Positions 1 to 64,000 of a stretch of DNA of 64,000 nucleotides are shown piece after piece. The position numbers and the translations under genes were made by a program. How positions within the stretch are numbered: position 1 is the first letter of the stretch; the number at the start of each line of letters is the position of its first letter. The DNA is from Clostridia bacterium (lineage in GTDB: Bacteria; Bacillota; Clostridia; Oscillospirales; CAG-272), in the NCBI GenBank assembly GCA_017453205.1, contig JAFTKO010000012.1, forward strand, positions 70,530-134,529, written 5' to 3'. Below the pieces are notes generated by a model that was not told the origin of the DNA, searched no databases, and worked only from the letters and a program-made list of their open reading frames with translations.

Positions 1-759
1 ACCGTCGGTGGCGATTGCCTGTGTAAAGGGGATGCGGCGTAGCAGTGCGGAAGGCGGTGTTTGCTCTCCCTCTTGAGCGCAAAGCAGCTTCAAGCAGACC
101 TCGCCGCGGCAGTTAACCACACCGCTGCCTGCGGTAGCTTCATTTACAAAAACCTGTCCCTCGGCGGCAATTACGCGGATGTCCCCCGACTGTGCGTCAC
201 AAAGAATTTCGTCCCCCAATTGCAAGGGATCGCCGATGCCTACAAAGAGGCTTGCACTGTCTACATTCCCGCAAAGCCTTTGCAAGGAGTCGGGCTCTGC
301 ACCGCCCACGATTTCTTCTATGAGTTTGGTACCGTAAAGACGGACGCGCGAACGCAAACGGCACTTGACCGAGAATTTACGAGGCGCGGCAACGCGTCCC
401 GTTACGGTGTCGGTTAGCACCTCCGCGTCACAGATCAAGCCGTCGTTAAGTTCAAAATCCGACGGAACCTCGGTGGGAACGGTAAACTGATATTCGCTCG
501 TTTCGGTGGCACAGTAAAGCGCGCCGTCGTTGCCCGCGTAGAGGATCGCGTAGTCCACGGTGCCGGAAAACTCCGCGTTCCCCGCACCGATATATTTGTC
601 GGGAGGTGAGACCGTTGCGCGAACACGCAACAGGCGTTTGATCTCGGGTTGGTAGTCGGGGAGGGTAAAGTCCGAGGTGAGCTCGGTTACGATCTGACGG
701 TCACAGATCGGTGCCTGTACTCGCATCCCGCTTTTGCTTTCTTTGATGTAGTTGTCCAT
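1..759 (-). CDS. DUF3794-like sporulation/coat-associated protein, N-terminal 253 codons (3' end lies beyond the window edge)
   Basis: Absent from the track because it runs off the left edge. The reverse frame ending at 759 is open for all 253 triplets down to base 1; I checked every plus-strand triplet for TTA/CTA/TCA. ATG at 759-757 with AAGGAG 8 nt upstream. Translation begins MDNYIKESKSGMRVQAPICDRQIVTELTSDFTLPDYQPEIKRLLRVRATVSPPDKYIGAGNAEFSGTVDYAILYAGNDGALY. The LPDxxPxIxxxL motif plus the beta-rich pattern is what I associate with DUF3794; family call from memory. Confidence 0.55.
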   Translation of the reverse strand, partial: MDNYIKESKSGMRVQAPICDRQIVTELTSDFTLPDYQPEIKRLLRVRATVSPPDKYIGAGNAEFSGTVDYAILYAGNDGALYCATETSEYQFTVPTEVPSDFELNDGLICDAEVLTDTVTGRVAAPRKFSVKCRLRSRVRLYGTKLIEEIVGGAEPDSLQRLCGNVDSASLFVGIGDPLQLGDEILCDAQSGDIRVIAAEGQVFVNEATAGSGVVNCRGEVCLKLLCAQEGEQTPPSALLRRIPFTQAIATDG

Positions 760-791
760 ATCGTTCGCTCCTTTGCGCTGAAATATGGTAC

Positions 792-821
792 ATTGTATGC
801 GGCGGGGCTTGGGTTTATGCC
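792..821 (-). promoter_or_regulatory. sigma-E-like sporulation promoter candidate for the DUF3794-like gene
   Basis: Reverse strand reads GGCATAAA-14 nt-CATACAAT, ending about 33 nt upstream of the ATG at 759. It resembles the mother-cell sigma-E consensus as I recall it (GKCATATT-14-CATACAHT). Single-site match only. Confidence 0.35.
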
Positions 822-1024
822 TGTGAGCGTGATCTATATGAAATTACCGAGACCGTTTTGGTATTTGAATACCGTGAATGCGTTTTTTGAGGCAAAAGGT
901 CGAAAAATGCAGTCAAAACGGCAATTCTACTCTCGGTAGAGTGCGGTTCTACCAGTTTTAGAAGTCCGCAGAAGAAAGGGTAGAGGCGCGGGAAGAAACG
1001 GTAGGTTGACTTTTTTGCCCGAAT

Positions 1025-1915
1025 ATGGTTATAATAAAGGTACTCTGCGGACGGTTCCTTGCTTTTTGGAAAACAGGGAATCAGCGGAGGACTTTTGAAA
1101 GAAAGAGGGCGAGGATCACGAGGCAAAAAGAAAAGGCACCAAAAACCGTTTATTACAGCGACGAGCTCAACGATGAGTTTTCGGGCATTTCCAAAAAGAC
1201 GCTGACAGTGGATGAGCATTTCCCGTATCTGCATCAAAATCCGTTTTGGAATCTTGCCGCATTTTTTGTGTACCGCGTGATCATGACACCGTTTGCGTTT
1301 CTGTACGGCAAGCTCAAATTCGGTTTGCGGATCGAGGGACGCCGAAAGCTGAAAGAAATACGGGGACAGGGGATTTTCTTGTTCGGAAATCATACCTTGA
1401 TGGCGGGGGATGCGTTCATTCCCAATTTGGTGACCTTCCCGCGGCGTACCTACGTCGTTGTGCATGCCGACAATCTTTCCACCAAGGGCACCAAAAACTG
1501 GGTACAGATGAGCGGCGGCTTGCCGTTGCCCACCGCGTTCTCGGGCATGAGAAAATTTCTTGAGGCCATGGAGACGCGAATTTTGCAGGGACACTGTATC
1601 GTGATCTATCCCGAGGCACACATTTGGCCCTATTATCGTGGTATCCGTCCGTTCGGCAGTGCATCGTTCCGTTATCCCGTTCGATTTGACGCCCCCGTCT
1701 ATGCGACTACCACCACCTTTCAAAAAAAACGCTTTGGCAAAACGCCGCGCGTTACGGTCTATGTGGACGGTCCGTTCTATCCCGATCGGAGCATAGCACC
1801 GCGGGAGCGCGAAAAGCAACTGCGGGATGCCGTTTATGAAACCATGTGCCGCCGCGCCGAAAACAGCACCTATTCACCTGTGGATTATGTGCGGAGAGAG
1901 GAGAACAACACATGA
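1025..1915 (+). CDS. lysophospholipid / 1-acylglycerol-3-phosphate acyltransferase family protein (PlsC-like)
   Basis: 296-aa ORF with an acyltransferase H-box (FGNHTLMAGD) and a second block (IVIYPEAHIWPY). Start unresolved: ATG 1025 has no SD and sits inside a TTGACT-18-TATAAT promoter-like sequence (1006-1035). There is no in-frame ATG/GTG/TTG between 1040 and about 1210. Confidence 0.7.
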   Translation: MVIIKVLCGRFLAFWKTGNQRRTFERKRARITRQKEKAPKTVYYSDELNDEFSGISKKTLTVDEHFPYLHQNPFWNLAAFFVYRVIMTPFAFLYGKLKFGLRIEGRRKLKEIRGQGIFLFGNHTLMAGDAFIPNLVTFPRRTYVVVHADNLSTKGTKNWVQMSGGLPLPTAFSGMRKFLEAMETRILQGHCIVIYPEAHIWPYYRGIRPFGSASFRYPVRFDAPVYATTTTFQKKRFGKTPRVTVYVDGPFYPDRSIAPREREKQLRDAVYETMCRRAENSTYSPVDYVRREENNT

Positions 1916-2736
1916 CGGTTCCGATTTTGTTTGCGGGGAATACGCGCGTGTTTGACGGTATGGTCATTTCTTCGCTTTCCATCGTGAGGTATTGCAAGGC
2001 ACCGATCCACGTCTATCTGTTGACCATGGATCTGACCGACCGCAACCCCGCGTTTCAGCCGATTACCGAGGCACAGAGACGTTATTTGGAAGAGATATAC
2101 ACGGCGGTCAATGCCGACAGCCGCGTGGAGATCGTGGACTTGGAGGACGATTACCGCGAGACGATGCTCCACTCACCCAACGCCGAGACCGGCTACACAC
2201 CGTACTGTTTTTTGCGTCTTTACGCTGACCGTTTGCATGAGCTCCCCGACAAGGTGATCTATCTGGATACCGATACCGTGCTTTGCGACGATATTGCAAA
2301 GCTTTATGCCGAGGATGTGGAAAATTATGAGCTTGCGGGGGTGCGCGACCGCTACGGGTGTCATTTCTTTGGCATCAATTATATCAACTCGGGTGTCCTA
2401 CTTCTCAATCTTAAAAAAATTCGCGAAACGGGGCTGTTTCGGAAAGCGCTGGATGCCTGTGCGCAAAAAAAGATTTTTTTACCCGATCAAACCGCGATCA
2501 ACCGCATGGCGAAAAGAAAACGCATTTTACCGCGCCGTTACAACGAGCAAAAGGGTGAGCGGGATGACACGGTCATCCGACATTTTTCGATGACCATTCT
2601 TTGGCTCCCTCGGTTTCGCACCCGCAATATCAAGCCGTGGCAAGTCGATTTGGTGCATGACGTGTTGAAAAACCACAGACATGACGAAATTTTGGATGCG
2701 TATTTGCGTCGCAGATCGACGTTCCCAAATACGTGA
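1912..2736 (+). CDS. glycosyltransferase family 8
   Basis: Start moved from 1846 to ATG 1912 (GAGAGAGGAG SD; ATGA overlap with the upstream stop at 1915). MTVPILFAGNTRVFDGMV, DxD motif YLDTDTV, and INSGVLLLNL block are typical of GT8 (RfaJ/GspA-like). Confidence 0.75.
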   Translation: MTVPILFAGNTRVFDGMVISSLSIVRYCKAPIHVYLLTMDLTDRNPAFQPITEAQRRYLEEIYTAVNADSRVEIVDLEDDYRETMLHSPNAETGYTPYCFLRLYADRLHELPDKVIYLDTDTVLCDDIAKLYAEDVENYELAGVRDRYGCHFFGINYINSGVLLLNLKKIRETGLFRKALDACAQKKIFLPDQTAINRMAKRKRILPRRYNEQKGERDDTVIRHFSMTILWLPRFRTRNIKPWQVDLVHDVLKNHRHDEILDAYLRRRSTFPNT

Positions 2737-2811
2737 CACCCAAATGCTCTTACCTATCCATGTAAAAAATTGATCAAACTTTTTTCCATCATACAGAAAG
2801 GATTGATTTTT

Positions 2812-3798
2812 ATGATGAACCAAAAACATAACATGATTCCGATTTTCTTTTCGTCGGACGATAACTATCTGCCTTTTTTGGCTGTTTCAATCCGTTCTCT
2901 CATCGAGAATGCCTCTCCCGATTACAGCTATTGTATCCACATCCTCAATAACGGTCTAGACGAGGCACGCCTGTCTCATATTTTGGCGATGCAGACCGAA
3001 AACGTGGAGATCCGTCCCGTGGATGTCACGAGTGTGATCGCACCGATCGCCGAGCGCTTGAACTTGCGGGATTATTACACCGTTTCCATCTATTTCCGTC
3101 TGTTTATTGCCTCTATGTTTCCGCAGTATCACAAGGCGATCTATTTGGATGCCGATATTGCCGTCAACGGAGATATTTCAGAGCTCTACAATATTTCGCT
3201 GGGGAAAAAGATCCTCGGCGTGGTCAGCGATGATATCATCGCAAGCCACCGCGATTTTCGCCGCTATGCTGAGGAGGGTGTGGGCGTTCCGTACCGCCGT
3301 TATTTCAACTCGGGCGTGTTGCTGATGAATCTCGACGCCTTTCGTCTTGCCGATATCGAGCGCAGATTTGTTTACTTGTTGCAAAAATATCATTTTGAAA
3401 CGGTCTGCCCGGACCAAGACTATCTCAATGTTCTTTGTCGCGACCGCGTGCTTTATCTTGATAAGGGGTGGAACAAAATGTCGATCGACCGCAACTACGA
3501 CGGCGTACCGAAGATCGTGCACTACAATATGTTTTACAAGCCGTGGCAGTACACAAATATCGTCTATCAAGAGTATTTTTGGAAGTACGCCCAGATGACA
3601 CCGTTTTACGGTGAATTGAAGCAGATGCAAAAGAATTTCGGCTTCAAGGGCAGAATGGGACACCGCCGCGCCAACCGCACTCTACACAGAAATGCGTTAC
3701 GCATTTCCGATCTGCCGAATAATTTTAAGTGTGTGATGAATGCTTCCCCGATCGAAGCGGGGGACTTGCATTTTGACGGAGCAGTATATGAAGCATAA
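2812..3798 (+). CDS. glycosyltransferase family 8
   Basis: Track ORF starts at TTG 2770. ATG 2812 is preferred (AAAGGA about 10 nt upstream). IPIFFSSDDNYLPFLAVSIRS, YLDADIAV (DxD), FNSGVLLMNL. Paralog of the preceding gene. Confidence 0.75.
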   Translation: MMNQKHNMIPIFFSSDDNYLPFLAVSIRSLIENASPDYSYCIHILNNGLDEARLSHILAMQTENVEIRPVDVTSVIAPIAERLNLRDYYTVSIYFRLFIASMFPQYHKAIYLDADIAVNGDISELYNISLGKKILGVVSDDIIASHRDFRRYAEEGVGVPYRRYFNSGVLLMNLDAFRLADIERRFVYLLQKYHFETVCPDQDYLNVLCRDRVLYLDKGWNKMSIDRNYDGVPKIVHYNMFYKPWQYTNIVYQEYFWKYAQMTPFYGELKQMQKNFGFKGRMGHRRANRTLHRNALRISDLPNNFKCVMNASPIEAGDLHFDGAVYEA

Positions 3799-4633
3799 AA
3801 AAAATCCGCCCGAAAGATCGGCGGAGCGATTGGAAATACTGGAACGAATCCGCAAGCTGGAGGCAGAGGGCGGGGAGAGCTACTATGTGGACGTGGAGCC
3901 CGATCCGTGCGGTCCCGAGCTTGGTCCCGATGATGTGGATTATCTGCGCATCAAGCCGAGAAACAAGTTCAAAACCTTTTGGGCGCGCAGGATGGCGTGG
4001 ATTTTGCACCGTATCTTCCGTAAGGATTTGCAAATGACGGTGGTGGGAGAAGAGAATCTGCAAAACATCCGAGGCGGTGCCATCATTACCAGCAATCATT
4101 TCAGCATTTACGAAAATCTCGCGGTATGGGAGGTTGCAAAACGCGTCCCGGGCAAGCACCGTTTTTATCGCGTCATCAAGGGGCTTAATTATTATCAGCC
4201 CGGTTGGGTGGGCTTTTTGATGAAGAACTGTGACACGCTTCCCTTGAGTAAAAATCTCAAGACCATGCGTCTTTTGGGTGAGGCGTTGGGGCAAATTTTG
4301 AAGGATGACGGGCTTGTATTGGTCTATCCCGAGCAGGCGATGTGGTGGAATTACCGCAAACCGCGTCCTCCCAAAGCGGGGGCGTACCATTACGCCGCAA
4401 AATTCCATGTACCCATCATTCCGTGCTTTGTTACCATGGAGGATACCGACCGTTTTGATGAACACGGATTTCCAAAACAGAAATACACCATTCACGTCAT
4501 GCCGCCGCTCTATCCCGATCCCGACAAGACCGCGCGTGAGAACGAGCGCGCAATGCAAGCTGAAAATTACCGCCTGTGTTGCGAAAAGTATCGCGAGGTG
4601 TATGGGGAAACGCTCGAAATACAAAACGCATAA
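3788..4633 (+). CDS. lysophospholipid acyltransferase family protein (PlsC-like), second copy
   Basis: ATG 3788 overlaps the GT8 stop (3796-3798) by 11 nt. Motifs ITSNHFSIYE and LVLVYPEQAMWWNY. Confidence 0.7.
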   Translation: MKHKKNPPERSAERLEILERIRKLEAEGGESYYVDVEPDPCGPELGPDDVDYLRIKPRNKFKTFWARRMAWILHRIFRKDLQMTVVGEENLQNIRGGAIITSNHFSIYENLAVWEVAKRVPGKHRFYRVIKGLNYYQPGWVGFLMKNCDTLPLSKNLKTMRLLGEALGQILKDDGLVLVYPEQAMWWNYRKPRPPKAGAYHYAAKFHVPIIPCFVTMEDTDRFDEHGFPKQKYTIHVMPPLYPDPDKTARENERAMQAENYRLCCEKYREVYGETLEIQNA

Positions 4634-4669
4634 TATAAAGTACTAAATTCATAATGAAGATTTTGAAGT

Positions 4670-4710
4670 GATCTCGTAGGGACGGCATGCTCCTACGGGA
4701 TCATATTTTA
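4670..4710 (+). terminator. rho-independent terminator after the acyltransferase cassette
   Basis: GATCTCGTAGGga-cggcatgc-TCCTACGGGATC stem (one G-U pair) followed by ATATTTTA. Confidence 0.6.
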
Positions 4711-4805
4711 AAGATATCGCGAACCACATTTGTGCATGTAAAATGTCTTATTCGCAAACTTTACAGCAGATAAAAAATTTCCAATGAAAAATATTTGATA
4801 TCCTC

Positions 4806-4852
4806 TTGACAAAATACCGTTTATCATTTATAATTTAATTGTGCTCAATTAA
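4806..4852 (+). promoter_or_regulatory. gpx promoter (TTGACA-17-TATAAT) with abutting palindrome TTAATTG-tgct-CAATTAA (candidate OhrR box)
   Basis: TTGACA 4806-4811, TATAAT 4829-4834, inverted repeat 4835-4852. The core CAATTAAATT matches the B. subtilis OhrR operator half-sites (TACAATT/AATTGTA) as I remember them. Confidence 0.55.
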
Positions 4853-4879
4853 ATTTTGCAAAATTATTTGGAGGAAGAA

Positions 4880-5422
4880 ATGAGTATTTATGATTTCAAA
4901 GTAAAAGCACAGGACGGCAGAGAGGTTTCTCTTTCCGATTATCGGGGCAAGGTCCTTTTGATCGTCAACACGGCAACGGGGTGCGGATTTACGCCCCAGT
5001 ATGATGCATTGCAGGATCTGTACGACGCGCATCATGATGCAGGCTTGGAAATTTTGGATTTCCCCTGTAACCAGTTCGGTGAGCAGGCACCCGGCGACGA
5101 TGAGGAGATTCACTCTTTCTGCACAGGTCGCTACGGCATCACATTCCCACAGTTTTCCAAGGTCGATGTCATCGGTGAGCATGCCATTCCTCTGTTTGCA
5201 TGGCTTTCCGAGAACAGCAAATTTGAGGGCTTTGGCAAGAGCCCCATGGCTCTGATGATGAACGGTGTTGCCAAAAAGATGGATAAGGACTTTAAGAAAA
5301 ACGGCGCGGTTAAATGGAATTTTACCAAGTTTTTGATCGATCGTGAGGGCAATATTGTTGCCCGCTTTGAGCCTACCGCCTCGATGAAAAGCGTTGCCGA
5401 ACAGGTCAAGGCGGTACTGTGA
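4880..5422 (+). CDS. gpx: glutathione peroxidase (Cys-type)
   Basis: Start moved to ATG 4880 (GGAGGA SD). MSIYDFKVKAQDGREVSLSDYRGKVLLIVNTATGCGFTPQY and FPCNQFGEQAPG are classic GPx blocks. Confidence 0.88.
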   Translation: MSIYDFKVKAQDGREVSLSDYRGKVLLIVNTATGCGFTPQYDALQDLYDAHHDAGLEILDFPCNQFGEQAPGDDEEIHSFCTGRYGITFPQFSKVDVIGEHAIPLFAWLSENSKFEGFGKSPMALMMNGVAKKMDKDFKKNGAVKWNFTKFLIDREGNIVARFEPTASMKSVAEQVKAVL

Positions 5423-5685
5423 TGCGCTGTGAATATCAAACCGAAAATACCTGTGCACAGCTCATCCGCTTTGATCTGGAGGGAAACATTGTCCGCAACA
5501 TCGAGTTTTTGGGCGGTTGCAACGGCAACCTCAAAGCCATCGCCAAGCTGGTGGACGGCTGGACGGTGGAAAAAATTGAGGAAATGCTGGCGGGCAATAC
5601 TTGCGGGCGCAGACCGACCTCCTGTGGCGATCAACTGGCGCGGGCGGTACGCGCGGCTTATGAAAAAGCGGTAAAATTGTCATAA
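5422..5685 (+). CDS. TIGR03905-type small Cys-rich TSCPD-domain protein
   Basis: ATG 5422 shares one base with the gpx TGA (gTGATG). 87 aa: MRCEYQTENTCAQLIRFDLEGNIVRNIEFLGGCNGNLKAIAKLVDGW...GNTCGRRPTSCGDQLA. Family call from memory. Confidence 0.7.
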   Translation: MRCEYQTENTCAQLIRFDLEGNIVRNIEFLGGCNGNLKAIAKLVDGWTVEKIEEMLAGNTCGRRPTSCGDQLARAVRAAYEKAVKLS

Positions 5686-5689
5686 CGGG

Positions 5690-5728
5690 TTGCATTTTTT
5701 GTTGTTACATGCTATAATATTATGTAAC
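5690..5728 (+). promoter_or_regulatory. ohrR promoter candidate with inverted repeat GTTACAT-N11-ATGTAAC spanning the -10
   Basis: TTGCAT (5690-5695)-18 nt-TATAAT (5714-5719). Repeat arms at 5704-5710 and 5722-5728. Confidence 0.45.
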
Positions 5729-5748
5729 CGAATGCACGGAGGTAGGAC

Positions 5749-6189
5749 ATGGACGATTTCAAATATGATGCTTTAAAGCTAGAGCATCAGATATGCTTTC
5801 CGCTTTACGCCGCTTCGCGTGAGATCATCAAAAGATACAAACCTTTTCTTGATGAGCTCGATTTGACCTATACGCAATACATTGCCATGATGATCCTTTG
5901 GGATAAAAAATCGCTGACCGCAAAGGAAATGGGCGAGATGCTTTATTTGGACTCGGGCACGTTGACACCCCTGCTCAAAAAGATGGAGGAAAAAGGCTTG
6001 TTGAGCCGTTCGCGTTCTCGGGAGGACGAGCGCAATCTGATCGTGACCGTGACCGGGGCGGGGGATTGCCTTAAGGAGCGTGCGACGGATATTCCCGCCA
6101 AGATTGCACAGTGCGCAAGACTGGAACCCGAAGAGGCACTTGCACTATACCGAATTTTGTATAAGATTCTTGGAAAAAACGAGAAATAA
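5749..6189 (+). CDS. ohrR: MarR-family organic-hydroperoxide sensor, OhrR-type
   Basis: MDDFKYDALKLEHQICFPLYAASREIIKRYKPFLDELDLTYTQY...LYLDSGTLTPLLKKMEEKGL. Closely parallels B. subtilis OhrR as I recall it, including the sensing Cys in QxCFxLY. Confidence 0.85.
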   Translation: MDDFKYDALKLEHQICFPLYAASREIIKRYKPFLDELDLTYTQYIAMMILWDKKSLTAKEMGEMLYLDSGTLTPLLKKMEEKGLLSRSRSREDERNLIVTVTGAGDCLKERATDIPAKIAQCARLEPEEALALYRILYKILGKNEK

Positions 6190-6196
6190 ATCATAG

Positions 6197-6240
6197 CCCG
6201 CCGATCGCGGTACCTGTACGGAACATGATCGGCGGGTCGT
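6197..6240 (+). terminator. rho-independent terminator after ohrR
   Basis: CCCGCCGATC (6197-6206)...GATCGGCGGG (6227-6236) followed by TCGTTTT. Confidence 0.7.
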
Positions 6241-6491
6241 TTTAATATTCATTTTCAAGATCGGGTGGAATAAGAGAGGAGATAAAGCTGTTCAACGATT
6301 TCGCATCCGAGCGGCTTGCAACGGCGCGGAGAAAATAAAACACGTATTGCTGGCTGTCCTTTTGCATGGCGTAGCAGATTGCTATCGCGTTCAGCGTCGC
6401 CGACATGGAGGGATCGAGCTCATTTGCTCAGCCTAACCCCTTTGGAAAGCGTATAAATATTTTTTTGTTTCTTTCGTTTCTGCCTTTTCAG

Positions 6492-7373
6492 TTATATCAT
6501 TTGTTGGTAGACTTCGTTTTTCGGGACGCCGCGATCCTTGGCGGCTTGCTTGATAGCGTCCATTTTTGACATGCCGCCCGCCATGTAATGCGCCACGTGT
6601 GTGGGAATGTCCATGCTTTCCCAAAATGCGGTGGGGGCAGAGGCTTCGGAAGCCCCCTCAACGACAAGGACGTATTCGCCGCGCGGTTCGGTTTCGTTGT
6701 AATGATCGACTGCCTCGGCAAGTGTCAGACGCAGAATCTCCTCGTTGAGCTTGGTCAATTCCCGACAAATAGCTATACGGCGATCTTTTCCGAACGTATC
6801 GCAAAGATCCTTGAGCGTGGCGCGGAGCTTATGCGGTGCCTCATGAAAGAGCATGGTACGGCGTTCGGTCGCAAGCTCACCGAGGTGTCCGCGTCTTTCG
6901 GCTTTGTTGACCGACAAAAAGCCCTCAAAGGTAAAGCGCCCCGTGGGGAGGCCCGAAAGCGTCAGCGCGGTGATCGATGCCACGGGACCGGGAATTGAAG
7001 TGACGGGAATGTCGCGCGCGGCGCAAAGTGCCACCATATCCTCACCGGGGTCGCTGATGGCAGGGGTGCCTGCGTCGGTAATCAGCGCACAAGACTCACC
7101 CCTTTCCAAGCGTTCGGCAATCTGTTCGCCCCGCTCACGCTTGTTATGCTCAAAATACGAGACCATCGGCTTGCTGATGCCGAGGTGTGTCAGTAGGCGC
7201 ATGGAGTTGCGTGTGTCCTCCGCGGCGATGAAGTCGACCTCGGACAGCACCTTGACCGCACGCTCAGAAAGGTCTCCGAGGTTGCCGATCGGCGTGGCGA
7301 CGAGGTACAATGTCCCCGCCTCCACGCGGTTTTTCTCCTTTGTAGAATTTTCAAGCTTTTTGATTGAACTCAT
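6492..7373 (-). CDS. rsmI: 16S rRNA (cytidine1402-2'-O)-methyltransferase
   Basis: GTLYLVATPIGNLGDLSERAVKVLSEVDFIAAEDTRNSMRLLTHLGI and the tetrapyrrole-methylase fold pattern. Confidence 0.9.
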   Translation of the reverse strand: MSSIKKLENSTKEKNRVEAGTLYLVATPIGNLGDLSERAVKVLSEVDFIAAEDTRNSMRLLTHLGISKPMVSYFEHNKRERGEQIAERLERGESCALITDAGTPAISDPGEDMVALCAARDIPVTSIPGPVASITALTLSGLPTGRFTFEGFLSVNKAERRGHLGELATERRTMLFHEAPHKLRATLKDLCDTFGKDRRIAICRELTKLNEEILRLTLAEAVDHYNETEPRGEYVLVVEGASEASAPTAFWESMDIPTHVAHYMAGGMSKMDAIKQAAKDRGVPKNEVYQQMI

Positions 7374-7395
7374 GATATATCCTTTCTTTTTTTGC

Positions 7396-7441
7396 GGGAA
7401 ACTTCTTGAAAGAAGTTTCCCACACCCTCAAGAATTTTCAC
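7396..7441 (+). repeat. intergenic hairpin-plus-tail repeat, copy 1
   Basis: T-run, then GGGAAACTTCTTgaAAGAAGTTTCCC, then tail ACACCCTCAAGAATTTTCAC. Confidence 0.55.
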
Positions 7442-7555
7442 TGCCGGAAATCTTCCCACAATTATCAAATTTATAACATTTTTAATCTTTACACGCTTTT
7501 TCATGCCGTCGCATACTCTGTATATGAGAACACAAAACCTTTCGGGAGGGGTACT

Positions 7556-8116
7556 ATGGCAACCAAAATTTATATTGATCAAGGTCACAATCCGGAGAAC
7601 CCGAATGCGGGTGCCGAGGGAAATGGCTTACAGGAACAAACCATTACTTACCGTGTCGGTCAAGAGCTGGCAAGCCTGTTGCGTGCCAATCCCGATTTTG
7701 AGGTGCGGCTGTCGCGTCCGACGCCCACCACCTCGTTGGGAACGTCCAATTCCACCAGCTTGCAGGCGCGCGTGAATGATGCCAACTCTTGGGGCGCGGA
7801 CTATTTTATCAGCTTGCATACCAATTCGTCGGATCTTCCCGAGGCGGGCGGCGTGGAGGCATTTGCTTATTCGCAACCGTCACGCGCGTTTTCCTTGGGA
7901 GAGGATATCGTGCAAAATCTTTCCGAGGCAACGGGACTCCGAAACCGAGGGATGAAAGTTCGCCCGGGGCTTTATGTCTTGCGCCGCACCAATATGCCCG
8001 CCGTGCTCGTGGAAATGGGGTTTATCTCCAATCCCTCCGAGGCGGCACTGATGAACAACAATCCCGAGCTGTTTGCACGTGGTATCTATAACGGCATTGT
8101 GGAATATTTGGGTTAA
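7556..8116 (+). CDS. N-acetylmuramoyl-L-alanine amidase (Amidase_3), no signal peptide
   Basis: Start moved from TTG 7406 to ATG 7556 (GGGAGGGG SD). MATKIYIDQGHNPENPNAGAEGNGLQE...ADYFISLHTNS...AVLVEMGFISNPSEA. Confidence 0.8.
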   Translation: MATKIYIDQGHNPENPNAGAEGNGLQEQTITYRVGQELASLLRANPDFEVRLSRPTPTTSLGTSNSTSLQARVNDANSWGADYFISLHTNSSDLPEAGGVEAFAYSQPSRAFSLGEDIVQNLSEATGLRNRGMKVRPGLYVLRRTNMPAVLVEMGFISNPSEAALMNNNPELFARGIYNGIVEYLG

Positions 8117-9084
8117 GAACCTTTGGTGGGATTGTTGGTTTTGAAATGCTTTTTTTCGGTGTTTCGATATTCATGTAATTGTTGCGGGAATTGATAGCGT
8201 ATTTTTGCTTTTTGAATCAGCAAATAAGCGCAAACAATCAAAGCATATTCCAACAAAACGGGGAGATACACAAATATAAAGATAAAAAGCGCAATGTTGT
8301 AGTAGGAGGCTTGGGTAACCGTAAACAAAAACAGAATAAAAACAGGTATGAAAACGGCGAATGCTCCCGCCACGGCAAACAAATTTCTTTTTGTTTGATA
8401 GGCGTTGATTGCTTTTTCAAAATCGGGTTCGGGATAGAACGCTCCTTCAAAATACATGGTTTGTTTGGGAAATTCTTTGGTTAGTATATTGTAGATGTGC
8501 TTGGAGGAATATCGATATCCGAGTCCCGCGGGTAAGAGAAATAACAGCAAAAGAATCGCGGTCAACACAAAATAAGGTCCGTACAAATCTATGTTCAGCT
8601 CCAAATCGGGCGCAAGAGCAAACAGAACAGCAACGGCAATACAAAAGAACATTGGTATGGAAGCCGTACAAAGCAACAATACGGTGGCAATGGATTTTCT
8701 TCTCCGATATTGTTTGAATAATTTTTCGGGCGAAAGCGATTGTGCCATGAGTGCATCGGTGATTTCTTTTCGATCTTTAAATTTTCGATCAAGCCTTTTT
8801 CTTTGCACCGCTGCAGAAATGCGGTATGCGATTGCGCAAGCAGTGGAGATGATCAACCCGAGAATGCAAAAGATTGAGCACAGTCCACCCACCGTGTCGC
8901 TTGCATTCAGAACCTCAACAAGGATGGCGGTTATCACGATTAGCAAAATGACAAAGAATGGACAAAGCCATGCAAAAACAGTGGCAAGACGTTTGGCACG
9001 GAGCAGCTTTTGGACGGCGGTTTTCGTGTCAAACGGAGAGGCATGGATGTCATTTTGATCCTTTGTAAAACGGTAGTCGTTCAT
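8113..9084 (-). CDS. hypothetical polytopic membrane protein
   Basis: ATG 9084 (GGGAGG SD 6 nt upstream) preferred over 9162. About 6 hydrophobic spans arranged as three hairpins separated by basic linkers. No family recognised. Confidence 0.6.
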   Translation of the reverse strand: MNDYRFTKDQNDIHASPFDTKTAVQKLLRAKRLATVFAWLCPFFVILLIVITAILVEVLNASDTVGGLCSIFCILGLIISTACAIAYRISAAVQRKRLDRKFKDRKEITDALMAQSLSPEKLFKQYRRRKSIATVLLLCTASIPMFFCIAVAVLFALAPDLELNIDLYGPYFVLTAILLLLFLLPAGLGYRYSSKHIYNILTKEFPKQTMYFEGAFYPEPDFEKAINAYQTKRNLFAVAGAFAVFIPVFILFLFTVTQASYYNIALFIFIFVYLPVLLEYALIVCAYLLIQKAKIRYQFPQQLHEYRNTEKKHFKTNNPTKGS

Positions 9085-9185
9085 ATCTGTCCTCCCAAAG
9101 TAGGAAAAGTAAATCTTCACAGACACTGAAGAAAAGCGGAATAAAAGTATCCATCTTCCCAATGAGCGCAGTAAAAATCAATGCG

Positions 9186-9248
9186 GTGAAAGTTTTTGAA
9201 GGATGGGGTACGGGGAAGGAAGCTTTTTTCAAAAAGCTTCCTTCCCCG
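9186..9248 (-). repeat. intergenic hairpin-plus-tail repeat, copy 2
   Basis: Reverse strand: CGGGGAAGGAAGCTTTTTgaaAAAAGCTTCCTTCCCCG plus tail TACCCCATCCTTCAAAAACTTTCAC. Confidence 0.55.
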
Positions 9249-9279
9249 TAAAAATAAGTCATTCTAACATTATCTAATA

Positions 9280-11100
9280 TTACTGATCGTCATCGAGCTT
9301 GAGAACTGCCATAAAGGCCTCGGGGGAGACTTGGACGGAGCCGAGCTGACGCATTTTCTTTTTGCCTTCCTTTTGCTTTTCAAGGAGCTTCTTTTTACGG
9401 GTGATATCACCGCCGTAGCATTTTGCGAGGACGTCTTTGCGGACGGCTTTGACGGTCTCGCGGGCGATGACCTTGGAGCCGATGGCGGCTTGGATGGGCA
9501 CCTCAAAGAGCTGACGCGGGATGTTGTCCTTCAGCTTTTCGGCAATGCGGCGCGCGCGTCCGTAGGCTTTTTCCTCATGGACGATAAAGGAGAGCGCGTC
9601 GACCTGTTCGCCGTTAAGCAGGAAGTCAAGCTTGACAAGCTTGGAGGGCTCGTAGCCATGGAGCTCGTAGTCCAGCGATGCGTAACCGCGCGAACGGCTC
9701 TTGAGCGCATCGAAAAAGTCGTAGATGATCTCATTGAGCGGCAGATTGTAGTGCAGCTCCACGCGGGTGGGGTCAAGATATTTCATGTCAAGGAACACAC
9801 CGCGGCGGTTTTGGCAAAGCTCCATCAGTCCACCCACGTATTCCACAGGCGTGATAATGTTTGCTTTGACAAGCGGCTCGTAAGCCACATCAATGGTGTC
9901 GGGCGCGGGATAGTTGGAGGGGTTGTCGATGCGCACCTTCTCGCCGTTTTTGAGCTTGATTTCGTAAATCACGCTGGGCGCGGTGGTGATGAGATCGAGG
10001 TTAAACTCACGCTCTAAGCGTTCTTCAATGATCTCCATGTGGAGAAGTCCGAGAAAGCCGCAACGGAAGCCAAAGCCCAGCGCAATCGAGGTCTCGGGTT
10101 CAAACAGAAGCGCCGCATCGTTGAGCTGTAGCTTTTCCAGCGCCTCACGCAGATCTTGATAGCGCGCACCGTCGGCGGGATAGATGCCCGCGTAGACCAT
10201 GGGCTGTACGGCTTTAAAGCCGGGGAGCGCCTCTGCGGTGGGATTTGCCACCAACGTTACAGTATCGCCCACACGTGTATCGCTGACACTCTTGATGGAC
10301 GCCGTGATATAGCCGACCTCACCGGCGGACAGGCGGTCGCATTTTTTCAGTCCAAAGGGTTCCATTGTGCCCACGTCAACCACATCAAAGGTGGCGCCCG
10401 TGCTCATCAGCTGAATTTTGTCTCCGCTCTTGACCGAGCCATCCATTACACGGATGTTGACAACGACACCGAGATAACTGTCATAGTAGGAATCAAAGAT
10501 CAAAGCCTTGAGCGGTGCGTTCTCATCCCCCTCGGGAGCGGGAATATCGCGTACCACGGCTTCAAGCACGTCGTGGATATTCTGCCCCGTTTTTGCCGAG
10601 ACGGCGGGGCAGTCCTCGGCGGGAATCCCGATCACATCCTCGATCTCGGCACGGCAACGGTCGATGTCGGCGGAGGGAAGATCGATCTTGTTGATGACGG
10701 GAATGATCTCGAGGTTGGCGTCCACCGCAAGGTAGGCGTTGGCAAGCGTTTGCGCCTCGATGCCCTGTGTGGCATCCACAACCAAAAGCGCCCCGTCGCA
10801 AGCATTGAGTGAACGCGACACCTCATAGTTGAAGTCGACGTGACCGGGCGTGTCGATGAGATTAAAGGTGTAAAGCTCACCGTTGTCAGCTTGATAGTCC
10901 AGCTTGACCGCGCGTGCCTTGATGGTGATGCCGCGCTCGCGCTCGAGGTCCATGTTGTCAAGGATCTGTTCCTCCATGTCGCGTTTGGCAACAGTTTGCG
11001 TTTGCTCCAAAATGCGGTCGGCAAGCGTGGACTTGCCGTGGTCGATGTGAGCAATGATCGAAAAATTGCGAATATGATTTTGACGTTCGGATTTTTGCAC
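9280..11100 (-). CDS. lepA: translation elongation factor 4
   Basis: [37 protein letters not shown], and a C-terminal LepA-specific domain. 606 aa. Confidence 0.97.
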
Positions 11101-11366
11101 GTGTTTGACCGTACCTTTCCTTACAATATAGAATGATCACTTAATTATACAATAAAAATCGCGCCGTGACAAGGGTTTTGCAATATTTTTCTTCAAAATT
11201 TAATAAAATAGAATTTGAATAGCAATATTTGTCTCAAAAAAAGCAACAGGTATCTTGAAAAAAGAACAAAAATGTTTTATACTGTATATGGACGGATATT
11301 TCCGAGACGAAAAAGTTGAAAAACGAAAAAAGTTTCCAACGGGAACACACGGAAAGGATTTGTATC

Positions 11367-12413
11367 ATGAAAAAAATGAGAACGGCAGTGGTAGGCTACG
11401 GCGGCATGGGCGGCTGGCACGTGGAGCATCTTTTAAAGAGCGACGTTTGCGAGCTTGCCGGTGTATATGATATCCGCAAAGAGCGAAACGAGCTGGCAGA
11501 GAGCCGCGGCATTCACGCGTATGCTTCTTACCGCGAGCTTTTGAGGGACGAAACGGTCGAGCTGATCACGGTGGCAATCCCCAACGACAGCCATGAGCAG
11601 GTCGTGATCGAGGCTTTGAACGCGGGCAAAAACGTCATTTGCGAAAAACCCGTGACCATGACACTGGAGTCTTTGGACCGCATGATCGCGGCGGCAGAGG
11701 CAAACGGCGTGCATTTTTCCACCCACCAAAACCGTCGTTGGGACGTGGACTTCCTTGCCATGAAGCAGATCCACGACTCGGGCGAGATCGGCAATGTCAT
11801 CAACATTGAGTCCCGTGTACACGGCAGCCGTGGCATTCCCTCCGACTGGAGAGGAGAAAAGTCGCACGGCGGCGGTATGATGTATGATTGGGGCATTCAT
11901 CTGATCGACCAAATTTTGATGATCTTTGGTTGGGATGTCAAGAGTGTTTACTGTGTTTGCGACCATATCACCAACCAAGAGGTGGACGACGGTTTCCGTT
12001 TGGAAATGATCTTTCGGAACGGACAGCGTGCGCACGTAGAGCTTGGCACCTACAACTTTATTGCCATGCCGCGTTTCTATATGCGCGCCGAAAAGGGCAC
12101 TGCGCTCATCACCGACTGGCGCGAGGAGGCGTTGGTTGTCAAGTGCAAGCACTGGCATGAAAACGATGTGCTTCCCGTCAAGACCGCGGCTGGTTTGACC
12201 AAGACCATGGCGCCGCGAGACGAGGTGACCACCGATACTTATCGTGTGCCGCGTCCTTCGTCGGATGTTCACGACTATTACCGTCATTTCGTTGCTGCCA
12301 TCCGTGGCGAGCGCGAGCAGGACGTGACCTACGACCAAATGCGTACCGACCTCAAAATCATTCTTGCCGCTTTCGAGTCCGCCGAAACGGGCTTGCCGGT
12401 GGAGATCAAATAA
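11367..12413 (+). CDS. Gfo/Idh/MocA family NAD(P)-dependent oxidoreductase
   Basis: Start moved to ATG 11367 (AAAGGA SD). MKKMRTAVVGYGGMGGWH Rossmann N-terminus and EKPVTMT block. Promoter-like TTGAAA-17-TATACT at 11255-11283. Confidence 0.8.
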   Translation: MKKMRTAVVGYGGMGGWHVEHLLKSDVCELAGVYDIRKERNELAESRGIHAYASYRELLRDETVELITVAIPNDSHEQVVIEALNAGKNVICEKPVTMTLESLDRMIAAAEANGVHFSTHQNRRWDVDFLAMKQIHDSGEIGNVINIESRVHGSRGIPSDWRGEKSHGGGMMYDWGIHLIDQILMIFGWDVKSVYCVCDHITNQEVDDGFRLEMIFRNGQRAHVELGTYNFIAMPRFYMRAEKGTALITDWREEALVVKCKHWHENDVLPVKTAAGLTKTMAPRDEVTTDTYRVPRPSSDVHDYYRHFVAAIRGEREQDVTYDQMRTDLKIILAAFESAETGLPVEIK

Positions 12414-12423
12414 TTGAATTATT

Positions 12424-12474
12424 CATGGAGGGGGTTTTTGCAAAAGCACCCTCCATGAAGCTTTCCCGTAAAAT
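12424..12474 (+). repeat. intergenic hairpin-plus-tail repeat, copy 3
   Basis: CATGGAGGGggtttttgcaaaagcaCCCTCCATG plus tail AAGCTTTCCCGTAAAAT. Confidence 0.45.
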
Positions 12475-12591
12475 CTTGAAAAAAGGGGACGGGATTTTTC
12501 GACTGCACATATCTTGACAATTCCACTTTTACTTGATTGGAATGAAATCAATCCCGCCGCAAGGTTTTGTCTGCTTTGCGGCGGGATATCA

Positions 12592-13320
12592 TTATTTGGA
12601 AATGATGTCAAACACGATCTCGCGTGCCATGATCAGCCCTGCCGCCGAGGGAACGAACGGGAGGGAGCCCGGGGCAAGCTTTTTGCTGTTTTGGTCGATC
12701 GGTTCCAAGGGCGCGTCGGCGGGGCGGGGAGCCGTCGGCTCGGAGGAAAAGACCACCTTGAGGTGTCGGAGCCCGCGGGACTTCAATTCTCTGCGCATCA
12801 CGCGTGCCAACGGACAGCCCTCGGTCTTAAAAAGATCGGTCACGGCAAAGCGGGTGGGATCGGTACGGTTTCCCGCGCCCATGGCGGCAATCATGGGGAT
12901 TCCCGCTTGCTCGGCTCTTACGGCAAGCTCGATCTTTGCCGACACCGTGTCAATGGCGTCTGCAATGTAGGTGTAGCCGCCCAGCGGATAGTCATCGGCA
13001 TTTTGCGGCAGATAAAAGGTTTGATGGGCGCGGACACGGCAACCGGGATTGATATCGAGGATCCGTTCTTTCATGACCTCGACCTTTGGTTTTCCGACTG
13101 TGGAATGTAATGCCACGATTTGACGGTTGATGTTGGAGAGCGAGACGGTGTCGTTATCAAAGAGATCGATGGCTCCCACGCCTGCGCGTGCCAATGCCTC
13201 ACAAAGATGTCCGCCGACGCCGCCGACGCCAAACACCGCAACGTGTGCGCTTTTGAGTTTTTCCATTGCCGCGTCTCCCAGCATCATCGCCGTGCGGATC
13301 TGTTCTTCTTTGCATTCCAT
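12592..13320 (-). CDS. tcdA: tRNA threonylcarbamoyladenosine dehydratase (ThiF/E1-like)
   Basis: VAVFGVGGVGGHLCEALARAGVGAIDLFDNDTVSLSNINRQ and PMIAAMGAGNRTDPTRF. Confidence 0.85.
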   Translation of the reverse strand: MECKEEQIRTAMMLGDAAMEKLKSAHVAVFGVGGVGGHLCEALARAGVGAIDLFDNDTVSLSNINRQIVALHSTVGKPKVEVMKERILDINPGCRVRAHQTFYLPQNADDYPLGGYTYIADAIDTVSAKIELAVRAEQAGIPMIAAMGAGNRTDPTRFAVTDLFKTEGCPLARVMRRELKSRGLRHLKVVFSSEPTAPRPADAPLEPIDQNSKKLAPGSLPFVPSAAGLIMAREIVFDIISK

Positions 13321-13430
13321 GGGTTGTTGTCCTTTCTTGACGGTAGAGTTTTTTTCATTTCCGTCTTTACAAATCGTTTTAAATGCTGTATAATATATAA
13401 AGTATTGTCCTTTGGAAAGGAAATTTTAAC

Positions 13431-14006
13431 ATGTGTAATTTGAATGATAAGGCTTTGGAGGAGCGCTGTGTTTCCTCCGAATTGATTTATGACGGTAAGG
13501 TTGTGCATTTGTATGTCGACCGTATCGCACTGCCCAACGGGGCGCCGTCGATCCGTGAATATGTCCGCCACATCGGCGCGGTTGCGGTACTTCCGCTGAC
13601 TGCCGATGGCGAGGTCATTTGTGTGCGGCAGTATCGCTATGCGCACGGGTGTGTGATGACCGAGATTCCCGCGGGTAAGCTCGACAGCCGCGAGGAGGAT
13701 CACATAGAGGCCGCTCTGCGTGAACTGCGCGAGGAAACGGGTGCCCGTTGCGGAAAGCTGACCTACCTCGGGCTTTATCGCTCCACGCCCGCTATTTTGG
13801 ATGAGAAGATCGACCTTTATCTTGCCGAGGAGCTGACCTTTGGTGAGACCGATCCCGATGAAGACGAGTTTTTGGAGATCGTTCGTCTGCCACTGGAGAG
13901 CTTGGTCGATCAAGTGATGGCGGGGGAGATCACCGACGGAAAAACACAGGTCGCCGTTCTCAAAGCCGCGGAGATCCTGCGTCGCCGCACACATGCAAAA
14001 GACTGA
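13431..14006 (+). CDS. nudF: ADP-ribose pyrophosphatase (Nudix hydrolase)
   Basis: Nudix box GKLDSREEDHIEAALRELREETG. N-terminal YDGKVVHLYVDRIALPNG is typical of ADPRase. Confidence 0.78.
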   Translation: MCNLNDKALEERCVSSELIYDGKVVHLYVDRIALPNGAPSIREYVRHIGAVAVLPLTADGEVICVRQYRYAHGCVMTEIPAGKLDSREEDHIEAALRELREETGARCGKLTYLGLYRSTPAILDEKIDLYLAEELTFGETDPDEDEFLEIVRLPLESLVDQVMAGEITDGKTQVAVLKAAEILRRRTHAKD

Positions 14007-14021
14007 CAAAAGGAGCGCATC

Positions 14022-14525
14022 ATGACCAAACGAAATGTAATGATAACAATCAAGACCTCCCGATTGCTGATTGCGGAATGTCTGTTCGATGAGAACGCGG
14101 AATACAACGAGGAGTCCGTGAATCTTCACAACGGGGAATTACCCGAGTCGGAGGAGATGCTGGTAGAGGGGCGTCTGGTAACCAACGGCGAACGCGTGGA
14201 GCTGTTGTACGAGGAAAGCGAGATCAGTGGGATGCAAGGTTCGGTAACTACCATTGGGTTCGAGCGCAATACGCCGGGGTTGATCTCGATGAACCGCACG
14301 GGCACGGTGCTCACCTCACTCGTTTTTGAGGAGGGCAAGCGCCATTTCAGCGTTTATGATACCATTTTCAGTAGCTTTCAAGTGTGTGTCCGCACCTTGC
14401 ATGTCGAAAATAAACTGCTTACCGAGGGGAAGATCGACATTGAATATCTGATCGAGATCCATGGTGCGCAAGCCGAGCGTTGTAAAATGAATATCCTTGT
14501 TTGCGACGCGAAAGAGCTGTTTTAA
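14022..14525 (+). CDS. DUF1934 domain protein (YwiB-like beta-barrel)
   Basis: AAGGAG SD. Pattern VEGRLVTNGERVELLYEESEISGMQGSVTTIGFE resembles DUF1934 proteins; from memory. Confidence 0.62.
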   Translation: MTKRNVMITIKTSRLLIAECLFDENAEYNEESVNLHNGELPESEEMLVEGRLVTNGERVELLYEESEISGMQGSVTTIGFERNTPGLISMNRTGTVLTSLVFEEGKRHFSVYDTIFSSFQVCVRTLHVENKLLTEGKIDIEYLIEIHGAQAERCKMNILVCDAKELF

Positions 14526-15436
14526 CGCTTTTGTCGAAATGGGAGCTGAGCCAGTACGATCCCGCAAAAAACAAGCGCACAGCCTAAAACTTCGCGTCCC
14601 GACAGGCGGTTTCCCGAAATCAGCCAACCGCCGAGCGCGGCAAATACGCTTTCCAAGCTCATGGAGAGCGACGCGACCGTCGGTTCGGCAAATCTTTGAC
14701 CGATGATTTGCAACGTGTAGGCGATTCCGCTGGAAAAGATACCGAGATAAAGAATTTGCGGTGACGCGGCAAGCACATTTTGCCAAACGGCATCCTCAAA
14801 TATCAGTGAGAGGATTGCGGAAAGCACTCCGCAAACAACAAACTGCCAAAACGAGAGTGTCACACCTCCCACCGTGTCGACATAGCGGTCGATGACGAGA
14901 ATGTGGAGAGAAAAACTGACGGCGCAAAGAAAGATGAGCAGGTCGCCAAGGTAGATCCCTCCCACACCGTCCGAAAAACAGAGGAACCAAATACCGCCCA
15001 TGGCAAGCGCCACAGCACCCAGGAGCGGGAGCCCGATCCGCTTGCCGAGAAAGACCGAGATCAGCGGTACCAAAATGACATACAGCGCGGTCAAAAATCC
15101 CGCGCGCGCCTCGGCAGCAACACCGTCGGGATAATAGGAAATTCCAAATTGTTGCAGATTGACGCTGACCGTCAAAAGCAGACCGCAAAGTCCACCGCCG
15201 ATCAGCGTTTTTTTGCGTTGTTCGGTGTCTTTCGGAAAGAGTGGTCGGTGCGTTTTGCGGTTGCGGAATAAGATCAGTATGAAAAGAAAGAGCGCCCCGA
15301 TCAAGGCACGGAGGCTGTTGAACAACAGCGGCGGAACTTTGTCCGCGGCGTCACTCTGTGCCACAAACGCCAAGCCCCAAATCAATGAGGCAAGACAGAG
15401 GATCAAACTGCCTTTGAGGTTGCGAAATCGGTTCAT
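14522..15436 (-). CDS. DMT-superfamily (EamA) transporter
   Basis: 304 aa, about 10 TM segments, two EamA-like halves. Confidence 0.8.
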   Translation of the reverse strand: MNRFRNLKGSLILCLASLIWGLAFVAQSDAADKVPPLLFNSLRALIGALFLFILILFRNRKTHRPLFPKDTEQRKKTLIGGGLCGLLLTVSVNLQQFGISYYPDGVAAEARAGFLTALYVILVPLISVFLGKRIGLPLLGAVALAMGGIWFLCFSDGVGGIYLGDLLIFLCAVSFSLHILVIDRYVDTVGGVTLSFWQFVVCGVLSAILSLIFEDAVWQNVLAASPQILYLGIFSSGIAYTLQIIGQRFAEPTVASLSMSLESVFAALGGWLISGNRLSGREVLGCALVFCGIVLAQLPFRQKR

Positions 15437-15600
15437 GTGTCAAAATCCTTTGCAAATGTGTTGATATAAGTATACCATATTTTGCGGGCGATTGCAAGAC
15501 GGTTTGCCGTAGTTTTTCTTTGAAAAAACATTATTGTATTGACTTTTTCCGTTAATCATGATATAATTTCAAATAGAAATCATGCAAAGGATTTGTGCAA

Positions 15601-16590
15601 ATGAAAAAATGTTCTGTTATCGTTCCGCTTTATAAGGGCAAGGAGTATATCGAAGCGTGTATTGCCGGTATTGTAGCGCAAACTTACACCGATTGGGAAT
15701 TGATCTTGATGGATGACGGTTCTCCGGATGATACCTATGATTTTGTAGCGAATGTGATCAGCCGATATCCGAATTGCGATATGCAGCTGTTCCGAAGGGA
15801 AAACCGCGGGGTTGCCGAAACGAGAAATGAGTGCATCACACTTGCAAGCGGAGAATATATCGCTTTTATGGATCAAGATGATATCCTTGCACCGGACTAT
15901 CTCGAACGCCTCATGGGGGCTACGAAAGACGGGGAGCTTGATATCGTGCTTTGCGGCTATAAACGCCAACGAGATGACGGAAAAGTGTTGTTAAATGTGA
16001 CGCTCGTCAATGATACGTGGTCTAAATACCGTGTTACCGCACCTTGGGCAAGAGTTTATAAAAAATCATTTTTGCAGAAAAATAACCTCAAATATTTGAC
16101 CACGCCCTGTGGCGAGGATATTTATTTAACGCTCCGTGCCTATGCCCTAACCAATAGAATCGCGGTGGTCGAGGATTACGCGGGGTATATTTGGCGCTAT
16201 AATGCATCCTCGGTCTCCAATACCAAGCAAAGGTCGGTTATGATTGCTGATGCCGCTTGTGAGACCTTTGAAAAAATTATGGCATCCCTTCCTAAAACGC
16301 ACTTCTGCAAAGCAGAGGATGAGGAATATTTCTTTATCCGTTCCTGCATTTTCTACCTCTTATTTTCATCTCATTCCGAAAATTCCTCGCAGGTGGAATA
16401 CGCTTACAACCGTTATTTTTCTTTCTTGGAAACGTATTTTCCCAACTATATCAAGAACAAACAGATCAGCCTTTTTCGTCCGCGCAGTGAGAGCTTTTCG
16501 GTCCGGTGTGCGGTGTGGGGCTTTATCACGCTCAAAAAAATAGGGCTTGCCAAACCTTTTGCCAAGCTTTGGAGCAAGTTGGCAAAATAA
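15601..16590 (+). CDS. glycosyltransferase family 2
   Basis: MKKCSVIVPLYKGKEYIEACIAGIVAQTYTDWELILMDDGSPDDT and FMDQDD (DxD). ATG 15601 or 15595. Promoter-like TTGACT-17-TATAAT upstream. Confidence 0.82.
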   Translation: MKKCSVIVPLYKGKEYIEACIAGIVAQTYTDWELILMDDGSPDDTYDFVANVISRYPNCDMQLFRRENRGVAETRNECITLASGEYIAFMDQDDILAPDYLERLMGATKDGELDIVLCGYKRQRDDGKVLLNVTLVNDTWSKYRVTAPWARVYKKSFLQKNNLKYLTTPCGEDIYLTLRAYALTNRIAVVEDYAGYIWRYNASSVSNTKQRSVMIADAACETFEKIMASLPKTHFCKAEDEEYFFIRSCIFYLLFSSHSENSSQVEYAYNRYFSFLETYFPNYIKNKQISLFRPRSESFSVRCAVWGFITLKKIGLAKPFAKLWSKLAK

Positions 16591-16596
16591 AACTGT

Positions 16597-16636
16597 AAAA
16601 AAGACAGGTGATTGTTGATCTTCTGTCTTTTTTTTC
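16597..16636 (+). terminator. rho-independent terminator after GT2
   Basis: AAAAAAGACAG...CTGTCTTTTTTTTT. Confidence 0.6.
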
Positions 16637-16761
16637 GAGTTTTCATCGCTTTTTATACAAATTTTGTGTTTTCTCAAATATTGTTCACAAAAAAGCCTTG
16701 CAGGGGCTTTCTTTTTATGCTATACTGATAATGAAGTACGCGAAAGGGGAGGAGAACTTAT

Positions 16762-18261
16762 TTGAAACAGAAAGACTTGACCGAGCGAGAGCAACGCCGC
16801 CGCACGATATTGTGGAGTGTGTTGTTTGGTGTCATCTTTGTTTTGGGTGTGGCGATGGCAGTCGTTTGCGGATGGTATCGTGTGACCTACAATTTGGAAT
16901 TTAAAGAGTTGCTCTACACGTTGGCATCTCCGCTCAAGGGAACAGGGGAAAGCACCATATCGCTGATCTTGCGCTCCTGCTTGCCTGTTGTGTTGGTGTT
17001 CGCGGCACTCTATATCGGGGGTGCGGTCTTACTTTGGAAAAAACGCGAGACTTGGCGTTACGCACGGCGTATCGGTGCGGTGTTTTGTGTGGCGGTGCTG
17101 TTGGGTGCTTCCGTGTTTTCGGTGTTCGCTTTGCGGTTGCCCGCGTATATCAAAGTGCTTAACGAAAAAACAACTGTTTATGAGGACTACTATGTCGATC
17201 CCGCAACGGTGAGTATTACTGCCGATGGCGAGATGAAAAATCTCATCTATATTTATTTGGAAAGTATGGAAACCACCTATGCCTCGGTAGAGGAGGGCGG
17301 TGCACAGTACACCAATTATATGCCCGCCTTAACGGCGCTTGCCGAGGAGAACATTTCGTTTTCGGACAAATCGGACGGCCTTGGCGGCTTTCATACACCC
17401 CTTGGGACGGGGTGGACGATGAGCGCGTTGCTTGCCACCACATCGGGCATTCCGTTCTCGTTTCCGCTTGGGGAGAACGGGCACAACAAGATGAGCCAGC
17501 GGGAGTATTTTGCCTCGGGACTGACGACGTTGGGGGATATTCTTGCCGAAAAGGGCTACCGCCAGGAATTTTTGTGCGGTTCGGACAGCGCCTTTGCGGG
17601 GCGTGACACTTATTTTGAACAGCATGGGAATTATGAGGTCTTTGATCTGTACACCGCACGCGAGGAGTATTACATTGACGAGGACTACTATGTTTGGTGG
17701 GGCTTTGAAGATGAGATTTTGTATGACATTGCAAAAGATGAACTGACTGAGCTTGCGGCGGGGGAACGCCCCTTTAATTTTACGATGCTGACAGTAGACA
17801 CGCACCATGTGAATGGTTATGTTTGTGACCTTTGCGGCAATGCTTACGGCAATAAATTGGCGAATGTGGTTTCTTGTGCGGACAAGCAGCTTGCCGATTT
17901 TATTGACTGGTGTACCGAGCAGGATTTTTACGAGGACACGGTCATCATCATTACGGGAGATCACCCGCGTATGGACACGACCTTGGTTGCCGATACCGAT
18001 TACTACGACCGTACCATTTACAACTGTTTTATCAACGCGGTTCCCACACCTGCGGGCGCGACTACCGAGCGTGTGTTTACCAGCTTTGATCTTTTTCCAA
18101 CCACGCTCGCGGCAATGGGCTTTACCATCGAGGGTGACCGATTGGGGCTTGGTGTGAATATGTTCTCAGATCAGCAAACGCTTGCCGAAAAATTGGGGTA
18201 TGAGTATCTTGAGACCGAGATCAATAAGTTTTCGGATTATTACATTCGAGAGTTTTCGTGA
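16762..18261 (+). CDS. LTA-synthase / phosphoglycerol-transferase family (sulfatase-fold) membrane protein
   Basis: TTG start with GGGGAGGAG SD. Three N-terminal TM segments, then a sulfatase-like domain (FNFTMLTVDTHH, IIITGDHPRMD). Confidence 0.8.
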   Translation: MKQKDLTEREQRRRTILWSVLFGVIFVLGVAMAVVCGWYRVTYNLEFKELLYTLASPLKGTGESTISLILRSCLPVVLVFAALYIGGAVLLWKKRETWRYARRIGAVFCVAVLLGASVFSVFALRLPAYIKVLNEKTTVYEDYYVDPATVSITADGEMKNLIYIYLESMETTYASVEEGGAQYTNYMPALTALAEENISFSDKSDGLGGFHTPLGTGWTMSALLATTSGIPFSFPLGENGHNKMSQREYFASGLTTLGDILAEKGYRQEFLCGSDSAFAGRDTYFEQHGNYEVFDLYTAREEYYIDEDYYVWWGFEDEILYDIAKDELTELAAGERPFNFTMLTVDTHHVNGYVCDLCGNAYGNKLANVVSCADKQLADFIDWCTEQDFYEDTVIIITGDHPRMDTTLVADTDYYDRTIYNCFINAVPTPAGATTERVFTSFDLFPTTLAAMGFTIEGDRLGLGVNMFSDQQTLAEKLGYEYLETEINKFSDYYIREFS

Positions 18262-18308
18262 GCGATTCACAAAAGGGGCTATCTTTATCAAGCATCATCT
18301 GCTCCAAC

Positions 18309-18336
18309 AAAAAAACGCCCCTATAGGCGTTTTTTT
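18309..18336. terminator. bidirectional terminator
   Basis: AAAAAAACGCC-cctata-GGCGTTTTTTT. Confidence 0.6.
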
Positions 18337-18420
18337 GGTACGGATGTTCAGTCCGCCATCGGTCACTGAACAAAAAAAGTAGCAGTGACAGTCCCCGATT
18401 TTTGGGACCGGCACTGCCGG

Positions 18421-18494
18421 TGGAGCAGATGACGGGAATCGAACCCGCGTATTCGGCTTGGGAAGCGGACACTCTGCCATTGAGTTACATCTGC
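18421..18494 (-). tRNA. tRNA-Gly (anticodon CCC), CCA encoded
   Basis: Reverse strand: GCAGATG TA ACTC AATGGCA GAGT G TCCGC TTCCCAA GCCGA ATAC GCGGG TTCGATT CCCGT CATCTGC TCCA. Cloverleaf drawn by hand. Anticodon at 18460-18462. One C-C mismatch in the anticodon stem. Confidence 0.85.
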
Positions 18495-18596
18495 AAATAT
18501 ATAGCGTTCCCAAAGGAACATTAATATTATAATACAAAAATCGTTCCGTGTCAAGATGTCATCCGAAATTTTTCAAAAAAATCATTTCGACATTTT

Positions 18597-18649
18597 GCAG
18601 GAAAGCTTTTGGAGGAGGGGAGGAACGCTTTTTTGCAAAGGTTCCTCCC
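18597..18649 (-). repeat. intergenic hairpin-plus-tail repeat, copy 4
   Basis: Reverse strand: GGGAGGAACctttgcaaaaaagcGTTCCTCCC plus tail CTCCTCCAAAAGCTTTCCTGC(AAAAT). Confidence 0.5.
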
Positions 18650-18662
18650 GCAAAAAATATTT

Positions 18663-19442
18663 TTATTTTCCCTTCTGATTTTTCTTCCAAATGATATTCA
18701 GACCTTTGAGAAGCAGCGTTTCATCGAGTGTGACGTTGTGGTTGCAGTAGGGGCAGATGAGACCGCTCATGCCGCCTGTGGCAACAATGCTGGCGGGCTT
18801 ACGTCCCAGCGCGTCGGCAAAACGATCTAACAGACCGTCAATCGAGGCGGCTGTACCGTATACGATGCCTGCCTTCATGCTGTCCACTGTGTTGGACGCA
18901 ATGACGTTGCGGGGCGGTAAAATTTCAATGCGGGGCAAGAGCGCGGTTTCTTCGGCAAGTGCATTGAGCGAGATCCCCACGCCGGGGAGGATCGCGCCGC
19001 CAATGTATTTGCCGCCCGCGTCGACAACGGTCAGCGTGGTTGCGGTTCCCATGTCAATGATCACACAGGGCAGGGGATATTCCTCCTTTGCAGCTACTGC
19101 AGCGGCAACAAGATCAGAGGCGACCGTGCCGGGATCGTTGATGCAGATATGGAGTCCTGTTTTCACACCCGCTCCCACAATCAATGCATCCTTGCCTGTT
19201 ATCATACGCACGGCACGCACCAATACGTCGGTCATGGGCGGGACGACACAGGAAATGACCGCGCCCTCAAAAGCCTCGCAGTCGATTTTTTTAAGCTCAA
19301 ATATTTGTTTCATTTTTACCGCATAGCCGACATCGGTCTCCCTGCGGTCGGTCGGGATCCGAAAGATCGGCGCCGCCGTGTTGTTTTCATCAACACAGCC
19401 AAAGGTAATATGTGTGTTTCCGCAATCAATAGCGAGGATCAT
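18663..19442 (-). CDS. coaX: type III pantothenate kinase
   Basis: MILAIDCGNTHITFGC and IIDMGTATT are CoaX signatures. Confidence 0.9.
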   Translation of the reverse strand: MILAIDCGNTHITFGCVDENNTAAPIFRIPTDRRETDVGYAVKMKQIFELKKIDCEAFEGAVISCVVPPMTDVLVRAVRMITGKDALIVGAGVKTGLHICINDPGTVASDLVAAAVAAKEEYPLPCVIIDMGTATTLTVVDAGGKYIGGAILPGVGISLNALAEETALLPRIEILPPRNVIASNTVDSMKAGIVYGTAASIDGLLDRFADALGRKPASIVATGGMSGLICPYCNHNVTLDETLLLKGLNIIWKKNQKGK

Positions 19443-19464
19443 AATAAACTCCTTTTATCAAAAA

Positions 19465-19492
19465 GCTGTCTCGGGCAGATACTCGAGACAGC
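19465..19492 (-). terminator. hairpin between the ECF S-component gene and coaX, with T-runs on both strands
   Basis: GCTGTCTCG-ggcagatact-CGAGACAGC flanked by AAAA and TTTTTT. Confidence 0.5.
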
Positions 19493-19503
19493 GGTTTTTT
19501 ATG

Positions 19504-20106
19504 TTAAAATCTTTTTTTGACGATGTCGATCACGCGCAAAACGACGGGGATCAACAGGACGTTGACGGCAAATTCCACCACAAAGTTGAGTCCGATCATA
19601 AAGAACATAATGAACGTAAACGCGTTTGCGTAGCCTTGATCCAACGCCCAAGAGTTGACGAGTGTACCGTAAAAAAATGCTAACCCGAGGACAAAAATGC
19701 CTGTGTTGACAATGGGGCAAGAGACCGCCGAAAGGATCGTACCGAGAAATTTCTTACCTGTTTTGGCAAACGGCTTGTAGATCAGTCCCGCGACAAATCC
19801 CGCTACCGTTCCTTTGAGGATACAGATGAGAATCGTGACAAAGGGGAGGTACTCAAACATTAGAGTGCTGTAAATTCCCGCAGCGCCCGTAACGACTTGA
19901 ATGCCCACGACCACGCCGAATACCGCACCCAAGAAAGCGCCGCCCGAGGGACCGAACAGGATTGCCCCAAGCATAATGGGAACAAGCGTGAGTGTGATGG
20001 TAAACATACCGAGCGGGATGGACACAAAGGTCTGCAAGACGATGACGAGCGCCGCGAGGATTGCGAGCCCGACGAGACGTTGGACGTTGGTTTTGTTGGT
20101 TTTCAT
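19504..20106 (-). CDS. ECF-transporter substrate-specific (S) component; possibly pantothenate-specific given the coaX neighbour
   Basis: ATG 20106 (AAGGAG SD). About 6 TM segments: MKTNKTNVQRLVGLAILAALVIVLQTFVSIPLG. Promoter TTGACA-17-TATAAT upstream on the reverse strand. Substrate assignment is inference only. Confidence 0.68.
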   Translation of the reverse strand: MKTNKTNVQRLVGLAILAALVIVLQTFVSIPLGMFTITLTLVPIMLGAILFGPSGGAFLGAVFGVVVGIQVVTGAAGIYSTLMFEYLPFVTILICILKGTVAGFVAGLIYKPFAKTGKKFLGTILSAVSCPIVNTGIFVLGLAFFYGTLVNSWALDQGYANAFTFIMFFMIGLNFVVEFAVNVLLIPVVLRVIDIVKKRF

Positions 20107-20253
20107 ATTCAATTCTCCTTCTGCTACTGTTTCGGTCAAGCCGAATATAGTGCAGTGTCATTATAGCACTTTTTTCCGTCTTTGTCAAGTTTTTTTGAAA
20201 AAAAGACTACCGTTTGAAAACAACAAGTAACCGCTGTTGCAGTACAAGTTTGC

Positions 20254-20769
20254 TTATTCCACCGTTTTTCTTTTCAGCACCGTTTCGATTTCTCCGATAT
20301 ACATTTTGTGAAAGTCGCCTATTTTGTAATGGGAGAGCAGAGCGGTGTCCAAAAAGTTTTCGGCTTTCAGTACATCGGTGTAAAGCTTACGGCAGATGAG
20401 GACGCGGGCGGCTTCGGAGGGGTAGGGGACGCCGTCCGCAGTATATGAACAGGTCAAGCCCGCGGCGGTAAATTTGTCGCCGTCACGACCGCTGTGTGTT
20501 CCGCAGTAGCGCAATGCTTCCCGATATCCGCCGTCAAAAAACGATAGGGAAAAGCGTTCGCTTTCTTCGATGATGCCGTAAGTAAAGCGTTGCGGACGGA
20601 TCAAACAGACGGCGAAGGGAAGGTTCCAAAGAACCCCGCAACCGCCCCATGAGGCGGTCATGGTGTTCGTGCGTGTACCGTCGGACGCGGAGATAAGCAT
20701 TTGGTCTTTTCCGATACGGTCAAAAATCGGATCAAAATTTTGCGCGGACGTGTGTAAAAAATTGTTCAT
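20254..20769 (-). CDS. flavin reductase-like (FMN-binding split-barrel) protein
   Basis: 171 aa; NTMTASWGGCGVLWNLPFAVCLIRPQRFTY pattern. Confidence 0.72.
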   Translation of the reverse strand: MNNFLHTSAQNFDPIFDRIGKDQMLISASDGTRTNTMTASWGGCGVLWNLPFAVCLIRPQRFTYGIIEESERFSLSFFDGGYREALRYCGTHSGRDGDKFTAAGLTCSYTADGVPYPSEAARVLICRKLYTDVLKAENFLDTALLSHYKIGDFHKMYIGEIETVLKRKTVE

Positions 20770-20890
20770 GGTGAGTTCCTTTCTTGATTTTTGAGGGTTA
20801 CCCTAATCATATGCCAAAGCTTCTGAAAAGATGAGTTGCCGGCAGTGCCGTTATGAATTGATACAGCGCTCCGCAAGGGCAAATCATTGA

Positions 20891-20915
20891 AAAAAGGGGC
20901 GATCGCCCCTTTTTT
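20891..20915 (-). terminator. terminator after the M23 peptidase gene
   Basis: AAAAAGGGGCGATCGCCCCTTTTTT perfect palindrome starting 2 nt after the stop codon. Confidence 0.7.
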
Positions 20916-20916
20916 C

Positions 20917-21654
20917 TTATTTCCCGAGTTCTTCCTCGTAAATGGTATCCTCGGAGAGTGTTTGGATGACTGCGGCGCTGAAATACTCCAACGGATCGAC
21001 CTGCAACCCCTTGACGGTCATTTCCATGTGCAGATGGGGTTCCTCGGCAATTTCATGGAGCGCGGTGTCGCCCACATAGCCCAAAAGTTGACCTTGCTGT
21101 ACCTCGGCACCCACCGTAATGTCGGCGGCAAGCTCGGCAGCGAGATTCTTGTAGACCGAGACACAGTCTCCCGCGTGTGTGAGAGCCACACACCAGCCCA
21201 TCATGGGATCCTCCCAAATCTGAGCAACGGTTCCCGCAGCAATGGCGCAAACACTTGCGTTCTCGGCGGTGGCAATATCAATGCCGTGGTGGACACGCCA
21301 TTCCTTTAAGGTCTGCGAAAAGACCTGTACGTCAACGCTGTGCTCCTTGATTAACTTGCCGGAAACGGGGAGTGCGAGCTCGGGGATCACACCGTCATTG
21401 ACGGTGGGTTGGGAGTCCTCACCGTCGTTGGTGTCGGGGGTGGTGTCGTTGGGCGTTTGGATCGCGTCGGTTACCACATTGTCGGTGGGATCTTCAACGG
21501 TTTGGTTCTTTTTGGCACGGTTGGTTGCCGCGGTGACTGCCAGGACAACTGCCAGCGCCAGCAGAATGACGACTGCCGACAGGTAGATGGCGCGGTTGAC
21601 GCGTACCTGCTTCATCTTTCTGAAGAATTGGGATTCTTTCCATTTTTTCCACAT
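20917..21654 (-). CDS. M23 family metallopeptidase, N-terminal membrane anchor
   Basis: TM segment AIYLSAVVILLALAVVLAV. Catalytic blocks HHGIDIA and HLHMEM. Confidence 0.85.
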   Translation of the reverse strand: MWKKWKESQFFRKMKQVRVNRAIYLSAVVILLALAVVLAVTAATNRAKKNQTVEDPTDNVVTDAIQTPNDTTPDTNDGEDSQPTVNDGVIPELALPVSGKLIKEHSVDVQVFSQTLKEWRVHHGIDIATAENASVCAIAAGTVAQIWEDPMMGWCVALTHAGDCVSVYKNLAAELAADITVGAEVQQGQLLGYVGDTALHEIAEEPHLHMEMTVKGLQVDPLEYFSAAVIQTLSEDTIYEEELGK

Positions 21655-21961
21655 AGTTCATGCTCCTTTGATTTTTCTGATATTGCGGCGGCAAGCGTCG
21701 TGGAAACGATTGCGCGTCTTGCTGTTTCTATTTTTGCCTGTTGCGGCTTCTTTATACAGCAAAAGCAAAAAAATCTTGAAAAAATTCCAATCTTGTGAAT
21801 TTACACATAAAATTCACGCAGATTTCAAAACTGCTTTTGATATTTTTGTCGTTATTCATAACCTATTCATATTTATATGTTAAAATAAACTCTGTATTGT
21901 GACCGGGCGACTTTTTGTCGTGCCGTGCGGAATTTACAGACGGAAAGGAAGTTCTGTTTCT

Positions 21962-23062
21962 ATGATAAAGATTGAACATCTTGTGAAAAATTACGGCTCA
22001 AACTGTGCCGTAGACGACATCAGCTTTGAGGTGGAGAGCGGCGAGATCGTCGGCTTTCTCGGTCCCAACGGCGCGGGAAAGAGTACAACAATGAATATCC
22101 TAACGGGATATTTGTCCTCAACCTCGGGCAAGGCATCGGTTGCGGGGATCGATATCCTGCGGGACCCGATCGGCGCGAAAAAGCAGATCGGATATTTGCC
22201 CGAGCAACCCCCGTTGTATCTTGATATGACGGTGGAGGAGTATCTCAGCTTTAACTTTAACCTCAAGCGTTGCAGGCTTGACCGCGCACAGCACATCGAG
22301 GAGGTTTGCGAAACAGTCAAGATCAAGGATGTGTATCACAAGGTGATCCGCACGCTCTCCAAGGGCTACCGCCAAAGAGTGGGCATTGCGCAAGCGCTGA
22401 TCGGCAAGCCCAAGGTTATTATTTTCGATGAGCCGACTGTCGGCTTGGATCCGAAGCAGATCATCGAGATCCGCAATCTGATCCGCAGTCTCGGAAAGGA
22501 TCACACCGTAATCCTTTCCACCCATATTTTACAGGAGGTCCAAGCGGTTTGCGACCGTATCATCATTATCAACAAGGGTAAGATCGTTGCAAACGAAAGG
22601 ACCGAGAACATCTCCAACATGGTGGAAAACAACCGCCGCTTCAATGTGAAGATTGCAGGACCGCAAAAGGATATTCTTGCTATGCTCAAAGGAATGTCCG
22701 GTATTGCATATGCCGAGGCATTGGCGGAGCGCGACGGCGATGCCTACACCTATATGATCGAAAGCGAGTACGGTGTGGATATTCGCAAAAAGCTGTTCTA
22801 TCAGCTTGCCGAACGCAACTGGCCTCTCGTTGGTATGGAGGCGCTTGGTATGAACCTTGAGGACATCTTTATCACGGTTGTGGACAAGTCCGAGGAATAC
22901 AAAGCCGTTGGAACCAATGTGCGTAACCGTATCAAGCGCCGTCCGCGCGGGCAGGAAAAGAGCGCGCTGGAGCGTGAGGTGGGTGCCTCGCTTTACGAGG
23001 ATGCACAGAGACAGAGAAGTGAGTCCTCGCTTTCCGCCGCGTCGGAAGACGATGACGAGTAA
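21962..23062 (+). CDS. ABC transporter ATP-binding protein (ABC-2/GldA-like) with a charged C-terminal tail
   Basis: Start moved to ATG 21962 (MIKIEHLVKNYG). Walker A GPNGAGKST, signature LSKGYRQR, Walker B IIFDEPTVGLD. Confidence 0.9.
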   Translation: MIKIEHLVKNYGSNCAVDDISFEVESGEIVGFLGPNGAGKSTTMNILTGYLSSTSGKASVAGIDILRDPIGAKKQIGYLPEQPPLYLDMTVEEYLSFNFNLKRCRLDRAQHIEEVCETVKIKDVYHKVIRTLSKGYRQRVGIAQALIGKPKVIIFDEPTVGLDPKQIIEIRNLIRSLGKDHTVILSTHILQEVQAVCDRIIIINKGKIVANERTENISNMVENNRRFNVKIAGPQKDILAMLKGMSGIAYAEALAERDGDAYTYMIESEYGVDIRKKLFYQLAERNWPLVGMEALGMNLEDIFITVVDKSEEYKAVGTNVRNRIKRRPRGQEKSALEREVGASLYEDAQRQRSESSLSAASEDDDE

Positions 23063-23091
23063 TTTACCGTAAGAAAGGAATTGAAACTGCT

Positions 23092-23862
23092 ATGTTTGCC
23101 ATCTATCGTAAGGAGATGCGCTCCTATTTTATCAACCCCATCGGATATGTTTATCTCGGCGTGTTTCTGGTGTTCTCGGCACTGCTGTGTTGCTACACTA
23201 CGCTGATTTCGGGAAGCTATGATACTTCCTCTTACTTCACTTTCCTTATCATGACTTTCATCATTCTTATCCCGATCTTGACGATGCGTCTGTTTGCGGA
23301 AGAAAGAAAGCTGCGCACCGAGCAGTTGCTTCTGACGGCTCCCGTGACCATCACGGGGATGGTGCTGGGCAAGTATTTTGCCGCTCTGACTGTATTTGTC
23401 AGTGGTGTGCTGATCTCCTGCATCAACTTTATTCCGCTTTACATCATCGGTAACGCCGAAAGAGCGGGGACCGAGTCAAATCTGAAGCACATCGGCCCCA
23501 TTACGGGCGAGATCGTGGGCAGTGTGATCGCCGTGATCCTTTTGGGTGCGGCGCTGATCGCGGTGGGAACGCTGATCTCGGCGCTTACCGAGAACCAACT
23601 CTCTGCCGCAGTCATCACCATCGGTGTCATTGCTGCCATGGTGCTCCTCAACGTCTTTAATATGCTGACCGACAGTGACGGACAGTACTTGATCGGTGTC
23701 TATGCCGTTCGTGCGGTCATTGACTGGGTATCGGTGCTCAGCCGTTTCTCGGCATTCAGCAACGGAATTTTTGATTATGCTGCGCTTCTGTATTACGTGT
23801 CGCTGGCATTTGTGTTCCTCTTCCTTACCGTCCGCGTGTACGAAAAGCGCCGTTGGGGTTGA
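23092..23862 (+). CDS. ABC-2 type permease (GldF-like)
   Basis: MFAIYRKEMRSYFINPIGYVYLGVFLVFSALL and 6 TM segments. Confidence 0.82.
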   Translation: MFAIYRKEMRSYFINPIGYVYLGVFLVFSALLCCYTTLISGSYDTSSYFTFLIMTFIILIPILTMRLFAEERKLRTEQLLLTAPVTITGMVLGKYFAALTVFVSGVLISCINFIPLYIIGNAERAGTESNLKHIGPITGEIVGSVIAVILLGAALIAVGTLISALTENQLSAAVITIGVIAAMVLLNVFNMLTDSDGQYLIGVYAVRAVIDWVSVLSRFSAFSNGIFDYAALLYYVSLAFVFLFLTVRVYEKRRWG

Positions 23863-23883
23863 TCTTCGGGAGGAACGAATTTT

Positions 23884-25428
23884 ATGAAAAAGCATTTTAT
23901 CCGAAACCGTAAGGTGCGTTACGGCGGCATTACCGTGATCTTAGCGATTTTGGTCGTCACGGTCACTGTGCTGTCCAACGCAGTCTTTGGCACATTGGCG
24001 GAACGCTATGGGTGGTACACCTCCATGACGGGCACGTACAGCTATGATGTGACCGAGGACTGCTATACGCTCCTTGGCGATATGTTTGCCTCGCTCAGTG
24101 CCGAGGGGCATACACCGAAAGCTGAGATCATCTTTTGCGATACGGAGGAAAATTTGACTGCGGAGAGCACACAGCTCTATCTCTACGAGACAGCGACCTC
24201 CCTTGCGGAACGCTATCCCGAAAACATTACCGTGCAATGCTATGACATTTGGACCAACCCCAACACGGTGCGCAATTATACTACCACGCTCAATCCCTTG
24301 ACGGGCGAGACTGTGGAGACCACCATCAAATCAACCAGTGTCATCATTATTGCCGAGAATTATCACCGCGTTTACAGCTTGGAAGAGTTCTACGTCTTTG
24401 AGGACGGCAATACCGAAAATCTGTGGGCGTACAACGGCGAAAAGAAGCTTGCCGCAGGCATTATGCACGCGGTGGATCCCGAGGAGCATGTTGTTTGCCT
24501 TACCAACAACCACGGTGAGATTTTTTATGATTATGAGCTCCTCTATCTTCTTGACGATGCGGGCTATACCGTTTCGTATATCGACCTGTACCGACAGGAG
24601 ATTCCCGAAAACTGCGATCTGATTATCAGCTACAACCCTAACACCGACCTTGTTGAGGATGAGCTCTCGGATGTTTCCGAGGTAGAGATCTTGGACGCAT
24701 TTTTGTCCAAAGAGGGCAACAGCTTTTGGGTGTTCCTCGAAAACGGTACGCCGGAGCTGCCCAATTTTGAAAAATACCTTGAGGGCTGGGGTGTGGATTT
24801 TGAATATCACACCTCGGGTGAGCGTTCCTACCGTTACATGGTGCAGGATTCCTCGCAATCGCTGACCTCCGATGGTTATACCATTTACGGGGAGGCGGTC
24901 AACGACGGGCATTCCGCAGAGCTGATGAGAGAGCTTGGCGGCAAGGTCGTGTTCAAGAATGCCACCGCAATGACCTCCGCACAAGGCTTTGTCAACAATG
25001 GCGACGGCAGCTTTACCAAGGATAGCCGTACCATGTACAGCCTGTATGAGGGCAGCGCCAACGCTGTCAGCTGGGCAAACGGCTCTCCCGTAGATACCGC
25101 GAATAATGCGATCCTCATGAGCTTGACCGAGCAAAGGAACGCTTCCGGTTCCTCTTATGTCGGTGTGATTGCTTCGGTTGATTTTTCTGCCGAGGACTTT
25201 TTACAGTCTGCCGTTTACGGGAATACCGATGTCCTGTTGCGCTCTTTCCGTAACGTAGGCAAGACCTATACCCCCGAGGGACTGACCATCAAACCCTTTG
25301 CATCTCAAGATATCAGTACCATCACCACACGGCAAATGCTGTTTTGGACCATCGGGCTTTCTGTCGCCCCCGCGCTGATCGTGAGCGCGGTCGCAGTCGT
25401 GATCTTGGTCAGACGCCGCCGCGCGTAA
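23884..25428 (+). CDS. GldG-family ABC auxiliary protein, copy 1
   Basis: GGGAGGA SD. TM anchors at both N- and C-termini around a large extracytoplasmic domain. Blocks are shared with copy 2 (IIFCDTEENL, YDIWTNPNTV, GYTVSYIDLYRQEIPENCDLII, AVYGNTDVLL). Confidence 0.7.
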   Translation: MKKHFIRNRKVRYGGITVILAILVVTVTVLSNAVFGTLAERYGWYTSMTGTYSYDVTEDCYTLLGDMFASLSAEGHTPKAEIIFCDTEENLTAESTQLYLYETATSLAERYPENITVQCYDIWTNPNTVRNYTTTLNPLTGETVETTIKSTSVIIIAENYHRVYSLEEFYVFEDGNTENLWAYNGEKKLAAGIMHAVDPEEHVVCLTNNHGEIFYDYELLYLLDDAGYTVSYIDLYRQEIPENCDLIISYNPNTDLVEDELSDVSEVEILDAFLSKEGNSFWVFLENGTPELPNFEKYLEGWGVDFEYHTSGERSYRYMVQDSSQSLTSDGYTIYGEAVNDGHSAELMRELGGKVVFKNATAMTSAQGFVNNGDGSFTKDSRTMYSLYEGSANAVSWANGSPVDTANNAILMSLTEQRNASGSSYVGVIASVDFSAEDFLQSAVYGNTDVLLRSFRNVGKTYTPEGLTIKPFASQDISTITTRQMLFWTIGLSVAPALIVSAVAVVILVRRRRA

Positions 25429-25449
25429 AGCGAGAAAGGAGTAACTGAA

Positions 25450-27132
25450 ATGAAAACGAACAACGGTTTCAACCGTAAAATTCGGTACGGTTCCGCCTCT
25501 CTCGGGATTGTCGCCGCGGTCATCGGCGTTGTGATTTTGATCAACGCCGTGGCAAGCTTGCTTTGCTCGAACAATCTTTGGTTTACCGACCTTACCACCG
25601 AGCCCATGTACGGGCTTACCGAACAGGGGAATGCCTTGCTCGGTTCGACCATTGACTCGGCAAATGCCACCCGTCCCGAGGACAAACCCGTAAAAGTAGA
25701 CATTATCTTTTGCGCGGATCCCGATATGCTGTACGGCAACGAGATGATGCGATATATTTACTATACCGCATTGCAAATGGAAAAGGCGTATTCCGATACC
25801 ATCCATGTCCAAACCGTTGACGTGTGGGACAATCCCTCGGCGGTCGACGCATACCGTACCAACTCCTACTCTTCCATTTATCAAACCAATGTCATTGTCG
25901 CCAGCGGTACCGAGTTCCGCGTGTATAACTACAAGGCATTTTATACGTACAGCTCGGATACCGACACCGAGCCGTGGGCATACAACGCAGAAAAGACCTT
26001 TATCAAAGGGATCATTGCCGTGACGCGTGCCGAGGCGCCGATCTGCGCCATTACGGTCGGTCACGGAGAGCCCTTTCATTACAACGAAACCACCCAAACG
26101 TGGGAGACCGAGTACACCGAGCTTCTTAAGGTCATTGAGGGCGCCGGTTATGATATTGATTATGTGAATTTGACAGAGCGGGATCTGCCCGAAAACTGCC
26201 GATTGGTTGTCACCTTTGATCCGCAGACCGATTTCGTTTCCGGATTTCTCAGCGGCGGTGTTTCCGAGCTTTCCAAGCTGGAAAAGCATTTGAATAATGC
26301 CTACTCCTATATGGTTTTTGTCGACGCGGACACCCCCAAGCTTACCAACCTTGAGGAGTTCCTTGAGGAATGGGGAATTGCGTTTGAGCGCTATGACAAG
26401 AGCGCAACCTATGAGGTCATTGACGTTGACAGCTCGTTGAACATCGACGGTACGACCATCATCGGTCAGTACGCACAGGATGGACTGGGCGGTAGCTTGA
26501 CAACTGAAATGCGAAAAACAGGCACTCCCAAGGTCGTGTTTGGCAATGCACTGTCCATTACCTACTCTCCCACCTATGAGCAACAATATAAGCTCGCCGA
26601 TGAGGAGGCAGGTACGGGAGCTTACACCTACGGTTATTATTACAACAATAACTGGTCGCGCGATATTTTCGATGTGTTTACCGCAAGCAACACCGCTGTG
26701 GCTTATGCAAAGGAGAACGGTGTACGCGTGACCGAGGAGGACGGCGATCTTTGGAAAGATACGTCGGGAAATTACAAGCTGATGACCATTACACGTCAGA
26801 CGCGTACCGTCAGCGAGGGTAAGGGTTATACCAATGTGTATGACAATACCTATGTTTGTGCCGTCGGTTCCACCGATTTTGCAAGCAACAAGGCGTTGTC
26901 CTCCAATGCTTACGGGAATACCGACATCCTTCTTTCCGCGTTGCGTACCATCGGACGTGAAATCGTTCCCGTGGGCTTTGAGCCGATCTCTCTTTACGAT
27001 GACGAGATGAGCACCGATTATTATACCGAGGGCGGAAATATCGTTACCACGGTGGTGCTGGTCGCGCTCCCCACACTGATCCTGGCGGGCGTGGGTATGG
27101 TCATCTTGATCAAGAGACGGGTACGCAGATAA
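25450..27132 (+). CDS. GldG-family ABC auxiliary protein, copy 2
   Basis: AAAGGAG SD. WFTDLTTEPMYGLTEQG matches the GldG N-terminal RfDLTxxxxYtLS pattern. TM anchors at both ends. Confidence 0.75.
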   Translation: MKTNNGFNRKIRYGSASLGIVAAVIGVVILINAVASLLCSNNLWFTDLTTEPMYGLTEQGNALLGSTIDSANATRPEDKPVKVDIIFCADPDMLYGNEMMRYIYYTALQMEKAYSDTIHVQTVDVWDNPSAVDAYRTNSYSSIYQTNVIVASGTEFRVYNYKAFYTYSSDTDTEPWAYNAEKTFIKGIIAVTRAEAPICAITVGHGEPFHYNETTQTWETEYTELLKVIEGAGYDIDYVNLTERDLPENCRLVVTFDPQTDFVSGFLSGGVSELSKLEKHLNNAYSYMVFVDADTPKLTNLEEFLEEWGIAFERYDKSATYEVIDVDSSLNIDGTTIIGQYAQDGLGGSLTTEMRKTGTPKVVFGNALSITYSPTYEQQYKLADEEAGTGAYTYGYYYNNNWSRDIFDVFTASNTAVAYAKENGVRVTEEDGDLWKDTSGNYKLMTITRQTRTVSEGKGYTNVYDNTYVCAVGSTDFASNKALSSNAYGNTDILLSALRTIGREIVPVGFEPISLYDDEMSTDYYTEGGNIVTTVVLVALPTLILAGVGMVILIKRRVRR

Positions 27133-27168
27133 CATATTCCGTAAGAAAGGGAATTACAGGCAGAACAC

Positions 27169-30084
27169 ATGAGAATTGAACAAACTGTTGTAAATGTCAT
27201 ATTCGACGCCGCAAAGGGGACGGTTTCGGTCTCCAGCCGCGAGGCGGTGAGCGGTCAGCCGTTCGGTGCCTTGCCGCAACCTTCGCGGGCGGGCTATGCA
27301 TTCCTCGGTTGGTATCATAACGGGACGCTTGTTACGGCGGACACCGTGCTTGACTCCGAGGAGGATATCCGTTTGGTGGCACAATGGGAAAAGCGCAAGG
27401 GCGGCAAAAAGGCGTCCATCCTCAAACGGCAAAAAATTGCCGTGGCAGTGCTTGCCGCACTGACCGTTGTGCTCATCGCAGCGCTTTTGGTGGTCAACCA
27501 TGTGGTAACGATCTATTCGTTCCATGATGTGTACTACAAGGACGGTGTCGAGTATTCCGACAAATACTATATCAAAAAGAAAGACGGTTCTTACGCGCTT
27601 TTCGATAAGGACGGCAATCTGATGGAAAAGAACGAGGACGGCTATTATATTGCCGCCGGCAGCGGAAACCAGTACAGCATTGACGCCGAAACGGGAGAGA
27701 AGTCGCTTTATGCCGTGGTCGATTACGACTCGGCGGGCGGGGAAACACTCGGCTTTAACGACCGTATCATGATTTTTCCGCAGATCACGCAAAAAAACAC
27801 CTATTCGATTGAGGTTACCAATGAATACGGGACCTACAAATTTTACCGTGATGCCAACGGAGACGTGCACATTGAGGGCACGGAAGACTCTTTGGTTGCT
27901 TACGACCAAACCCTGTTTGCAAGCCTTTGCGTCAGTTGCGGGTACACGCTGACCATGCAAAAGCTGGATCTGACCTCCGCTGAGTCGGTTGCACCGCGCT
28001 TGCCCGACGGCAGTGTGGACTATGCGGCATACGGTCTCGGTCCGGACGATTCTCCCGCTGTTTACACCGTGACCAAGGCAATCTATGCCGAGGACGGTAC
28101 CTGCACCGCTGACGAGAACACCAAGTACACGGTCAAGGTCGGTGATGCCATCCTTTCGGGGGCCGGTTATTATGTGCAATTGGACGGACGTGACGCGGTT
28201 TATATCGTCAGCTCCTCCATCGCCGACACGGTGCTTCAGCCTGTCGAGGCGCTTGTCACCCCCGCCATTGTCTACCCCATGTCGATGTCGACCTACGCCA
28301 TGGTGCAAAACTTCCTTTTGGGTGAGCTTGATTTTGGAGCGTTGCTGGATCAGAATAAGGATGAGATCGACACCGATGATATCAATCTTACTCCCATTGT
28401 ATCCTTTACCTATTTGGATCTTGAAAACCGCACCAATACCATTCACACCTCCAGTCCCTATATCAGCGGCGACGAGTTGAATTTGATGGGCGGCGCCTAT
28501 GCACTGAACGACGATAATGTCTCTACGGTGTTGAGCCTTTTCTACGAGATGGAATTTGTTGCCTGCAAAAAGCTTGGCTTTGACAGGGCAGATTTGAAGG
28601 AATATGGACTGGACGGCAATATTTACTACCTGTCCTTTGGTTCTCCCGTGCTGGATGAAAACAACTATCTCTCGGGATATGTCGAAAATTCAATTTTGAT
28701 CAATCCCAATAAGACCGAGAACGGGACCTACTATGTGGCTTCCACGCTGTACGATATGATCGTTGAGGTGGATCAGTATTATCTGTCCTTCCTTGAGTGG
28801 GAGGAGAGCGATTGGTATGATCAGTATTTCTTCCAAAACAACATCTCCTATGTTTCGGATCTGAAGCTGCAGATCCGCGACAGCGAGACGGGCGAGCTCA
28901 AGACCTTTACCTTTACGATGGATAACTCGGCTTCCTATATGTACTATGAGTACGAGGAAGGCAAGATGAAGTTGGTCGATTTGAGTACCGGCAGCATCAG
29001 CCGCAGTGAAAGCGGCGAGGTGACCTACACCGATAAAAACGGTGTGAAGTATATTGCCAAGGCACTGGATTTCAGTGGCGGCGGGTATTATATTAAGATC
29101 GAACACGCGTCAAAGGGCACGGTGACTTACGAGCCTTACTACAAGTATTTGATCACCATCGACCGTGACGGTAACAAAAATCTGCAAGTAGTTCGCAAGG
29201 GTGAGGATGGCAAGGAAAGCAAGACCAATTATCCGCTCACCGAAAACAGCGCTACCGTGCGGAGCTATAAGTTGATCTACCGTGATGCAAACGGCACGGA
29301 GTTTGACGTGATCGGTACCTACACTGTAAACGGCGAAAGCTATAACGATTATTACCGCTTCAATTACTGGCAAGAGGTTTCGGGTAAGGATGACAATGGG
29401 AACAGCACTTATGTTTGGGAGCGTGTGACGCCCTCCAATACTGCCAGTTATTTGCTCCTGCGCGATGTCGACGGCAAGCTTTATCAAGTCAGTGTGGGTT
29501 CAAGCAATATGGTCGTATCCTGTGTGGAATACGGCGGTGTGTTGGATTATACCATTGTTCACACTTACACCACCGATAAGGGAACCGAGAAAACCGAGAC
29601 CATTACAGCCACCGACAACTTCCGCAAGCTGTACAGTGATCTTTTGTGGTTCTCAATCGAGGGAGATGTGGACGAGGAAGAGTTTAAAAAGAACATTGGA
29701 CTTTTGACAGGAACCGAAATGACCATGGACGAATATATTGCCCTTGGTGACGATGTTTGTCAAGCGATCTTTACCTACCATGTTTCGGATATGGCGGTGT
29801 TGATGAATTTGATCACCGGTGTCGAGAATGCCAATGACAAGGCGCTTGAACAGAAATACTGGACCGAGAACAACGAAAAGGATGTTGTGGTTCGTTTCTA
29901 CCGTTATTCCGAGCGCAAGACCATGATCACCATTGAGGTGATTGAGGAATACGACGAAAACGGAAATCCCGTTTCCGATCCCACCAAGGCGGCAGGACGC
30001 TTCTATGTCCTTTCCACCTACCTCGATCAACTTCTTGGCGATGCCGAAAGACTCCTCGCAAAAGAACGCGTGGAGCAAGACTGA
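27169..30084 (+). CDS. 971-aa membrane-anchored protein: N-terminal Listeria-Bacteroides (Flg_new) repeat, TM segment, large DUF4340-like ectodomain
   Basis: VIFDAAKGTVSVSSREAVSGQPFGALPQPSRAGYAFLGWYHNGT...LVAQWEK fits the Flg_new repeat. It is followed by KRKGGKKASILKRQK plus TM IAVAVLAALTVVLIAALLVV. The DUF4340 call rests mainly on operon position after GldG (from memory). Weak SD. Confidence 0.6.
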   Translation: MRIEQTVVNVIFDAAKGTVSVSSREAVSGQPFGALPQPSRAGYAFLGWYHNGTLVTADTVLDSEEDIRLVAQWEKRKGGKKASILKRQKIAVAVLAALTVVLIAALLVVNHVVTIYSFHDVYYKDGVEYSDKYYIKKKDGSYALFDKDGNLMEKNEDGYYIAAGSGNQYSIDAETGEKSLYAVVDYDSAGGETLGFNDRIMIFPQITQKNTYSIEVTNEYGTYKFYRDANGDVHIEGTEDSLVAYDQTLFASLCVSCGYTLTMQKLDLTSAESVAPRLPDGSVDYAAYGLGPDDSPAVYTVTKAIYAEDGTCTADENTKYTVKVGDAILSGAGYYVQLDGRDAVYIVSSSIADTVLQPVEALVTPAIVYPMSMSTYAMVQNFLLGELDFGALLDQNKDEIDTDDINLTPIVSFTYLDLENRTNTIHTSSPYISGDELNLMGGAYALNDDNVSTVLSLFYEMEFVACKKLGFDRADLKEYGLDGNIYYLSFGSPVLDENNYLSGYVENSILINPNKTENGTYYVASTLYDMIVEVDQYYLSFLEWEESDWYDQYFFQNNISYVSDLKLQIRDSETGELKTFTFTMDNSASYMYYEYEEGKMKLVDLSTGSISRSESGEVTYTDKNGVKYIAKALDFSGGGYYIKIEHASKGTVTYEPYYKYLITIDRDGNKNLQVVRKGEDGKESKTNYPLTENSATVRSYKLIYRDANGTEFDVIGTYTVNGESYNDYYRFNYWQEVSGKDDNGNSTYVWERVTPSNTASYLLLRDVDGKLYQVSVGSSNMVVSCVEYGGVLDYTIVHTYTTDKGTEKTETITATDNFRKLYSDLLWFSIEGDVDEEEFKKNIGLLTGTEMTMDEYIALGDDVCQAIFTYHVSDMAVLMNLITGVENANDKALEQKYWTENNEKDVVVRFYRYSERKTMITIEVIEEYDENGNPVSDPTKAAGRFYVLSTYLDQLLGDAERLLAKERVEQD

Positions 30085-30094
30085 TAAAACAAAA

Positions 30095-30122
30095 ACGACC
30101 TCCCGCTTGTGTGGGAGGTCGT
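30095..30122 (+). terminator. hairpin after the ABC/GldG operon
   Basis: ACGACCTCCC-gcttgtgt-GGGAGGTCGT; only a weak T tract follows (AATTT). Confidence 0.5.
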
Positions 30123-30215
30123 AATTTAATTGCCCCAACCATATAATAATTTGTTTTTGGAATGTTGGGAAAAAAGTTGGTATCATATTATTAAAATATT
30201 TGTGAGGTGTTGGTA

Positions 30216-30407
30216 ATGGCGACAAACAAAATACAAACAGGTATCAGATTTGAACCCGAGTTGCTTTATAAGATCGCATATGTTGCAAAGCAAAATAAAA
30301 GATCTCTGAATGCGCAACTTGAATATTTGGCGTTGATGTGCGTTAAAGAGTACGAAAAAGAAAACGGCGAGATCACAATTGAGGAAAATATTTTATACAG
30401 CAAATAA
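30216..30407 (+). CDS. small Arc/MetJ-type ribbon-helix-helix DNA-binding protein (63 aa)
   Basis: ATG 30216 (GAGGTG SD). MATNKIQTGIRFEPELLYKIAYVAKQNKRSLNAQLEYLALMCVKEYE. The beta-strand plus RSLNAxxxxL helix pattern is typical of Arc-like RHH proteins. Confidence 0.6.
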   Translation: MATNKIQTGIRFEPELLYKIAYVAKQNKRSLNAQLEYLALMCVKEYEKENGEITIEENILYSK

Positions 30408-30480
30408 AAGGCAAAACAATGGAAAACGGAACCGTGAAATATTACGGCTCCGTTTTTTGATGACTATAAAAAAATTTAAA

Positions 30481-30528
30481 AAAGTTTTTGAAAGGAGTTT
30501 GAGGGGAACTTTTGCAAAAGTTCCCCTC
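30481..30528 (-). repeat. intergenic hairpin-plus-tail repeat, copy 5
   Basis: Reverse strand: GAGGGGAACTTTTGCAAAAGTTCCCCTC (perfect 28-nt palindrome) plus tail AAACTCCTTTCAAAAACTTT. Confidence 0.55.
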
Positions 30529-30539
30529 AAGAATATAAT

Positions 30540-31616
30540 TTAGTTAAAATATCCTTCTCTGTAAAGCAACTCTGCAATGAGGACTGCGCCGCCGGCGGCA
30601 CCGCGGAGGGTGTTGTGAGAGAGACCGACGAACTTATAGTCAAACAGGGTATCTTCGCGCAGACGTCCTACGGTCACGCCCATGCCACCGTAGATATCAC
30701 GGTCGAGCTTTGCTTGGGGACGGTTGTCCTCCTCAAAGTAGGTGATGAACTGTTCGGGTGCATGAGGAAGCTTGAGCTCTTGCGGCTTACCGGAAAAGTT
30801 CTTCCAAGCCTCGAGAATTTCTTCCTTGGTGGGTTTGTTTTCAAAGCGGACGAACACAGCCGCGGTGTGACCGTCGGTCACGGGGACGCGGATGCACTGG
30901 GTGGTGATGAGGGGCGCGTCTGCCTTGACGATCTCACCGTTTTCCACCTTACCCCAAACGCGCAGGGGTTCCTGCTCGCTCTTTTCTTCTTCGCCGCCGA
31001 TGTAGGGAATGACGTTATCGATCATTTCGGGCCATTCGCGGAAGGTCTTTCCCGCACCCGAGATCGCTTGATATGTGGTCGCTACGACTTCCTTAATGCC
31101 AAACTTCAACAGGGGCGTCAAAGCGGGAACATAGGATTGGATAGAGCAGTTGGGCTTAACGGCGATAAAGCCACGCTTGGTGCCGAGTCTCTTTCTCTGC
31201 GCCGCGATCACTTCCAAATGCGCGTCATTGATTTCGGGAATGACCATGGGGACATCGGGCGTCCAACGGTGTGCCGAGTTGTTGGAGACCACGGGGATTT
31301 CTGCCTTGGCATAGGCTTCCTCCAGAGCGCGGATCTCGTCCTTTTTCATGTCTACGGCGCAGAAAACAAAGGCGCAGTTTTTGCCAACTTCTTCAATGTT
31401 TGCCGCGTCGAGCACAGTCATGCTTTTGTATTTCTCGGGCATGGGGGTGGTCATCTTCCAACGCGCGCCAACCGCTTCCTCGTAGGTTTTGCCTGCGGAG
31501 CGAGCCGAAGCCGCCAAAGTGGTGACCTCAAAATAAGGGTGGTTTTCGAGCAAAGTCAAAAAACGCTGACCAACCATACCTGTGGCGCCGATGACGCCGA
31601 CTTTCATCTTGTTCAT
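30540..31616 (-). CDS. asd: aspartate-semialdehyde dehydrogenase
   Basis: MKVGVIGATGMVGQRF, CSIQSY active-site region, SHNTLRGAAG. Start is 31616 or 31607 (the track gives 31649 without an SD). Confidence 0.9.
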   Translation of the reverse strand: MNKMKVGVIGATGMVGQRFLTLLENHPYFEVTTLAASARSAGKTYEEAVGARWKMTTPMPEKYKSMTVLDAANIEEVGKNCAFVFCAVDMKKDEIRALEEAYAKAEIPVVSNNSAHRWTPDVPMVIPEINDAHLEVIAAQRKRLGTKRGFIAVKPNCSIQSYVPALTPLLKFGIKEVVATTYQAISGAGKTFREWPEMIDNVIPYIGGEEEKSEQEPLRVWGKVENGEIVKADAPLITTQCIRVPVTDGHTAAVFVRFENKPTKEEILEAWKNFSGKPQELKLPHAPEQFITYFEEDNRPQAKLDRDIYGGMGVTVGRLREDTLFDYKFVGLSHNTLRGAAGGAVLIAELLYREGYFN

Positions 31617-31774
31617 AACTGGGAGTTCCTTTCTTTCTTCGGTCCACATTGGCGAGGATCGAAATTAAATTAGTTTATTATAGCATATTTCTTTGAATTT
31701 TTCAATACCTTCTTGACATTTTTTTCGATTGATAGTATAATAAAACACGAATTTATCGAAATTGTGAGGCAACT

Positions 31775-32905
31775 ATGAAATTGGAATTGGTGGCAACCTG
31801 TTTGTTTGGACTTGAAAAACTGCTTGGGGAGGAGATTGACGCACTGGGGCTCCGGCGGCTGGAGACCATGGATGGGCGTGTGAGCTTTGAAGGCGAGGAA
31901 AAAGACATCGCGCGCGTCAATTTGCACCTGCGTTGTGCCGAGCATGTGTTTGTTTGCCTTGGGCGTTTTCCCGCATACAGCTTTACCGAGCTGTTTGACG
32001 GTGTCAAGGCGCTCCCGTGGGAGGATTGGATCGGTAGGCTCGACGCTTTCCCCGTCAAGGGGCATTCGATCAAGAGCAAGCTGTTTTCGGTTCCCGACTG
32101 TCAAAGCATCATCAAAAAGGCGATCGTCGAGCGGTTGTCGTCGCATTACGGCGTGCGTTGGTTTGCCGAGGAGGGTGTGAAATATCAAGTGGAGTTCTTC
32201 CTGTTTAAGGATACCGTATCGTTGATGATCGACACCAGCGGGGTTCCGCTCCACAAGCGCGGCTACCGTCCCGCGGCGGGACCGGCGCCCTTGCGTGAGA
32301 CCTTGGCGGCGGCATTGGCATTGACAGCACGCCCGCGCGAGGAGGTTCTGTTTTGGGATCCCATGTGCGGCTCGGGTACCATTGCCATCGAGGCTGCGCT
32401 CATCCTTGCCAACAAAGCACCGGGGCTCGGCAGAAACTTTGCCGCGGAGGCATTCCCGCAGATTCCCACGCGGCTTTGGACAGAGGCACGCGAGGCAGCA
32501 CAAAGTATGATCCGCACCGACAGCACATACGAAGTATATGCGTCCGACATCGATGAGGATATTTTAGACGTGACATATGAGAATGCTTTGCGCGCGGGTG
32601 TGGAGGATCACATGAACATTTTTGCGGCGGATGTCCGAGAGATCAAAAAGCTTGACCGCCGCGGCACGGTCGTTTGCAATCCGCCCTACGGTGAGCGTTT
32701 GATGACACCGCAAGAAGCGGAGCAGCTCTACCGCGACATGGGGCGTGCGTTTGCCGATTTGGCACCGTGGCAGATCTATATTATTACGTCGCACCCGCAG
32801 TTTGAGCGTTTTTACGGCAGACGCGCCGATAAAATTCGTAAGCTTTATAACGGAATGATCCCGTGCAATCTTTATCAATATTTTAAGCCGTCCAATAAAA
32901 AATAA
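31775..32905 (+). CDS. THUMP-domain class I SAM-dependent RNA methyltransferase (COG0116, RlmL/YpsC-like)
   Basis: N-terminal THUMP-like region; DPMCGSGTIAIEA and CNPPYGERL motifs. Promoter TTGACA-17-TATAAT upstream. Confidence 0.85.
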   Translation: MKLELVATCLFGLEKLLGEEIDALGLRRLETMDGRVSFEGEEKDIARVNLHLRCAEHVFVCLGRFPAYSFTELFDGVKALPWEDWIGRLDAFPVKGHSIKSKLFSVPDCQSIIKKAIVERLSSHYGVRWFAEEGVKYQVEFFLFKDTVSLMIDTSGVPLHKRGYRPAAGPAPLRETLAAALALTARPREEVLFWDPMCGSGTIAIEAALILANKAPGLGRNFAAEAFPQIPTRLWTEAREAAQSMIRTDSTYEVYASDIDEDILDVTYENALRAGVEDHMNIFAADVREIKKLDRRGTVVCNPPYGERLMTPQEAEQLYRDMGRAFADLAPWQIYIITSHPQFERFYGRRADKIRKLYNGMIPCNLYQYFKPSNKK

Positions 32906-32907
32906 AC

Positions 32908-32952
32908 AACAAAGCTGTTTTAGACTCAAATCGAGGATAAAACAGCTTTGTT
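32908..32952. terminator. bidirectional terminator between convergent genes
   Basis: 15-bp perfect stem AACAAAGCTGTTTTA...TAAAACAGCTTTGTT followed by ATTTT. Confidence 0.72.
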
Positions 32953-32964
32953 ATTTTGGGAGCT

Positions 32965-35652
32965 TTAGTATCCTTCCTTTTTTCCAAACAGCCGCCGCAA
33001 GGCTTTGCGGATCAAGTCAGCCGGAAAGACCGCCAAGGACATCAGCATCGTAAAAAGCAACTCGTTCAGCGTCAGCGGTGCCGTGCGCAAAACACTGCCG
33101 CCGAGATACACAAAGCCGATCTGTATGACTAAAATTGCACTCATGATGAGCAGAAACACGGGGTTTTTGCGCAGTCCCGCAGTCAGCTTGAGGCGGTCGG
33201 TACGCGCGTTGAAGCAGTTGAACACCGAGGAAAAGATAAACAGCGCAAAGAACGCGGTCAGATGGTAGATGCGGTCGGATGCGGGCCGGAATATCGCCGA
33301 GATCGTGGGAGCTTTCAGAAAGAACAGGTATAAAGCCACGGTAAAGCCGCCAAGACATAGAATTTCATTGATCATGTAGCGGTTGAGGATCGGTTCATCG
33401 CGTCGCTTCGGTTTTTCCCGCATACAGTCGGGCAGAGGTGCTTCTCCCGCAAAGGCGAGCCCGCCCAATGTGTCCATGATGATGTTGATCCAAAGCATTT
33501 GTACCACGGTTACGGGGGAGTCGATACCTAGGAAGGGGCAGATCATCGTGACCCCTACCGCGCAAAAGTTCATGGTGAGCTGTAATGTGATAAATTTGCG
33601 GATGCTCTTAAAAATGTTACGCCCGTAAAGCACGGCGCGGACGATGGAGGCAAGGTTATTGTCAAGGATGATGATGTCGCCCGCCTCCTTTGCCACCTGT
33701 GTGCCGCCTCCCATGGCAAAGCCGATGTCGGCACGTCGGAGCGCGGGTGCGTCGTTGATGCCGTCTCCCGTCATACCCGTGACCATGCCCGCCTCTTGCG
33801 ACAGTCGTACCAAACGGCTCTTGTCGGTGGGGAGCGCCCGTGCGATCACTGCCAAGCGCGGGAGCAGAGCTTTGACTTGTTCGTCCGAGAGCTTTGCCAA
33901 TTCTTCGCCTGTCAGTACAAGGTCATTTTGCGGGTTAACGATCCCGCAACGTTGTGCCAACGTGCGTGCGGTCTCGCGGTTGTCACCCGTCATCATCACA
34001 ACTCGAATACCCGCGTCCTGCAATTGCGCTACCGATCTTGCCGCCTCGGCACGCAAGGGATCCGAGATACAGACCGCACCGATCAAGGTCAGCGTTCCGC
34101 GGAGCCCCGACGCATGTGTCGAAGCGGGAATATTCTCTTGAGAGATCGCCAATACAAGGACACGTTCCCCCTTTGCGGCGGTCGCTCGGATTTGTTTTTC
34201 GATTCGGGTGCGAGAGAAATAGCCGACGCTCCCATCCCTTTGCAGGGTGTTTTGGACAAGCGGAAACAGTCGTTCGGGGGCACCGAGGATCAAGGTCATG
34301 TTGCGCTTTCCCGCAAGGCTGACCGCGGAATACTTACGTGCGCTGTCAAACGGCAGACGCGATGTCACACGGTAACCGTTCGGCTCGGGAAGTGAAAGCA
34401 CACTTTCCAGCAATGCGCGCTCGGTCGCACTGCCGCCAAGGGCACGCGCTTTTCCGTCAGCGTCGTTTCCGACGGTGGCATCGCTCCCCATGCGAAATCC
34501 AAGCGAGAGCAGTTCTGCAAGGACTCCGCCTTGTCGCAACACGGTGGGAAAGGGTAAGAAATTACCGTCGCCGCCGAGAAAGGATGAGACTTTCATTTTT
34601 CCCTCGGTCAGTGTTCCGGTCTTGTCGGTAAACAGGATATTCATACTTCCCGCCGCCTCAATCCCCACAGGCTTGCGTACCAGTACTTGGTCGCGTACCA
34701 TTTTGCGGATGTTGGAGGAGAGCACCACGGCGATCATCATCGGTAATCCTTCCGGGACGGCGACAACAATGACGGTCAACCCCAGTGTAAAGGCATGAAA
34801 GAACTGTGAAAAGAGATACGGTGCGTCGGTCAGCTTTATTTTTATCAGATCCCATTGCATGCCGCTGTCCAACACAAAGGAATTGAACAGGTATGCCAGT
34901 GCCACCAAAACGGCGGCGATATAACCCAAGCGGCTGATCTGCTTTGCCAGCTTTGCAAGGCGAAGCTTGAGCGGGCTGTCGCGCTGTTCCAGCTGGATCT
35001 CATGGGAAATCTGTCCGAGAAATGACGCATCTCCCACGGCGCGCACTTCCATTTCGCCGCCGCCCGCGGTCACGGTACAGCCGCGGAAAAGCGCCGAAGG
35101 TGCGTCGGGCTTGAGGGCTTCGTTGTCCGAAACGGTTTTGTTGACCTCGCGGCTCTCTCCCGTCATCGCCGATTGATCGCTTCGCAGCTCTCCCGCGCGG
35201 AGCAATCCGTCGGCGGGGATCATTTCGCCTGCACCCAACAGGACAATGTCGCCCACAACGACCTCGGAAATGGGAATTTCACAAACTGTCCCGTTCCTCC
35301 GCACGCGACAAGCTTCGGTATTGCTGACCTCCGAAAGCTTGGCAAAGGCACGTGCCGAGCCATACTCCGAGAGGGTGGAGATCAACGTGGCGAGAAAGAC
35401 TGCTACCCCAATGCCCGCACTTTCCACCCAATTTTCGCTTCCGTTGCGGAACATCAATAACAGATTGACGGCGAGCGCGGCGAGTAGGATGCGAATAATG
35501 GGATCGTTGAGATTGGCGAGAAAGCGGCGAAAAAAGCCTCTGGTCTTTTGCTGTGTCATGGTGTTTTCGCCGTGCTCCCGCCGTGACACGGCGACTTGTT
35601 CATCATTCAGCCCCGTGCGCGGTGTGCGTGTCGGTTTACGGTATCCGTTCAT
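32965..35652 (-). CDS. cation (Ca2+-type, P2) P-type ATPase
   Basis: 895 aa; TDKTGTLTEG phosphorylation site, MMTGDN, GDGINDAPAL. Confidence 0.9.
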   Translation of the reverse strand: MNGYRKPTRTPRTGLNDEQVAVSRREHGENTMTQQKTRGFFRRFLANLNDPIIRILLAALAVNLLLMFRNGSENWVESAGIGVAVFLATLISTLSEYGSARAFAKLSEVSNTEACRVRRNGTVCEIPISEVVVGDIVLLGAGEMIPADGLLRAGELRSDQSAMTGESREVNKTVSDNEALKPDAPSALFRGCTVTAGGGEMEVRAVGDASFLGQISHEIQLEQRDSPLKLRLAKLAKQISRLGYIAAVLVALAYLFNSFVLDSGMQWDLIKIKLTDAPYLFSQFFHAFTLGLTVIVVAVPEGLPMMIAVVLSSNIRKMVRDQVLVRKPVGIEAAGSMNILFTDKTGTLTEGKMKVSSFLGGDGNFLPFPTVLRQGGVLAELLSLGFRMGSDATVGNDADGKARALGGSATERALLESVLSLPEPNGYRVTSRLPFDSARKYSAVSLAGKRNMTLILGAPERLFPLVQNTLQRDGSVGYFSRTRIEKQIRATAAKGERVLVLAISQENIPASTHASGLRGTLTLIGAVCISDPLRAEAARSVAQLQDAGIRVVMMTGDNRETARTLAQRCGIVNPQNDLVLTGEELAKLSDEQVKALLPRLAVIARALPTDKSRLVRLSQEAGMVTGMTGDGINDAPALRRADIGFAMGGGTQVAKEAGDIIILDNNLASIVRAVLYGRNIFKSIRKFITLQLTMNFCAVGVTMICPFLGIDSPVTVVQMLWINIIMDTLGGLAFAGEAPLPDCMREKPKRRDEPILNRYMINEILCLGGFTVALYLFFLKAPTISAIFRPASDRIYHLTAFFALFIFSSVFNCFNARTDRLKLTAGLRKNPVFLLIMSAILVIQIGFVYLGGSVLRTAPLTLNELLFTMLMSLAVFPADLIRKALRRLFGKKEGY

Positions 35653-35718
35653 TTTTTTGCCTCCGTATCCATACAGTATGTCTTTTCTACTATATGAGCG
35701 CGGAGGCGGGAATATGAG

Positions 35719-36510
35719 TTATGGACGGTCGTTCGTCTTTTTTCGGTACTCGGTGGGGGTGAGTCCGTATTTTTGCTTAAATCGTCTGGCAAAATTTGCA
35801 TAATCGCAAAATCCGGCGCGGGTATGAATTTCACTGACCGGCAGAGTGGTGAATGCCAGCAGATTTTTTGCATGGGAAAAGCGAACGCCGTCAAGGTAGG
35901 CTTTAAAATTGATGCCGGTTTGGCGCAAAAACAGATCGGAAAAATAAGCTTTGGAAAACCCGAAGTGCGCGGCGGTGCTCTCCAAGGTGATCTCCCCGCG
36001 AAAATTTTCCAACATATAAAGAATCGTGTTTTGTACCAAAGGGAGAGCTTCGTCATTGTAAGTGTTGTGACAGGCGGTCAGCTTATGCAGGATGCAATGT
36101 AACAGGAGCATGGCGTAGGCGGTGTCATTTTTATGTACCGAAAACAGCTCCAAAAGCAACGGCGGCAGGACCTCGGCTTTGATATCTTCAAGATAAAACG
36201 CGGGGGAATAGGAGGGGGAGAGAAGCGGAAATGTAAAAAAAACGCCGTCATGCTCGCTTTGAAACATGACCGTGATGACCTCGGAGTTTTGAGAACAGAT
36301 GCTATGTACATTCGCGGGGGAGAGCAAAAAGAGTGAGTTGGGGCGTATCGGATAGGAGACACCGTCGATCTCGTGTGTTCCGTCGCCGCTGAGGAAATAT
36401 TCGATCTCAAAAAAATCGTGTCCGTGGGCGGCAACCGTTCCGCGGATGTGCTTTCTCGTTACACTGATAAAATCGTTGGGAATAAATTTGCTTTTGTCGT
36501 AAATGTGCAT
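35719..36510 (-). CDS. AraC-family transcriptional regulator (cupin sensor + HTH)
   Basis: N-terminal cupin (AAHGHDFFEIEYFLSG) and C-terminal AraC HTH (FSKAYFSDLFLRQTG...CDYANFARRFKQKYGLTPTEYR). Confidence 0.9.
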   Translation of the reverse strand: MHIYDKSKFIPNDFISVTRKHIRGTVAAHGHDFFEIEYFLSGDGTHEIDGVSYPIRPNSLFLLSPANVHSICSQNSEVITVMFQSEHDGVFFTFPLLSPSYSPAFYLEDIKAEVLPPLLLELFSVHKNDTAYAMLLLHCILHKLTACHNTYNDEALPLVQNTILYMLENFRGEITLESTAAHFGFSKAYFSDLFLRQTGINFKAYLDGVRFSHAKNLLAFTTLPVSEIHTRAGFCDYANFARRFKQKYGLTPTEYRKKTNDRP

Positions 36511-36542
36511 CTTTCAGCCTCCCTTTTTTTACTATTTTATCA

Positions 36543-36563
36543 CAAGACCGAAAAAAACGCAAT
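36543..36563 (+). repeat. 21-nt direct repeat, copy 1 (CAAGACCGAAAAAAACGCAAT)
   Basis: 19/21 identical to copy 2, 143 bp downstream, in the araC-GH38 divergent region. Confidence 0.6.
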
Positions 36564-36685
36564 ATATTTCCGAAAAAAATCTATATAAAATTTTTTTGCG
36601 ATATGCTATAATAAAGGGCAAGGGAGCCGCTTTCATACGGTGCCTTGAACGGCGTTTTCAAAAGTCTTTTTGCTTTTTCGGGCTT

Positions 36686-36706
36686 CAAGACCGAAACGAA
36701 CGCAAT
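36686..36706 (+). repeat. 21-nt direct repeat, copy 2 (CAAGACCGAAACGAACGCAAT)
   Basis: See copy 1. Ends 7 nt before the GH38 SD. Confidence 0.6.
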
Positions 36707-36728
36707 CTTATGACAAGGAGTGTCAAAT

Positions 36729-39700
36729 ATGCAAACTGCAAGTATGTATCGCAAAGTCAAATCCTATTTGATGTTTTTGGAAAAGAAAGCACGCAAGCCG
36801 CTGGGCGCGATCGAAGAGATCGGAATTTTGCCTTGCGACTATAAGACCTCTAATGAACTGCCGCCGGCGTCGGCATTTGTTCCTTACGAAAAGGAGAGCC
36901 TTTGGGGAAACGGTATCGACACCCACGCGTGGTTTCGCCTTCAAACTCCCGCGCACAACGATCTTGGAGAGAAAAAACTGATCCTAAAGATCTACACCGA
37001 TCGCAACGGATGGGATCCCGCCAATCCGCAGTTCCTCGCGTATGTGGACGGGGAGATGCGCCAAGGCTTGGACACCAATCACAAGGAACTGTTCTTGGAT
37101 GCCGAGAGAGCGCATGAGATCTATCTGTATGCCAACACGGGTGCCCGCGTGGAGCAAGCGCGTTTTTACGCCGAGTTGTTTGCGTTTGATGCCCGTGTCG
37201 AAAAGCTGTGGTACGACATCAAGGTGCCGTTTGACAGCCTTTCCTACTTAGAGGAGTACAGCAACGAGTATCAAAACATTTTAGCCCATCTTGACCGCGC
37301 GCTTGATCGGTTGGAGATGCTCGAATACGAGGTCGAAACCGATGCCTTTTTCCGTTCGATCGAGGATGCGGGTAGGTACATGGATGAAGTCTTTTACGGC
37401 GAGTTTTGCGGTCAGCGCGAGGACGCGCCCAAAACGGTTTGTATCGGACACACCCACATCGATTGCGCTTGGCTTTGGACGCTGAAGCAAACGCGTGAAA
37501 AGGTACAGCGCTCTTTTTCCACGGTGGTCGATCTGATGGAACGCTATCCCGAATACCGTTTTATGTCCTCGCAAGCGCTCTTGTATAAATACCTCAAGGA
37601 GGAGGCACCTGCACTTTACGAAAAGGTGAAGGAACTGATCCGCATAGGCAAATGGGAATGCGAGGGAGCAATGTGGGTGGAAGCAGATTGCAACCTTTCC
37701 TCGGGGGAAAGCCTTGTTCGCCAAGTGTTGTACGGCAAGCGCTTTTTCAAACAGGAGTTTGGTGTAGAGAACCGTGTGCTGTGGCTTCCCGACGTGTTTG
37801 GCTACTCGGCGGCGCTCCCGCAAATTTTGCGCAAGAGCGGCGTGGATTGGTTCGTTACCTCCAAGATCAGCTGGAACGACTGCAACCAAATGCCGTACGA
37901 TACCTTTGATTGGCAAGGCATTGACGGCACACGTATTCACAGCTATTTTTTGACGGCACAGAACAAGGAGCGCGGTAAAGAGCCCCAAAGGGGAACGACC
38001 TACGTTGGACTTACTACGCCCGCCATGGTCGCGGGGACCTTTGACCGCTATCAACAAAAGTCGCTCAACAACGAGGCGCTTTTGACCTTTGGATTTGGTG
38101 ACGGCGGGGGCGGGCCGACCGCGGAGCATTTGGAAATGGCGCGCCGCCTTTCCCACGGTATCCCGGGCACGCCAAAAACCGAAATCGATTTTGCGGGAAA
38201 TTTCCTTTCCCGGCTGGAAAAGAAGTTCGAAAACGATTCCCATCTCCCGGTTTGGCGCGGCGAGCTCTACCTCGAATATCACCGTGGTACCTATACGTCG
38301 ATCAGTAAAAATAAAAAGAACAATCGCCGCAGTGAGTTTTTGTATCAGGATGCCGAGTGGCTTTCGACGGTGGCAAAGCTACTTTGCGGAAGTCCGTTCC
38401 CAAAAGTCGAGCTACACCGCGGCTGGGAGATGTTGCTTACCAACCAGTTTCACGACATTATTCCGGGATCGTCCATCGGTGCTGTCTATGATCAGTGCGA
38501 CATTGACTACGGCGTGATCCGCGAGATCGGCGAGCGCGCATGGAACGATGCAAAAAAGACGATCGCAAGCGGAATTTCCAAGGAGCGCGGCTACGTGGTG
38601 TTCAATCCGAATGCGACAGAGGGGAACGGTGTGGTTGAGATAGACGGTGTTTTTGCCTATGTGGAGGGCATTCCCGCCAAGGGCTATGCCTGCGTCAAGA
38701 CACCCAAAACCAATCATTCGATCATCGTGGGTGAAAAAACGTTGGAGAACAAGTTCTATCGCTTGACGTTTGATGACGATATGCTCCTTTCCTCAATCTA
38801 TGACAAGCGTGCCGACAGGGAGGTCCTGCAAGCGGGCAAGCGTGGCAACGAGCTGCGTGTATACGCCGATTATCCCGACATTTACGGCGCATGGGAATGG
38901 ACTGAGTTTTCGCTGGAAAGCGGATACCGTGTGTTGACCGACGTGCAAAGCTGTACACCTGTACAGGATGGCGTGCGTGCGGGCTTCCGTATTGCGCGCC
39001 GCCACGTGGAGTCGACGGTGATACAAACGGTGTGGCTTTACGATGACATGGAGCGGATCGACTTTGACACCGATGTGGATTGGAAGCAACAGCATCAAAT
39101 GCTCAAGGCGGCGTTTCCCGTGGACATCAACTCCGAGCGTGCTACCTTTGAGATCCAGTATGGCAGTATCGAGCGTCCCACGCACAAAAACACCTCTTGG
39201 GATGCGATGAAATTTGAGACCTGCGGTCATAAATTTGCCGATCTTTCGGAGGGCAATTATGGCGTCAGCCTGCTCAATGACTGCAAGTACGGTCACGATA
39301 TCCACGATGGGGAAATGGTGCTCTCGCTCATGCGCTCGCCCACCTATCCGTATCCCGAAGCCGACAAGGGCAGAATGACCTGTGTCTATTCGCTGGTTCC
39401 GCACTGCGGTGCACTTGATCTGCCGAAGATCTCCGCTATGGCGTATGCACTCAACAACCCGATGCAGGCGGTGCCCGCAAGCGGTACGGACACGGTGCTC
39501 CCCGAGAGCTTCTTTGTTGTCAAGAGCGACAAGGCGAATATCATTTGTGAGGTCGTCAAGGAGACGGAGGACGGCGAGGACACGATCTTGCGGTTGTATG
39601 AAAACAGCAACTCCAAAACCCGTGCAAATCTGACGTTGGGGTTTGATGTGGTAAGCGTGATGCTTTGCGACATGATGGAGAATGAGCTCCAAACGCTCCA

Positions 39701-39773
39701 AATCAAGGACAATACCGTAGCGCTCGAGTTTGGTGCATTTGAGATACATACATTAAAGGTAAAAGCAAAATAA
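36729..39773 (+). CDS. alpha-mannosidase, glycoside hydrolase family 38
   Basis: ATG 36729 (AAGGAG SD). CIGHTHIDCAWLW, WLPDVFGYS, EYHRGTYTS are GH38 blocks. About 1014 aa. Confidence 0.9.
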   Translation: MQTASMYRKVKSYLMFLEKKARKPLGAIEEIGILPCDYKTSNELPPASAFVPYEKESLWGNGIDTHAWFRLQTPAHNDLGEKKLILKIYTDRNGWDPANPQFLAYVDGEMRQGLDTNHKELFLDAERAHEIYLYANTGARVEQARFYAELFAFDARVEKLWYDIKVPFDSLSYLEEYSNEYQNILAHLDRALDRLEMLEYEVETDAFFRSIEDAGRYMDEVFYGEFCGQREDAPKTVCIGHTHIDCAWLWTLKQTREKVQRSFSTVVDLMERYPEYRFMSSQALLYKYLKEEAPALYEKVKELIRIGKWECEGAMWVEADCNLSSGESLVRQVLYGKRFFKQEFGVENRVLWLPDVFGYSAALPQILRKSGVDWFVTSKISWNDCNQMPYDTFDWQGIDGTRIHSYFLTAQNKERGKEPQRGTTYVGLTTPAMVAGTFDRYQQKSLNNEALLTFGFGDGGGGPTAEHLEMARRLSHGIPGTPKTEIDFAGNFLSRLEKKFENDSHLPVWRGELYLEYHRGTYTSISKNKKNNRRSEFLYQDAEWLSTVAKLLCGSPFPKVELHRGWEMLLTNQFHDIIPGSSIGAVYDQCDIDYGVIREIGERAWNDAKKTIASGISKERGYVVFNPNATEGNGVVEIDGVFAYVEGIPAKGYACVKTPKTNHSIIVGEKTLENKFYRLTFDDDMLLSSIYDKRADREVLQAGKRGNELRVYADYPDIYGAWEWTEFSLESGYRVLTDVQSCTPVQDGVRAGFRIARRHVESTVIQTVWLYDDMERIDFDTDVDWKQQHQMLKAAFPVDINSERATFEIQYGSIERPTHKNTSWDAMKFETCGHKFADLSEGNYGVSLLNDCKYGHDIHDGEMVLSLMRSPTYPYPEADKGRMTCVYSLVPHCGALDLPKISAMAYALNNPMQAVPASGTDTVLPESFFVVKSDKANIICEVVKETEDGEDTILRLYENSNSKTRANLTLGFDVVSVMLCDMMENELQTLQIKDNTVALEFGAFEIHTLKVKAK

Positions 39774-39775
39774 AT

Positions 39776-39821
39776 AAACAAACGGTGGAAAATTCTCTCG
39801 GGAATTTCCCACCGTTTGTTT
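39776..39821. terminator. bidirectional terminator between GH38 and cls
   Basis: 20-nt arms AAACAAACGGTGGAAAATTC / GAATTTCCCACCGTTTGTTT (one mismatch), followed by GCTTTTTT. Confidence 0.75.
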
Positions 39822-39830
39822 GCTTTTTTA

Positions 39831-41375
39831 TTACATTAAGGGCGCAAAAATACGGCAAATGCTTTGAAAAAATCGAACGAGGATATTGACCTTGCAGTCC
39901 TTTTCGGTGATCTCGGTACAGACCCCCAGTGTCTCCAAAAAGTCTTTTTTAATGTCCTCGATCGAGCTTGTTCGATACAAACAGGTTCCGCACTCAAAAT
40001 GCAAATACAGACTGCGAAAATCCAAATTCACCGTTCCCACTGTCGCTACCGTGTCATCGGCAAGAAAGGTCTTGGCGTGGATAAAACCGTTGGTGTATTC
40101 ATAGATCTTCACGCCCGCCTTGATCAGCGAGCGGTAATACGACCGTGTGGTGAAATGCACTGCCTTTTTGTCGGGGCGGTGCGGGGTGATGATGCGGACA
40201 TCCACGCCGCATTTCGCGCTTGCTTTGAGCGCGGAGATCATTCCGTCATCTACCATCAGATAGGGCGTTGTGATATACAGGTAGCTCTGTGCTTGCTCGA
40301 TGATGCGTAGATAAACATGCTCCGCTACGTTTTCTTTGTCCATCGGACTGTCGGAGTAGGGCTGTACCCAACCGTCAGCGTTTTGTACGGTGGGTTCGTC
40401 GGGGGCGGGGAGGTAGCTTTCGTAGTTCTCGCCCTTGCGTGTCAAAAAGCTCCATGTCTGCAAAAAAATGACCGTAAAGCTCCACGCACCGTCGCCGGCA
40501 AGTCGCACGGCGTTGTCCTTCCACTTACCGTATTTGATCTTTTGCCCGATATATTCGTCGGCAAGATTGATGCCGCCCGTATAGGCGACACGCCCGTCGA
40601 CGACGGCAATTTTTCGGTGGTCACGGTTGTTTTGAATACTGGTGAGGAACGGATGAAAGGGGTTAAATTTTTGACACTTAATACCGGAGGCACATAATTT
40701 CTTTGCGTAGTCCGGCGGGAGTGTGGGGAAACAGCCGAGGTCATCGTAAATGATACGCACATCCACGCCTGCACGGACACGTTCGGAAAGCACCTCCAAA
40801 ATCGACTCCCACATCACACCGTCCGCAATGATGAAATACTCGAGAAAAATATAATGTTTTGCATTTTTGAGATCTGTAAGCATCGCTTCCAACATCTTTT
40901 CCCCGCAGGGAAAGTAAGTGGTGGCGGTGTTACGGCAGATGGGAAAGGGCGTGTTATTTTTGAGATAATGCAATTGCTTTCGTGCGGCGGGGAGCTTTTG
41001 CATGGCATCCGAAAAGGCTTCTTCGTCCTGTCGGAAAGCATGCGCGGCGTTTTTTTCGATCTTGGCTAACCCCGAGCGAAAACCGACCGAGGTGGTTTGC
41101 GAATGGAAGATCCAATAAAGCGCGCCTCCGAACACGGGAAACAGCAGGATGAGAAAGATGAGTGATAGCTTGAACGCGCTTTTGTCGGGACGCATCAAAA
41201 GGTGCAACGCGGTGATGACGCTGAACAGTGTCAGGAGGCTTTCCAACCATTTGAGCCGCAGTGAGCGGACCAACAGCAATGCGATAAATCCAAGCTGTGC
41301 GAGGATCAAGATTACGATGATGAGCCGTCGGTTAAACAGCTTACGCACGGCGACAAGCGGTTTCGGTTTTGACAT
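39831..41375 (-). CDS. cls: cardiolipin synthase
   Basis: Two N-terminal TM segments and two HKD motifs (HRKIAVVDG..., HAKTFLADD). Confidence 0.9.
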   Translation of the reverse strand: MSKPKPLVAVRKLFNRRLIIVILILAQLGFIALLLVRSLRLKWLESLLTLFSVITALHLLMRPDKSAFKLSLIFLILLFPVFGGALYWIFHSQTTSVGFRSGLAKIEKNAAHAFRQDEEAFSDAMQKLPAARKQLHYLKNNTPFPICRNTATTYFPCGEKMLEAMLTDLKNAKHYIFLEYFIIADGVMWESILEVLSERVRAGVDVRIIYDDLGCFPTLPPDYAKKLCASGIKCQKFNPFHPFLTSIQNNRDHRKIAVVDGRVAYTGGINLADEYIGQKIKYGKWKDNAVRLAGDGAWSFTVIFLQTWSFLTRKGENYESYLPAPDEPTVQNADGWVQPYSDSPMDKENVAEHVYLRIIEQAQSYLYITTPYLMVDDGMISALKASAKCGVDVRIITPHRPDKKAVHFTTRSYYRSLIKAGVKIYEYTNGFIHAKTFLADDTVATVGTVNLDFRSLYLHFECGTCLYRTSSIEDIKKDFLETLGVCTEITEKDCKVNILVRFFQSICRIFAPLM

Positions 41376-41410
41376 GGAAAGCCTCCTTTCATTTTTATTT
41401 TTGGTAGAAA

Positions 41411-44086
41411 TTATTTATCGTGGTGATGCTTGATCAAGCCGATGGCTTTTGCGACCTCCATGACGACAAGGGGAACAAGGAAGAGACCGACGGCGATGGC
41501 ATAAAGGTGTGCGGGGAGCAGGATCAGACCGAACGCTGTGTTGATACCGGGGACAAAGAGCACGACGGCGGTCAAAACCACAACAGCAATGGTTGCAAGG
41601 TTCATGGTCTTGTTGGTAAAGGGACCGACCTTGAAGAGCGAACGGTCGGAGCGCATATTGAACGCCTGTACGATCTGCGAGAACGCCAAAACGATGAACG
41701 CCATGGTCTCACCGCATTGAAGCGCATATGCATTTTCTTCAAGAGCAAGCGCACCATTCATCAAATCGGAGAGGGGGAGTCCTGTTCCGAGCCAAAATGC
41801 GAGCAACGTCAAGCCTCCGAACATACAGCCTTGCAGGAAAGTGCGGATACCGAAGCCGTTTGCAAAGATGCCCTCGTTTTTGGGCTTGGGCTTGCGGTTC
41901 ATGATATCTTTGTCAACGGCCTCCATGCCGAGCGCGATCGCGGGCAGAGAGTCGGTGACCAGATTGATCCACAGCAGTTGCATGGAGAGCAGAGGGGATT
42001 GATGCCACAAAAGCATGGCAACGAACACGGTGATGACCTCGCCGATGTTGGTGCCGAGGAGGTAACCGACCACTTTTTTGATATTGGCGTAAATGCCGCG
42101 ACCCTCGCGCACGGCGTCAACAATGGTAGCAAAGTTGTCATCGGTCAAGGTCATGTCTGCAGCACCCTTTGCCACGTCGGTTCCTGTAATACCCATGGCA
42201 CAGCCGATATCGGCGGCTTTGAGGGCGGGGGCATCGTTAACGCCGTCACCCGTCATCGAAACGACTTGATTTTTTCGTTGCCAAGCCTTCACGATGCGGA
42301 TCTTGTTTTCGGGAGAAACACGCGCGTAGACCGAGATCTGCTCGACCTTTGCATCAAGCTCGGAGTCATTCATCGCGTCAAGCTCGGCACCTGTCACAGC
42401 GAGGTCGCCGTCAACGAGAATACCCAATTCACGTGCAATCGCGGAGGCGGTAACCACATGGTCTCCCGTGATCATGACGGGCTTAATGCCGGCGTGACGG
42501 CAGATCGCAACAGCATCCTTGGCTTCGGGACGCGGGGGATCGATCATGGCGACCAGTCCCGCAAAGGTCAAGCCGCATTCGAGTGTTTCGGAGGAGATAT
42601 CGGCGGGCAGCTCGTCAATGTATTTGTAACCGACTGCCAATACGCGCAACGCGTCGGCACTCATTTTGTCGGTCATGCGTCTCGCGGCGTCGATGTCCCC
42701 CGCCACACAACGCTCCGCCATCATGTCAAAGGCACCCTTTGTGATAACGGTGAGTCTGCCGTTCATACGGTTGACGGTGGTCATCAGCTTTCGGTCGGAG
42801 TCAAAGGGGAGCTCTGCTACGCGCGGGAACTCTGCATTCAGCGCATCCTTTGGCATACCGCTCTTGTGCGCGGCAAGTACGAGTGCGGTCTCGGTGGGGT
42901 CACCGATGTGCTGTTCTCTGTCACCGTCAAACAGCACCGAGCCGTCACAGCAGAGGGAAGAGAGACGGAGCAGTTCGCGCGTTTTCTCGCTGATTGCTTC
43001 TCCGGCTTGAAAAGTTTCGCTGTCGGTGTTGCCGTCACAATAGGTGCGGACCAGTGTCATGCGGTTCTGCGTCAGTGTGCCGGTTTTATCCGAGCAAATG
43101 ACCGACGCACTTCCCAAGGTTTCCACGGCGGGCAGACGGCGAATGATGGCGTTTTTGCTGACCATGCGCTGTACACCGATCGAAAGTACAACGGTGACGA
43201 TGGCGGGAAGCCCCTCGGGGATTGCGGAAACGGCAAGCGAGACCGCAGTCATAAAGATTTCAAGCGGCGGGATATCATTGATCAGACCGATCACAAAGAT
43301 GATCGCGCAAGCGGCAAGCGCCACGACACCGAGGATCTGTCCGAGCTTGGCGAGCTTTTCCTGCAAGGGCGTTTTGGTTTCCCCCGCGCTTTCCAACAGG
43401 TTTGCGATCTTACCCATCTCGGTGTTCATACCCGTGTCGGTTACCACGGCAAGCGCGGTTCCGTAGGTCACACTGCAACCCGAAAAGATCATGGTCGAGC
43501 GGTCACCCAAGGGGGCATCCTCTTTGACGGTTGCATTCGCGTCCTTTTCACTGGGAACCGATTCGCCCGTCAGCGCAGATTCCTCACATTTGAGGCTGAC
43601 CGATTTGATCAGACGCGCATCGGCGGGAATGCTGTCGCCGGCTTCCAGGCGAATGATGTCACCGGGGACAAGCTCGCTTGCCTCAATGATCTGCTCTTGC
43701 CCATCACGGATGACACGTGTGTGCGGAGCCGAAAGGCTTTGCAGGGCCTCCAAGGCGTGTTCTGCTTTGCTTTCCTGCACCACGCCCATGATGGCATTGA
43801 GAATGACGATCAAAAGAATGAGTGCGGGCTCAAAAAATTCCTTTGGATTTCTTTCTACACACGCGATCACGAACGAAATGACCGCCGCGGCGATCAAGAT
43901 CAAGATCATCACGTCCTTAAACTGTTCAATGAAGCGTTGTAGGTTGGTCTTCTTTTTCTTTTCCTTGAGCTTGTTGGGACCGTACTGCTCACGGCGTTTT
44001 TCAACCTCCGCGGCGGAGAGTCCCGAAGTTTGGTTGGTGTTGAGCTCCGAAAGAATATCTTCCGGAATTCTGTGGTGGTAAAGCAC
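41411..44086 (-). CDS. calcium-translocating P-type ATPase (SERCA/PMR1-like)
   Basis: GTG start with AAGGAGG SD. GLSAAEVEKRREQYGPNKL, CSDKTGTLTQNRM, MITGDH, GDGVNDAPALK. 891 aa. Confidence 0.92.
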   Translation of the reverse strand: MLYHHRIPEDILSELNTNQTSGLSAAEVEKRREQYGPNKLKEKKKKTNLQRFIEQFKDVMILILIAAAVISFVIACVERNPKEFFEPALILLIVILNAIMGVVQESKAEHALEALQSLSAPHTRVIRDGQEQIIEASELVPGDIIRLEAGDSIPADARLIKSVSLKCEESALTGESVPSEKDANATVKEDAPLGDRSTMIFSGCSVTYGTALAVVTDTGMNTEMGKIANLLESAGETKTPLQEKLAKLGQILGVVALAACAIIFVIGLINDIPPLEIFMTAVSLAVSAIPEGLPAIVTVVLSIGVQRMVSKNAIIRRLPAVETLGSASVICSDKTGTLTQNRMTLVRTYCDGNTDSETFQAGEAISEKTRELLRLSSLCCDGSVLFDGDREQHIGDPTETALVLAAHKSGMPKDALNAEFPRVAELPFDSDRKLMTTVNRMNGRLTVITKGAFDMMAERCVAGDIDAARRMTDKMSADALRVLAVGYKYIDELPADISSETLECGLTFAGLVAMIDPPRPEAKDAVAICRHAGIKPVMITGDHVVTASAIARELGILVDGDLAVTGAELDAMNDSELDAKVEQISVYARVSPENKIRIVKAWQRKNQVVSMTGDGVNDAPALKAADIGCAMGITGTDVAKGAADMTLTDDNFATIVDAVREGRGIYANIKKVVGYLLGTNIGEVITVFVAMLLWHQSPLLSMQLLWINLVTDSLPAIALGMEAVDKDIMNRKPKPKNEGIFANGFGIRTFLQGCMFGGLTLLAFWLGTGLPLSDLMNGALALEENAYALQCGETMAFIVLAFSQIVQAFNMRSDRSLFKVGPFTNKTMNLATIAVVVLTAVVLFVPGINTAFGLILLPAHLYAIAVGLFLVPLVVMEVAKAIGLIKHHHDK

Positions 44087-44119
44087 TTTGTCAAATCCTC
44101 CTTTAATTTAGTTTAAAGA

Positions 44120-44148
44120 ATTATACCACACAATCATGTGATTGTCAA
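44120..44148 (-). promoter_or_regulatory. promoter of the SERCA-like ATPase gene with a palindrome in the spacer
   Basis: Reverse strand TTGACA-17-TATAAT (TGTCAA at 44143-44148, ATTATA at 44120-44125). ACAATCA-ca-TGATTGT palindrome at 44130-44145. Confidence 0.55.
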
Positions 44149-44433
44149 GAGTATTCAAAAAATATTTAAAAATTTTAAATAGGAGGAACAAGGGAGCCCG
44201 AAAATCATTATTGCCGTTTTTTATAAAAATTAGCGATGTTTTTTATAAAAAGGGAGCTGTCGGCGTCTTTTTTTGAGAGGCAATATAAAATATTAAGGTG
44301 GAATTTTTTTTGACAGAAATTTGTATTTTGAAAAGCTGCTCCGCGTTTTTGTCGGAAAACGCCATAAAGATGGTCGAAAATCCTTTTGATTTTGTGAGCA
44401 TGATAGAATTTTAATTTTTGGGTAAAGTTTTTC

Positions 44434-44462
44434 TTGACTGGAGGCGTTTTTTGTATTATAAT
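44434..44462 (+). promoter_or_regulatory. promoter of the ilv-leu operon leader
   Basis: TTGACT (44434-44439)-17 nt-TATAAT (44457-44462). Confidence 0.65.
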
Positions 44463-44469
44463 AATACCA

Positions 44470-44760
44470 AATTATAAAAATAGGCTGTGACAGGAACAAA
44501 GTTCGGTCGGATATTACAGAGAGTTGTCGGTCGCTGCGAGACAATATACGAGACGGAATATAACTCATCCTTGAGCTTCCAATCCAAAGGCGTAAGCTGA
44601 GTAGAATTGGACGGGTTCTCCCGTTATTGAGAAGCCATATTGTTAGATGTGGCATAAGTGGGTGGAGTCACCAAGCAGAGTGGTACCGCGGAGAGCATAA
44701 ATCTTCGTCTCTTTTATGCAAAAGTATGATACTGTTGCGTAAAAGGGGCTTTTTGTTTTT
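44470..44760 (+). promoter_or_regulatory. T-box riboswitch leader, leucine specifier (CUC)
   Basis: Stem I AGAGAG...GCTGCGAG elements (44518-44540). Specifier-loop candidate AACTCA with CTC at 44564-44566. T-box sequence AGAGTGGTACCGCGG at 44677-44691. Terminator stem 44709-44747 followed by GCTTTTTGTTTTT. Confidence 0.85.
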
Positions 44761-44816
44761 AAACTCACTTTTCACGCAGCCAACCCCAATTACGAAAGGA
44801 GTCATGGTTACAGAAA

Positions 44817-46478
44817 ATGAAGACTTACAACAAGTACACCCGGCAGTATTTTGTGCCGGAGGGTGATAATATGGATTGGATCCGCAAGGATCATATCGAA
44901 AAGGCACCTATTTGGTGCAGCGTCGACCTACGCGACGGCAACCAAGCGCTGGTCATTCCGATGAGTTTGGAGGAAAAGCTTGATTTTTTCAAGCATCTAT
45001 GCAAGCTGGGCTTTCGGGAGATCGAAATCGGTTTTCCCGCCGCCTCCGAGACCGAATATCAGTTTTGCCGTACCTTGATCGAGCAAAATCTGATCCCCGA
45101 CGATGTCACCATTCAAGTGCTGACGCAGTCGAGAGAGCATATCATCGCCAAGACCTTTGAGGCGATCGACGGCGCCAAAAACGCGATCGTACATCTTTAT
45201 AATTCCACTTCGGTGGCACAAAGAGAACAGGTTTTCCGTAAGGAAAAGGCCGAGATCATCGAGATTGCGAAATTCGGTGCCAACCTCTGTAAGCAGTACA
45301 GAGAAAAGGCAAAGGGACGGATTCAGTTTGAGTATTCTCCCGAGAGCTTTACCGGAACCGAGCCCGATTTTGCCGCTGAAATTTGTAACGAAGTTATCAA
45401 AATTTGGGAGCCGACGCCCGACAACAAGGTTATCATCAACCTGCCTGTTACGGTGTCGCACTCCATGCCCCATATTTATGCCGCACAGGTCGAATATATG
45501 TGCAAGCATCTGCACGACCGTCAAAATCTGATCATCTCCCTGCACCCGCACAACGACCGCGGCTGTGCCGTGGCGGACAGTGAGATGGGACTGCTGGCGG
45601 GCGGGGACCGCATTGAGGGGACGTTGTTTGGCAACGGAGAGCGTACGGGTAATGTGGATATCATCACGCTGGCGCTGAATATGTTTGCGCAGGGCGTGGA
45701 TCCCGAGCTTGATTTTTCGGATCTTTCCGAGATCACCGAGGTTTACGAGCGCGTCACCGGAATGCGTGTTTACGAAAGACAGCCTTACAGCGGCAAGCTG
45801 GTATTCGCGGCGTTCAGCGGCTCGCATCAAGATGCCATCGCAAAGGGGATGAAGTGGCGCGAGACGCACGGCGGGGTATGGAACGTTCCCTATCTGCCGA
45901 TCGATCCCACGGACATTGGCAGAGTTTACGAGGCGGACGTCATTCGTATCAACTCGCAGTCGGGCAAGGGCGGTATCGGGTATATTCTCGAAACACAGTA
46001 CAAACACGTTTTGCCGCCTAAGATGCGTGAGGTGTTCGGTTATCATGTCAAAAATATTTCCGACCATGAGCACCGCGAGCTGATGCCGCAAGAGGTCTAC
46101 GACATTTTCGTCCGTGATTTCGTGAATCTGCGCGATCAGTTGGATGTTCCCAAGGTCTCCTACCAAGAGACCGCACGCGGTGTGGAAGCCACTGTTGTGA
46201 TCCGTTACAACGGCACGGAGCAAAGCGTGATCGCCTACGGAAACGGCAGTCTTGACGCGGTGAGCAACGCGATCAAACAGGTCACGGGCAAGGAATACAC
46301 CCTTGAGACCTATACCCAGCACGCATTGGAGGAAAAATCCAGCTCCAAGGCAGCATCTTACGTCAGCATTACCTATCAGTCCCGTACTTATTGGGGCGCG
46401 GGCATCGACAGCGACATTATCGTGTCCTCTGTCAAAGCATTGGTCGGCGCGGTCAACAAGCTGTTGGCAGAGTGCTGA
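44817..46478 (+). CDS. leuA: 2-isopropylmalate synthase (long, LeuA type 2)
   Basis: APIWCSVDLRDGNQAL, HPHNDRG, GERTGN. ATG 44817 is kept because NKY...F matches the N-terminus of actinobacterial long LeuA as I recall it. Alternative ATG 44871 has the better SD (GGAGGG, 7 nt). Confidence 0.9.
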   Translation: MKTYNKYTRQYFVPEGDNMDWIRKDHIEKAPIWCSVDLRDGNQALVIPMSLEEKLDFFKHLCKLGFREIEIGFPAASETEYQFCRTLIEQNLIPDDVTIQVLTQSREHIIAKTFEAIDGAKNAIVHLYNSTSVAQREQVFRKEKAEIIEIAKFGANLCKQYREKAKGRIQFEYSPESFTGTEPDFAAEICNEVIKIWEPTPDNKVIINLPVTVSHSMPHIYAAQVEYMCKHLHDRQNLIISLHPHNDRGCAVADSEMGLLAGGDRIEGTLFGNGERTGNVDIITLALNMFAQGVDPELDFSDLSEITEVYERVTGMRVYERQPYSGKLVFAAFSGSHQDAIAKGMKWRETHGGVWNVPYLPIDPTDIGRVYEADVIRINSQSGKGGIGYILETQYKHVLPPKMREVFGYHVKNISDHEHRELMPQEVYDIFVRDFVNLRDQLDVPKVSYQETARGVEATVVIRYNGTEQSVIAYGNGSLDAVSNAIKQVTGKEYTLETYTQHALEEKSSSKAASYVSITYQSRTYWGAGIDSDIIVSSVKALVGAVNKLLAEC

Positions 46479-46502
46479 TCTTACCGGAAGGAGGTCATTT
46501 TT

Positions 46503-48182
46503 ATGAAATTAACAGGCGCAGAAATTCTTGTCAGAACGCTGATTGAGCAGGGTGTGACCGATGTGTTCGGTTATCCCGGCGGTCAAGCGATCAATATTTA
46601 CGACGCGCTGTATAAGTACAGCGACGAGATCCATCACTATCTGACCGCGCATGAGCAGGGTGCGGCACACGCCGCGGACGGTTATTCGAGAGCCACGGGT
46701 AAGGTGGGGGTTTGCATTGCTACCTCGGGCCCCGGTGCGACTAATCTGGTCACGGGTATCGCCACCGCGATGCTTGACTCGATCCCCATGGTGGCAATCA
46801 CGGGTAACGTGCCCTCGTCGCTTATCGGTAAGGACAGCTTTCAAGAGATCGACATTACGGGCATTACGCTCCCCATTACCAAGCACAACTACTTTGTTCA
46901 TCGCATCGAGGATCTTGCCGACAGCATCCGTGAGGCATTCCAAATTGCCAAATCGGGCAGACCCGGACCGGTGCTGATCGATATTCCGAAGGATGTGCAG
47001 GTGGCGACCTACGACTATGAGCCGCAAACGGTGGTGGAAAAAATCCCGTTGCCGCTTGCCAAGCAGACGCAGATCGAGGAAGCGATTGCTTTGCTCAACG
47101 CGGCGGAGCGTCCCTACATTTACATCGGCGGCGGCGCCGCGGGACTTGGTATGGGCGAGGCGGTCAAGGAGCTTGCCGAGCGGATTGATGCTTATATCGG
47201 CTGTACCTTTATGGGACTTTCGGCGATCAACAACGATTGCGACCGTTTCCTTGGAATGCAGGGAATGCATGGTCATTACGCGTCCTCCATGGCACAAAAG
47301 AACGCCGATTTGATCTTTGCGATCGGTGTGCGCTTTAGCGACCGTGCCACGGGTAATGTTTCCAAATATGCAAAGGGCGCTAAGATCATTCAGCTCGATC
47401 CCGACTTTGCCGAGATCAACAAGAACGTCCGTGTGGACGTGGGCATCATCGGAGATGTTTTCGATTCCTTTACCCGTATTGCAAAGGGGGCTATCAAAAA
47501 GGATCATCCCGAATGGCGCAAAACCGTTGCGGAGCTTCGCGCCGACGAGGAGCGCTTTACCGCCGAGGCGGAGGCAAGCAGCAAAGCGCCTCTGACACCC
47601 AAAAAGATTTTTGATATCATCAACGCGGATAAACCCTCAAACACTGTGATTGCCACCGATGTCGGTCAGCATCAAATGTGGACGGCGCAGTACGTACAGT
47701 TTGACAACACCCGCCGCTTTGTTTCCAGCGGAGGACTCGGTACCATGGGCTTTGGTCTCGGTGCCGCCATCGGTGCACAAGTTGCCACAGGGGACTGTAC
47801 GGTGCTCATCACGGGGGACGGTAGCTTTGGTATGAATCTGAACGAGCTTGCCACCGCCGTGACCTACAAGATCCCTGTTGTGATCGTGCTGATGAATAAC
47901 GGCGTGCTGGGTATGGTGCGCCAGTGGCAGACGCTCTTCTTTGGAAAGCGTTATTCCAATACCGTTCTTGACCGTAAGACTGATTTTGTCAAGCTTGCCG
48001 AGGCATTTGGCGCCAAGGCTTACCGCGCATTTACCGCCGAAGAGTTCAAGACGGCATTTGATGAGGCACTGAAGAATACAGACGGTCCCGTGGTCATTGA
48101 TACCGCCATCGATGAGGACGCGTTCGTGCTTCCGATGCTGCCTCCCGGCGGTTCGATCGACGACATCATCGTGAGAAAGTGA
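46503..48182 (+). CDS. ilvB: acetolactate synthase, large subunit (biosynthetic)
   Basis: GAEILVRTLIEQGVTDVFGYPGG and TPP-binding GDGSFGMNLNELAT. Followed by ilvN. Confidence 0.92.
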   Translation: MKLTGAEILVRTLIEQGVTDVFGYPGGQAINIYDALYKYSDEIHHYLTAHEQGAAHAADGYSRATGKVGVCIATSGPGATNLVTGIATAMLDSIPMVAITGNVPSSLIGKDSFQEIDITGITLPITKHNYFVHRIEDLADSIREAFQIAKSGRPGPVLIDIPKDVQVATYDYEPQTVVEKIPLPLAKQTQIEEAIALLNAAERPYIYIGGGAAGLGMGEAVKELAERIDAYIGCTFMGLSAINNDCDRFLGMQGMHGHYASSMAQKNADLIFAIGVRFSDRATGNVSKYAKGAKIIQLDPDFAEINKNVRVDVGIIGDVFDSFTRIAKGAIKKDHPEWRKTVAELRADEERFTAEAEASSKAPLTPKKIFDIINADKPSNTVIATDVGQHQMWTAQYVQFDNTRRFVSSGGLGTMGFGLGAAIGAQVATGDCTVLITGDGSFGMNLNELATAVTYKIPVVIVLMNNGVLGMVRQWQTLFFGKRYSNTVLDRKTDFVKLAEAFGAKAYRAFTAEEFKTAFDEALKNTDGPVVIDTAIDEDAFVLPMLPPGGSIDDIIVRK

Positions 48183-48186
48183 GGGA

Positions 48187-48699
48187 ATGGCAATGGAAAA
48201 GAAAAATCAGTTTGTGATCGCTGTTTATGTGGATAACCAGTTCGGTGTGCTGACGCGTGTGACCAGTATGTTCACCCGCCGCGGCTTTAACATCGATGCA
48301 CTCACCGTGGGTGAGACCGAGTCGCCCGCGTATTCCCGCATCACCATCAGTTTGAGCGGTGACGGCTACGCCCGTGAACAGCTCATTAACCAACTGCGCA
48401 AGCTTTACAATGTCAAAAAGGTAGAAGTCCTCGAGGATGATTGCATTCAGCGCGAGCTGATGCTCATTAAGGTCAAAAACAGTCCCGCTTACCGTCAAGA
48501 GGTGCTCTCGGCGGTCGATGTTTACCGTGCCAAGGTCATTGACTACACGGTGGATGAAATGTCCATTGAGATCACGGGAGACCCCTCTAAGATCGACGCC
48601 TTTGTCAAGCTGATGATGTTCTACGGTATCATCATCGAAATGTGCCGCACGGGTATCGTGGCACTGGAACGCGGCAGTAACACACTGCTTAATAAATAA
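48187..48699 (+). CDS. ilvN: acetolactate synthase, small (regulatory) subunit
   Basis: ACT domain VYVDNQFGVLTRVTSMFTRRGFNIDALTVG. Confidence 0.9.
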   Translation: MAMEKKNQFVIAVYVDNQFGVLTRVTSMFTRRGFNIDALTVGETESPAYSRITISLSGDGYAREQLINQLRKLYNVKKVEVLEDDCIQRELMLIKVKNSPAYRQEVLSAVDVYRAKVIDYTVDEMSIEITGDPSKIDAFVKLMMFYGIIIEMCRTGIVALERGSNTLLNK

Positions 48700-48720
48700 A
48701 AAATCCATTTTTTAAAATAA

Positions 48721-49752
<1,032 letters not shown>

Positions 49753-49944
49753 GCGGCAAGACAAGTTGCTGTGATTTGACCCTTCTCTTACGGGCGACCG
49801 AAGGCAATCGCCGGTCGCCCGTAAAGGGATTTTGAACAAGAAAGTAATTTTGTAATGTTCGCACCCGTAGGAAGGAATTTGAGAATGTTGCTTGAATTTT
49901 TTCCTACAGGTGTGAATAAAAAAGTACATAGAATGGAGCTAAAA

Positions 49945-51606
49945 ATGATTAAAGATACCATTGTAAACGGCTTTCAAAATGCGCCTCACCGTTCGCTGTA
50001 TCACGCGCTGGGGCTCACTGACGAGGAGCTTTCGCGCCCTCTGATCGGTATTGTCAGTTCTTATAACGAGATCGTTCCGGGGCATATGAACCTGGATAAG
50101 ATCACCGACGCGGTCAAGCGCGGCGTGGCGATGGCGGGAGGAACCCCCATCATGTTCCCCGCAATCACGGTCTGCGACGGTATTGCCATGGGACATGTCG
50201 GTATGAAGTATTCGCTCGTCACACGCGATCTGATCGCCGACAGCACCGAGGCAATGGTCATGGCGCACGGCTTTGACGGCCTTGTCATGATCCCCAACTG
50301 CGACAAGAATGTTCCCGGACTCCTCATGGCGGCGGCAAGACTGAACATCCCCACGGTGTTTGTCAGCGGCGGTCCTATGCTGGCGGGACGCGTCGGCGGA
50401 CAAAAGCGCAGCCTTTCGAGTATGTTCGAGGCAGTCGGCGCTTACAATGCGGGTAAGATCAACGAGACACAGCTTTGCGAATTTGAGCGCAAGGTATGTC
50501 CCACCTGCGGCTCTTGCTCGGGGATGTACACCGCAAACTCAATGAACTGCTTGACCGAGGTTCTCGGTATGGGTCTGCGCGGCAACGGTACCGTTCCCGC
50601 AGTCTATTCTGCAAGAATCGAGCTTGCCAAGCACGCGGGTATGCAGGTCATGGAGCTGGTGAAAAAGAATATTCGTCCCCGTGACATTATGACAGAGGCG
50701 GCAATCCGCAATGCGGTGACCGCCGATATGGCACTGGGATGCTCCACCAACAGCATGCTCCACTTGCCCGCTATCGCAAACGAGTGCGGAGTACCTTTCA
50801 GCTTGGATGAAGTCAACCGCATCAGCGAAAAGACCCCCAACCTTTGCCATTTGGCTCCCGCGGGTCCCACCTATATGGAGGATCTGAACGAGGCGGGCGG
50901 TGTATACGCGGTGCTCAAGGAGCTGACCAAGCTCGGACTTCTTGACACCTCTGTCATGACCTGTACGGGCAAGACCTTGGGCGAGAACATTGCCGAGGCT
51001 GTCAATCTCGACGATACGGTCATCCGCACGGTGGAAAATCCCTACAGTAAGACAGGCGGTATCGCGGTTCTGCGCGGTAACCTTGCTCCCGACGGCTGTG
51101 TGGTCAAGAGAAGTGCCGTAGCACCCGAAATGTTGGTGCATGAGGGCCCCGCCAAGGTTTACGAAAGTGAAGAAGAAGCGATTGCCGCGATTTACGGCGG
51201 TAAGATCGTCAAGGGTGATGTAGTGGTCATTCGTTATGAGGGACCTGCGGGCGGTCCCGGTATGCGTGAGATGCTTTCTCCCACTTCCGCCATCGCGGGC
51301 ATGGGACTTGATAAGGATGTTGCCTTGATCACCGACGGACGTTTCTCGGGGGCTACCCGCGGCGCGTCGATCGGTCACATTTCTCCCGAGGCGGTCAGCG
51401 GCGGAACCGTCGCTTATGTAAAGGATGGAGATATCATCTCCATCAACATTCCCGAATATAAGATCGAGCTCAAGGTTTCCGACGAGGAGCTGGCGAAACG
51501 CCGCACCGAGATGCCGATCAAGAAGAAAGAGAATATCACGGGCTATCTCAAACGCTACGCCGCACAGGTCAGCTCTGCTGACCGCGGTGCGATCATTAAT
51601 AAATAA
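49945..51606 (+). CDS. ilvD: dihydroxy-acid dehydratase
   Basis: Start moved to ATG 49945 (GGAG SD). [35 protein letters not shown]. Confidence 0.93.
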
Positions 51607-51630
51607 TCAAACAGGAAGGAACACCGAACG

Positions 51631-52905
51631 ATGTCTACCAAAATGACGATGACGCAAAAGATCCTCGCGGCGCACGCGGGACTCGAGAGCGTTGAAGCGG
51701 GACAATTGATCTTGGTCAATGTTGACCGTGTATTGGGAAATGATATTACATCTCCCGTTGCCATTCGCGAGTTTGAGCGGATCGGCGTCAAGGACGTTTA
51801 CGATAAAGAAAAGGTGACAATGGTCATGGACCATTTCGCACCCAACAAGGATATCAAGGCGGCGGTTCAGTGCAAAATGTGCCGCGAGTTCTGCGGAGAT
51901 CATGAAATTACCAATTTCTATGACGTGGGACGCATGGGCATCGAGCATGCGCTCCTTCCCGAAAAGGGACTGGTCGTTCCCGGGGACGTGGTCATCGGCG
52001 CCGACTCTCACACTTGCACCTACGGTGCCATCGGTGCGTTTTCCACGGGTGTCGGTTCCACCGATATGGCGTGCGGAATGGCGACCGGTAAGGCTTGGTT
52101 TAAGGTTCCCTCGGCAATTAAATTTGTCCTCAAGGGCAAGCTGAACAAATACGTTTCGGGTAAGGATGTGATCCTGCACATCATTGGTATGATCGGTGTG
52201 GACGGCGCGCTTTACAAGTCTATGGAATTTGTCGGCGAGGGTGTGGCAGCTTTGACTGTGTTCGACCGCTTGACGATTTCCAATATGGCGATCGAGGCGG
52301 GCGCGAAGAACGGTATTTTTGAGGTTGATGACGCAACCTTGGCTTACGTCAACGAAAGAGCGCAAAAGCCCTATACAGTCTACAAGGCAGATCCCGACGC
52401 GGAATACGACGAGACTTACGAGATCGATCTTTCCAAGATCAAGTCCACCGTTGCTTTCCCGCATCTTCCCGAAAATACCCGTACCATTGACGAGGTGGGA
52501 GATGTGCGCATCGATCAGATCGTCATCGGCTCCTGTACCAACGGTCACTATAAGGATCTTGCCGAGGCGGCTGAGATCCTCAAGGGCAAAAAGATTGCCG
52601 ACCATGTGCGTGCCATCATTATTCCCGCTACACAGGAGATCTACCTCAAGGCAATGGAAAACGGCCTCTTAAAGATCTTTATCGACGCGGGCTGTGCCGT
52701 ATCTACCCCGACGTGCGGACCTTGTCTTGGCGGTCATATGGGTATTCTTGCGGCAGGAGAGCGCGCAGTTGCCACCACCAACCGCAATTTTGTCGGACGT
52801 ATGGGTGACGTCAAATCCGAGGTTTACCTCGCAAGCCCCGCGGTAGCTGCTGCCAGTGCAATTGCAGGTAAGATCGCTGATCCCAACGCGGTCATGGCGA
52901 ACTGA
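51631..52905 (+). CDS. leuC: 3-isopropylmalate dehydratase, large subunit
   Basis: Aconitase-family blocks [11 protein letters not shown] and GSCTNG; TCGPCLGG. Confidence 0.93.
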
Positions 52906-52926
52906 CGAAAGGAGTGGAATCCGATT

Positions 52927-53421
52927 ATGAATTTTAACGGTAAAGTTTTGAAATACGGGGACAATGTGGATACCGACGTGATCATTCCCGCACGTTACCT
53001 CAACACCATTGATAAAAAAGAGCTTGCCACGCACTGTATGGAGGACATTGACAAGGATTTTGTCAACAAGGTAGCTCCCGGTGACATTATGGTCGCCGGC
53101 TACAACTTCGGTTGCGGTTCCTCCCGTGAGCACGCACCCATCGTCATCAAGGAGAGCGGCGTGTCCTTGGTCATTGCCAAGAGCTTTGCTCGCATCTTCT
53201 ATCGCAACGCCATCAACATCGGTCTTGCGATCCTCGAATGCCCCGAGGCGGCAGAGGAGATCGCGGAGGGAGACATTGTGGAGGCCGACCTTGATGCGGG
53301 TGTAATCTACAACCGCACCACGGGCAAGCAGTACGCCACACAGCCGTTCCCCGAATTTATTCAGCAGATCATCACGAATGGCGGACTGGTGGAATCGATC
53401 CGCAAAGGAGCAATCAAATGA
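52927..53421 (+). CDS. leuD: 3-isopropylmalate dehydratase, small subunit
   Basis: 164 aa; [13 protein letters not shown]. Confidence 0.92.
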
Positions 53422-54485
53422 GATATAATATTGCATTACTCAAAGGCGACGGCATCGGTCCCGAGATCGTGGACAGTGCGGTTCGCGTACTGGAAAAGAT
53501 CGGTCAAAAATACGGACACGAGTTTGTTTTTACCCCTTACCTCATCGGCGGTGCCGCGATTGACGCTTGCGGTGAGCCGCTCCCCAAAGAGACGGTCGCG
53601 GGCTGTCTCGCATCTGACAGCGTACTGCTTGGTGCGGTCGGAGGACCGAAGTGGGACACCCTCCCCGGGAACCTCCGTCCCGAAAAGGCTTTGCTCGGCA
53701 TTCGCGCGGCAATGGAGCTTTTTACCAATCTCCGTCCCGCAAAGCTTTATCCCGCATTGAAGGACGAGTGTCCTTTGCGTGCCGATATCGTCGAGAACGG
53801 CTTTGATATCATGATCGTTCGCGAGCTGACGGGCGGCATCTATTTTGGCGAGAGAGGAATGCGCGAGGGCAAGTGGGGCGAAGAGGCATACGACACCGAA
53901 TGCTACAGCCGCATGGAGATTGAGCGTATCGCAAAGGTCGCGTTTGAGACCGCAATGAAGCGCGGTAAGCACGTCACCAGTATCGATAAAGCAAACGTGC
54001 TGGAAAGCTCCAGACTTTGGAGAAAGATCATGCACGAGACCGCCGAGCGCTATCCCGATGTCGAGTACCGTGATATGTTGGTCGACAACGCCGCGATGCA
54101 GCTGGTGCGCAACCCCGCGCAATTTGATGTCATCGTGACCTCCAATATGTTCGGTGATATCCTATCGGATGAGGCATCGCAGATCACGGGTTCGATCGGT
54201 ATGCTCCCGTCCGCGTCCTTGGGCGAGACCTCCCGCGGACTTTACGAGCCGATCCATGGTTCCGCACCCGACATTGCGGGTCAGCATAAGGCGAACCCCA
54301 TTGCTACCATTCTTTCGGCAGGCATGATGCTGTTGCACGCGTTTGGGCTTTCCAAGGAGCACGATGCAATCGTAAATGCGGTTGACGCGGTGCTGAACGC
54401 GGGCTACCGCACAGCCGATCTTTCCCACGGTGCTCCGTATCTCACCACCGAGGAGATCACCGACAAGATTTTGGAGCAGATTTAA
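53418..54485 (+). CDS. leuB: 3-isopropylmalate dehydrogenase
   Basis: [14 protein letters not shown] and [16 protein letters not shown] overlap with leuD. Confidence 0.93.
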
Positions 54486-54492
54486 GAGGCAA

Positions 54493-55677
54493 ATGATGTC
54501 AAACATACAAATGCTTGCTTTGCGCTTGCATACGCTTACGGTATTTCGCGCACTTCTCGGGCTTACGCTATTTGAAAATTTTCTTGCATATGCGCGGGAA
54601 AATGATAGCGCGTGCAAGATCGATCGCTATGCGGAAATGGTATGTGAGGTCTACTGCCAAGGCGGTGATCTGACCGCCGCTGTGCGCAAAGCCCTGTTTG
54701 AAAATGAAAATGTATACGTCACTGCGTTGGCAGCAGGGAAGGGCGTGGATGCGCATATCGTTGCCTCGGCGGAGCGCGAGCTTGCCATCCTTTCGGAGCT
54801 TGCCTCACTGACACCGTCCGATTGGAAAGCCGATATCGGACTTGATATCGAGCTTCCCTTGTTTACTTCTCAAAAGGTCGACTTTGCCCCCGAATACCGC
54901 GTGCGCATTGCAGATATTCACAAGCATGGCTACGGGATTTTCGCTTCTCACGGAATGTTCCGTCTGTCGGACAGTGGGGAAAGAAGCATAGAGCCCATTG
55001 TCAGCGCCGACCGCATCACGGTCGAGACCTTTACGGGATATGAGGCAGAGCGCCAAAAGGTAATTGCCAATACGCAAGCCTTTGTGGACGGCAAGCCTGC
55101 CGCAAACGTCCTGCTTTACGGTGACGCGGGCACGGGAAAATCCTCCACGGTCAAGGCGGTGGCAAATCAATTTTTTGATGAGGGTGTTCGTTTGATCGAG
55201 CTGCGCAAGGATCAGATGTCGCTTTTGCCGTTTGTGATGGAAAAGATCAGCCGCAATCCCCTTAAATTTATCATTTTTATCGATGACCTGTCCTTTAACC
55301 GCAATGACGATACTTTCAGTATGCTCAAGGCGGCGCTCGAGGGTTCGGCGTCGGCAAAGGCGTCCAACGCGGTCATTTACGCCACCAGCAACCGCCGCCA
55401 CATCGTGCGCGAGTGCTTTGACGAACGTGAGGGCTCGGATGTCCACCGCAACGACACAATGCAGGAGCTCCTGTCTTTGTCGGCACGCTTTGGCTTGACG
55501 GTGCGGTTTGAAAAGCCCAACAAGGAGCTTTATCTGACAATCGTCCGTGAGCTTGCACAAAAGAAGGGCGTGACCAAGGAAGTGCATGAACTGGAGATCG
55601 AAGCCGAGGCGTTTGCGCTTGCTCGCGGTCACCGTTCGCCCCGTTGTGCGGAACAATATATCGACAGTCTTTTGTAA
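54493..55677 (+). CDS. DUF815-family P-loop ATPase (AAA-like), function unknown
   Basis: Start moved to ATG 54493. Walker A LLYGDAGTGKSS, Walker B FIIFIDDLSF, ATSNRRH. DUF815 call from memory. Confidence 0.75.
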   Translation: MMSNIQMLALRLHTLTVFRALLGLTLFENFLAYARENDSACKIDRYAEMVCEVYCQGGDLTAAVRKALFENENVYVTALAAGKGVDAHIVASAERELAILSELASLTPSDWKADIGLDIELPLFTSQKVDFAPEYRVRIADIHKHGYGIFASHGMFRLSDSGERSIEPIVSADRITVETFTGYEAERQKVIANTQAFVDGKPAANVLLYGDAGTGKSSTVKAVANQFFDEGVRLIELRKDQMSLLPFVMEKISRNPLKFIIFIDDLSFNRNDDTFSMLKAALEGSASAKASNAVIYATSNRRHIVRECFDEREGSDVHRNDTMQELLSLSARFGLTVRFEKPNKELYLTIVRELAQKKGVTKEVHELEIEAEAFALARGHRSPRCAEQYIDSLL

Positions 55678-55709
55678 GAGAAGATTTGAAAAGAAAAGAG
55701 AGTGAACAT

Positions 55710-56909
55710 ATGCTGACACTTGACAATGTGTATCGTGCAAGCTACGCGCTGAAAAATGTTATTCGCAAGACCGACGTGATCTACGCGCCCAAGCTTTGTC
55801 CCGAGGCACAGATCTATTTGAAAACCGAGAACCTGCAAATTACGGGTTCCTTTAAGGTGCGCGGTTCTTACTACAAAATGTCACGGCTTTCCGATGAGGA
55901 AAAGGCGCGCGGTGTGATTGCCTGTTCGGCGGGGAACCACGCACAAGGCGTGGCGCTTTCCGCACAGCGCAACGGGATTAAGGCAGTCATCTGTCTGCCA
56001 GACGGTGCCCCCATTTCCAAGGTGGAGGCGACCAAGAGCTATGGCGCCGAGGTGTGCTTGGTGGAGGGTGTTTATGATGATGCTTACCGCAAGGCGCTCG
56101 AGCTGCGCGACGAAAAGGGCTACACTTTTATCCACCCGTTTGATGATGAAGATGTCATCGCGGGGCAGGGAACCATCGCATTGGAGCTGATGGAGCAGAT
56201 ATCCGATATGGATGCAGTCATCGTACCCATCGGTGGCGGCGGACTGATTGCGGGAATTGCTTACACCATCAAAACGCTCCGTCCCGACATCAAGGTGTAC
56301 GGGGTACAGGCGTGTGGTGCACCCTCTATGGCAAACTCGATCCGCGACGGCAAGATTGAGGAGCTTTCGGGTGTTTCCACCATTGCCGACGGTATCGCTG
56401 TGAAAAAGCCGGGTTCCCTTACATATGAAATTTGCAGTCAGTATGTGGATGAGGTCGTCACGGTCACCGATGACGAAATCTCAGCGGCAATTCTTGCGCT
56501 GATGGAACAGCAAAAGCTGGTCACCGAGGGTGCGGGTGCCGTTGCGGTTGCGGCGGCAATGTTCGGCAAGGTCGATATCAAGGGCAAAAAGGTGGTCTGC
56601 CTCCTGTCGGGCGGCAATATCGATGTGACCATTCTCTCGCGCGTGATCGATCGCGGGCTCCTTATGTCGGGTAGAACGTGTCAGCTGATGATCGAGCTTG
56701 TCGACAAGCCCGGTCAGCTCAAAGACGTTTCCCGGATTATCGCCGATCTTGGCGGAAATGTGATCTCGGTACACCACGAGCGTGCGAACCCCGGGTCCAA
56801 TGTTAACGGCTGTTATTTGCGCATTATTCTCGAAACGCGTAACTTTGAGCATATCAACCAAATCAACACCGCATTGACCGACGCGGGATTCAGATTGATT
56901 TCAGGATGA
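55710..56909 (+). CDS. ilvA: threonine ammonia-lyase (short form with one ACT-like domain)
   Basis: Start moved to ATG 55710. PLP site [11 protein letters not shown] and GGGGLIAG; C-terminal regulatory domain. Confidence 0.88.
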
Positions 56910-56947
56910 AAACACGCGAGGCAGAACCTCGAAAAGGAGAATATCAC

Positions 56948-57319
56948 ATGAAAAAAGTAGCAACAGAAAAAGCACCCGCGGCGATCGGACCGTATTCACA
57001 GGCGACGATTGTAGGAAATTTGGTATATACCTCGGGGCAGATCGCAATTGATCCCGCCGTGGGAGATATTGTGGCAAAGGATGTTCGCGAGCAGAGCGAA
57101 CAGGTGATGAAGAACTTAGGTGCGGTGCTCGAGGCGGCGGGAAGCTCCTACGAGAAAGCGGTCAAGACCACCTGTTTTCTTGCAAACATCGGTGATTTTG
57201 CCGTTTTCAACGAAGTATACGGTAAGTATTTTACCGAAAAGCCCGCACGTAGCTGTGTCGCGGTAGCGGCGCTCCCGAAAGGCGCTTTGGTTGAAGTAGA
57301 AGTCATTGCGGAGCTTTGA
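56948..57319 (+). CDS. ridA: RidA family reactive enamine/imine deaminase
   Basis: ATG 56948 (AAGGAG SD). [40 protein letters not shown]. Confidence 0.88.
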
Positions 57320-57359
57320 TCCGCTTTTCAATAAAGAATTAAGAAAGGAAGCATGAAAA

Positions 57360-58385
57360 ATGTCTGCAAAAGAGATCGATTGGAGTAGCCTTGGGTTTGG
57401 ATATGTGAAAACCGACCTACGCTATGTTGCCAATTACAAGGACGGAAAATGGGATGACGGAGCCCTGACCGACAATGAAAACATCGTACTGAACGAGTGT
57501 GCGGGTGTTCTGCAATACGCACAGACCTGCTTTGAGGGTCTGAAAGCCTACACCACCGAGGACGGACGCATCGTCTGCTTCCGCCCCGATTTGAATGCCG
57601 AGCGTATGATCAATTCCTGCGAACGCATGAAGATGCCCGTATTTCCCAAGGAGCGTTTTCTTGACGCCATTGTCAAGACGGTTGCCGCAAACCGCGAGTG
57701 GGTTCCGCCTTACGGTTCGGGTGCCTCCCTCTATCTGCGTCCCTACATGTTCGGCAGTAATTCGGTCATCGGCGTCAAGCCCGCAACCGAGTATCAGTTC
57801 CGCGTATTCGCAACCCCCGTTGGTCCTTACTTTAAGGGCGGTGTCAAGCCGTTGACGGTTCGCATCAGTGATTACGATCGTGCCGCTCCTCACGGAACGG
57901 GACACATCAAGGCGGGACTGAACTATGCCATGAGCCTTTACGCCATCGTTGACGCGCATGAACAGGGCTTTGACGAAAATATCTATCTTGACCCCGGTAC
58001 ACGTACCTACATCGAAGAGACCGGCGGTGCCAACATTCTGTTGGTTACCAAGGATGGTAAAGTCGTTACTCCCAAATCGAGTAGCATTCTGCCCTCCATT
58101 ACCCGCCGTTCGCTGATGTATGTTGCAAAAGAGTATCTCGGTATGGAGGTTGAGGAGCGTCAAGTACGCCTTGACGAGTTGGATACCTTTGCCGAGTGCG
58201 GTCTCTGCGGTACTGCGGCGGTCATCTCGCCCGTGGGCAAGATCGTTGACCACGGTAAGGAGATCTGTTTGCCTTCCGGTATGAACGACATGGGACCTGT
58301 GACCAAAAAGCTGTACGACACTCTGCGCGGCATTCAGATGGGAACCATCCCCGCGCCCGAAGGCTGGATCGTGGAGATCAAGTAA
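57360..58385 (+). CDS. ilvE: branched-chain amino-acid aminotransferase
   Basis: 341 aa class IV aminotransferase; CFEGLKAY, GTGHIKAGLNY, EETGGANI. Confidence 0.9.
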   Translation: MSAKEIDWSSLGFGYVKTDLRYVANYKDGKWDDGALTDNENIVLNECAGVLQYAQTCFEGLKAYTTEDGRIVCFRPDLNAERMINSCERMKMPVFPKERFLDAIVKTVAANREWVPPYGSGASLYLRPYMFGSNSVIGVKPATEYQFRVFATPVGPYFKGGVKPLTVRISDYDRAAPHGTGHIKAGLNYAMSLYAIVDAHEQGFDENIYLDPGTRTYIEETGGANILLVTKDGKVVTPKSSSILPSITRRSLMYVAKEYLGMEVEERQVRLDELDTFAECGLCGTAAVISPVGKIVDHGKEICLPSGMNDMGPVTKKLYDTLRGIQMGTIPAPEGWIVEIK

Positions 58386-58402
58386 TTTTGAATTGTTTTT
58401 TG

Positions 58403-58451
58403 TGGGGAAACTTTTTCAAAAGTTTCCCCACACCCATTTAAAAGTTTTCAC
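58403..58451 (+). repeat. intergenic hairpin-plus-tail repeat, copy 6
   Basis: T-run, then TGGGGAAACTTTTtcAAAAGTTTCCCCA, then tail CACCCATTTAAAAGTTTTCAC. Confidence 0.55.
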
Positions 58452-58540
58452 GCATTTTTATTGCGCTAAGACAAAGTTTTTTGACATCCGTTTCGATACT
58501 GTCTGATTTCAAAATAATTTATCACAAAGGAAAAATTACG

Positions 58541-59479
58541 ATGGAACTGCAAGAATTGCAAACAAAACTTGGAAAAAGAGCCGATCTGGAAGCCGAGCGT
58601 GACGCATGGCTTCAAAAGTGTACCGAGCTTGAGCAACGCTCGTACCGTGAAAAGCTGAATATGGAATATGAGCAATCCGATGTGGAGGCTTTGGAGGGAA
58701 AGACCCTAAAGGCGTTCCTATATACTGCTCTTGGCAAAAAAGAAGAACGCTTGGAGCAAGAAGAGCAGGAGGCTGATGAGGCAAAGCTGCAATACGAGGC
58801 GACATTGGGGGAGTTTGCCGATGCGCAAAAGCAGGTCAAGCGCATCGAGGCAGAGCTGCGTGCGCTGAAAAAGGCGGAACAGGACTATCAAAGCCTTGTC
58901 AAAGAGCAAGCGGAGCACCTCAAAGCCATTGAGCCGCTTCTTTCCGATGCCGATGCGCTGTCACTTTCGTCGTTACGCAAGGAGCTGGAAGAGGAACGGT
59001 GTAAGCAGGAGCACCTCGAACATGCGCTTGAGGAAGGAAATAAGCTTGCAAAATATGCAGAGAACGTGATGGAGTCACTCCGAAACGCTAGGGAAGAAGC
59101 CAAACATGATCGCTATATGGCAAGGGATGAGGAGCTGAATGAGGCACAGGAGCGTTTTAAACTCGTGCAGATTCAATTTCAGCGTTTTTACGAAGCGATG
59201 CCAGGTGCCGCAATGCGCCTTTCCGTTGATTTTCAGTTCAAGGTAAAAGGCGTTAGTTTTGATGAACAGCAAAGTGTTTTGGAGAATGCTTATCAAGCGG
59301 GTCAATATCCGATGAATGACGTGAATGTTGGTTATCCTTGGTTAAAAACGGAAGCCTTTGCAAGTAAGCTTCACGTTGTCTTGGGGGATTTGGATGAAGC
59401 GTTGGAGCTTACAAAGCGAAAGCAAAGCCAATTGGAGATAAGGCTTTCGGAGCTGTTGCAAAAATACCAAGCAATGTGA
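58541..59479 (+). CDS. hypothetical coiled-coil protein
   Basis: ATG 58541 (AAAGGA SD). 312 aa, highly charged with heptad-like E/K/L/Q-rich sequence. No family recognised. Confidence 0.55.
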   Translation: MELQELQTKLGKRADLEAERDAWLQKCTELEQRSYREKLNMEYEQSDVEALEGKTLKAFLYTALGKKEERLEQEEQEADEAKLQYEATLGEFADAQKQVKRIEAELRALKKAEQDYQSLVKEQAEHLKAIEPLLSDADALSLSSLRKELEEERCKQEHLEHALEEGNKLAKYAENVMESLRNAREEAKHDRYMARDEELNEAQERFKLVQIQFQRFYEAMPGAAMRLSVDFQFKVKGVSFDEQQSVLENAYQAGQYPMNDVNVGYPWLKTEAFASKLHVVLGDLDEALELTKRKQSQLEIRLSELLQKYQAM

Positions 59480-59519
59480 TCTATTTGCGTTTGATTAAAA
59501 ATTTTTTTGAAAAAAACTA

Positions 59520-59548
59520 TTGACAAATCCCTCCTTTTCATGTATAAT
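59520..59548 (+). promoter_or_regulatory. consensus sigma-A promoter of the DUF2325 operon
   Basis: TTGACA (59520-59525)-17 nt-TATAAT (59543-59548), with an A/T-rich UP-like tract upstream. Confidence 0.65.
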
Positions 59549-59556
59549 AAAGAAAA

Positions 59557-59707
59557 AAAGGTTAGCATACGCTAACCTTTGGTTTGAAACAAAAGTTAGC
59601 AGAAACTAACTTTTGAAAAGCGTATAAAAATACGTGAAAAACAAAAAATAAATTTAAAAATGCCGACCGGCATTCTTTTTTGAGAACAAGGTTAGCGATG
59701 GCTAACC
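59557..59707 (+). promoter_or_regulatory. leader with three GTTAGC/GCTAAC hairpin-palindromes and an internal terminator-like hairpin
   Basis: AAAGGTTAGCatacGCTAACCTTT at 59557-59580. AAAAGTTAGcagaaaCTAACTTTT at 59591-59614. AATGCCgaccGGCATT+CTTTTTT at 59659-59681. GGTTAGCgatgGCTAACC at 59690-59707. Confidence 0.55.
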
Positions 59708-59730
59708 AATAAATGGAAAAGGAGAAGAAT

Positions 59731-60018
59731 ATGAGTGTTGTGATTGTGGGAGGAAACGAATGTATGTCGCGCCGTTATATCGAGCTTTGCAAATCTTACA
59801 ATTGCAAAGCAAAGGTCTATCCTTTGATGAAAGGAGAAATGCGCGATTTTGGTACGCCGGACCTATTGGTACTTTTTACAGGGACTGTCTCCCATAAGAT
59901 GGTACATTGTGCCATGAGCAAAACGCGAGGCAAGGATACGCGGGTGGTACGCTGTCACAGTGCGTCGGTCACCGCGCTCAAAAGTATTATGGACGAACAC
60001 TGTGCACAGGAGGCTTGA
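59731..60018 (+). CDS. DUF2325 domain protein
   Basis: ATG 59731 (AAGGAG SD). MSVVIVGGNECMSRRYIELCKSYNCKAKVY...DLLVLFTGTVSHKMV. Family from memory. Confidence 0.72.
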   Translation: MSVVIVGGNECMSRRYIELCKSYNCKAKVYPLMKGEMRDFGTPDLLVLFTGTVSHKMVHCAMSKTRGKDTRVVRCHSASVTALKSIMDEHCAQEA

Positions 60019-60019
60019 G

Positions 60020-60565
60020 ATGTCGGAACGCATGCTCATTCAACATTGTTCTCCCACGTTGGCGGGGCTCAAAACCGGGAATTTGTTTTCCTGTTCCTAC
60101 CAAAACGTCCAAGAGATGCGCGCATGTCTGCGCACATTCAACCGCCGTCTTGGCAAAAAGGGGTTACGTGTTCTGCCTGTAAAGTATCATGAGGGGCGGG
60201 CGCTGATCTATGTTTACCGTCCCAAGCAGCTCGCACGGGATTTGTATGACGACTCGGCGCGGCAGATTCTCGGCGCGCGGGGATATTCCTGCGACAGTCC
60301 CGAAAAGTGTATTGTGCAATTGGTACGCCGCTTGCAGGCGGCAGAGGATTTTCCTCATGAGATCGGCTTGTTTCTCGGTTACCCGCCCGAGGATGTCAGC
60401 GGCTTTATCGAGGGCGCGGACTGTAAATACAGCGGTTGCTGGAAGGTGTACGGCGATGAGGAACAAGCCAAAGCACTGTTTGCAAAATACAAAAAATGTA
60501 CCGCGGTGTACGCGCGGCACTGGGAAAACGGCAGAACCATTGAGAAATTGACGGTGGGCGGGTGA
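60020..60565 (+). CDS. DUF3793 family protein
   Basis: ATG 60020 (AGGAGG SD, 1 nt after the upstream TGA). HCSPTLAGLKTGNLF and FPHEIGLFLGYPPEDVSGFIE...GCWKVYGDEEQAKALF. Family from memory. Confidence 0.72.
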   Translation: MSERMLIQHCSPTLAGLKTGNLFSCSYQNVQEMRACLRTFNRRLGKKGLRVLPVKYHEGRALIYVYRPKQLARDLYDDSARQILGARGYSCDSPEKCIVQLVRRLQAAEDFPHEIGLFLGYPPEDVSGFIEGADCKYSGCWKVYGDEEQAKALFAKYKKCTAVYARHWENGRTIEKLTVGG

Positions 60566-60658
60566 CTGCTGTATTAAAAAAGCCTTTGTGAAAACGAACA
60601 TGTTCCCTTGCCTCGGCATACACTGTGTTTGAAAATCCATTTTCAACGAGGTGCGTAT

Positions 60659-61150
60659 ATGTACAGAGGACAGGACTTTCCGCGCTTTTTGCCTATGATC
60701 CGTCAAAGACCGCAAGCTTGGGCGGAGCTGAAAGGGAATGAATTTTATCCCAACATCCGAGGGAATGTTCGCTTTTATCAAACGCGGTACGGTGCGATCG
60801 TCGTATCGGAGTTTTCGGGACTGCCGCAGGTGACCGAGAGCTGCAGGAGTCCGATCTTCGGATTTCATATTCACGAGGGAAACGATTGCGGCGGAACTCC
60901 CGAAAGACCGTTTGCCAACGCGCGTACCCATTATAATCCGTCGGGATGCAGACATCCGTACCATGCGGGAGATATGCCGCCCATCTTTGGCGCGAACGGA
61001 ATTGCATTTTCGGCGTTTTTGACCGACCGTTTCCGCGTGGATGAGATTGTGGGCAGAACCGTGATCCTGCACGATGCTCCCGATGATTTTACCACACAAC
61101 CCTCGGGCAACGCCGGAGCGATGATCGCTTGCGGCGTGGTACGAAGATAA
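60659..61150 (+). CDS. Cu/Zn superoxide dismutase-family protein, no signal peptide
   Basis: ATG 60659 (GAGGTG SD). GFHIHEGNDCG, THYNPSGCRHPYHAGDMP, ILHDAPDDFTTQPSGNAGAMIACGVV. Confidence 0.8.
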   Translation: MYRGQDFPRFLPMIRQRPQAWAELKGNEFYPNIRGNVRFYQTRYGAIVVSEFSGLPQVTESCRSPIFGFHIHEGNDCGGTPERPFANARTHYNPSGCRHPYHAGDMPPIFGANGIAFSAFLTDRFRVDEIVGRTVILHDAPDDFTTQPSGNAGAMIACGVVRR

Positions 61151-61160
61151 AGAGAAAAAA

Positions 61161-61197
61161 GAACCGTCGCACATTTTTGCGTGCTTCGGTTCTCTTT
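61161..61197. terminator. bidirectional terminator between the SOD-like and PAP2 genes
   Basis: GAACCGtcGCAC-atttttgc-GTGCttCGGTTC with an A-run upstream and TCTTTTT downstream. Confidence 0.62.
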
Positions 61198-62115
61198 TTA
61201 TAATTTTTTTCCTAACCTTGCAAAAAAACGAAAGCTCAAAGGCCAAAGCAGACCTGCCGTCAAGACCATGATGAGATAACGTACAAAGCCGCCTATCGAG
61301 GCACCAAACAGCGCATTGAGCGGTGTTTTGAGAAGCGACTTGATCAGAACGATGACGGCGAGTCCTCCAGCCACTTTTAAAATTTGCGCCCACCAAATGG
61401 CATGAGTCTCAAAGTGGATATATTTTTGATCGGTCGGATAGATCAAGCAGATACCTACGACCGCCGCAAACAGTTTCCATGCCACCTCTTTGGCATTGGT
61501 TAGGTTTACCGCGTCCACATCAGTGGGGAATTGCCACAGCTCCACATACAACAGGTTGCCAAGCGCCAGCAAAAACGCGCATGCGATGATGCCATACATT
61601 ATGCGTGGGTTTGTCCTCGCTCTTTCCATGATGGGGTAGATTACCAATACAAAAGCAGTACCGATGACAAGGGAAACCAGCACATCCTTGGGGGTGTGTA
61701 CGCCGAGGTACATTCTCGAAAACGCGATCAAAAGGAACAGCACCACACCGCCGACCTGTACCGCGCTCCGCTTGGACGAGCGTGCAATGCCGCCGTAAAG
61801 ATTGACGGCAATCTGTGTATGACCGCTGGGGAACGAATATCCCGTCGCTTCGGCTCGCGCACTTTCCACAATCGTGAAGTTTGGATCGAGCACCCAAGGG
61901 CGTGGGACGCGGAACATCATTTTCAAAAATTGAATGCAAACCGTCCCACAAAAGCCTGTAAACAGCAGATAATAGCCGCGGTGCTTATCCACGCACCAAA
62001 AAAAGGCGAGGGCAACGATCATAAAGAGCATTTCGGCGCCCAAATATGTGATACCGGAGATCAGTGCGTCCAAAAACGGCGTGCGAATACTTTCCAGAAG
62101 TTTTAGCAATTCCAT
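61198..62115 (-). CDS. PAP2-family phosphatase with a C-terminal multi-TM extension
   Basis: PSGHTQIAV and SRMYLGVHTPKDV motifs; 305 aa, about 8 TM segments. Confidence 0.8.
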   Translation of the reverse strand: MELLKLLESIRTPFLDALISGITYLGAEMLFMIVALAFFWCVDKHRGYYLLFTGFCGTVCIQFLKMMFRVPRPWVLDPNFTIVESARAEATGYSFPSGHTQIAVNLYGGIARSSKRSAVQVGGVVLFLLIAFSRMYLGVHTPKDVLVSLVIGTAFVLVIYPIMERARTNPRIMYGIIACAFLLALGNLLYVELWQFPTDVDAVNLTNAKEVAWKLFAAVVGICLIYPTDQKYIHFETHAIWWAQILKVAGGLAVIVLIKSLLKTPLNALFGASIGGFVRYLIMVLTAGLLWPLSFRFFARLGKKL

Positions 62116-62176
62116 GAAATGGTTTCCTTTCGGTAAAGTTCCTTTAGGCGGCGGTAGCGAATTGTGAGGTATTGCC

Positions 62177-63535
62177 TTAAATGTCCGCCAGTTTGCCTTT
62201 GCGCAAACGGTTGTTGTAATAGAGAAATGCCGCGGTGTTGGTAAACAGCATTACGATCCACGATGCCATAAAGCAAACCGTGATACAGAAAAAGGTTGGA
62301 TAAAGTGGAAAAATAAATTTTAACCACAGAATGCGAAGAACGAAAACACAGACCGCCGAATTGAGTGCGGAAAACAAGGTGCCGCCCAAGGTTTGGATTG
62401 TATTCATCAGTACACAATCGATGCCAACCGCCCAATAGATCAGCAAAAAGCGCAGACGGATCACGGCGTATTCAATGGCTTCGGGATCATCGGCAAGCAT
62501 AAAGGAAAACCAAAATCTTGCCGTTAGGTTGAGAAAAACGCCGATGATCAGTCCGATGGCACAAGCGAGCCAAAGACAATGGAAAAAAGATTTTTTTGCG
62601 CGCGGCAGATTTTTCGCACCCAAATTTTGACCGATAAATACAGTTGCCGTGGTGGCAAACGCGTTTGTAAAGGCGCCCACCATGCTTTCCAGCGTTGTCG
62701 CGGCGCTGTTTCCCGCAATGGCGGAAACACCGAAGTCGTTGATCGCGGTTTGCATTTGGAGATTGGCAAGAGGGAAGAGAATTTGACTGAAGAACAGGGG
62801 GAGACCGAAGCGAAGGATTTTCCAAAATGCGGCAAAGCTCCACCGCACTTGCGAGAGAATGACGCGCACATTGCTTTTGATGCGGCAGAGACGGATCCCT
62901 ATAAGAACCGCACTCAAAATCTGTGCTGCCGCCGTTGCGATTGCCACCGCGGCAACCTTTTGGGGAAGCAGCAGACAAAGAATGATGTTAAGGAAGACAT
63001 TGAGAATGCCGCCGGCGGTGATATAAGAAAAGGGGCGTTGGGTATCGCCTGCGGCGGTAATGATTGCGGCACCGAAGTTGTAAAAAAGAACAAACGGTGC
63101 GGCGGCGATGTAAATGCGGATATAAAGCACCGCGCCGTCAAAGCAATCGTCGGGGCAATGGCTCAAACGTAGGATATCGGGGGCAAAAATGATGCCGAAC
63201 ACAGCAACCGCAATGCCAAAGAGGATCGATGACAGCAACGCTGTGTTTACGGTAGATCTGATTTTTTCTTCTTCGTTTGCACCCAAATAGCGTGCCAAAA
63301 TGATTTTGCTTCCCGCAGAAATACCGATGAATGCATTGACGATGAGATGGATGATGGTAGAGGTCGCGCCAACCGATGCTACCGCACCCGAATCTGCCAT
63401 GTTGGCAAGCACAATGAGGTCGACCGAGTTAAACAGACATTGTACCAGTGTGCTCAAGATTAAGGGGATCGCGTACAACAGCAACGAACGTAGCAAAGGA
63501 CCTTTTGTCGCGTCGATTTTTTGCGATTTTTGCAT
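62177..63535 (-). CDS. MATE family efflux transporter
   Basis: 452 aa, 12 TM segments; N-terminal GPLLRSLLLYAIPLILSTLVQCLFNSVDLIVL. Confidence 0.85.
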   Translation of the reverse strand: MQKSQKIDATKGPLLRSLLLYAIPLILSTLVQCLFNSVDLIVLANMADSGAVASVGATSTIIHLIVNAFIGISAGSKIILARYLGANEEEKIRSTVNTALLSSILFGIAVAVFGIIFAPDILRLSHCPDDCFDGAVLYIRIYIAAAPFVLFYNFGAAIITAAGDTQRPFSYITAGGILNVFLNIILCLLLPQKVAAVAIATAAAQILSAVLIGIRLCRIKSNVRVILSQVRWSFAAFWKILRFGLPLFFSQILFPLANLQMQTAINDFGVSAIAGNSAATTLESMVGAFTNAFATTATVFIGQNLGAKNLPRAKKSFFHCLWLACAIGLIIGVFLNLTARFWFSFMLADDPEAIEYAVIRLRFLLIYWAVGIDCVLMNTIQTLGGTLFSALNSAVCVFVLRILWLKFIFPLYPTFFCITVCFMASWIVMLFTNTAAFLYYNNRLRKGKLADI

Positions 63536-63670
63536 GTTTGCGTGCCTCCAAAGTTATTTTGCTTCATTTTATCATAATCCAAGCAAAAAAACAATACCTT
63601 ACAAGCCTTTTTTTGAAAAAAATAAGCCTTCTTTTTCTCAAAATGTCCTTTTTTAAAATCCAAAAATAAG

Positions 63671-63705
63671 AAAAAACGCAAGCAGATCGCTCCGCTTGCG
63701 TTTTT
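63671..63705 (-). terminator. terminator after rpsR
   Basis: CGCAAGC-agatcgctcc-GCTTGCG flanked by A6 and T5 runs. Confidence 0.7.
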
Positions 63706-63714
63706 CTCTGATCA

Positions 63715-63981
63715 TCAATCGGTAACAAAGGGCAGGAGAGCCATGTTACGAGCACGCTTAATAGCAGTGTTCAACTCTCTCTGATGAACCGCGCAGGTAC
63801 CGGAAATTCTTCTGGGAAGAATTTTGCCGCGCTCGCTGATGAACTTGCGGAGCTTAGCGCTGTCCTTGTAATCGATAAAAGCGATCTTGTCTGCGCAGAA
63901 AACGCAAACCTTTCTTCTTCTGCGATTTTGATTTGCCGGACGTGCGGGACGAACGACAACTTCTGTTTTGGTTGTATCCAT
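63715..63981 (-). CDS. rpsR: 30S ribosomal protein S18
   Basis: [73 protein letters not shown]. Confidence 0.95.
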
Positions 63982-64000
63982 CTTATGAAATCCTCCTGTT

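Follow-up and report, generated by a model that had tools for sequence, protein, structure and literature searches.

Background

E. coli REPs stabilise upstream mRNA. ENEs with an A-rich tract, found in PAN, MALAT1 and some viral and transposon RNAs, are triple-helix RNA stability elements that rely on U.A-U triples and combine a U-rich internal loop with a tract that is poly(A) or A-rich. Another described system is the BoxC repeat of E. coli, which corresponds to the PIT elements (Hoyne/Maher 2000, as cited in Holder et al., PMC4666352), and BoxC/PIT is listed as TMECO in the ITxF database (Holder et al. 2015, PMC4666352). TMECO has the sequence CCCTCNCCC-N3-6-GGGNGAGGG-N3-GGGNGAGGG, was reported from 262 proteobacterial genomes and formed a triplex in vitro (PMC4666352). 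PIT elements showed neither terminator nor promoter activity, RNA can adopt intrastrand triplexes of the pyrimidine type, and the C+.G-C triples of class III are unfavourable at neutral pH (PMC4666352). Here we analyzed a family of hairpins in a 64,000-nucleotide stretch of Clostridia bacterium DNA (the window; GCA_017453205.1 JAFTKO010000012.1:70530-134529).

A dispersed repeat family

The six window copies (c1-c6) proposed by a first-pass annotation were all verified, at their coordinates and on their strands. A covariance model trained on 62 metagenome sequences only (no window sequence was included) recovered exactly these six from the window, with E-values from 1.7e-11 to 2.8e-4 (c5, 1.7e-11; c2, 6.8e-10; c1, 1.2e-8; c6, 2e-7; c4, 5.5e-5; c3, 2.8e-4), so that the family is real and not due to chance, as had been claimed. 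The next distinct locus in the window, 4651-4705(-) (E=0.02), lacks the A/T apex, being an ordinary hairpin, and was rejected; palindrome scans of the window found no further member. BLAST detected no similarity among the six window copies, which resemble one another at the level of motif and structure.

In public metagenomes, one search pattern yielded at least 120 matches, and the outside model gave 202 matches at E<=1e-4 in 642 kb (both strands counted). Among the metagenome matches listed, contig GC ranged from 28 to 68% and many copies lay at contig ends. On two contigs (L228 and L229) the density reached 5-6 units per 10-14 kb, and most of these units directly followed a co-oriented gene or gene cluster. 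At the lepA loci of related species, family members were present in only 6 of 80. Some units stood alone (as in the window), others formed tandem arrays or inverted pairs flanking a central hairpin, and partial copies were also present; near-identical composites of 190-230 nt were found at differing loci, and one of the unit types is the GAGAGGGGAAC type. Such a dispersed, multi-copy element agrees with the REP-like character first suggested. The window hairpins are real members of a large repeat family from uncultured bacteria, apparently undescribed until now.

Unit anatomy and stem covariation

The unit is about 55-70 nt long. Its near-perfect palindrome runs from a purine-only 5' arm (GGGRRAAC; a G/A tract plus AAC) through an A/T apex (T4-5-NN-A4-5, as in TTTT-NN-AAAA) to a pyrimidine 3' arm, and the 3' flank, with the consensus CCCC-TC-AAAAA-C-TTTT, begins 1-3 nt past the hairpin. 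A U/T-rich lead is optional: the outside-model consensus opens with 'aauuuu', and the T-rich run described earlier for every copy was present in c1, c2, c4 and c6 (>=5 T) but not in c3 and c5. The U-rich 5' flank is thus a weak family feature.

Window hairpins had minimum free energies of -21 to -33 kcal/mol (z of -3.6 to -7.5 versus dinucleotide shuffles). Across the stems, 97.8% of pairs were standard, two-sided changes occurred in 14 of 15 pairs, and 311 compensatory cells were counted versus 83+-7 in shuffles, none of which (0/500) reached this value; the combination of conserved apex, variable but complementary stems and conserved 3' tail was borne out. Inner stem columns alternated between GC and AU only, so the 5' arm remains purine-only. 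Moreover G.U pairs were nearly absent (about 0.5% of cells), which is unusual for helix selection at the RNA level and fits a DNA-level constraint or strict triplex geometry.

The conserved apex might alternatively be read as a site for a dimeric DNA-binding protein (nucleoid, partition or regulatory) that recognizes the palindrome AAC-TTTTT-NN-AAAAA-GTT, a reading we regard as very unlikely. It would suit an apex conserved across contigs of very different GC, and perfect palindromes with a 2-nt centre. However, this conservation is partly ascertainment, because the search pattern demanded that apex, and the purine-only arm, the mirror flank, the gene orientation and the variable outer stems would be left unexplained; furthermore, the CodY, LexA and parS consensus sequences differ from the family apex, which also counts against a protein site.

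The 3' flank mirrors the hairpin

The flank complements arm 1 in parallel orientation and so mirrors arm 2, in the same register and with the same length: C stands opposite G, T (or A) opposite A, and then A opposite T through the apex (for example, GAGAGGGGAA gives CTCTCCCCTC and, in window c2, GGGGAAGGAAG gives CCCCATCCTTC). Identity of the flank to the parallel complement of arm 1 was 75%, versus 51+-2% when flanks were permuted among elements (reached by 0/2000), 40+-2% when they were permuted and the two G positions that the search pattern prescribes were left out, and 39-54% in slid registers. Among 28 distinct purine tracts tabulated, the rule was kept by most and broken by a few listed representatives. 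The length of the tail A-run equalled that of the arm-1 T-run (Fisher 4e-18), the base following the A-run was complementary to the first loop base and was C in 93 of 109 members, and the tail ended in C-TTTT in most members.

The tail had previously been taken for a degenerate direct copy of arm 2, a view that did not survive: the mirror model was preferred over direct copy by 94 to 9 across 108 non-identical members, and by 24 to 0 in 25 members outside the search pattern. In the window, the mirror flank reached p<0.05 on the predicted side in five of the six copies (p<=0.002 in three), and was seen on that side only (c2 and c6, p=3e-4; c5, p=0.0017). An attenuator-like switch, in which arm 1 alternates between arm 2 and the tail, is accordingly disfavoured, and we give it hardly any credence. 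With arm 2 blocked, arm 1 and the tail could pair at -7.5 to -13.7 kcal/mol, and the c4 tail does resemble arm 2; but this alternative falls short of the main hairpin by 6-23 kcal/mol, contrary to the suggestion that arm 1 could pair with either, the flank is family-wide a mirror and not a repeat, and the conserved C after the A-run would place a C.C mismatch in the arm 1-tail helix.

Judged from the sequence, a purine arm, a pyrimidine arm and a mirror pyrimidine strand have the layout of an intrastrand triplex, with the sense strand assignable to the class III pyrimidine motif and the antisense DNA strand to the class I purine motif; the units may therefore form triplexes. Opposite non-terminal A of arm 1 the flank carried A and T almost equally (15 vs 16), and this tie suits a purine motif on antisense DNA better than a pyrimidine motif in RNA.

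The six window copies

Copy c1 (plus strand) lies between divergently transcribed TP_methylase and Amidase_3 genes. A T-run (7387..7393, read directly) stands 5' of its hairpin (7396..7421), which consists of arm 1 GGGAAACTTCTT (7396-7407), the centre GA (7408-7409) and arm 2 AAGAAGTTTCCC (7410-7421); the 3' flank (7422..7441; ACACCCTC followed by AAGAATTTTCAC) is the mirror (parallel complement) of arm 1, with a score significant on that side only (p=0.018). The arm TTCTT is matched by the tail AAGAA, a pairing also found in L018 and L187. On the minus strand, c2 starts 31 nt past the lepA stop codon, preceded by a T-run (9250..9254), and is a perfect palindrome of 38 nt (9211..9248; arm 1 CGGGGAAGGAAGCTTTTT at 9248-9231, centre GA, arm 2 at 9228-9211) with a hairpin energy of -32.9 kcal/mol. 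Its 3' flank (9186..9210) reads TA-CCCCATCCTTC-AAAAACTTTCAC, where CCCCATCCTTC is the parallel complement of GGGGAAGGAAG at 10 of 11 positions; the mirror-flank score was 16 (p=0.0003), and a parallel-complement score of 16 compared with 6 for direct copy.

The imperfect hairpin of c3 (12424..12457, plus strand; CATGGAGGGGGTTTTT-GC-AAAAGCACCCTCCATG) starts 10 nt past the stop codon of a GFO_IDH_MocA oxidoreductase gene. Its tail (12458..12475, plus strand; AAGCTTTCCCGTAAAATC) has no C-rich linker and no significant mirror relation (p=0.29), and c3 is the most degenerate window copy; its missing C-rich spacer corrects the earlier description. Copy c4 (minus strand) lies 13 nt past the coaX stop codon and upstream of tRNA-Gly, with a T-run (18652..18657), a hairpin with a one-base bulge (18618..18649; GGGAGGAACCTTT-GCAAA-AAAG(C)GTTCCTCCC) and a 3' flank (18597..18617; CTCCTCC-AAAAGCTTTCCTGC; mirror score p=0.03); it is the sole window copy better fitted by a direct copy of arm 2.

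The perfect palindrome of c5 (30499..30530, minus strand; TTGAGGGGAACTTTT-GC-AAAAGTTCCCCTCAA) starts about 10 nt past the asd stop codon, and its 3' flank (30478..30498, minus strand; ACTCCTTTC-AAAAACTTTTTT; mirror score p=0.0017) mirrors GAGGGGAAC-TTTT with two C-to-T decays. Finally c6 (plus strand) combines a T-run (58396..58401), a palindrome (58402..58431; GTGGGGAAACTTTT-TC-AAAAGTTTCCCCAC) that starts 17 nt past the ilvE stop codon, and a 3' flank (58432..58451; ACCCATTT-AAAAGTTTTCAC; mirror score 12, p=0.0003) that complements GGGAAA-TTTT-(T)C-AAAA in parallel, with the tail G matching the loop C.

Position, orientation and termination

Units sit 3-40 nt past stop codons in sense orientation. 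In the window, c2-c6 (5/6) start 10-31 nt past a co-oriented stop, as the first-pass annotation had observed. Among relatives and window together, 14 members followed a long co-oriented ORF at a distance of no more than 40 nt and no member was clearly antisense, while metagenome units were 27 sense vs 7 antisense. At L006, convergent genes each have their own co-oriented unit 3', with a canonical terminator between them. On the other hand, c1, L010:481-532 (L010b) and L018 lie in divergent promoter regions and not in 3' UTRs. In the related species represented by L005, c1 is absent from the orthologous site and an ordinary U-tract terminator stands at that of c3; the unit types after lepA differ among the window, L005 and L010.

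A hairpin plus T-run was found within 130 nt 3' of 37 of 71 units, versus 61 of 240 random segments. For c5, L006a and L006c, and for roughly half the copies from metagenomes, such a canonical hairpin and T-run followed within about 30-130 nt, and it also follows the units of a low-GC sub-family. Directly 3' of c5 lies a canonical bidirectional terminator (A-tract, hairpin, T-tract; 30422..30455), because of which c5 is not the asd terminator; that a canonical terminator so often comes next argues that the units are not themselves terminators. It had been noted correctly that none of the six window copies is directly followed by a U-tract, and an atypical terminator had been proposed. In such a factor-independent terminator, the hairpin (possibly clamped by the third strand) and a weak AAAAAC-UUUU hybrid would free the transcript without a stem-adjacent U-tract. 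The sense orientation 3' of genes (mostly at gene-cluster ends), the C-TTTT tail end of most members, the lack of another obvious terminator at lepA, coaX and ilvE in the window, and the canonical terminator at the orthologous c3 site would all be accommodated. We nevertheless consider it improbable: the T-run of the tail is 12-20 nt away from the stem foot, a canonical terminator comes at once after about half of the units, three members lie in divergent promoter regions, and E. coli PIT elements lack terminator activity (PMC4666352).

A possible stable 3'-UTR structure or mobile repeat

Our best explanation, held tentatively, is that the window hairpins are widespread REP-like intergenic repeats acting as a very stable 3'-UTR structure and not as a terminator. 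An RNA role is suggested by position and orientation: units appear to be kept, in sense orientation, almost only in the transcribed spacer that separates the stop codon from the true intrinsic terminator. Once transcribed, the unit would fold into a 3'-UTR stem-loop of exceptional stability, on which the third strand may act as a clamp; this stem-loop would block 3'-to-5' exonucleolytic decay and insulate the upstream coding region, by analogy with E. coli REP. Several points speak against this explanation: an RNA triplex on the sense strand would require 3-6 C+.G-C triples in a row, unfavourable at neutral pH; G.U pairs are scarce; the A/T tie opposite arm-1 A suits a purine motif on antisense DNA better; c1 and a few relatives lie outside 3' UTRs; and E. 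coli PIT elements showed neither terminator nor promoter activity (PMC4666352).

A less probable reading is that the units are selfish, mobile DNA of the REP, MITE or BoxC type, whose hairpin-plus-triplex fold would matter in single-stranded DNA, for recognition by a putative transposase or recombinase or as a non-B structure promoting rearrangement. Sense bias and post-stop position would then merely mark the sites that tolerate insertion; an insertion that exposes the stable purine-motif strand as the non-template strand may, for instance, be lost. Consistent with this are i) stems of almost pure Watson-Crick pairing and the A-or-T ambiguity that suits a purine motif on the antisense DNA strand; ii) presence/absence variation and replacement of unit types at orthologous sites; iii) near-identical long composites at different loci, copies at contig ends, and tandem, inverted and partial copies; iv) a patchy taxonomy (6/80 lepA loci), yet carrier contigs of 28-68% GC among the matches listed; and v) the association of TMECO loci with genome instability (PMC4666352). 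However, a transposase, target-site duplications and terminal inverted repeats were looked for and none was found. Moreover the six window copies all have different stems, with a matching mirror flank in five, which argues for selection at each locus and not for dead copies. Units packed at 5-6 per 10-14 kb, most of them immediately behind genes or clusters, look like a host signal, and the orientation bias of the family has no counterpart in E. coli TMECO (PMC4666352). We retain the stable 3'-UTR structure as the preferred reading, and overall the interpretation of the first-pass annotation is partly supported.

Comparison with known systems

Like canonical intrinsic (Rho-independent) terminators, the units are GC-rich stem-loops 3' of genes or clusters in sense orientation; unlike them, they lack a stem-adjacent U-tract and are often followed by a true terminator, have a conserved apex and flank, and occasionally occur in promoter regions. 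With the REP/BIME/REPIN elements of proteobacteria they share extragenic 20-40 bp palindromes in many dispersed copies (single, tandem or inverted), a location mostly in transcribed 3' regions, and presence/absence differences among relatives. In contrast to REPs, there is no GTAG at the foot, whose conserved neighbour 3' is ACCC (GGGT when the opposite strand is read); no RAYT gene was seen in the partial-genome sequence covered; and the family has purine/pyrimidine strand asymmetry, strong orientation bias and a mirror flank, which REPs lack.

As in ENEs, the predicted fold would be 3'-terminal, with a downstream strand in the major groove of a hairpin, and would guard against 3'-to-5' decay. 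Unlike ENEs, the family is bacterial and known from sequence alone, and its putative third strand is C-rich and lies on a G-C stem, directly after the hairpin.

Like TMECO, the family is short, multi-copy, intergenic and without known function; short connectors join three successive blocks, of which the first is purine, the second its pyrimidine Watson-Crick partner and the third a mirror, the opposite strand bears the other triplex class, and inverted pairs occur. However, sequence and taxa differ, and the first 'loop' of the family is an A/T mini-helix of 12-16 nt through which the mirror runs, and which would exceed the ITxF loop limit of 1-6 nt. TMECO copies hardly differ from one another, are commoner upstream of ORFs and favour neither strand (PMC4666352); the window-hairpin family, by contrast, includes many variants that co-vary and is strongly biased towards the sense orientation immediately past stop codons.

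Hairpin units in the window and beyond

All six hairpins claimed in the first-pass annotation were found where it had placed them when the sequence was read directly: c1 at 7396-7441(+), c2 at 9186-9248(-), c3 at 12424-12474(+), c4 at 18597-18649(-), c5 at 30481-30528(-) and c6 at 58403-58451(+). Each contains a palindrome, near-perfect and 26-38 nt long, around a centre of 2-5 nt, in which the 5' arm (arm 1) opens with a G/A tract (GGGAAA, GGGGAAGGAAG in c2, GGAGGGGG, GGGAGGAA, GAGGGGAA and GGGGAAA) and continues with a C and then a T-run into the loop, and the 3' arm (arm 2) is the exact complement; a linker and an A-run tail come next. Predicted RNA folding energies of the six ranged from -21 to -33 kcal/mol (z -3.6 to -7.5). 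Scans for palindromes with a T/A apex found no seventh copy in the window, and all six copies are singletons, with no tandem or inverted pairs. BLAST searches for similarity among the copies or to relatives returned self-matches only; a recent repeat of high identity in the window genome would not describe the family. The tail by itself was uninformative, as a loose tail-motif regular expression matched hundreds of times in the window. A small ORF over the hairpin on the opposite strand was ruled out by reading the sequences, since the frames are inconsistent among copies.

The c2 unit spans 9186-9254, and a GAGAGGGGAAC-type unit is one named variant. Copies c2 and c6 are alike beyond the tail too, at 9160-9190(-) and 58449-58468(+), where both carry CAC(C)GCATT(GA)TTTTTA(C/T)TGCGCT, a small hairpin; this suggests that their common unit is slightly longer than in the other copies.

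In metagenomes, a pattern of the hairpin core plus TCAAAA matched at least 120 stretches from gut, sediment and other samples (contig GC 0.28-0.68). Beyond the bases that the pattern required, nearly all listed metagenome matches have a C-rich linker and then (A)CTTTT after the A-run, thus the conserved 3' tail noted in the window is a family-wide feature. A covariance model built from 62 outside sequences bore out the proposed family: it recovered all six window copies (E = 1.7e-11 to 2.8e-4), had matches in the six close relatives only when run on 1.19 Mb of lepA surroundings from 80 species, and matched 202 times in the collected loci (642 kb). The low-GC loci L228 and L229 (31-32% GC) hold 5-6 units per 10-14 kb, most of which come straight after a gene or gene cluster of the same orientation. 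One sub-family consists of two inverted units around a central hairpin, their tails pairing together, as in REPIN or BIME.

In IMG/VR, the hairpin-only pattern mostly matched a giant-virus palindrome, TTTTGGAACTTTTTAAAAAGTTCCAAAA, which is highly repeated with conserved flanks (many copies, L085-L143, mainly on GVMAG giant-virus contigs); it was rejected as a family member, being unrelated to the bacterial units and sharing only the core. True units (at least seven, some in tandem) were found at L089-L091, which is the AT-rich 41-kb IMG/VR contig IMGVR_UViG_3300046305_000071; its genes encode UvrD, a Ulp1-like protease and a helicase that carries eight HA domains, and do not settle whether it is viral or host DNA. 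The consensus unit had no blastn match in PLSDB plasmids or INPHARED phages, to which the low-complexity filter may have contributed. No Rfam family matched the units in the window (gathering threshold and E<=1) or at 11 outside loci, a T-box and tRNA-Gly being the only Rfam matches, and searches of full-text literature with unit sequences gave irrelevant matches only. A description of the family was found neither in Rfam nor in text searches nor in Holder et al. (2015, PMC4666352). The T-box leader (44478-44715(+), RF00230, 109.7 bits) lies directly upstream of an ilvB-like cluster that reaches ilvE at 58385, and c6 is located at the 3' end of this cluster.

Turnover of sites among relatives

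The window LepA is encoded as an identical protein on four ENA metagenome contigs, and the nearest GTDB genomes (LepA identity at most 93%) are MAGs of uncultured Clostridia/Eubacteriales that originate from the gut of ruminants and humans. A hand-anchored nhmmer profile found members in the nearest relatives (loci L005, L006, L009, L010, L018 and L029). Orthologous sites turn over between the window and these relatives: in L005 the c1 site has no unit and the c3 site has an ordinary U-tract terminator instead; the c2 site after lepA holds a diverged hairpin in L005, a different unit type behind the lepA stop codon in L010 and no unit in L006, where the next gene directly follows lepA.

Local duplications were also seen. 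At the contig end downstream of lepA in L010 (2430-2716), a 156-bp tandem duplication contains a unit plus extra GGGGCTCTGCCCC-type hairpins. A cluster in L005 (41-330) comprises one full unit; 17 nt of its arm 1 are directly duplicated a short way upstream, and ~100 nt downstream lies a partial copy (loop, arm 2 and linker).

Covariation of the stem and a mirrored 3' flank

Among 146 distinct aligned matches, standard pairs made up 97.8% of stem cells and 14 of the 15 stem pairs had changes on both sides. Compensatory cells numbered 311 versus 83+-7 in shuffled sets (0/500 reached 311), and sliding the register left far fewer of them. In an ordinary RNA hairpin, two of the features would be unusual: i) G.U pairs occupied only ~0.5% of stem cells; ii) inner stem positions alternated only between G-C and A-U, which leaves the 5' arm purine-only. 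In a count of mismatches meant to decide the RNA strand, only 13 were informative, 9 of them A.C/C.A and 4 G.T.

Alignment of arm 1 with the linker between arm 2 and the A-run revealed that the linker is a parallel complement, i.e., a mirror, of the arm-1 purine tract. For example, purine tract GAGAGGGGAA goes with linker CTCTCCCCTC, GGAGGGGAA with CCTCCCCTC, GGGAGGGAA with CCCTCCCTC or CCCACCCTC, GGGAAGGAA with CCCATCCTC, GGGGGAA with CCCCCTC, AGGAA with ACCTC and, in window copy c2, GGGGAAGGAAG with CCCCATCCTTC. Right-anchored mirror identity was 75%, compared with 51% when linkers were permuted among 87 elements (0/2000 permutations reached 75%) and 40% under permutation once the two Gs that the search pattern itself prescribes were left out. 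The antiparallel reading fitted worse (z ~5 versus ~10 for parallel), and sliding the register by 1-3 nt lowered mirror identity to 39-54%. As sub-families share arm and flank by descent, these permutation p-values overstate independence; what carries the argument is how many different variants obey the rule, together with the control for register. Most of the 28 distinct purine tracts tabulated obey the rule, and a few listed representatives do not.

The mirror carries on through the apex: the length of the tail A-run equals that of the arm-1 T-run (counts 34/1/10/64, Fisher 4e-18), and the base behind the A-run is complementary to the base that opens the loop (G to C in 83/86). Arms with TTCTT or TTTCT were paired with AAGAA or AAAGA tails in c1, L018, L187 and the second hairpins of composite elements. 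In the window, the mirror score was significant on the predicted side only, for c2 and c6 (p=3e-4), c5 (0.0017), c1 (0.018) and c4 (0.03), and was not significant for c3; among ten unrelated control hairpins only 2 of 20 flanks had p<0.05, the lowest being 0.013.

The tail had previously been described as a degenerate direct copy of arm 2, with which arm 1 could pair alternatively. Neither proposal was supported: local alignment favoured the mirror over the direct copy by 94 to 9 (108 members), as did 24 of 25 members that the model had found outside the search pattern, and the arm 1-tail helix reached only -7.5 to -13.7 kcal/mol with arm 2 blocked, versus -19.6 to -32.9 kcal/mol for the main hairpin. 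Throughout the family, that helix would contain a C.C mismatch at the conserved C that follows the A-run. No downstream Watson-Crick partner, as present in composite elements, was found for the window flanks.

Position relative to genes and terminators

Genes near the window copies were called by codon-usage scoring together with annotated gene calls. Among units of the window and the relatives, 14 begin at most 40 nt behind the stop codon of a long ORF in the same orientation, and no unit is clearly antisense; among metagenome units away from contig ends (n=56), 27 were sense and 7 antisense. At L006, where two genes converge, each gene is followed by a co-oriented unit of its own, and a bidirectional terminator lies between the two. 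Three members (c1, L010:481-532 and L018) are sited in divergent promoter regions.

The first-pass annotation had considered an atypical terminator. Of the traits of a canonical intrinsic terminator, five of the six window copies have the sense-oriented GC-rich hairpin 3' of a gene. A U-tract of ~7-9 nt adjoining the stem is absent: stems run into ACACCC, TACCCC or CTCCTCC, and the first T-run is 12-20 nt from the stem. Moreover c1 lies in a divergent promoter region, and a canonical terminator is found behind c5, L006a/c and 37 of 71 metagenome units; in these 37 a hairpin plus T-run occurs within 130 nt 3' (within 31 nt in 26 of them), compared with 61 of 240 random segments. A conserved canonical terminator after the unit was also seen in longer alignments of one sub-family, and in the low-GC sub-family (as in L228/L229) a terminator-like hairpin plus T-run comes next. 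Ordinary A-tract/hairpin/T-tract terminators were found in the window too (18306-18339, 20889-20916, 30422-30455, 39775-39820 and 63672-63705), thus the family differs from the terminators that this genome normally has. The unit is not itself the terminator; its position and orientation, together with the terminators that follow, make it typically a 3'-UTR module between stop codon and terminator. Units break metagenome assemblies and could pass for terminators; in anaerobes, uncultured gut Clostridia among them, they could mark where operons end.

At metagenome loci (e.g., L155, L161, L178 and L232), a stop codon is often present in the foot of arm 1 (TTGAGGGG, CTTAAGG, CTAGGGG), and five times the upstream ORF terminates within this foot; the unit itself may provide the stop codon of the upstream ORF. 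Downstream of a ThiF-like gene (12592-13320, minus strand) that converges on c3, a GC-rich hairpin without a clear U-tract lies at 12551-12587, and a terminator is not obvious for this pair.

A candidate intrastrand triplex

Because a polymerase makes only reverse complements, selection for a parallel pairing rule is required to keep a mirror repeat in step with its partner. The order within the unit is purine strand, loop, Watson-Crick pyrimidine strand, 1-3 nt, and a pyrimidine strand parallel to the purine strand, which on sequence is the classical single-strand triplex design. Against the definition of intrastrand triplex motifs (PIT / ITxF I-IV), homopurine and Watson-Crick homopyrimidine blocks occur on one strand, and a third block that mirrors the pyrimidine block across a short joining loop is present in the family and, at a significant level, in c1, c2, c4, c5 and c6 and not in c3. 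In the scheme of Holder et al. (PMC4666352), the sense strand of the predicted unit belongs to class III; its antisense strand corresponds to class I, the purine motif. The E. coli motif BoxC/PIT/TMECO described there, for which triplex formation was shown in vitro and no function was found beyond an association with instability (PMC4666352), is the same kind of object as the units here.

The flank base opposite G was C in 115 of 132 cases, and opposite non-terminal A it was T in 16 and A in 15; the purine motif allows both A and T opposite A, and the pyrimidine motif T only. Since C+.G-C runs are unfavourable at neutral pH (PMC4666352, for class III), a DNA triplex on the antisense strand would be chemically easier, and an RNA triplex on the sense strand is possible, if less comfortable. 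From this arrangement we infer that the units could form a triplex. That they are natural triple-helix elements under selection, either as an RNA clamp protecting or defining operon 3' ends or as a template-strand purine-motif DNA triplex, is an idea that we find rather doubtful. In the template-strand version, the purine-motif DNA triplex would form at gene ends during transcription or replication. If true, the coordinated three-way variation of purine arm, pyrimidine arm and mirror strand over ~28 stem variants would constitute comparative evidence for a functional bacterial triplex.

Comparison with known systems

The units resemble REP/BIME elements in being extragenic palindromes (26-38 bp here, 20-40 bp in REPs) with many dispersed copies (6 per 64 kb, and up to 5-6 per 10-14 kb elsewhere) and in forming mosaic clusters (L090/L091 tandems, the L006 inverted pair and composites). 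The earlier interpretation is partly right (REP-like, structured) and partly wrong (terminator; tail repeating arm 2). Unlike REPs, the units have no GT[AG]G 5' of the palindrome; their 5' side is T-rich or variable and the conserved neighbour is a 3' ACCC. No RAYT (Y1/HUH transposase) gene was found in the annotated 20 kb around lepA. As to MITE features, the 230-nt composites have a hairpin at either boundary, the two being similar, but no target-site duplication was visible at 11 insertion sites.

The main rival is a selfish DNA repeat whose fold is relevant in single-stranded DNA, which we consider unlikely. We lean, with doubt still slightly ahead, toward a REP-like, triplex-capable repeat family that is kept in sense orientation in 3' UTRs and would most likely act as a very stable 3' structure. 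These two accounts do not exclude each other, as E. coli REPs show.

Several other systems were rejected on sequence or context (SD/anti-SD mimicry, CodY, LexA, a parS half-site, integron attC and a serine-recombinase (hix-like) crossover site); none of them explains the mirror flank. TMECO/BoxC differs in sequence and block order, its consensus being CCCTCNCCC-N3-6-GGGNGAGGG-N3-GGGNGAGGG. Bacterial intrastrand triplex motifs of this sort (BoxC/PIT/TMECO) have been known since the 1990s-2000; we know of no evidence so far for selection on the triplex itself or for any function, for which the near-identity of the E. coli copies is part of the reason. The present family supplies what BoxC/PIT/TMECO lacks, i.e., dozens of variants in which all three strands change together, and further a position and orientation tied to genes and a very high density in some genomes; with it, the question of whether and why bacteria use triple helices becomes directly testable.

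Follow-up and report, generated by a model that had tools for sequence, protein, structure and literature searches.

A conserved five-gene operon for a putative envelope ABC machine with paired GldG-like proteins and a giant DUF4340 protein in uncultured Clostridia

Results and discussion

The existence of a five-gene envelope ABC operon with a doubled GldG, located at positions 21962-30084 of the window (the whole 64-kb stretch of Clostridia DNA analysed), was confirmed at the level of sequence, and the identity and architecture of the locus can be assigned with high confidence. The best explanation overall, to which we give about an even chance, is that the locus encodes a multi-subunit envelope ABC machine, for which glycoconjugate export or envelope assembly is tentatively favoured as the function. 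The locus is considered a solid lead, short of a discovery. The new points are a B-repeat domain in the last protein, a charged tail of the ATPase, an operon promoter with phased repeats, and a divergent SpoIIQ-like M23 gene with a sigma-F-type promoter. The features are as follows, with the basis for each assignment in brackets.

20917..21654, - strand: membrane-anchored M23 (LytM) metallopeptidase, SpoIIQ-like (Peptidase_M23 and SpoIIQ matches)
21729..21757, - strand: sigma-F-type promoter of the M23 gene (footprint, consensus match)
21813..21828, + strand: upstream phased direct repeats TTCAC (21813) and TTCAA (21824) (TTCAY spacing)
21855..21886, + strand: operon promoter with repeats TTCAT (21855) and TTCATA (21866) and an extended -10 (footprint)
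21962..23062, + strand: ABC ATPase, GldA-like, 366 aa (ABC_tran)
23092..23862, + strand: ABC-2 permease, GldF-like, 256 aa (ABC-2 families, NCBIfam GldF)
23884..25428, + strand: GldG-like protein 1, 514 aa (ABC_transp_aux, AF2 fold)
25450..27132, + strand: GldG-like protein 2, 560 aa (paralogy to protein 1, ABC_transp_aux)
27169..30084, + strand: giant DUF4340 protein, 971 aa (DUF4340 match)
27169..27393, + strand: InlB-type B-repeat (Flg_new) domain of the giant protein (Flg_new match, fold)
30095..30122, strand unassigned: operon-terminal G+C-rich hairpin (12-bp stem)

Operon structure and conservation across genomes

The five genes, whose reading frames are all intact, are located on the + strand and are separated by gaps of 29, 21, 21, and 36 nt, as measured from the ORF coordinates, each of which contains an AGGA/GGAGG-type RBS. 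The hairpin after the last gene has a stem with 8 G-C pairs and a + strand tail, AATTTAATTG, with a poor T-run; most of the orthologous loci likewise have a strong hairpin (-20 to -39 kcal/mol) after their last gene. From this layout, the operon is predicted to be one transcription unit, behind a single conserved promoter and closed by the hairpin. An earlier reading of the sequence alone (the sequence-only reading) had proposed these gene positions and identities, which were reproduced by the ORF calls and family matches; the single-strand operon with short gaps that it described was borne out, and the hairpin that it had placed at 30095 proved real. A 644-aa antisense ORF at the gene for GldG-like protein 2 (25201-27135, - strand) was rejected as spurious despite exceeding that gene in length.

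An identical gene order was found in more than 60 loci of other genomes, and all related loci are from MAGs of Clostridia, Eubacteriales, or Oscillospiraceae. The five-gene block is intact in about 60 species-level MAGs of uncultured gut Clostridia, and L075 and L076, two distant relatives, show the same synteny. The fixed order holds with protein identities down to approximately 36%, and the gene for GldG-like protein 1 precedes that for protein 2 at every locus, distant ones included. This synteny is far beyond chance. As judged from these loci, the ATPase and permease are always encoded with three dedicated, predicted extracytoplasmic membrane proteins, in fixed order. The more distant relatives have DUF4340 proteins of 980-1014 aa. 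The sequence-only reading had noted the GldG duplication and the enlarged last protein as unusual. Both are present, but they are not peculiar to the window: since about 60 species-level genomes and more distant relatives share the gene order, the two features are old family traits. The flanks of the orthologous loci share no conserved gene for a glycosyltransferase or for polymer synthesis beside the block, and so nothing in cis names the substrate.

The operon-encoded proteins

The ATPase matched ABC_tran of Pfam (E 5e-32). Its best NCBIfam match over the full length was GldA with 331.7 bits, which does not reach the TIGR03522 cut-off of 402.6, followed by DrrA (217 bits) and a lantibiotic-protection ATPase (182 bits). 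A C-terminal extension of approximately 60 aa, composed of a basic stretch, an amphipathic helix, and an acidic end, is kept in more than 50 orthologs and also in L075 and L076. The permease has about six hydrophobic/TM segments and no large loop, as derived from hydropathy. Its best NCBIfam match was GldF (full length, E 1.6e-34, 119.9 bits), missing the TIGR03518 cut-off of 288.5, and four ABC2_membrane families of Pfam matched, the best being ABC2_membrane_3 with 30.7 bits versus a gathering score of 31.6. The ABC_tran match supports the ATPase of the sequence-only reading, and the strong GldF match, together with the six or so segments, is consistent with its 6-TM ABC-2 permease. Given that the curated equivalog cut-offs for GldA, GldF, and GldG were all failed, the first proteins are, by these profiles, GldAFG-like rather than GldAFG.

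The two GldG-like proteins can be aligned with each other over their full lengths (32% identity, E 1e-80). Hydropathy and the K/R residues beside the helices indicate one hydrophobic helix per end in both proteins, with a large outside loop in between, which is the topology of GldG; in the model of protein 1, the helices span 9-41 and 482-513. The paralogous pair anchored at both ends that had been described is thus supported. ABC_transp_aux (PF09822) matched protein 1 (E 2.8e-7, 30.5 bits) and protein 2 (E 7.8e-7, 29.0 bits) under the gathering score of 34.7, over only about 115 of the 288 profile positions; some orthologs have a precomputed PF09822 match or the NCBI name "Gldg family protein." At E <= 0.01, no NCBIfam family, curated GldG included, matched either protein. 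An AF2 model of GldG-like protein 1 (pLDDT 84.9) was used for a fold search of the PDB, and the top match was 6c26_B, a chain of yeast OST (E 2e-9, probability 1.0), which we take to be Wbp1; GATase1-type folds came after it. The model predicts a GIFT-type fold, a GATase1-like alpha/beta domain known from Wbp1 and IFT52, for the extracytoplasmic domain between the helices, and the pair are anciently duplicated GIFT-domain proteins. The GIFT domain, named after GldG, is carried by Wbp1 of OST, where it has been linked to the recruitment of lipid-linked oligosaccharide, although sugar binding by GIFT domains is itself just a proposal (PMC7226087).

The giant protein, searched as a whole, matched DUF4340 (PF14238) with 42.5 bits, above the gathering score of 25, and by segment with 33.3 bits at aa 206-372 and 16.2 bits at aa 373-555. 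Its only TM helix lies at about aa 87-112; after it come approximately 850 extracytoplasmic residues, predicted to form about five domains, and the AF2 model has a pLDDT of 86.3. The N terminus matched Flg_new (33 bits, gathering score 27), and its fold corresponds to that of the InlB B-repeat 2y5p (probability 1.0, rmsd 2.3 A, TMt 0.81). This domain is located upstream of the sole TM helix, with KRKGGKKASILKRQK in between, and on this topology it is predicted to be cytoplasmic. It is highly conserved within the family and missing from L075 and L076. A variable all-beta insert at aa ~625-770 accounts for the length difference between 971 and about 830 aa. The fold search of the PDB returned no credible structural relative of the DUF4340 part. 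The membrane-anchored, DUF4340-like last protein of the sequence-only reading agrees with these data; of the families by which that reading was to be checked, DUF4340 exceeded its threshold, whereas ABC_transp_aux and ABC2_membrane_3 stayed under their gathering scores.

The divergent M23 gene

The product of the divergent gene matched Peptidase_M23 (E 1.5e-20), and the M23 peptidase named earlier as the divergent neighbour therefore holds. SpoIIQ was its best NCBIfam match, over the full length and with 75.5 bits versus a cut-off of 250 for a model that was apparently built from Bacilli, and B. subtilis SpoIIQ (3tuf_B, E 2.7e-9) was its best PDB sequence match. The layout, an N-terminal TM helix and a LytM domain, is SpoIIQ-like. 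The zinc ligands HxxxD and HxH are invariant in 47 orthologs, and the zinc site is intact in C. difficile SpoIIQ too. No other protein of the block is as well conserved as this one (65-83% identity).

Its predicted promoter, conserved over 45 orthologous intergenic regions in a phylogenetic footprint, comprises a -35 GTATA (21757..21753), a 14-nt spacer, and a -10 GGCAAAAATA (21738..21729). By sequence, it is a perfect match to the B. subtilis sigma-F consensus GTATA / GGNAANAMTR (PMC3416734); spoIIQ of C. difficile forms part of the sigma-F regulon (PMC3789822). The M23 gene adjoins the operon divergently in about 46 of the 49 loci with enough upstream DNA, and this adjacency persists although both outer flanks change. 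The gene is lacking beside the operons of the paralogous subfamily, in L018, and in the distant relatives, which have AdoHcyase as divergent neighbour instead. Because neither the paralogous nor the distant operons have it alongside, the M23 protein is not an obligatory partner. In the window, the M23 gene is not beside spoIIID or spoIID, and the 64 kb contain no clear sporulation gene, with one weak CwlD-like match. The sequence-only reading had taken the M23 neighbour as a hint of an envelope or surface-polymer role. The SpoIIQ-like character and the sigma-F-type promoter point to forespore or peptidoglycan biology over a generic surface polymer.

The operon promoter

The repeats TTCAT and TTCATA of the operon promoter are 11 nt apart and are followed by an extended -10 (TG at 21878-21879, TAAAAT at 21881-21886); a usable -35 element was not found in this promoter. 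No other + strand blocks of the intergenic region are as conserved as the repeats and the extended -10. Over 45 intergenic regions, TTCAY spacing peaks at 11 nt (43 cases) and 42-43 nt (28 cases), with 133 sites on the + strand versus 36 on the - strand. The composite promoter motif occurs 47 times in 1.17 Mb of related loci, with one clear match outside the operon intergenic regions, and was also detected in L075 and L076 and in loci lacking the M23 gene. In the proximal half-site, the consensus is GTTCATATT, which we take to be the HssR half-site. The operon promoter looks response-regulator activated and, as judged from its elements, is sigma-A-like with activator sites and not of the sigma-E, -K, -F, or -G type. 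A two-component system adjoins the operon in just 1 of about 75 loci.

Proposed mechanism and alternatives

In the proposed machine, a permease dimer and two ATPases would form the motor, the two GldG-like proteins a heteromeric, outward-facing cradle beside it, and the DUF4340 protein an elongated stalk reaching into the wall. The cytoplasmic B-repeat of this subfamily may contact the ATPase or its charged tail. An OmpR/PhoB-type response regulator, bound to the phased TTCAY repeats and replacing the -35, would turn expression on. ATP hydrolysis would drive the extraction or export of a glycan-bearing envelope component, which would be handed outward. A glycan component is suggested by the exporter type of ABC-2 permeases and by the GIFT-fold kinship with the OST subunit Wbp1/OST48, a proposed binder of lipid-linked oligosaccharide (PMC7226087); glycoconjugate export as the mechanism is a tentative proposal. 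The machine would in this subfamily be genetically coupled to the SpoIIQ-like M23 peptidase with its sigma-F promoter, and given this coupling to a forespore-type peptidase, peptidoglycan remodelling and the output of the machine are probably coordinated. Points that speak against this reading are the scores of the GldG-like proteins, ATPase, and permease under curated thresholds, the lack of a conserved glycan- or polymer-synthesis gene in the flanks, the lack of a credible PDB relative of the DUF4340 part, the loci without M23, and the scarcity of adjacent two-component systems.

The direct repeats located where a -35 would be are also consistent with a stress-induced efflux or detoxification pump for toxic small molecules (for example, an antibiotic, antimicrobial peptide, or heme-like compound) under two-component induction as in the Firmicutes Bce-type or HssRS-HrtAB systems, with the accessory proteins stabilising the pump or acting as sensors. 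HssR and HitR are documented to act through direct repeats in controlling an ABC efflux operon (PMC3968170), and the second-tier matches of the ATPase are DrrA and the lantibiotic-protection ATPase. However, the nearest family models are GldA and GldF and not resistance pumps, and about 2,045 extracytoplasmic accessory residues in strict order over deep divergence are unlike known efflux pumps. The near absence of adjacent two-component systems also argues against a pump of this kind, which would moreover leave the M23 coupling unexplained, and we consider it unlikely.

This coupling is central to a somewhat less probable alternative, a mechanotransmission or trans-envelope complex acting jointly with the M23 peptidase, in functional parallel to FtsEX-EnvC/PcsB or SpoIIIA-SpoIIQ. 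ATP hydrolysis would move the GldG and DUF4340 ectodomains and thereby position or activate the peptidase; alternatively, during engulfment, the ectodomains would reach through the space between the forespore and mother-cell membranes and dock onto the peptidase. The persistent adjacency amid varying outer flanks, the SpoIIQ-like character, the invariant zinc site, the perfect and conserved sigma-F-type promoter, and the high conservation of the M23 protein favour such a complex. On the other hand, the operon promoter is not of a sporulation sigma type but sigma-A-like, the module occurs without M23 in the paralogous subfamily, L018, and distant relatives, the permease is a 6-TM ABC-2 protein and not of the FtsX/MacB type with a large ectodomain, and the window contains no clear sporulation gene beyond the weak CwlD-like match. 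That the five genes merely lie side by side, or are decaying remnants, and serve no joint function is highly improbable. Several family matches do fall under curated thresholds, but with intact frames, confident AF2 models, short gaps with RBS, a single conserved promoter, a terminal hairpin, and an order that stays fixed down to low identity, this alternative appears, by synteny, close to refuted already.

Comparison with known systems

FtsEX-type (type VII) mechanotransmission ABC systems, which control peptidoglycan hydrolases, are likewise genetically tied to a LytM/M23-family protein. They are defined by a 4-TM FtsX/MacB permease with a large extracytoplasmic domain, whereas the permease found here is an ABC-2 protein with about six TM segments that lacks such a domain, and the hydrolase link is subfamily-specific. 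The likeness to SpoIIQ, the forespore LytM protein of the SpoIIIA-SpoIIQ complex, which binds SpoIIIAH and is required for engulfment and sigma-G activity, concerns the M23 neighbour alone. This neighbour shares the N-terminal TM helix, LytM domain, and intact zinc site and has a predicted sigma-F-type promoter; its score is far under the NCBIfam cut-off, and its neighbour is an ABC operon.

Wbp1/OST48 of the eukaryotic oligosaccharyltransferase is the best structural match of GldG-like protein 1 (270 aligned columns) and similarly consists of an ectodomain with a C-terminal TM anchor beside a membrane enzyme that handles a lipid-linked glycan. The identity is 12%, with no sequence-level match, and Wbp1/OST48 has no N-terminal TM helix and is partnered by STT3, not by an ABC transporter.

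The GldA/GldF/GldG system of Flavobacterium johnsoniae and other Bacteroidota has the same ATPase, ABC-2 permease, and two-helix GldG-type auxiliary, and GldA and GldF were the top NCBIfam models for the first two proteins of the operon. In the literature searched, GldG studies are confined to Bacteroidota gliding, and the gliding transporter likewise has no assigned substrate. The operon described here differs in its host, a Clostridia lineage, in missed equivalog cut-offs or lack of a match, in the doubled GldG and giant DUF4340 subunit, in its regulation, and in the M23 link of the subfamily. The survey of the window revealed no gld or T9SS genes, and the loci are exclusively of Clostridia, Eubacteriales, or Oscillospiraceae origin, unlike the GldAFG gliding system, which occurs in Bacteroidota alongside gld/spr/T9SS genes.

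The same four protein types occur together in the widespread, uncharacterised ABC-2/GldG (COG3225, PF09822)/DUF4340 (PF14238) module, for example, in the SAR11 OG1814 cluster. A literature search on DUF4340 returned no functional study, which, with the restriction of GldG to gliding, agrees with the statement of the sequence-only reading that the module has no assigned substrate; a DUF4340 domain protein is essential in Verrucomicrobium spinosum. In SAR11, AlphaFold-multimer predicted the ATPase, permease, GldG-type, and DUF4340 proteins to form one transporter complex (bioRxiv 10.64898/2025.12.11.693642), a prediction that provides independent support for the assembly of the operon's products into one complex. 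The four orthologous groups of SAR11 imply a single GldG, whereas two paralogs are encoded here, the 971-aa DUF4340 protein has extra beta-rich domains, the ATPase adds its charged C-terminal tail, and this subfamily further adds the cytoplasmic B-repeat.

Operon layout and surroundings

An ORF check of the + strand found the five operon genes where the sequence-only reading had placed them.

Genes of the operon (window coordinates)
21962-23062, + strand: protein 1, 366 aa, ABC ATPase
23092-23862, + strand: protein 2, 256 aa, ABC-2 permease
23884-25428, + strand: protein 3, GldG-like 1, 514 aa
25450-27132, + strand: protein 4, GldG-like 2, 560 aa
27169-30084, + strand: protein 5, giant DUF4340 protein, 971 aa

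The intergenic gaps, given as 20-37 nt by that reading, measure 29, 21, 21, and 36 nt, and an AGGA/GGAGG-type ribosome-binding site is present in each of the four. The hairpin that had been placed at 30095 possesses a 12-bp stem with 8 G-C pairs (30095-30122) and a T-poor + strand tail, and strong hairpins are found 3' of the last operon gene in most of the related loci. Together with a single conserved promoter, these terminal hairpins support the view that the five genes probably form one transcription unit. In its base composition, the operon region (GC 0.49-0.52) is the same as the remaining window, which overall is ordinary chromosome containing lepA, asd, leu/ilv genes behind a T-box, P-type ATPases, and glycosyltransferases.

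Several further features of the window were recorded. An antisense ORF of 644 aa (25201-27135, - strand) lies inside the GldG2 gene and exceeds the real gene in length; its product is of low complexity and rich in G, R, and H, making it a trap for gene callers, and it was rejected as spurious, having no homology support. Directly past the operon hairpin, a 63-aa ORF (30216-30407, + strand) has its own promoter-like site (30157-30186), a terminator-like hairpin (30423-30456), and a weak match to Arc-like ribbon-helix-helix proteins (E 0.019). A metagenome contig with the identical operon (L005) ends at the operon hairpin, which suggests strain variation from that point on. The leuA-like gene at 44817 is preceded by a T-box leader (44478-44715, + strand, 109.7 bits), and a tRNA-Gly(CCC) gene is located at 18421-18494 (- strand). 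The gene at 16762-18261 (+ strand), 3.7 kb upstream of the operon and with GT2 and GT8 genes nearby, encodes a membrane-anchored protein of the sulfatase family that is similar to phosphoglycerol transferases and LtaS; since these neighbors are not kept in related loci, they are uninformative on the operon substrate.

Conservation of the module in Clostridia

Relatives of the giant protein number 323 at E <= 1e-3 in a 90%-clustered collection; they have 780-1040 aa, and nearly all combine Flg_new with DUF4340. A scan of GTDB species representatives yielded 65 loci, all from metagenome-assembled genomes (MAGs) of ruminant and human gut that are labeled Clostridia, Eubacteriales, Oscillospiraceae, Ruminococcus sp., or Eubacterium sp. 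CAG:180. When six window proteins were searched against the ORFs of these loci, the order ABC, ABC-2, GldG1-type, GldG2-type, DUF4340 was found in every locus of sufficient length. A divergent paralogous subfamily (L060-L063) contains the whole module with DUF4340 proteins of 730-756 aa and the same promoter motif, without an M23 neighbor, and one MAG, RGIG3898, harbors both versions (L017 and L062).

When 1.84 billion representatives were searched exhaustively with HMMER, more distant relatives of 590-1170 aa came to light; two of them, at roughly 36% identity, were traced to contigs (L075 and L076). Their five genes encode proteins of 353-361, 240-248, 514-516, 575-578, and 980-1014 aa, and the G1-type again precedes the G2-type. 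The doubled GldG and the giant DUF4340 protein had been called unusual; they are not peculiar to this window, as both are fixed across the related loci, including L075 and L076. The same five-gene order in such distant loci indicates that this combination is ancient and fixed in a sizeable Clostridia family. Both distant loci are devoid of the B-repeat, the Flg_new/InlB-type domain of the giant protein that is highly conserved in the window's subfamily, and of an M23 neighbor; the B-repeat and the M23 link are later additions in that subfamily. The divergent neighbor in L075 (1-531) and L076 (1510-3016) is an S-adenosylhomocysteine hydrolase gene, a conserved pair differing from that with M23.

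Protein components

Protein 1 matched ABC_tran with an E value of 5e-32. Its top NCBIfam model was GldA (331.7 bits, under the cut-off of 402.6), ahead of DrrA and a lantibiotic-protection ATPase. The last ~60 aa of this ATPase (window 22880-23062) form a family-specific C-terminal extension in which a basic stretch (RxRxxRR) is followed by a helix with the conserved pattern E(R/K)E(L/V)GxxL(Y/F)xDAxxQR and by an acidic end. This tail is kept in more than 50 orthologs and in the distant relatives, and since the latter have no B-repeat, the tail is independent of that domain. Protein 2 has about six hydrophobic segments, in agreement with the 6-TM ABC-2 permease proposed for it; it matched four ABC-2 Pfam families, all slightly under threshold, and GldF in NCBIfam (E 1.6e-34, 119.9 bits, under the cut-off of 288.5).

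The two GldG copies are full-length paralogs (32% identity, E 1e-80), and K/R-flanked helices were found at both ends of each, so that their description as a related, doubly anchored pair is borne out. The family assignment itself stood in part: both matched ABC_transp_aux with E values of ~1e-7, yet under the gathering score. Proteins 3 and 4 matched no NCBIfam family. The best PDB match of the AF2 model of protein 3 (pLDDT 84.9) was 6C26 chain B of yeast oligosaccharyltransferase (E 2e-9, probability 1.0), followed by NDST1 and class-I glutamine-amidotransferase folds. We take chain B to be Wbp1. Wbp1 is the oligosaccharyltransferase subunit with the GIFT domain, which takes its name from GldG and IFT52 and for which binding of sugar or lipid-linked oligosaccharide has been proposed (PMC7226087). 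The GldG-like identity is supported by fold, topology, and context, with curated sequence thresholds not passed. A PDB sequence search with the GldG and DUF4340 profiles returned nothing.

The assignment of protein 5 to DUF4340 was upheld by a match above threshold (42.5 bits); aa 206-372 alone scored 33 bits, and aa 373-555 gave a weak 16 bits. In its AF2 model (pLDDT 86.3), aa 1-75 fold into an N-terminal beta domain and aa 87-112 into a TM helix, after which ~850 residues make up alpha/beta and all-beta domains. A relative in the PDB was found for the N-terminal domain only; it is 2y5p, an InlB B-repeat (rmsd 2.3 A, probability 1.0), in agreement with the Flg_new Pfam match. Domains of this type are normally extracellular, in surface proteins. 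In protein 5, the B-repeat domain (27169-27393) precedes the only TM helix, with the K/R-rich KRKGGKKASILKRQK in between, and no charges flank the helix on its other side; from the positive-inside rule, a cytoplasmic location is predicted for the domain. In the alignment, the window protein owes its greater length to a variable all-beta insert at aa ~625-770. Comparison of sub-alignments by hhalign identified no significant internal repeats (best pair D2 vs D3, probability 19%).

The operon promoter and its putative activator sites

Alignment of 45 distinct M23/ABC intergenic regions, mostly of 280-310 nt, showed that the conserved blocks besides two ribosome-binding sites are two promoters. 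The operon promoter on the + strand reads (A/G)TTCA(T/C)-N6-(G/A)TTCATAT-N4-(A/G)TGnTAnAAT, in which two direct repeats at an 11-nt interval end 9 nt ahead of an extended -10 and no usable -35 is present.

Operon promoter elements in the window, from the aligned intergenic regions
21855 and 21866, + strand: direct repeats
21878-21886, + strand: extended -10
21813 and 21824, + strand: additional TTCAC-type repeats, 42-43 nt upstream

Repeat spacings in the aligned set have two maxima, one at 11 nt (43 cases) and one at 42-43 nt (28 cases), and 133 sites are on the + strand vs 36 on the - strand. In related DNA totaling 1.17 Mb, the composite motif was counted 47 times, with just one clear match outside operon intergenic regions; it is also present in M23-less loci and in L075 and L076. 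In pho-box-like promoters, sites for OmpR/PhoB-type activators replace the -35. The geometry of the operon promoter is that of such sites, and its repeats are putative activator sites.

Among ~75 loci, a two-component system is found 3' of the operon in L043 only (12677-14673, MAG of an uncultured Ruminococcus sp.), where the genes directly downstream encode a response regulator of the OmpR family and a histidine kinase; this is a possible clue to the regulator of the TTCAY repeats. The half-sites fit TT(A/T/C)ACA for PhoP and GTTCATATT for HssR, and neither regulator was adopted. No pst genes that would permit a Pho regulon test were present in the related loci examined. The TCATATTT half-site resembles a sigma-E -35, but a sigma-E or sigma-K promoter was rejected for three reasons: no suitably spaced CATA-type -10 exists, the interval between the two repeats is 11 nt, and the 'A' of CATA varies. 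The sequence also ruled out a Spo0A box and a WalR box, and the operon 5' UTR gave no Rfam match to a riboswitch or leader RNA.

The divergent M23 gene

In the M23 protein (245 aa), a LytM domain follows an N-terminal TM helix. SpoIIQ is the protein's best NCBIfam model (full length, 75 bits, under cut-off) and B. subtilis SpoIIQ its best PDB sequence match; the zinc ligands are invariant in 47 orthologs, which the sources name only 'M23 family metallopeptidase.' Its promoter is the second conserved block of the intergenic region.

M23 promoter
21729-21757, - strand: GTATA-N14-GGCAAAAATA, conserved in 45 species

The consensus of this promoter, TG(T/C)ATAA-N13-GG(C/A)AAAAATA(A/G), gives GTATA, a 14-nt spacer, and GGCAAAAATA, a perfect match to the B. 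subtilis sigma-F consensus, GTATA / GGNAANAMTR (PMC3416734). In C. difficile, spoIIQ is a member of the sigma-F regulon (PMC3789822). Conservation of a sigma-F-type promoter in 45 species implies that this uncultured lineage would form spores and that the M23 protein would be its SpoIIQ equivalent. Within the window, the search for sporulation genes returned only an Amidase_3 protein (7406-8116, + strand) with CwlD, a spore-cortex amidase, as its top NCBIfam model (81 bits, under the cut-off of 221), which may be a weak hint at sporulation capacity. In L003, the block (12653-18932) lies ~1.4 kb from the rpmH-rnpA-yidD-yidC-jag-trmE cluster, i.e., beside the replication origin region. Origin-proximal location matters for early forespore genes of B. 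subtilis.

M23 adjoins the operon in ~46 of the 49 loci with enough upstream DNA, and in the reverse search from M23 orthologs the operon was again adjacent, with different outer flanks each time. No other protein of the block is as conserved as M23 (65-83% identity). It is absent from L018, the paralogous subfamily, and the distant relatives.

Possible functions

The component list, topology predictions, fixed order, single conserved promoter with terminator, and GIFT fold are regarded as established, and a complex can be envisaged in which a GldG1/GldG2 heteromer and a long stalk of DUF4340 protein would flank a core of the ABC-2 exporter type. An AlphaFold-multimer prediction made for the module of SAR11 backs such a complex independently. 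We tentatively propose that the operon most likely handles a glycan-bearing envelope molecule, because ABC-2 permeases are exporters of such substrates and the nearest solved relative of the GIFT fold is found in a lipid-linked-oligosaccharide enzyme. No substrate-naming gene was found in cis. That the operon instead encodes a detoxification pump induced by a response regulator appears rather unlikely.

Other readings involve the peptidase. Its persistent adjacency amid changing outer flanks argues for functional coupling of M23 and operon within the subfamily, whereas its absences and the differing promoter types of the two units speak against an obligatory partnership. An M23-directed mechanotransmission or trans-envelope device is considered doubtful. 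We give little credence to a machine that, in these uncultured and presumably spore-forming gut Clostridia, would form with a putatively sigma-F-driven SpoIIQ-like M23 a hitherto unknown ATP-powered bridge or peptidoglycan remodeler across the forespore/mother-cell envelope, the DUF4340 stalk docking onto or controlling M23; if true, it would be the first cellular role assigned to the widespread orphan ABC-2/GldG/DUF4340 module.

Relation to known systems

The locus is homologous to, and probably works like, GldAFG and the ABC-2/GldG/DUF4340 modules. It differs from GldAFG of gliding in that it falls short of the curated equivalog models for GldA, GldF, and GldG and its host is outside the Bacteroidota, and it is therefore not a member of the gliding system. 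In line with the claim that the module has no assigned substrate, a literature search found no functional study outside gliding, a context that is itself poorly understood. The module is a widely distributed 'unknome' transport system, for which the literature searched held just two further mentions: the DUF4340 domain is essential in Verrucomicrobium (V. spinosum) (PMC12283558), and in SAR11 the module is conserved and an AlphaFold-multimer complex has been predicted. The Clostridia variant is well defined, widespread in gut Clostridia, and offers new handles, namely, a fixed heteromeric GldG paralog pair, an enlarged stalk protein whose predicted cytoplasmic domain could report ATPase coupling, a sharply defined regulatory site that predicts a dedicated response regulator and hence an inducing signal, and a conserved genetic partner of recognizable biology, the SpoIIQ-like peptidoglycan peptidase. 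Should the M23 link prove functional, this orphan transporter class would be tied to cell-wall remodeling or sporulation in abundant gut anaerobes.

Follow-up and report, generated by a model that had tools for sequence, protein, structure and literature searches.

Iron control in the uncultured Clostridia of gut and rumen is usually assumed to run through Fur. The Fur regulons of anaerobes such as Desulfovibrio and Clostridioides difficile, which contain feoAB and flavodoxin, deliver iron-repressed uptake and flavodoxin replacement (PMC545781, PMC6311696), the same output as the regulon described here, through a regulator of an unrelated family and an AT-rich box unrelated to the motif presented below. 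Members of the DtxR family, described as prevalent in GC-rich Gram-positives and archaea (PMC11672702), include IdeR and DtxR, homodimeric winged-helix repressors of iron-uptake genes that act from promoter sites. The canonical IdeR box is 19 bp long and consists of four overlapping repeats; in TTAGGTTAGSCTAACCTAA it is bound by two dimers, each monomer sitting on one CCTAA repeat, and a single dimer binds the 14-bp sequence TTAGGNNNNCCTAA (PMC8464063). The enterobacterial MntR box, AACATAGCnnnnGCTATGTT (PMC1698941), shared in type with α-proteobacteria, is a 7-4-7 inverted repeat around TAGC-N4-GCTA and is read by a two-domain regulator. The sulfur ligands Met10 and Cys102 of the family have been linked to selectivity for Fe(II) over Mn(II) (PMC11672702). 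In Faecalibacterium duncaniae, ferrous iron is reported to repress an feoAABC operon, with no regulator named (PMC10781979), and our search of the literature found no described Clostridial operator for DtxR or feo.

The locus analysed here lies within a 64-kb stretch of DNA (hereafter the window), in which three copies of a GGTTAGC-N4-GCTAACC palindrome stand between a promoter and the first gene of an operon. The promoter is of sigma-A-type consensus (59520..59548, forward strand; TTGACA at 59520-59525, a 17-nt spacer, TATAAT at 59543-59548); its match at 12 of 12 positions bears out the near-perfect promoter of the first-pass annotation, and a promoter scan over 3 kb (58400-61400) returned it as the sole promoter-like match. 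The closest relatives of the locus, L132 and L136, likewise have a consensus promoter ahead of their first operator. Candidate operator O1, GGTTAGCatacGCTAACC, occupies 59560..59577, with a palindrome that reaches 59557-59580, and begins 11 nt past the -10 box and covers about +5 to +22. O2, AGTTAGCagaaACTAACT, at 59594..59611 (palindrome 59591-59614), starts 34 bp past the start of O1. O3, GGTTAGCgatgGCTAACC, at 59690..59707, ends 11 nt before the Shine-Dalgarno sequence AAGGAG of the first gene (59719..59724, forward strand, read from the sequence) and, as had been noted earlier, 23 nt ahead of the ATG at 59731. Between O2 and O3 stands an intrinsic-terminator-like hairpin, AATGCCgaccGGCATT, followed by CTTTTTT (59659..59681, forward strand); its stem is short (6 bp, 3 G-C pairs) and its T-run ends 8 nt before O3. 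On re-reading the sequence, the three palindromes and the T6 hairpin were all found where the first-pass annotation had placed them, and its internal terminator was both picked up by a terminator scan and formed in the minimum-free-energy fold. The same fold contains one more small palindrome or hairpin, GCGTATAAAAATACGT (59621..59636, forward strand), which is absent from the related leaders compared and may be outside the system.

Three genes follow on the forward strand. The first encodes a 95-aa DUF2325 protein (59731..60018; PF10087, E 5e-27), the second a 181-aa DUF3793 protein (60020..60565; PF12672, E 5e-58) and the third a 163-aa Cu/Zn-superoxide-dismutase-like (Sod_Cu) protein (60659..61150; PF00080, E 1e-23), the last also called as a gene in locus L001 and without an operator of its own. 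Literature searches turned up no more than incidental mentions of DUF2325 and DUF3793.

The first-pass annotation had not recognised the palindrome as belonging to a known operator class. On this point it has to be corrected, as the core TTAGC-N4-GCTAA within GGTTAGC-N4-GCTAACC has the single-dimer geometry of both the IdeR sequence TTAGGNNNNCCTAA and the MntR box; the operator class is already known, and what lacks a description that we could find is the regulator subfamily in Clostridia. As in IdeR/DtxR boxes, the half-site words TTAG and CTAA stand six bases apart, and TTAG-N6-CTAA is present in all three window sites, including O2, which departs from the strict pattern at 3 positions and keeps the core GTTAG-N6-CTAAC intact. 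The differences are equally clear. In place of a 19-bp box for two dimers, each site is a single 18-bp palindrome of the size of one dimer, and sites recur at 34 bp; the half-site has C as its inner base (TTAGC) where the IdeR/DtxR box has G; and the outer half-site bases are GGT where the MntR box has ACA.

Shuffled sequence predicts 0.02 occurrences of the core GTTAGC-N2-8-GCTAAC in the 64-kb window, which contains two. When up to 3 mismatches are allowed, the window holds just O1, O2 and O3, all inside 150 nt; three matches against 1.5 expected is not a significant count, and it is their clustering that stands out. Homologues of the window DUF2325 protein were traced to their own contigs, and all the orthologous loci retrieved, which range from Oscillospirales-like MAGs to Longicatena, have GTTAGC-N4-GCTAAC 15-45 nt upstream of the DUF2325 start codon. 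The site is there when DUF2325 comes after feoB, when it is on its own and, in Longicatena, when it leads a DUF2325-DUF3793-flavodoxin operon. Such conservation in orthologous leaders had been proposed as a check on the motif, as had a search across genomes, and both came out in its favour: the matches listed mark an iron regulon in Clostridia and rarely fall inside conserved ORFs.

A scan with the strict 18-mer, using one genome per species, gave at least 120 loci, at least 82 of them in Firmicutes and almost all of these in Clostridia. Among the matches listed, the 82 Firmicutes loci hold 160 sites with up to 2 mismatches, and 52 of them carry two or more. The genes of these loci were named by all-versus-all ORF clustering and Pfam. 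Counted by locus among the 82 in the matches listed, the clusters comprise FeoB (35), FeoA of two kinds (33 and 27), ABC transporters (24), a DtxR-family regulator (21), a FeoB-associated peptide (16), DUF3793 (15), HMA (11), DUF2325 (10), flavodoxin (10) and ZIP (7). The first gene after the site (n = 77 among the matches listed) is most often FeoA (25) or FeoB (17), then DUF2325 (9), ABC (8) and DUF3793 (6), with HMA, ZIP, flavodoxin and ferritin among the others. DUF3793 partners DUF2325 in most loci, and a site lies less than 150 nt upstream of 13 of the 14 DUF2325 genes of motif-bearing loci among the matches listed.

The sites are placed in a consistent manner relative to promoters. A promoter matching at 10 or more of 12 positions precedes 56 of the 160 sites among the matches listed, and in 36 of 57 such promoters in the same set 6-7 nt separate the -10 box from the site, which is the classic repressor position over the start site. 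The gap of 11 nt at O1 lies inside the range of the promoter-proximal class (3-16 nt); that it is 11 nt instead of the typical 6-7 nt we count against the explanation preferred below. In three of the matches listed (L040, L056 and L059) the site exactly fills the -35/-10 spacer (TTGACR-site-ATAAT) and so lies outside the transcript. Only 3 of the 160 sites among the matches listed fall in conserved ORFs, and one of these is an artefact of ORF over-extension. Adjacent sites are 34 bp apart from start to start in 22 of 27 pairs among the matches listed, and the spacing of O1 and O2 equals this canonical value. A phasing of 34 bp amounts to 3.24 helical turns, which puts neighbouring dimers off one face of the helix; we likewise score it against the preferred explanation.

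The palindromes are likely, and we hold this with good confidence, to be DNA operators of a homodimeric, two-domain, Fe(II)-sensing repressor of the DtxR/MntR family, predicted to be about 120-130 aa long. That the operators serve a dimeric repressor, with the first at about +5 to +25, had been one of two readings offered in the first-pass annotation, and it has gained from the promoter-relative position of the site in about 50 other loci among the matches listed, from the copies in untranscribed spacers and from a reciprocal link to the DtxR family. The latter came in part from the motif loci themselves, as a protein with the domains PF01325 and PF02742 is encoded in 21 of the 82 among the matches listed, its gene usually lying divergent to the promoter that carries the operator. 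In the reciprocal test, which made no use of the motif, 80 metagenome loci picked by similarity to the regulator were found to hold 74 sites, against about 1.2 expected, and a site lies within 300 nt upstream of the regulator gene in 33 of 75 regulator-selected loci; about half of the regulator-selected loci have no site within 3 kb. The earlier statement that no regulator gene is adjacent thus stands for the window, where tblastn found no DtxR-family gene in 64 kb, and does not stand for many related loci (the same 21 of 82 among the matches listed).

The regulator shares with IdeR and DtxR its Pfam families, the homodimeric winged-helix architecture, a metal site of the Met10/Cys102/Glu105/His106 type and the residues Ser37 and Pro39. 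When aligned to DtxR, most site-linked members keep Met10, His79, Cys102, Glu105 and His106, as well as Ser37 and Pro39, the DNA-contact residues of the recognition helix; in regulator alignment A2 the invariant columns include M7, P36, S37, C98, E101 and H102. It differs in having no SH3-like third domain, and its hosts are low-GC anaerobic Firmicutes, in contrast to the GC-rich Gram-positives and archaea in which the family is described as prevalent (PMC11672702). From these comparisons we infer a DtxR-family protein as the binder of these sites and iron as its signal. Repression of the F. duncaniae feoAABC operon fits iron in this role. A likely iron sensor, together with its operator and regulon, can in this way be named for a broad section of the uncultured Clostridia of gut and rumen, and the specificity of the 18-bp motif suffices for direct annotation of iron-regulated genes in metagenomic data.

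The same family and the same operators could serve manganese, as in an MntR-type regulon. The closest solved relatives of the regulator are E. coli MntR (3e-17) and DtxR (1e-11), its best NCBIfam match is E. coli MntR, albeit below the family cut-off, it has two domains as MntR does, and TAGC-N4-GCTA is common to the operator and the MntR box. Some FeoB homologues, moreover, transport manganese. We nevertheless consider manganese an improbable signal, as DtxR positions 10 and 102, which are Asp and Glu in E. coli MntR, are Met and Cys in the regulator, and sulfur ligands of this kind go with Fe(II) selectivity. The regulon among the matches listed points the same way, with FeoAB, flavodoxin, ferritin and DUF2325 and with no MntH or MntABC, and the related feo operon is repressed by ferrous iron.

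A second possibility is that the palindromes are DNA operators for another regulator, which might for instance belong to the TetR family or be an uncharacterised protein, DUF2325 and DUF3793 themselves included. Among the matches listed, the identical 18-mer lies between tetR and acyl-CoA carboxylase/dehydrogenase genes in five Actinomycetota loci (L019, L052, L057, L078 and L095), so that the sequence by itself does not name the protein, and eight Clostridial loci have the order tetR-site-ABC-ABC, with tetR just upstream of the site. The window, as noted, has no DtxR-family gene, and DUF2325 nearly always has a site upstream. The Clostridial and actinobacterial TetR proteins, however, are about 30% identical over the generic N-domain only and differ in the recognition helix; the Clostridial tetR occurs only beside ABC pairs, where the sites are downstream of tetR and not at its promoter, and in L030 a DtxR gene stands in tetR's place. 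Linkage of a DtxR-family gene to the sites, both in the 21 loci among the matches listed and in the motif-blind test, also speaks against another regulator, as does the fit of the operator geometry and of the conserved Ser37 and Pro39 to the DtxR family, while DUF2325 and DUF3793 have no DNA-binding domain recognised by Pfam. A regulator of another kind is accordingly quite unlikely, and the TetR family in particular was judged so on the grounds of protein divergence, the ABC-only context and the reciprocal DtxR test. The actinobacterial system, in which the same GGTTAGC-N4-GCTAACC lies in the intergenic region beside its own regulator gene, differs from the present one in regulator family, in having acyl-CoA carboxylase/dehydrogenase targets and in the lack of iron genes; it represents convergent use of the same palindrome.

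In the other reading of the first-pass annotation, control lies in the RNA and a hairpin-binding factor acts on the internal terminator. A leader of this kind, comparable to a riboswitch or an IRE-like element, could also work by masking the ribosome-binding site. The leader does fold much more strongly than its shuffles (z = -7), with a hairpin at each palindrome. The T/U-run at 59675-59681, which precedes O3, is paired to GGAAAAGG around O3 in the minimum-free-energy fold and can pair with the Shine-Dalgarno region, similar pairs of pyrimidine tract and Shine-Dalgarno sequence occur in L004, L006 and L008, and many sites among the matches listed, intercistronic feoA-feoB sites included, lie 1-10 nt before a Shine-Dalgarno sequence. 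Complementarity between U-run and Shine-Dalgarno sequence is, however, automatic for any U-tract and purine-rich Shine-Dalgarno sequence. G.T pairs on the sense strand exceed A.C pairs by 29 to 16 among the matches listed, an excess that is not significant (p = 0.07), that had looked larger by eye (about 13 vs 3) and shrank on counting, and that is due in part to sites whose final T doubles as the first T of the -10 box.

Further evidence weighs against control in the RNA. A search of 59300-59900 against Rfam 15, with E up to 10, gave only weak, unrelated matches far below the gathering scores, and no family was matched by the leader. Of 133 oriented sites among the matches listed, about 131-133 have the same bases at palindrome pairs 3-6. 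The outer pair departs from Watson-Crick pairing in about 29% of the sites of this set, and compensatory double changes are few, with almost none at the inner pair; the arms are therefore conserved in sequence and do not covary. The sequence of the 4-nt loop is unconstrained, and 11 bp separate the centres of the half-sites, in keeping with a helix-turn-helix dimer bound to one face of B-DNA. The hairpin that lies closest to the terminator sits downstream of it, so that the two do not compete during transcription. Finally, the three sites wholly in a -35/-10 spacer, and others upstream of the -35 box, are not in the RNA of those promoters. The spacer sites largely refute an RNA-level mechanism, which on the whole of this evidence we hold to be very unlikely. 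Palindromes that arose by chance, or a small repeat or mobile element that regulates nothing, can be put aside as next to impossible and are refuted by the comparative data, since the three matches per 64 kb at 3 mismatches, which are not alone beyond chance, are accompanied by exact cores far in excess of expectation (2 vs 0.02), by a conserved position before orthologous genes across families, and, among the matches listed, by fixed placement relative to promoters and near-absence from conserved ORFs (the 3 of 160 given above). A MITE- or REP-type repeat was rejected on position and context.

Under the preferred reading, of operators for an iron-sensing DtxR-family repressor, the locus would work as follows. 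The regulator gene is assumed to lie elsewhere in the source genome, outside the window. With iron bound, the repressor would occupy O1 and O2 (about +5 to +52) and block initiation or promoter escape; it would also occupy O3, 8 bp past the terminator and just before the ribosome-binding site, which might serve as a second, elongation-level checkpoint at which polymerases that had passed the promoter would halt at the terminator or close to it and be released. Under iron scarcity the apo-repressor would leave, the strong promoter would fire and the short-stemmed terminator would presumably be read through in part, so that DUF2325, DUF3793 and the Cu/Zn-SOD-like protein would be made along with FeoAB, flavodoxin and the ABC and ZIP transporters. 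This would place DUF2325, DUF3793 and a cytoplasmic Cu/Zn-SOD-like protein in the iron-starvation response, a starting point for the study of their function.

A switch of this sort is of an ordinary kind; what is unusual is the recurrence of a site just past a terminator. Sites near ribosome-binding sites, O3 included, lie 4-10 nt downstream of a terminator-like hairpin and T-run. Sites that are neither promoter-proximal nor followers in an array, such as O3 and those in feoA-feoB spacers, were treated as internal sites (n = 56 among the matches listed). A T-run is present 4-20 nt upstream of 35 of the 56 and on the mirror side of 13 (p = 5e-5), and a strictly defined hairpin with T-run accompanies 25 of the 56, against 8 on the mirror side (p = 8e-4), both counts being among the matches listed. 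Other gene starts of the same loci have a hairpin and T-run in 25 of 116 cases among the matches listed, despite a more generous search window. We found no consistent internal -10/-35 between the terminator and the O3-type site in the window or at about 25 other internal sites.

Repression by roadblock is known for CcpA and CodY in Bacillus, and at the eukaryotic Pol I terminator Reb1 or TTF-I is bound just downstream of a T-rich release element. In both cases, as proposed here, a DNA-bound protein sits within the transcribed region, and in the Pol I terminator about 10 bp separate the T-rich element from the protein site downstream, an arrangement like that of T-run and operator in the present module. 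To our knowledge, known bacterial roadblocks have not been described as paired with an intrinsic terminator at a fixed distance. Pol I, for its part, is another polymerase, from another domain of life, and the coupling suggested for the present module draws on sequence statistics alone. Our tentative reading is that a repressor on an O3-type site works together with the terminator as a roadblock. Some terminators release RNA by forward translocation, a step that a protein bound a short way downstream can itself impede, which makes the direction of any roadblock effect uncertain.

Tentatively, and as a possibility that we rate well below an even chance, the terminator and the operator 4-10 bp past its T-run may form a distinct device, an iron-conditional terminator in which the bound dimer halts the polymerase at or beside the U-tract and the weak hairpin then releases it. 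In this proposal release would keep trailing polymerases from pushing through the roadblock, the terminator would be leaky in the absence of the repressor, and Clostridial iron regulons would use the arrangement recurrently, ahead of feoB, DUF2325, DUF3793 and ABC transporter genes. We have encountered no description of such a recurrent arrangement of terminator and operator, which may be the one new feature of the system. If the proposal is true, it would offer a compact way to make termination depend on a DNA-binding protein, with possible use in synthetic circuits, and a bacterial counterpart of protein-assisted Pol I termination. In L008 and L106 the terminator-operator module comes straight after the promoter and may there be the main or only control point. 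A hairpin and T-run of different hairpin sequence occupy the same place as in the window in L132/133, L136/137, L130, L006 and L008, and in the two closest relatives, L132 and L136, the order promoter-O1-terminator-O2-Shine-Dalgarno is kept while the hairpin sequences are unrelated.

Adjacent copies of the GGTTAGC-N4-GCTAACC-type operator are phased by exactly 34 bp in 22 of 27 pairs, among them the two window sites that begin at 59560 and 59594, those of L109:3972-4091, and sites in L053, L093 and others of the genomic loci (L-numbers) fetched by motif or by homologue. These arrays comprise up to four sites in tandem, separated by AT-rich linkers of 16 nt. Since 34 bp corresponds to 3.24 helical turns, adjacent dimers would be placed on different faces of the DNA.

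In two leaders (L008:2915-3000 and the region of L106:1165) a -10-like TATAAT is directly followed by a terminator-like hairpin with its T-run, then an operator and a Shine-Dalgarno sequence. The promoter itself carries no operator in either leader, and thus the terminator-operator pair may be the sole control point there. A further recurring order, found in L045, L051, L054, L059, L077, L079 and twice in L129, consists of tetR, a terminator-like hairpin, the site and two ABC exporter genes, whose products are of about 600 and 580 aa. A gene of the DtxR family, to which the proposed site-binding regulator belongs, occupies the tetR slot before the site and the ABC pair in L030.

The identical 18-mer is also present in several Actinomycetota, between a TetR-family gene and an acyl-CoA carboxylase or acyl-CoA dehydrogenase gene (L019:2992, L052:1511, L057:283, L078:6449 and L095:4732), with a second copy in L095 lying 5 nt beyond the first. 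The flanking TetR-family genes encode TetR_N and TetR_C_24 domains, and the actinobacterial 18-mer appears to be an unrelated TetR operator in which this palindrome arose by convergence.

Four feo loci encode DtxR-like paralogues (L114:7188-7607, L073:341-742, L087:655-1086 and L105:4072-4467), in three cases downstream of feoB. All four lack the metal ligands, with Met10 replaced by Lys or Arg and Glu105-His106 by Leu-Ala or Val-Ser (DtxR numbering); they may be FeoC-like accessory proteins and not metal sensors.

Within the window, a small perfect palindrome, GCGTATAAAAATACGT, occupies 59621-59636 between the second operator and the terminator. The predicted fold shows it as a hairpin, and it was not found in related leaders. 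The gene 5' of the leader (58541-59479) encodes an apparent coiled-coil protein of 312 aa, rich in glutamate and lysine and without a Pfam match. The putatively iron-repressed operon has as its third gene (60659-61150) one for a Cu/Zn-superoxide-dismutase-like protein that lacks an obvious signal peptide and may be an iron-sparing substitute for iron-dependent oxidative-stress enzymes; in the operons of relatives, this slot is empty or holds a flavodoxin gene.
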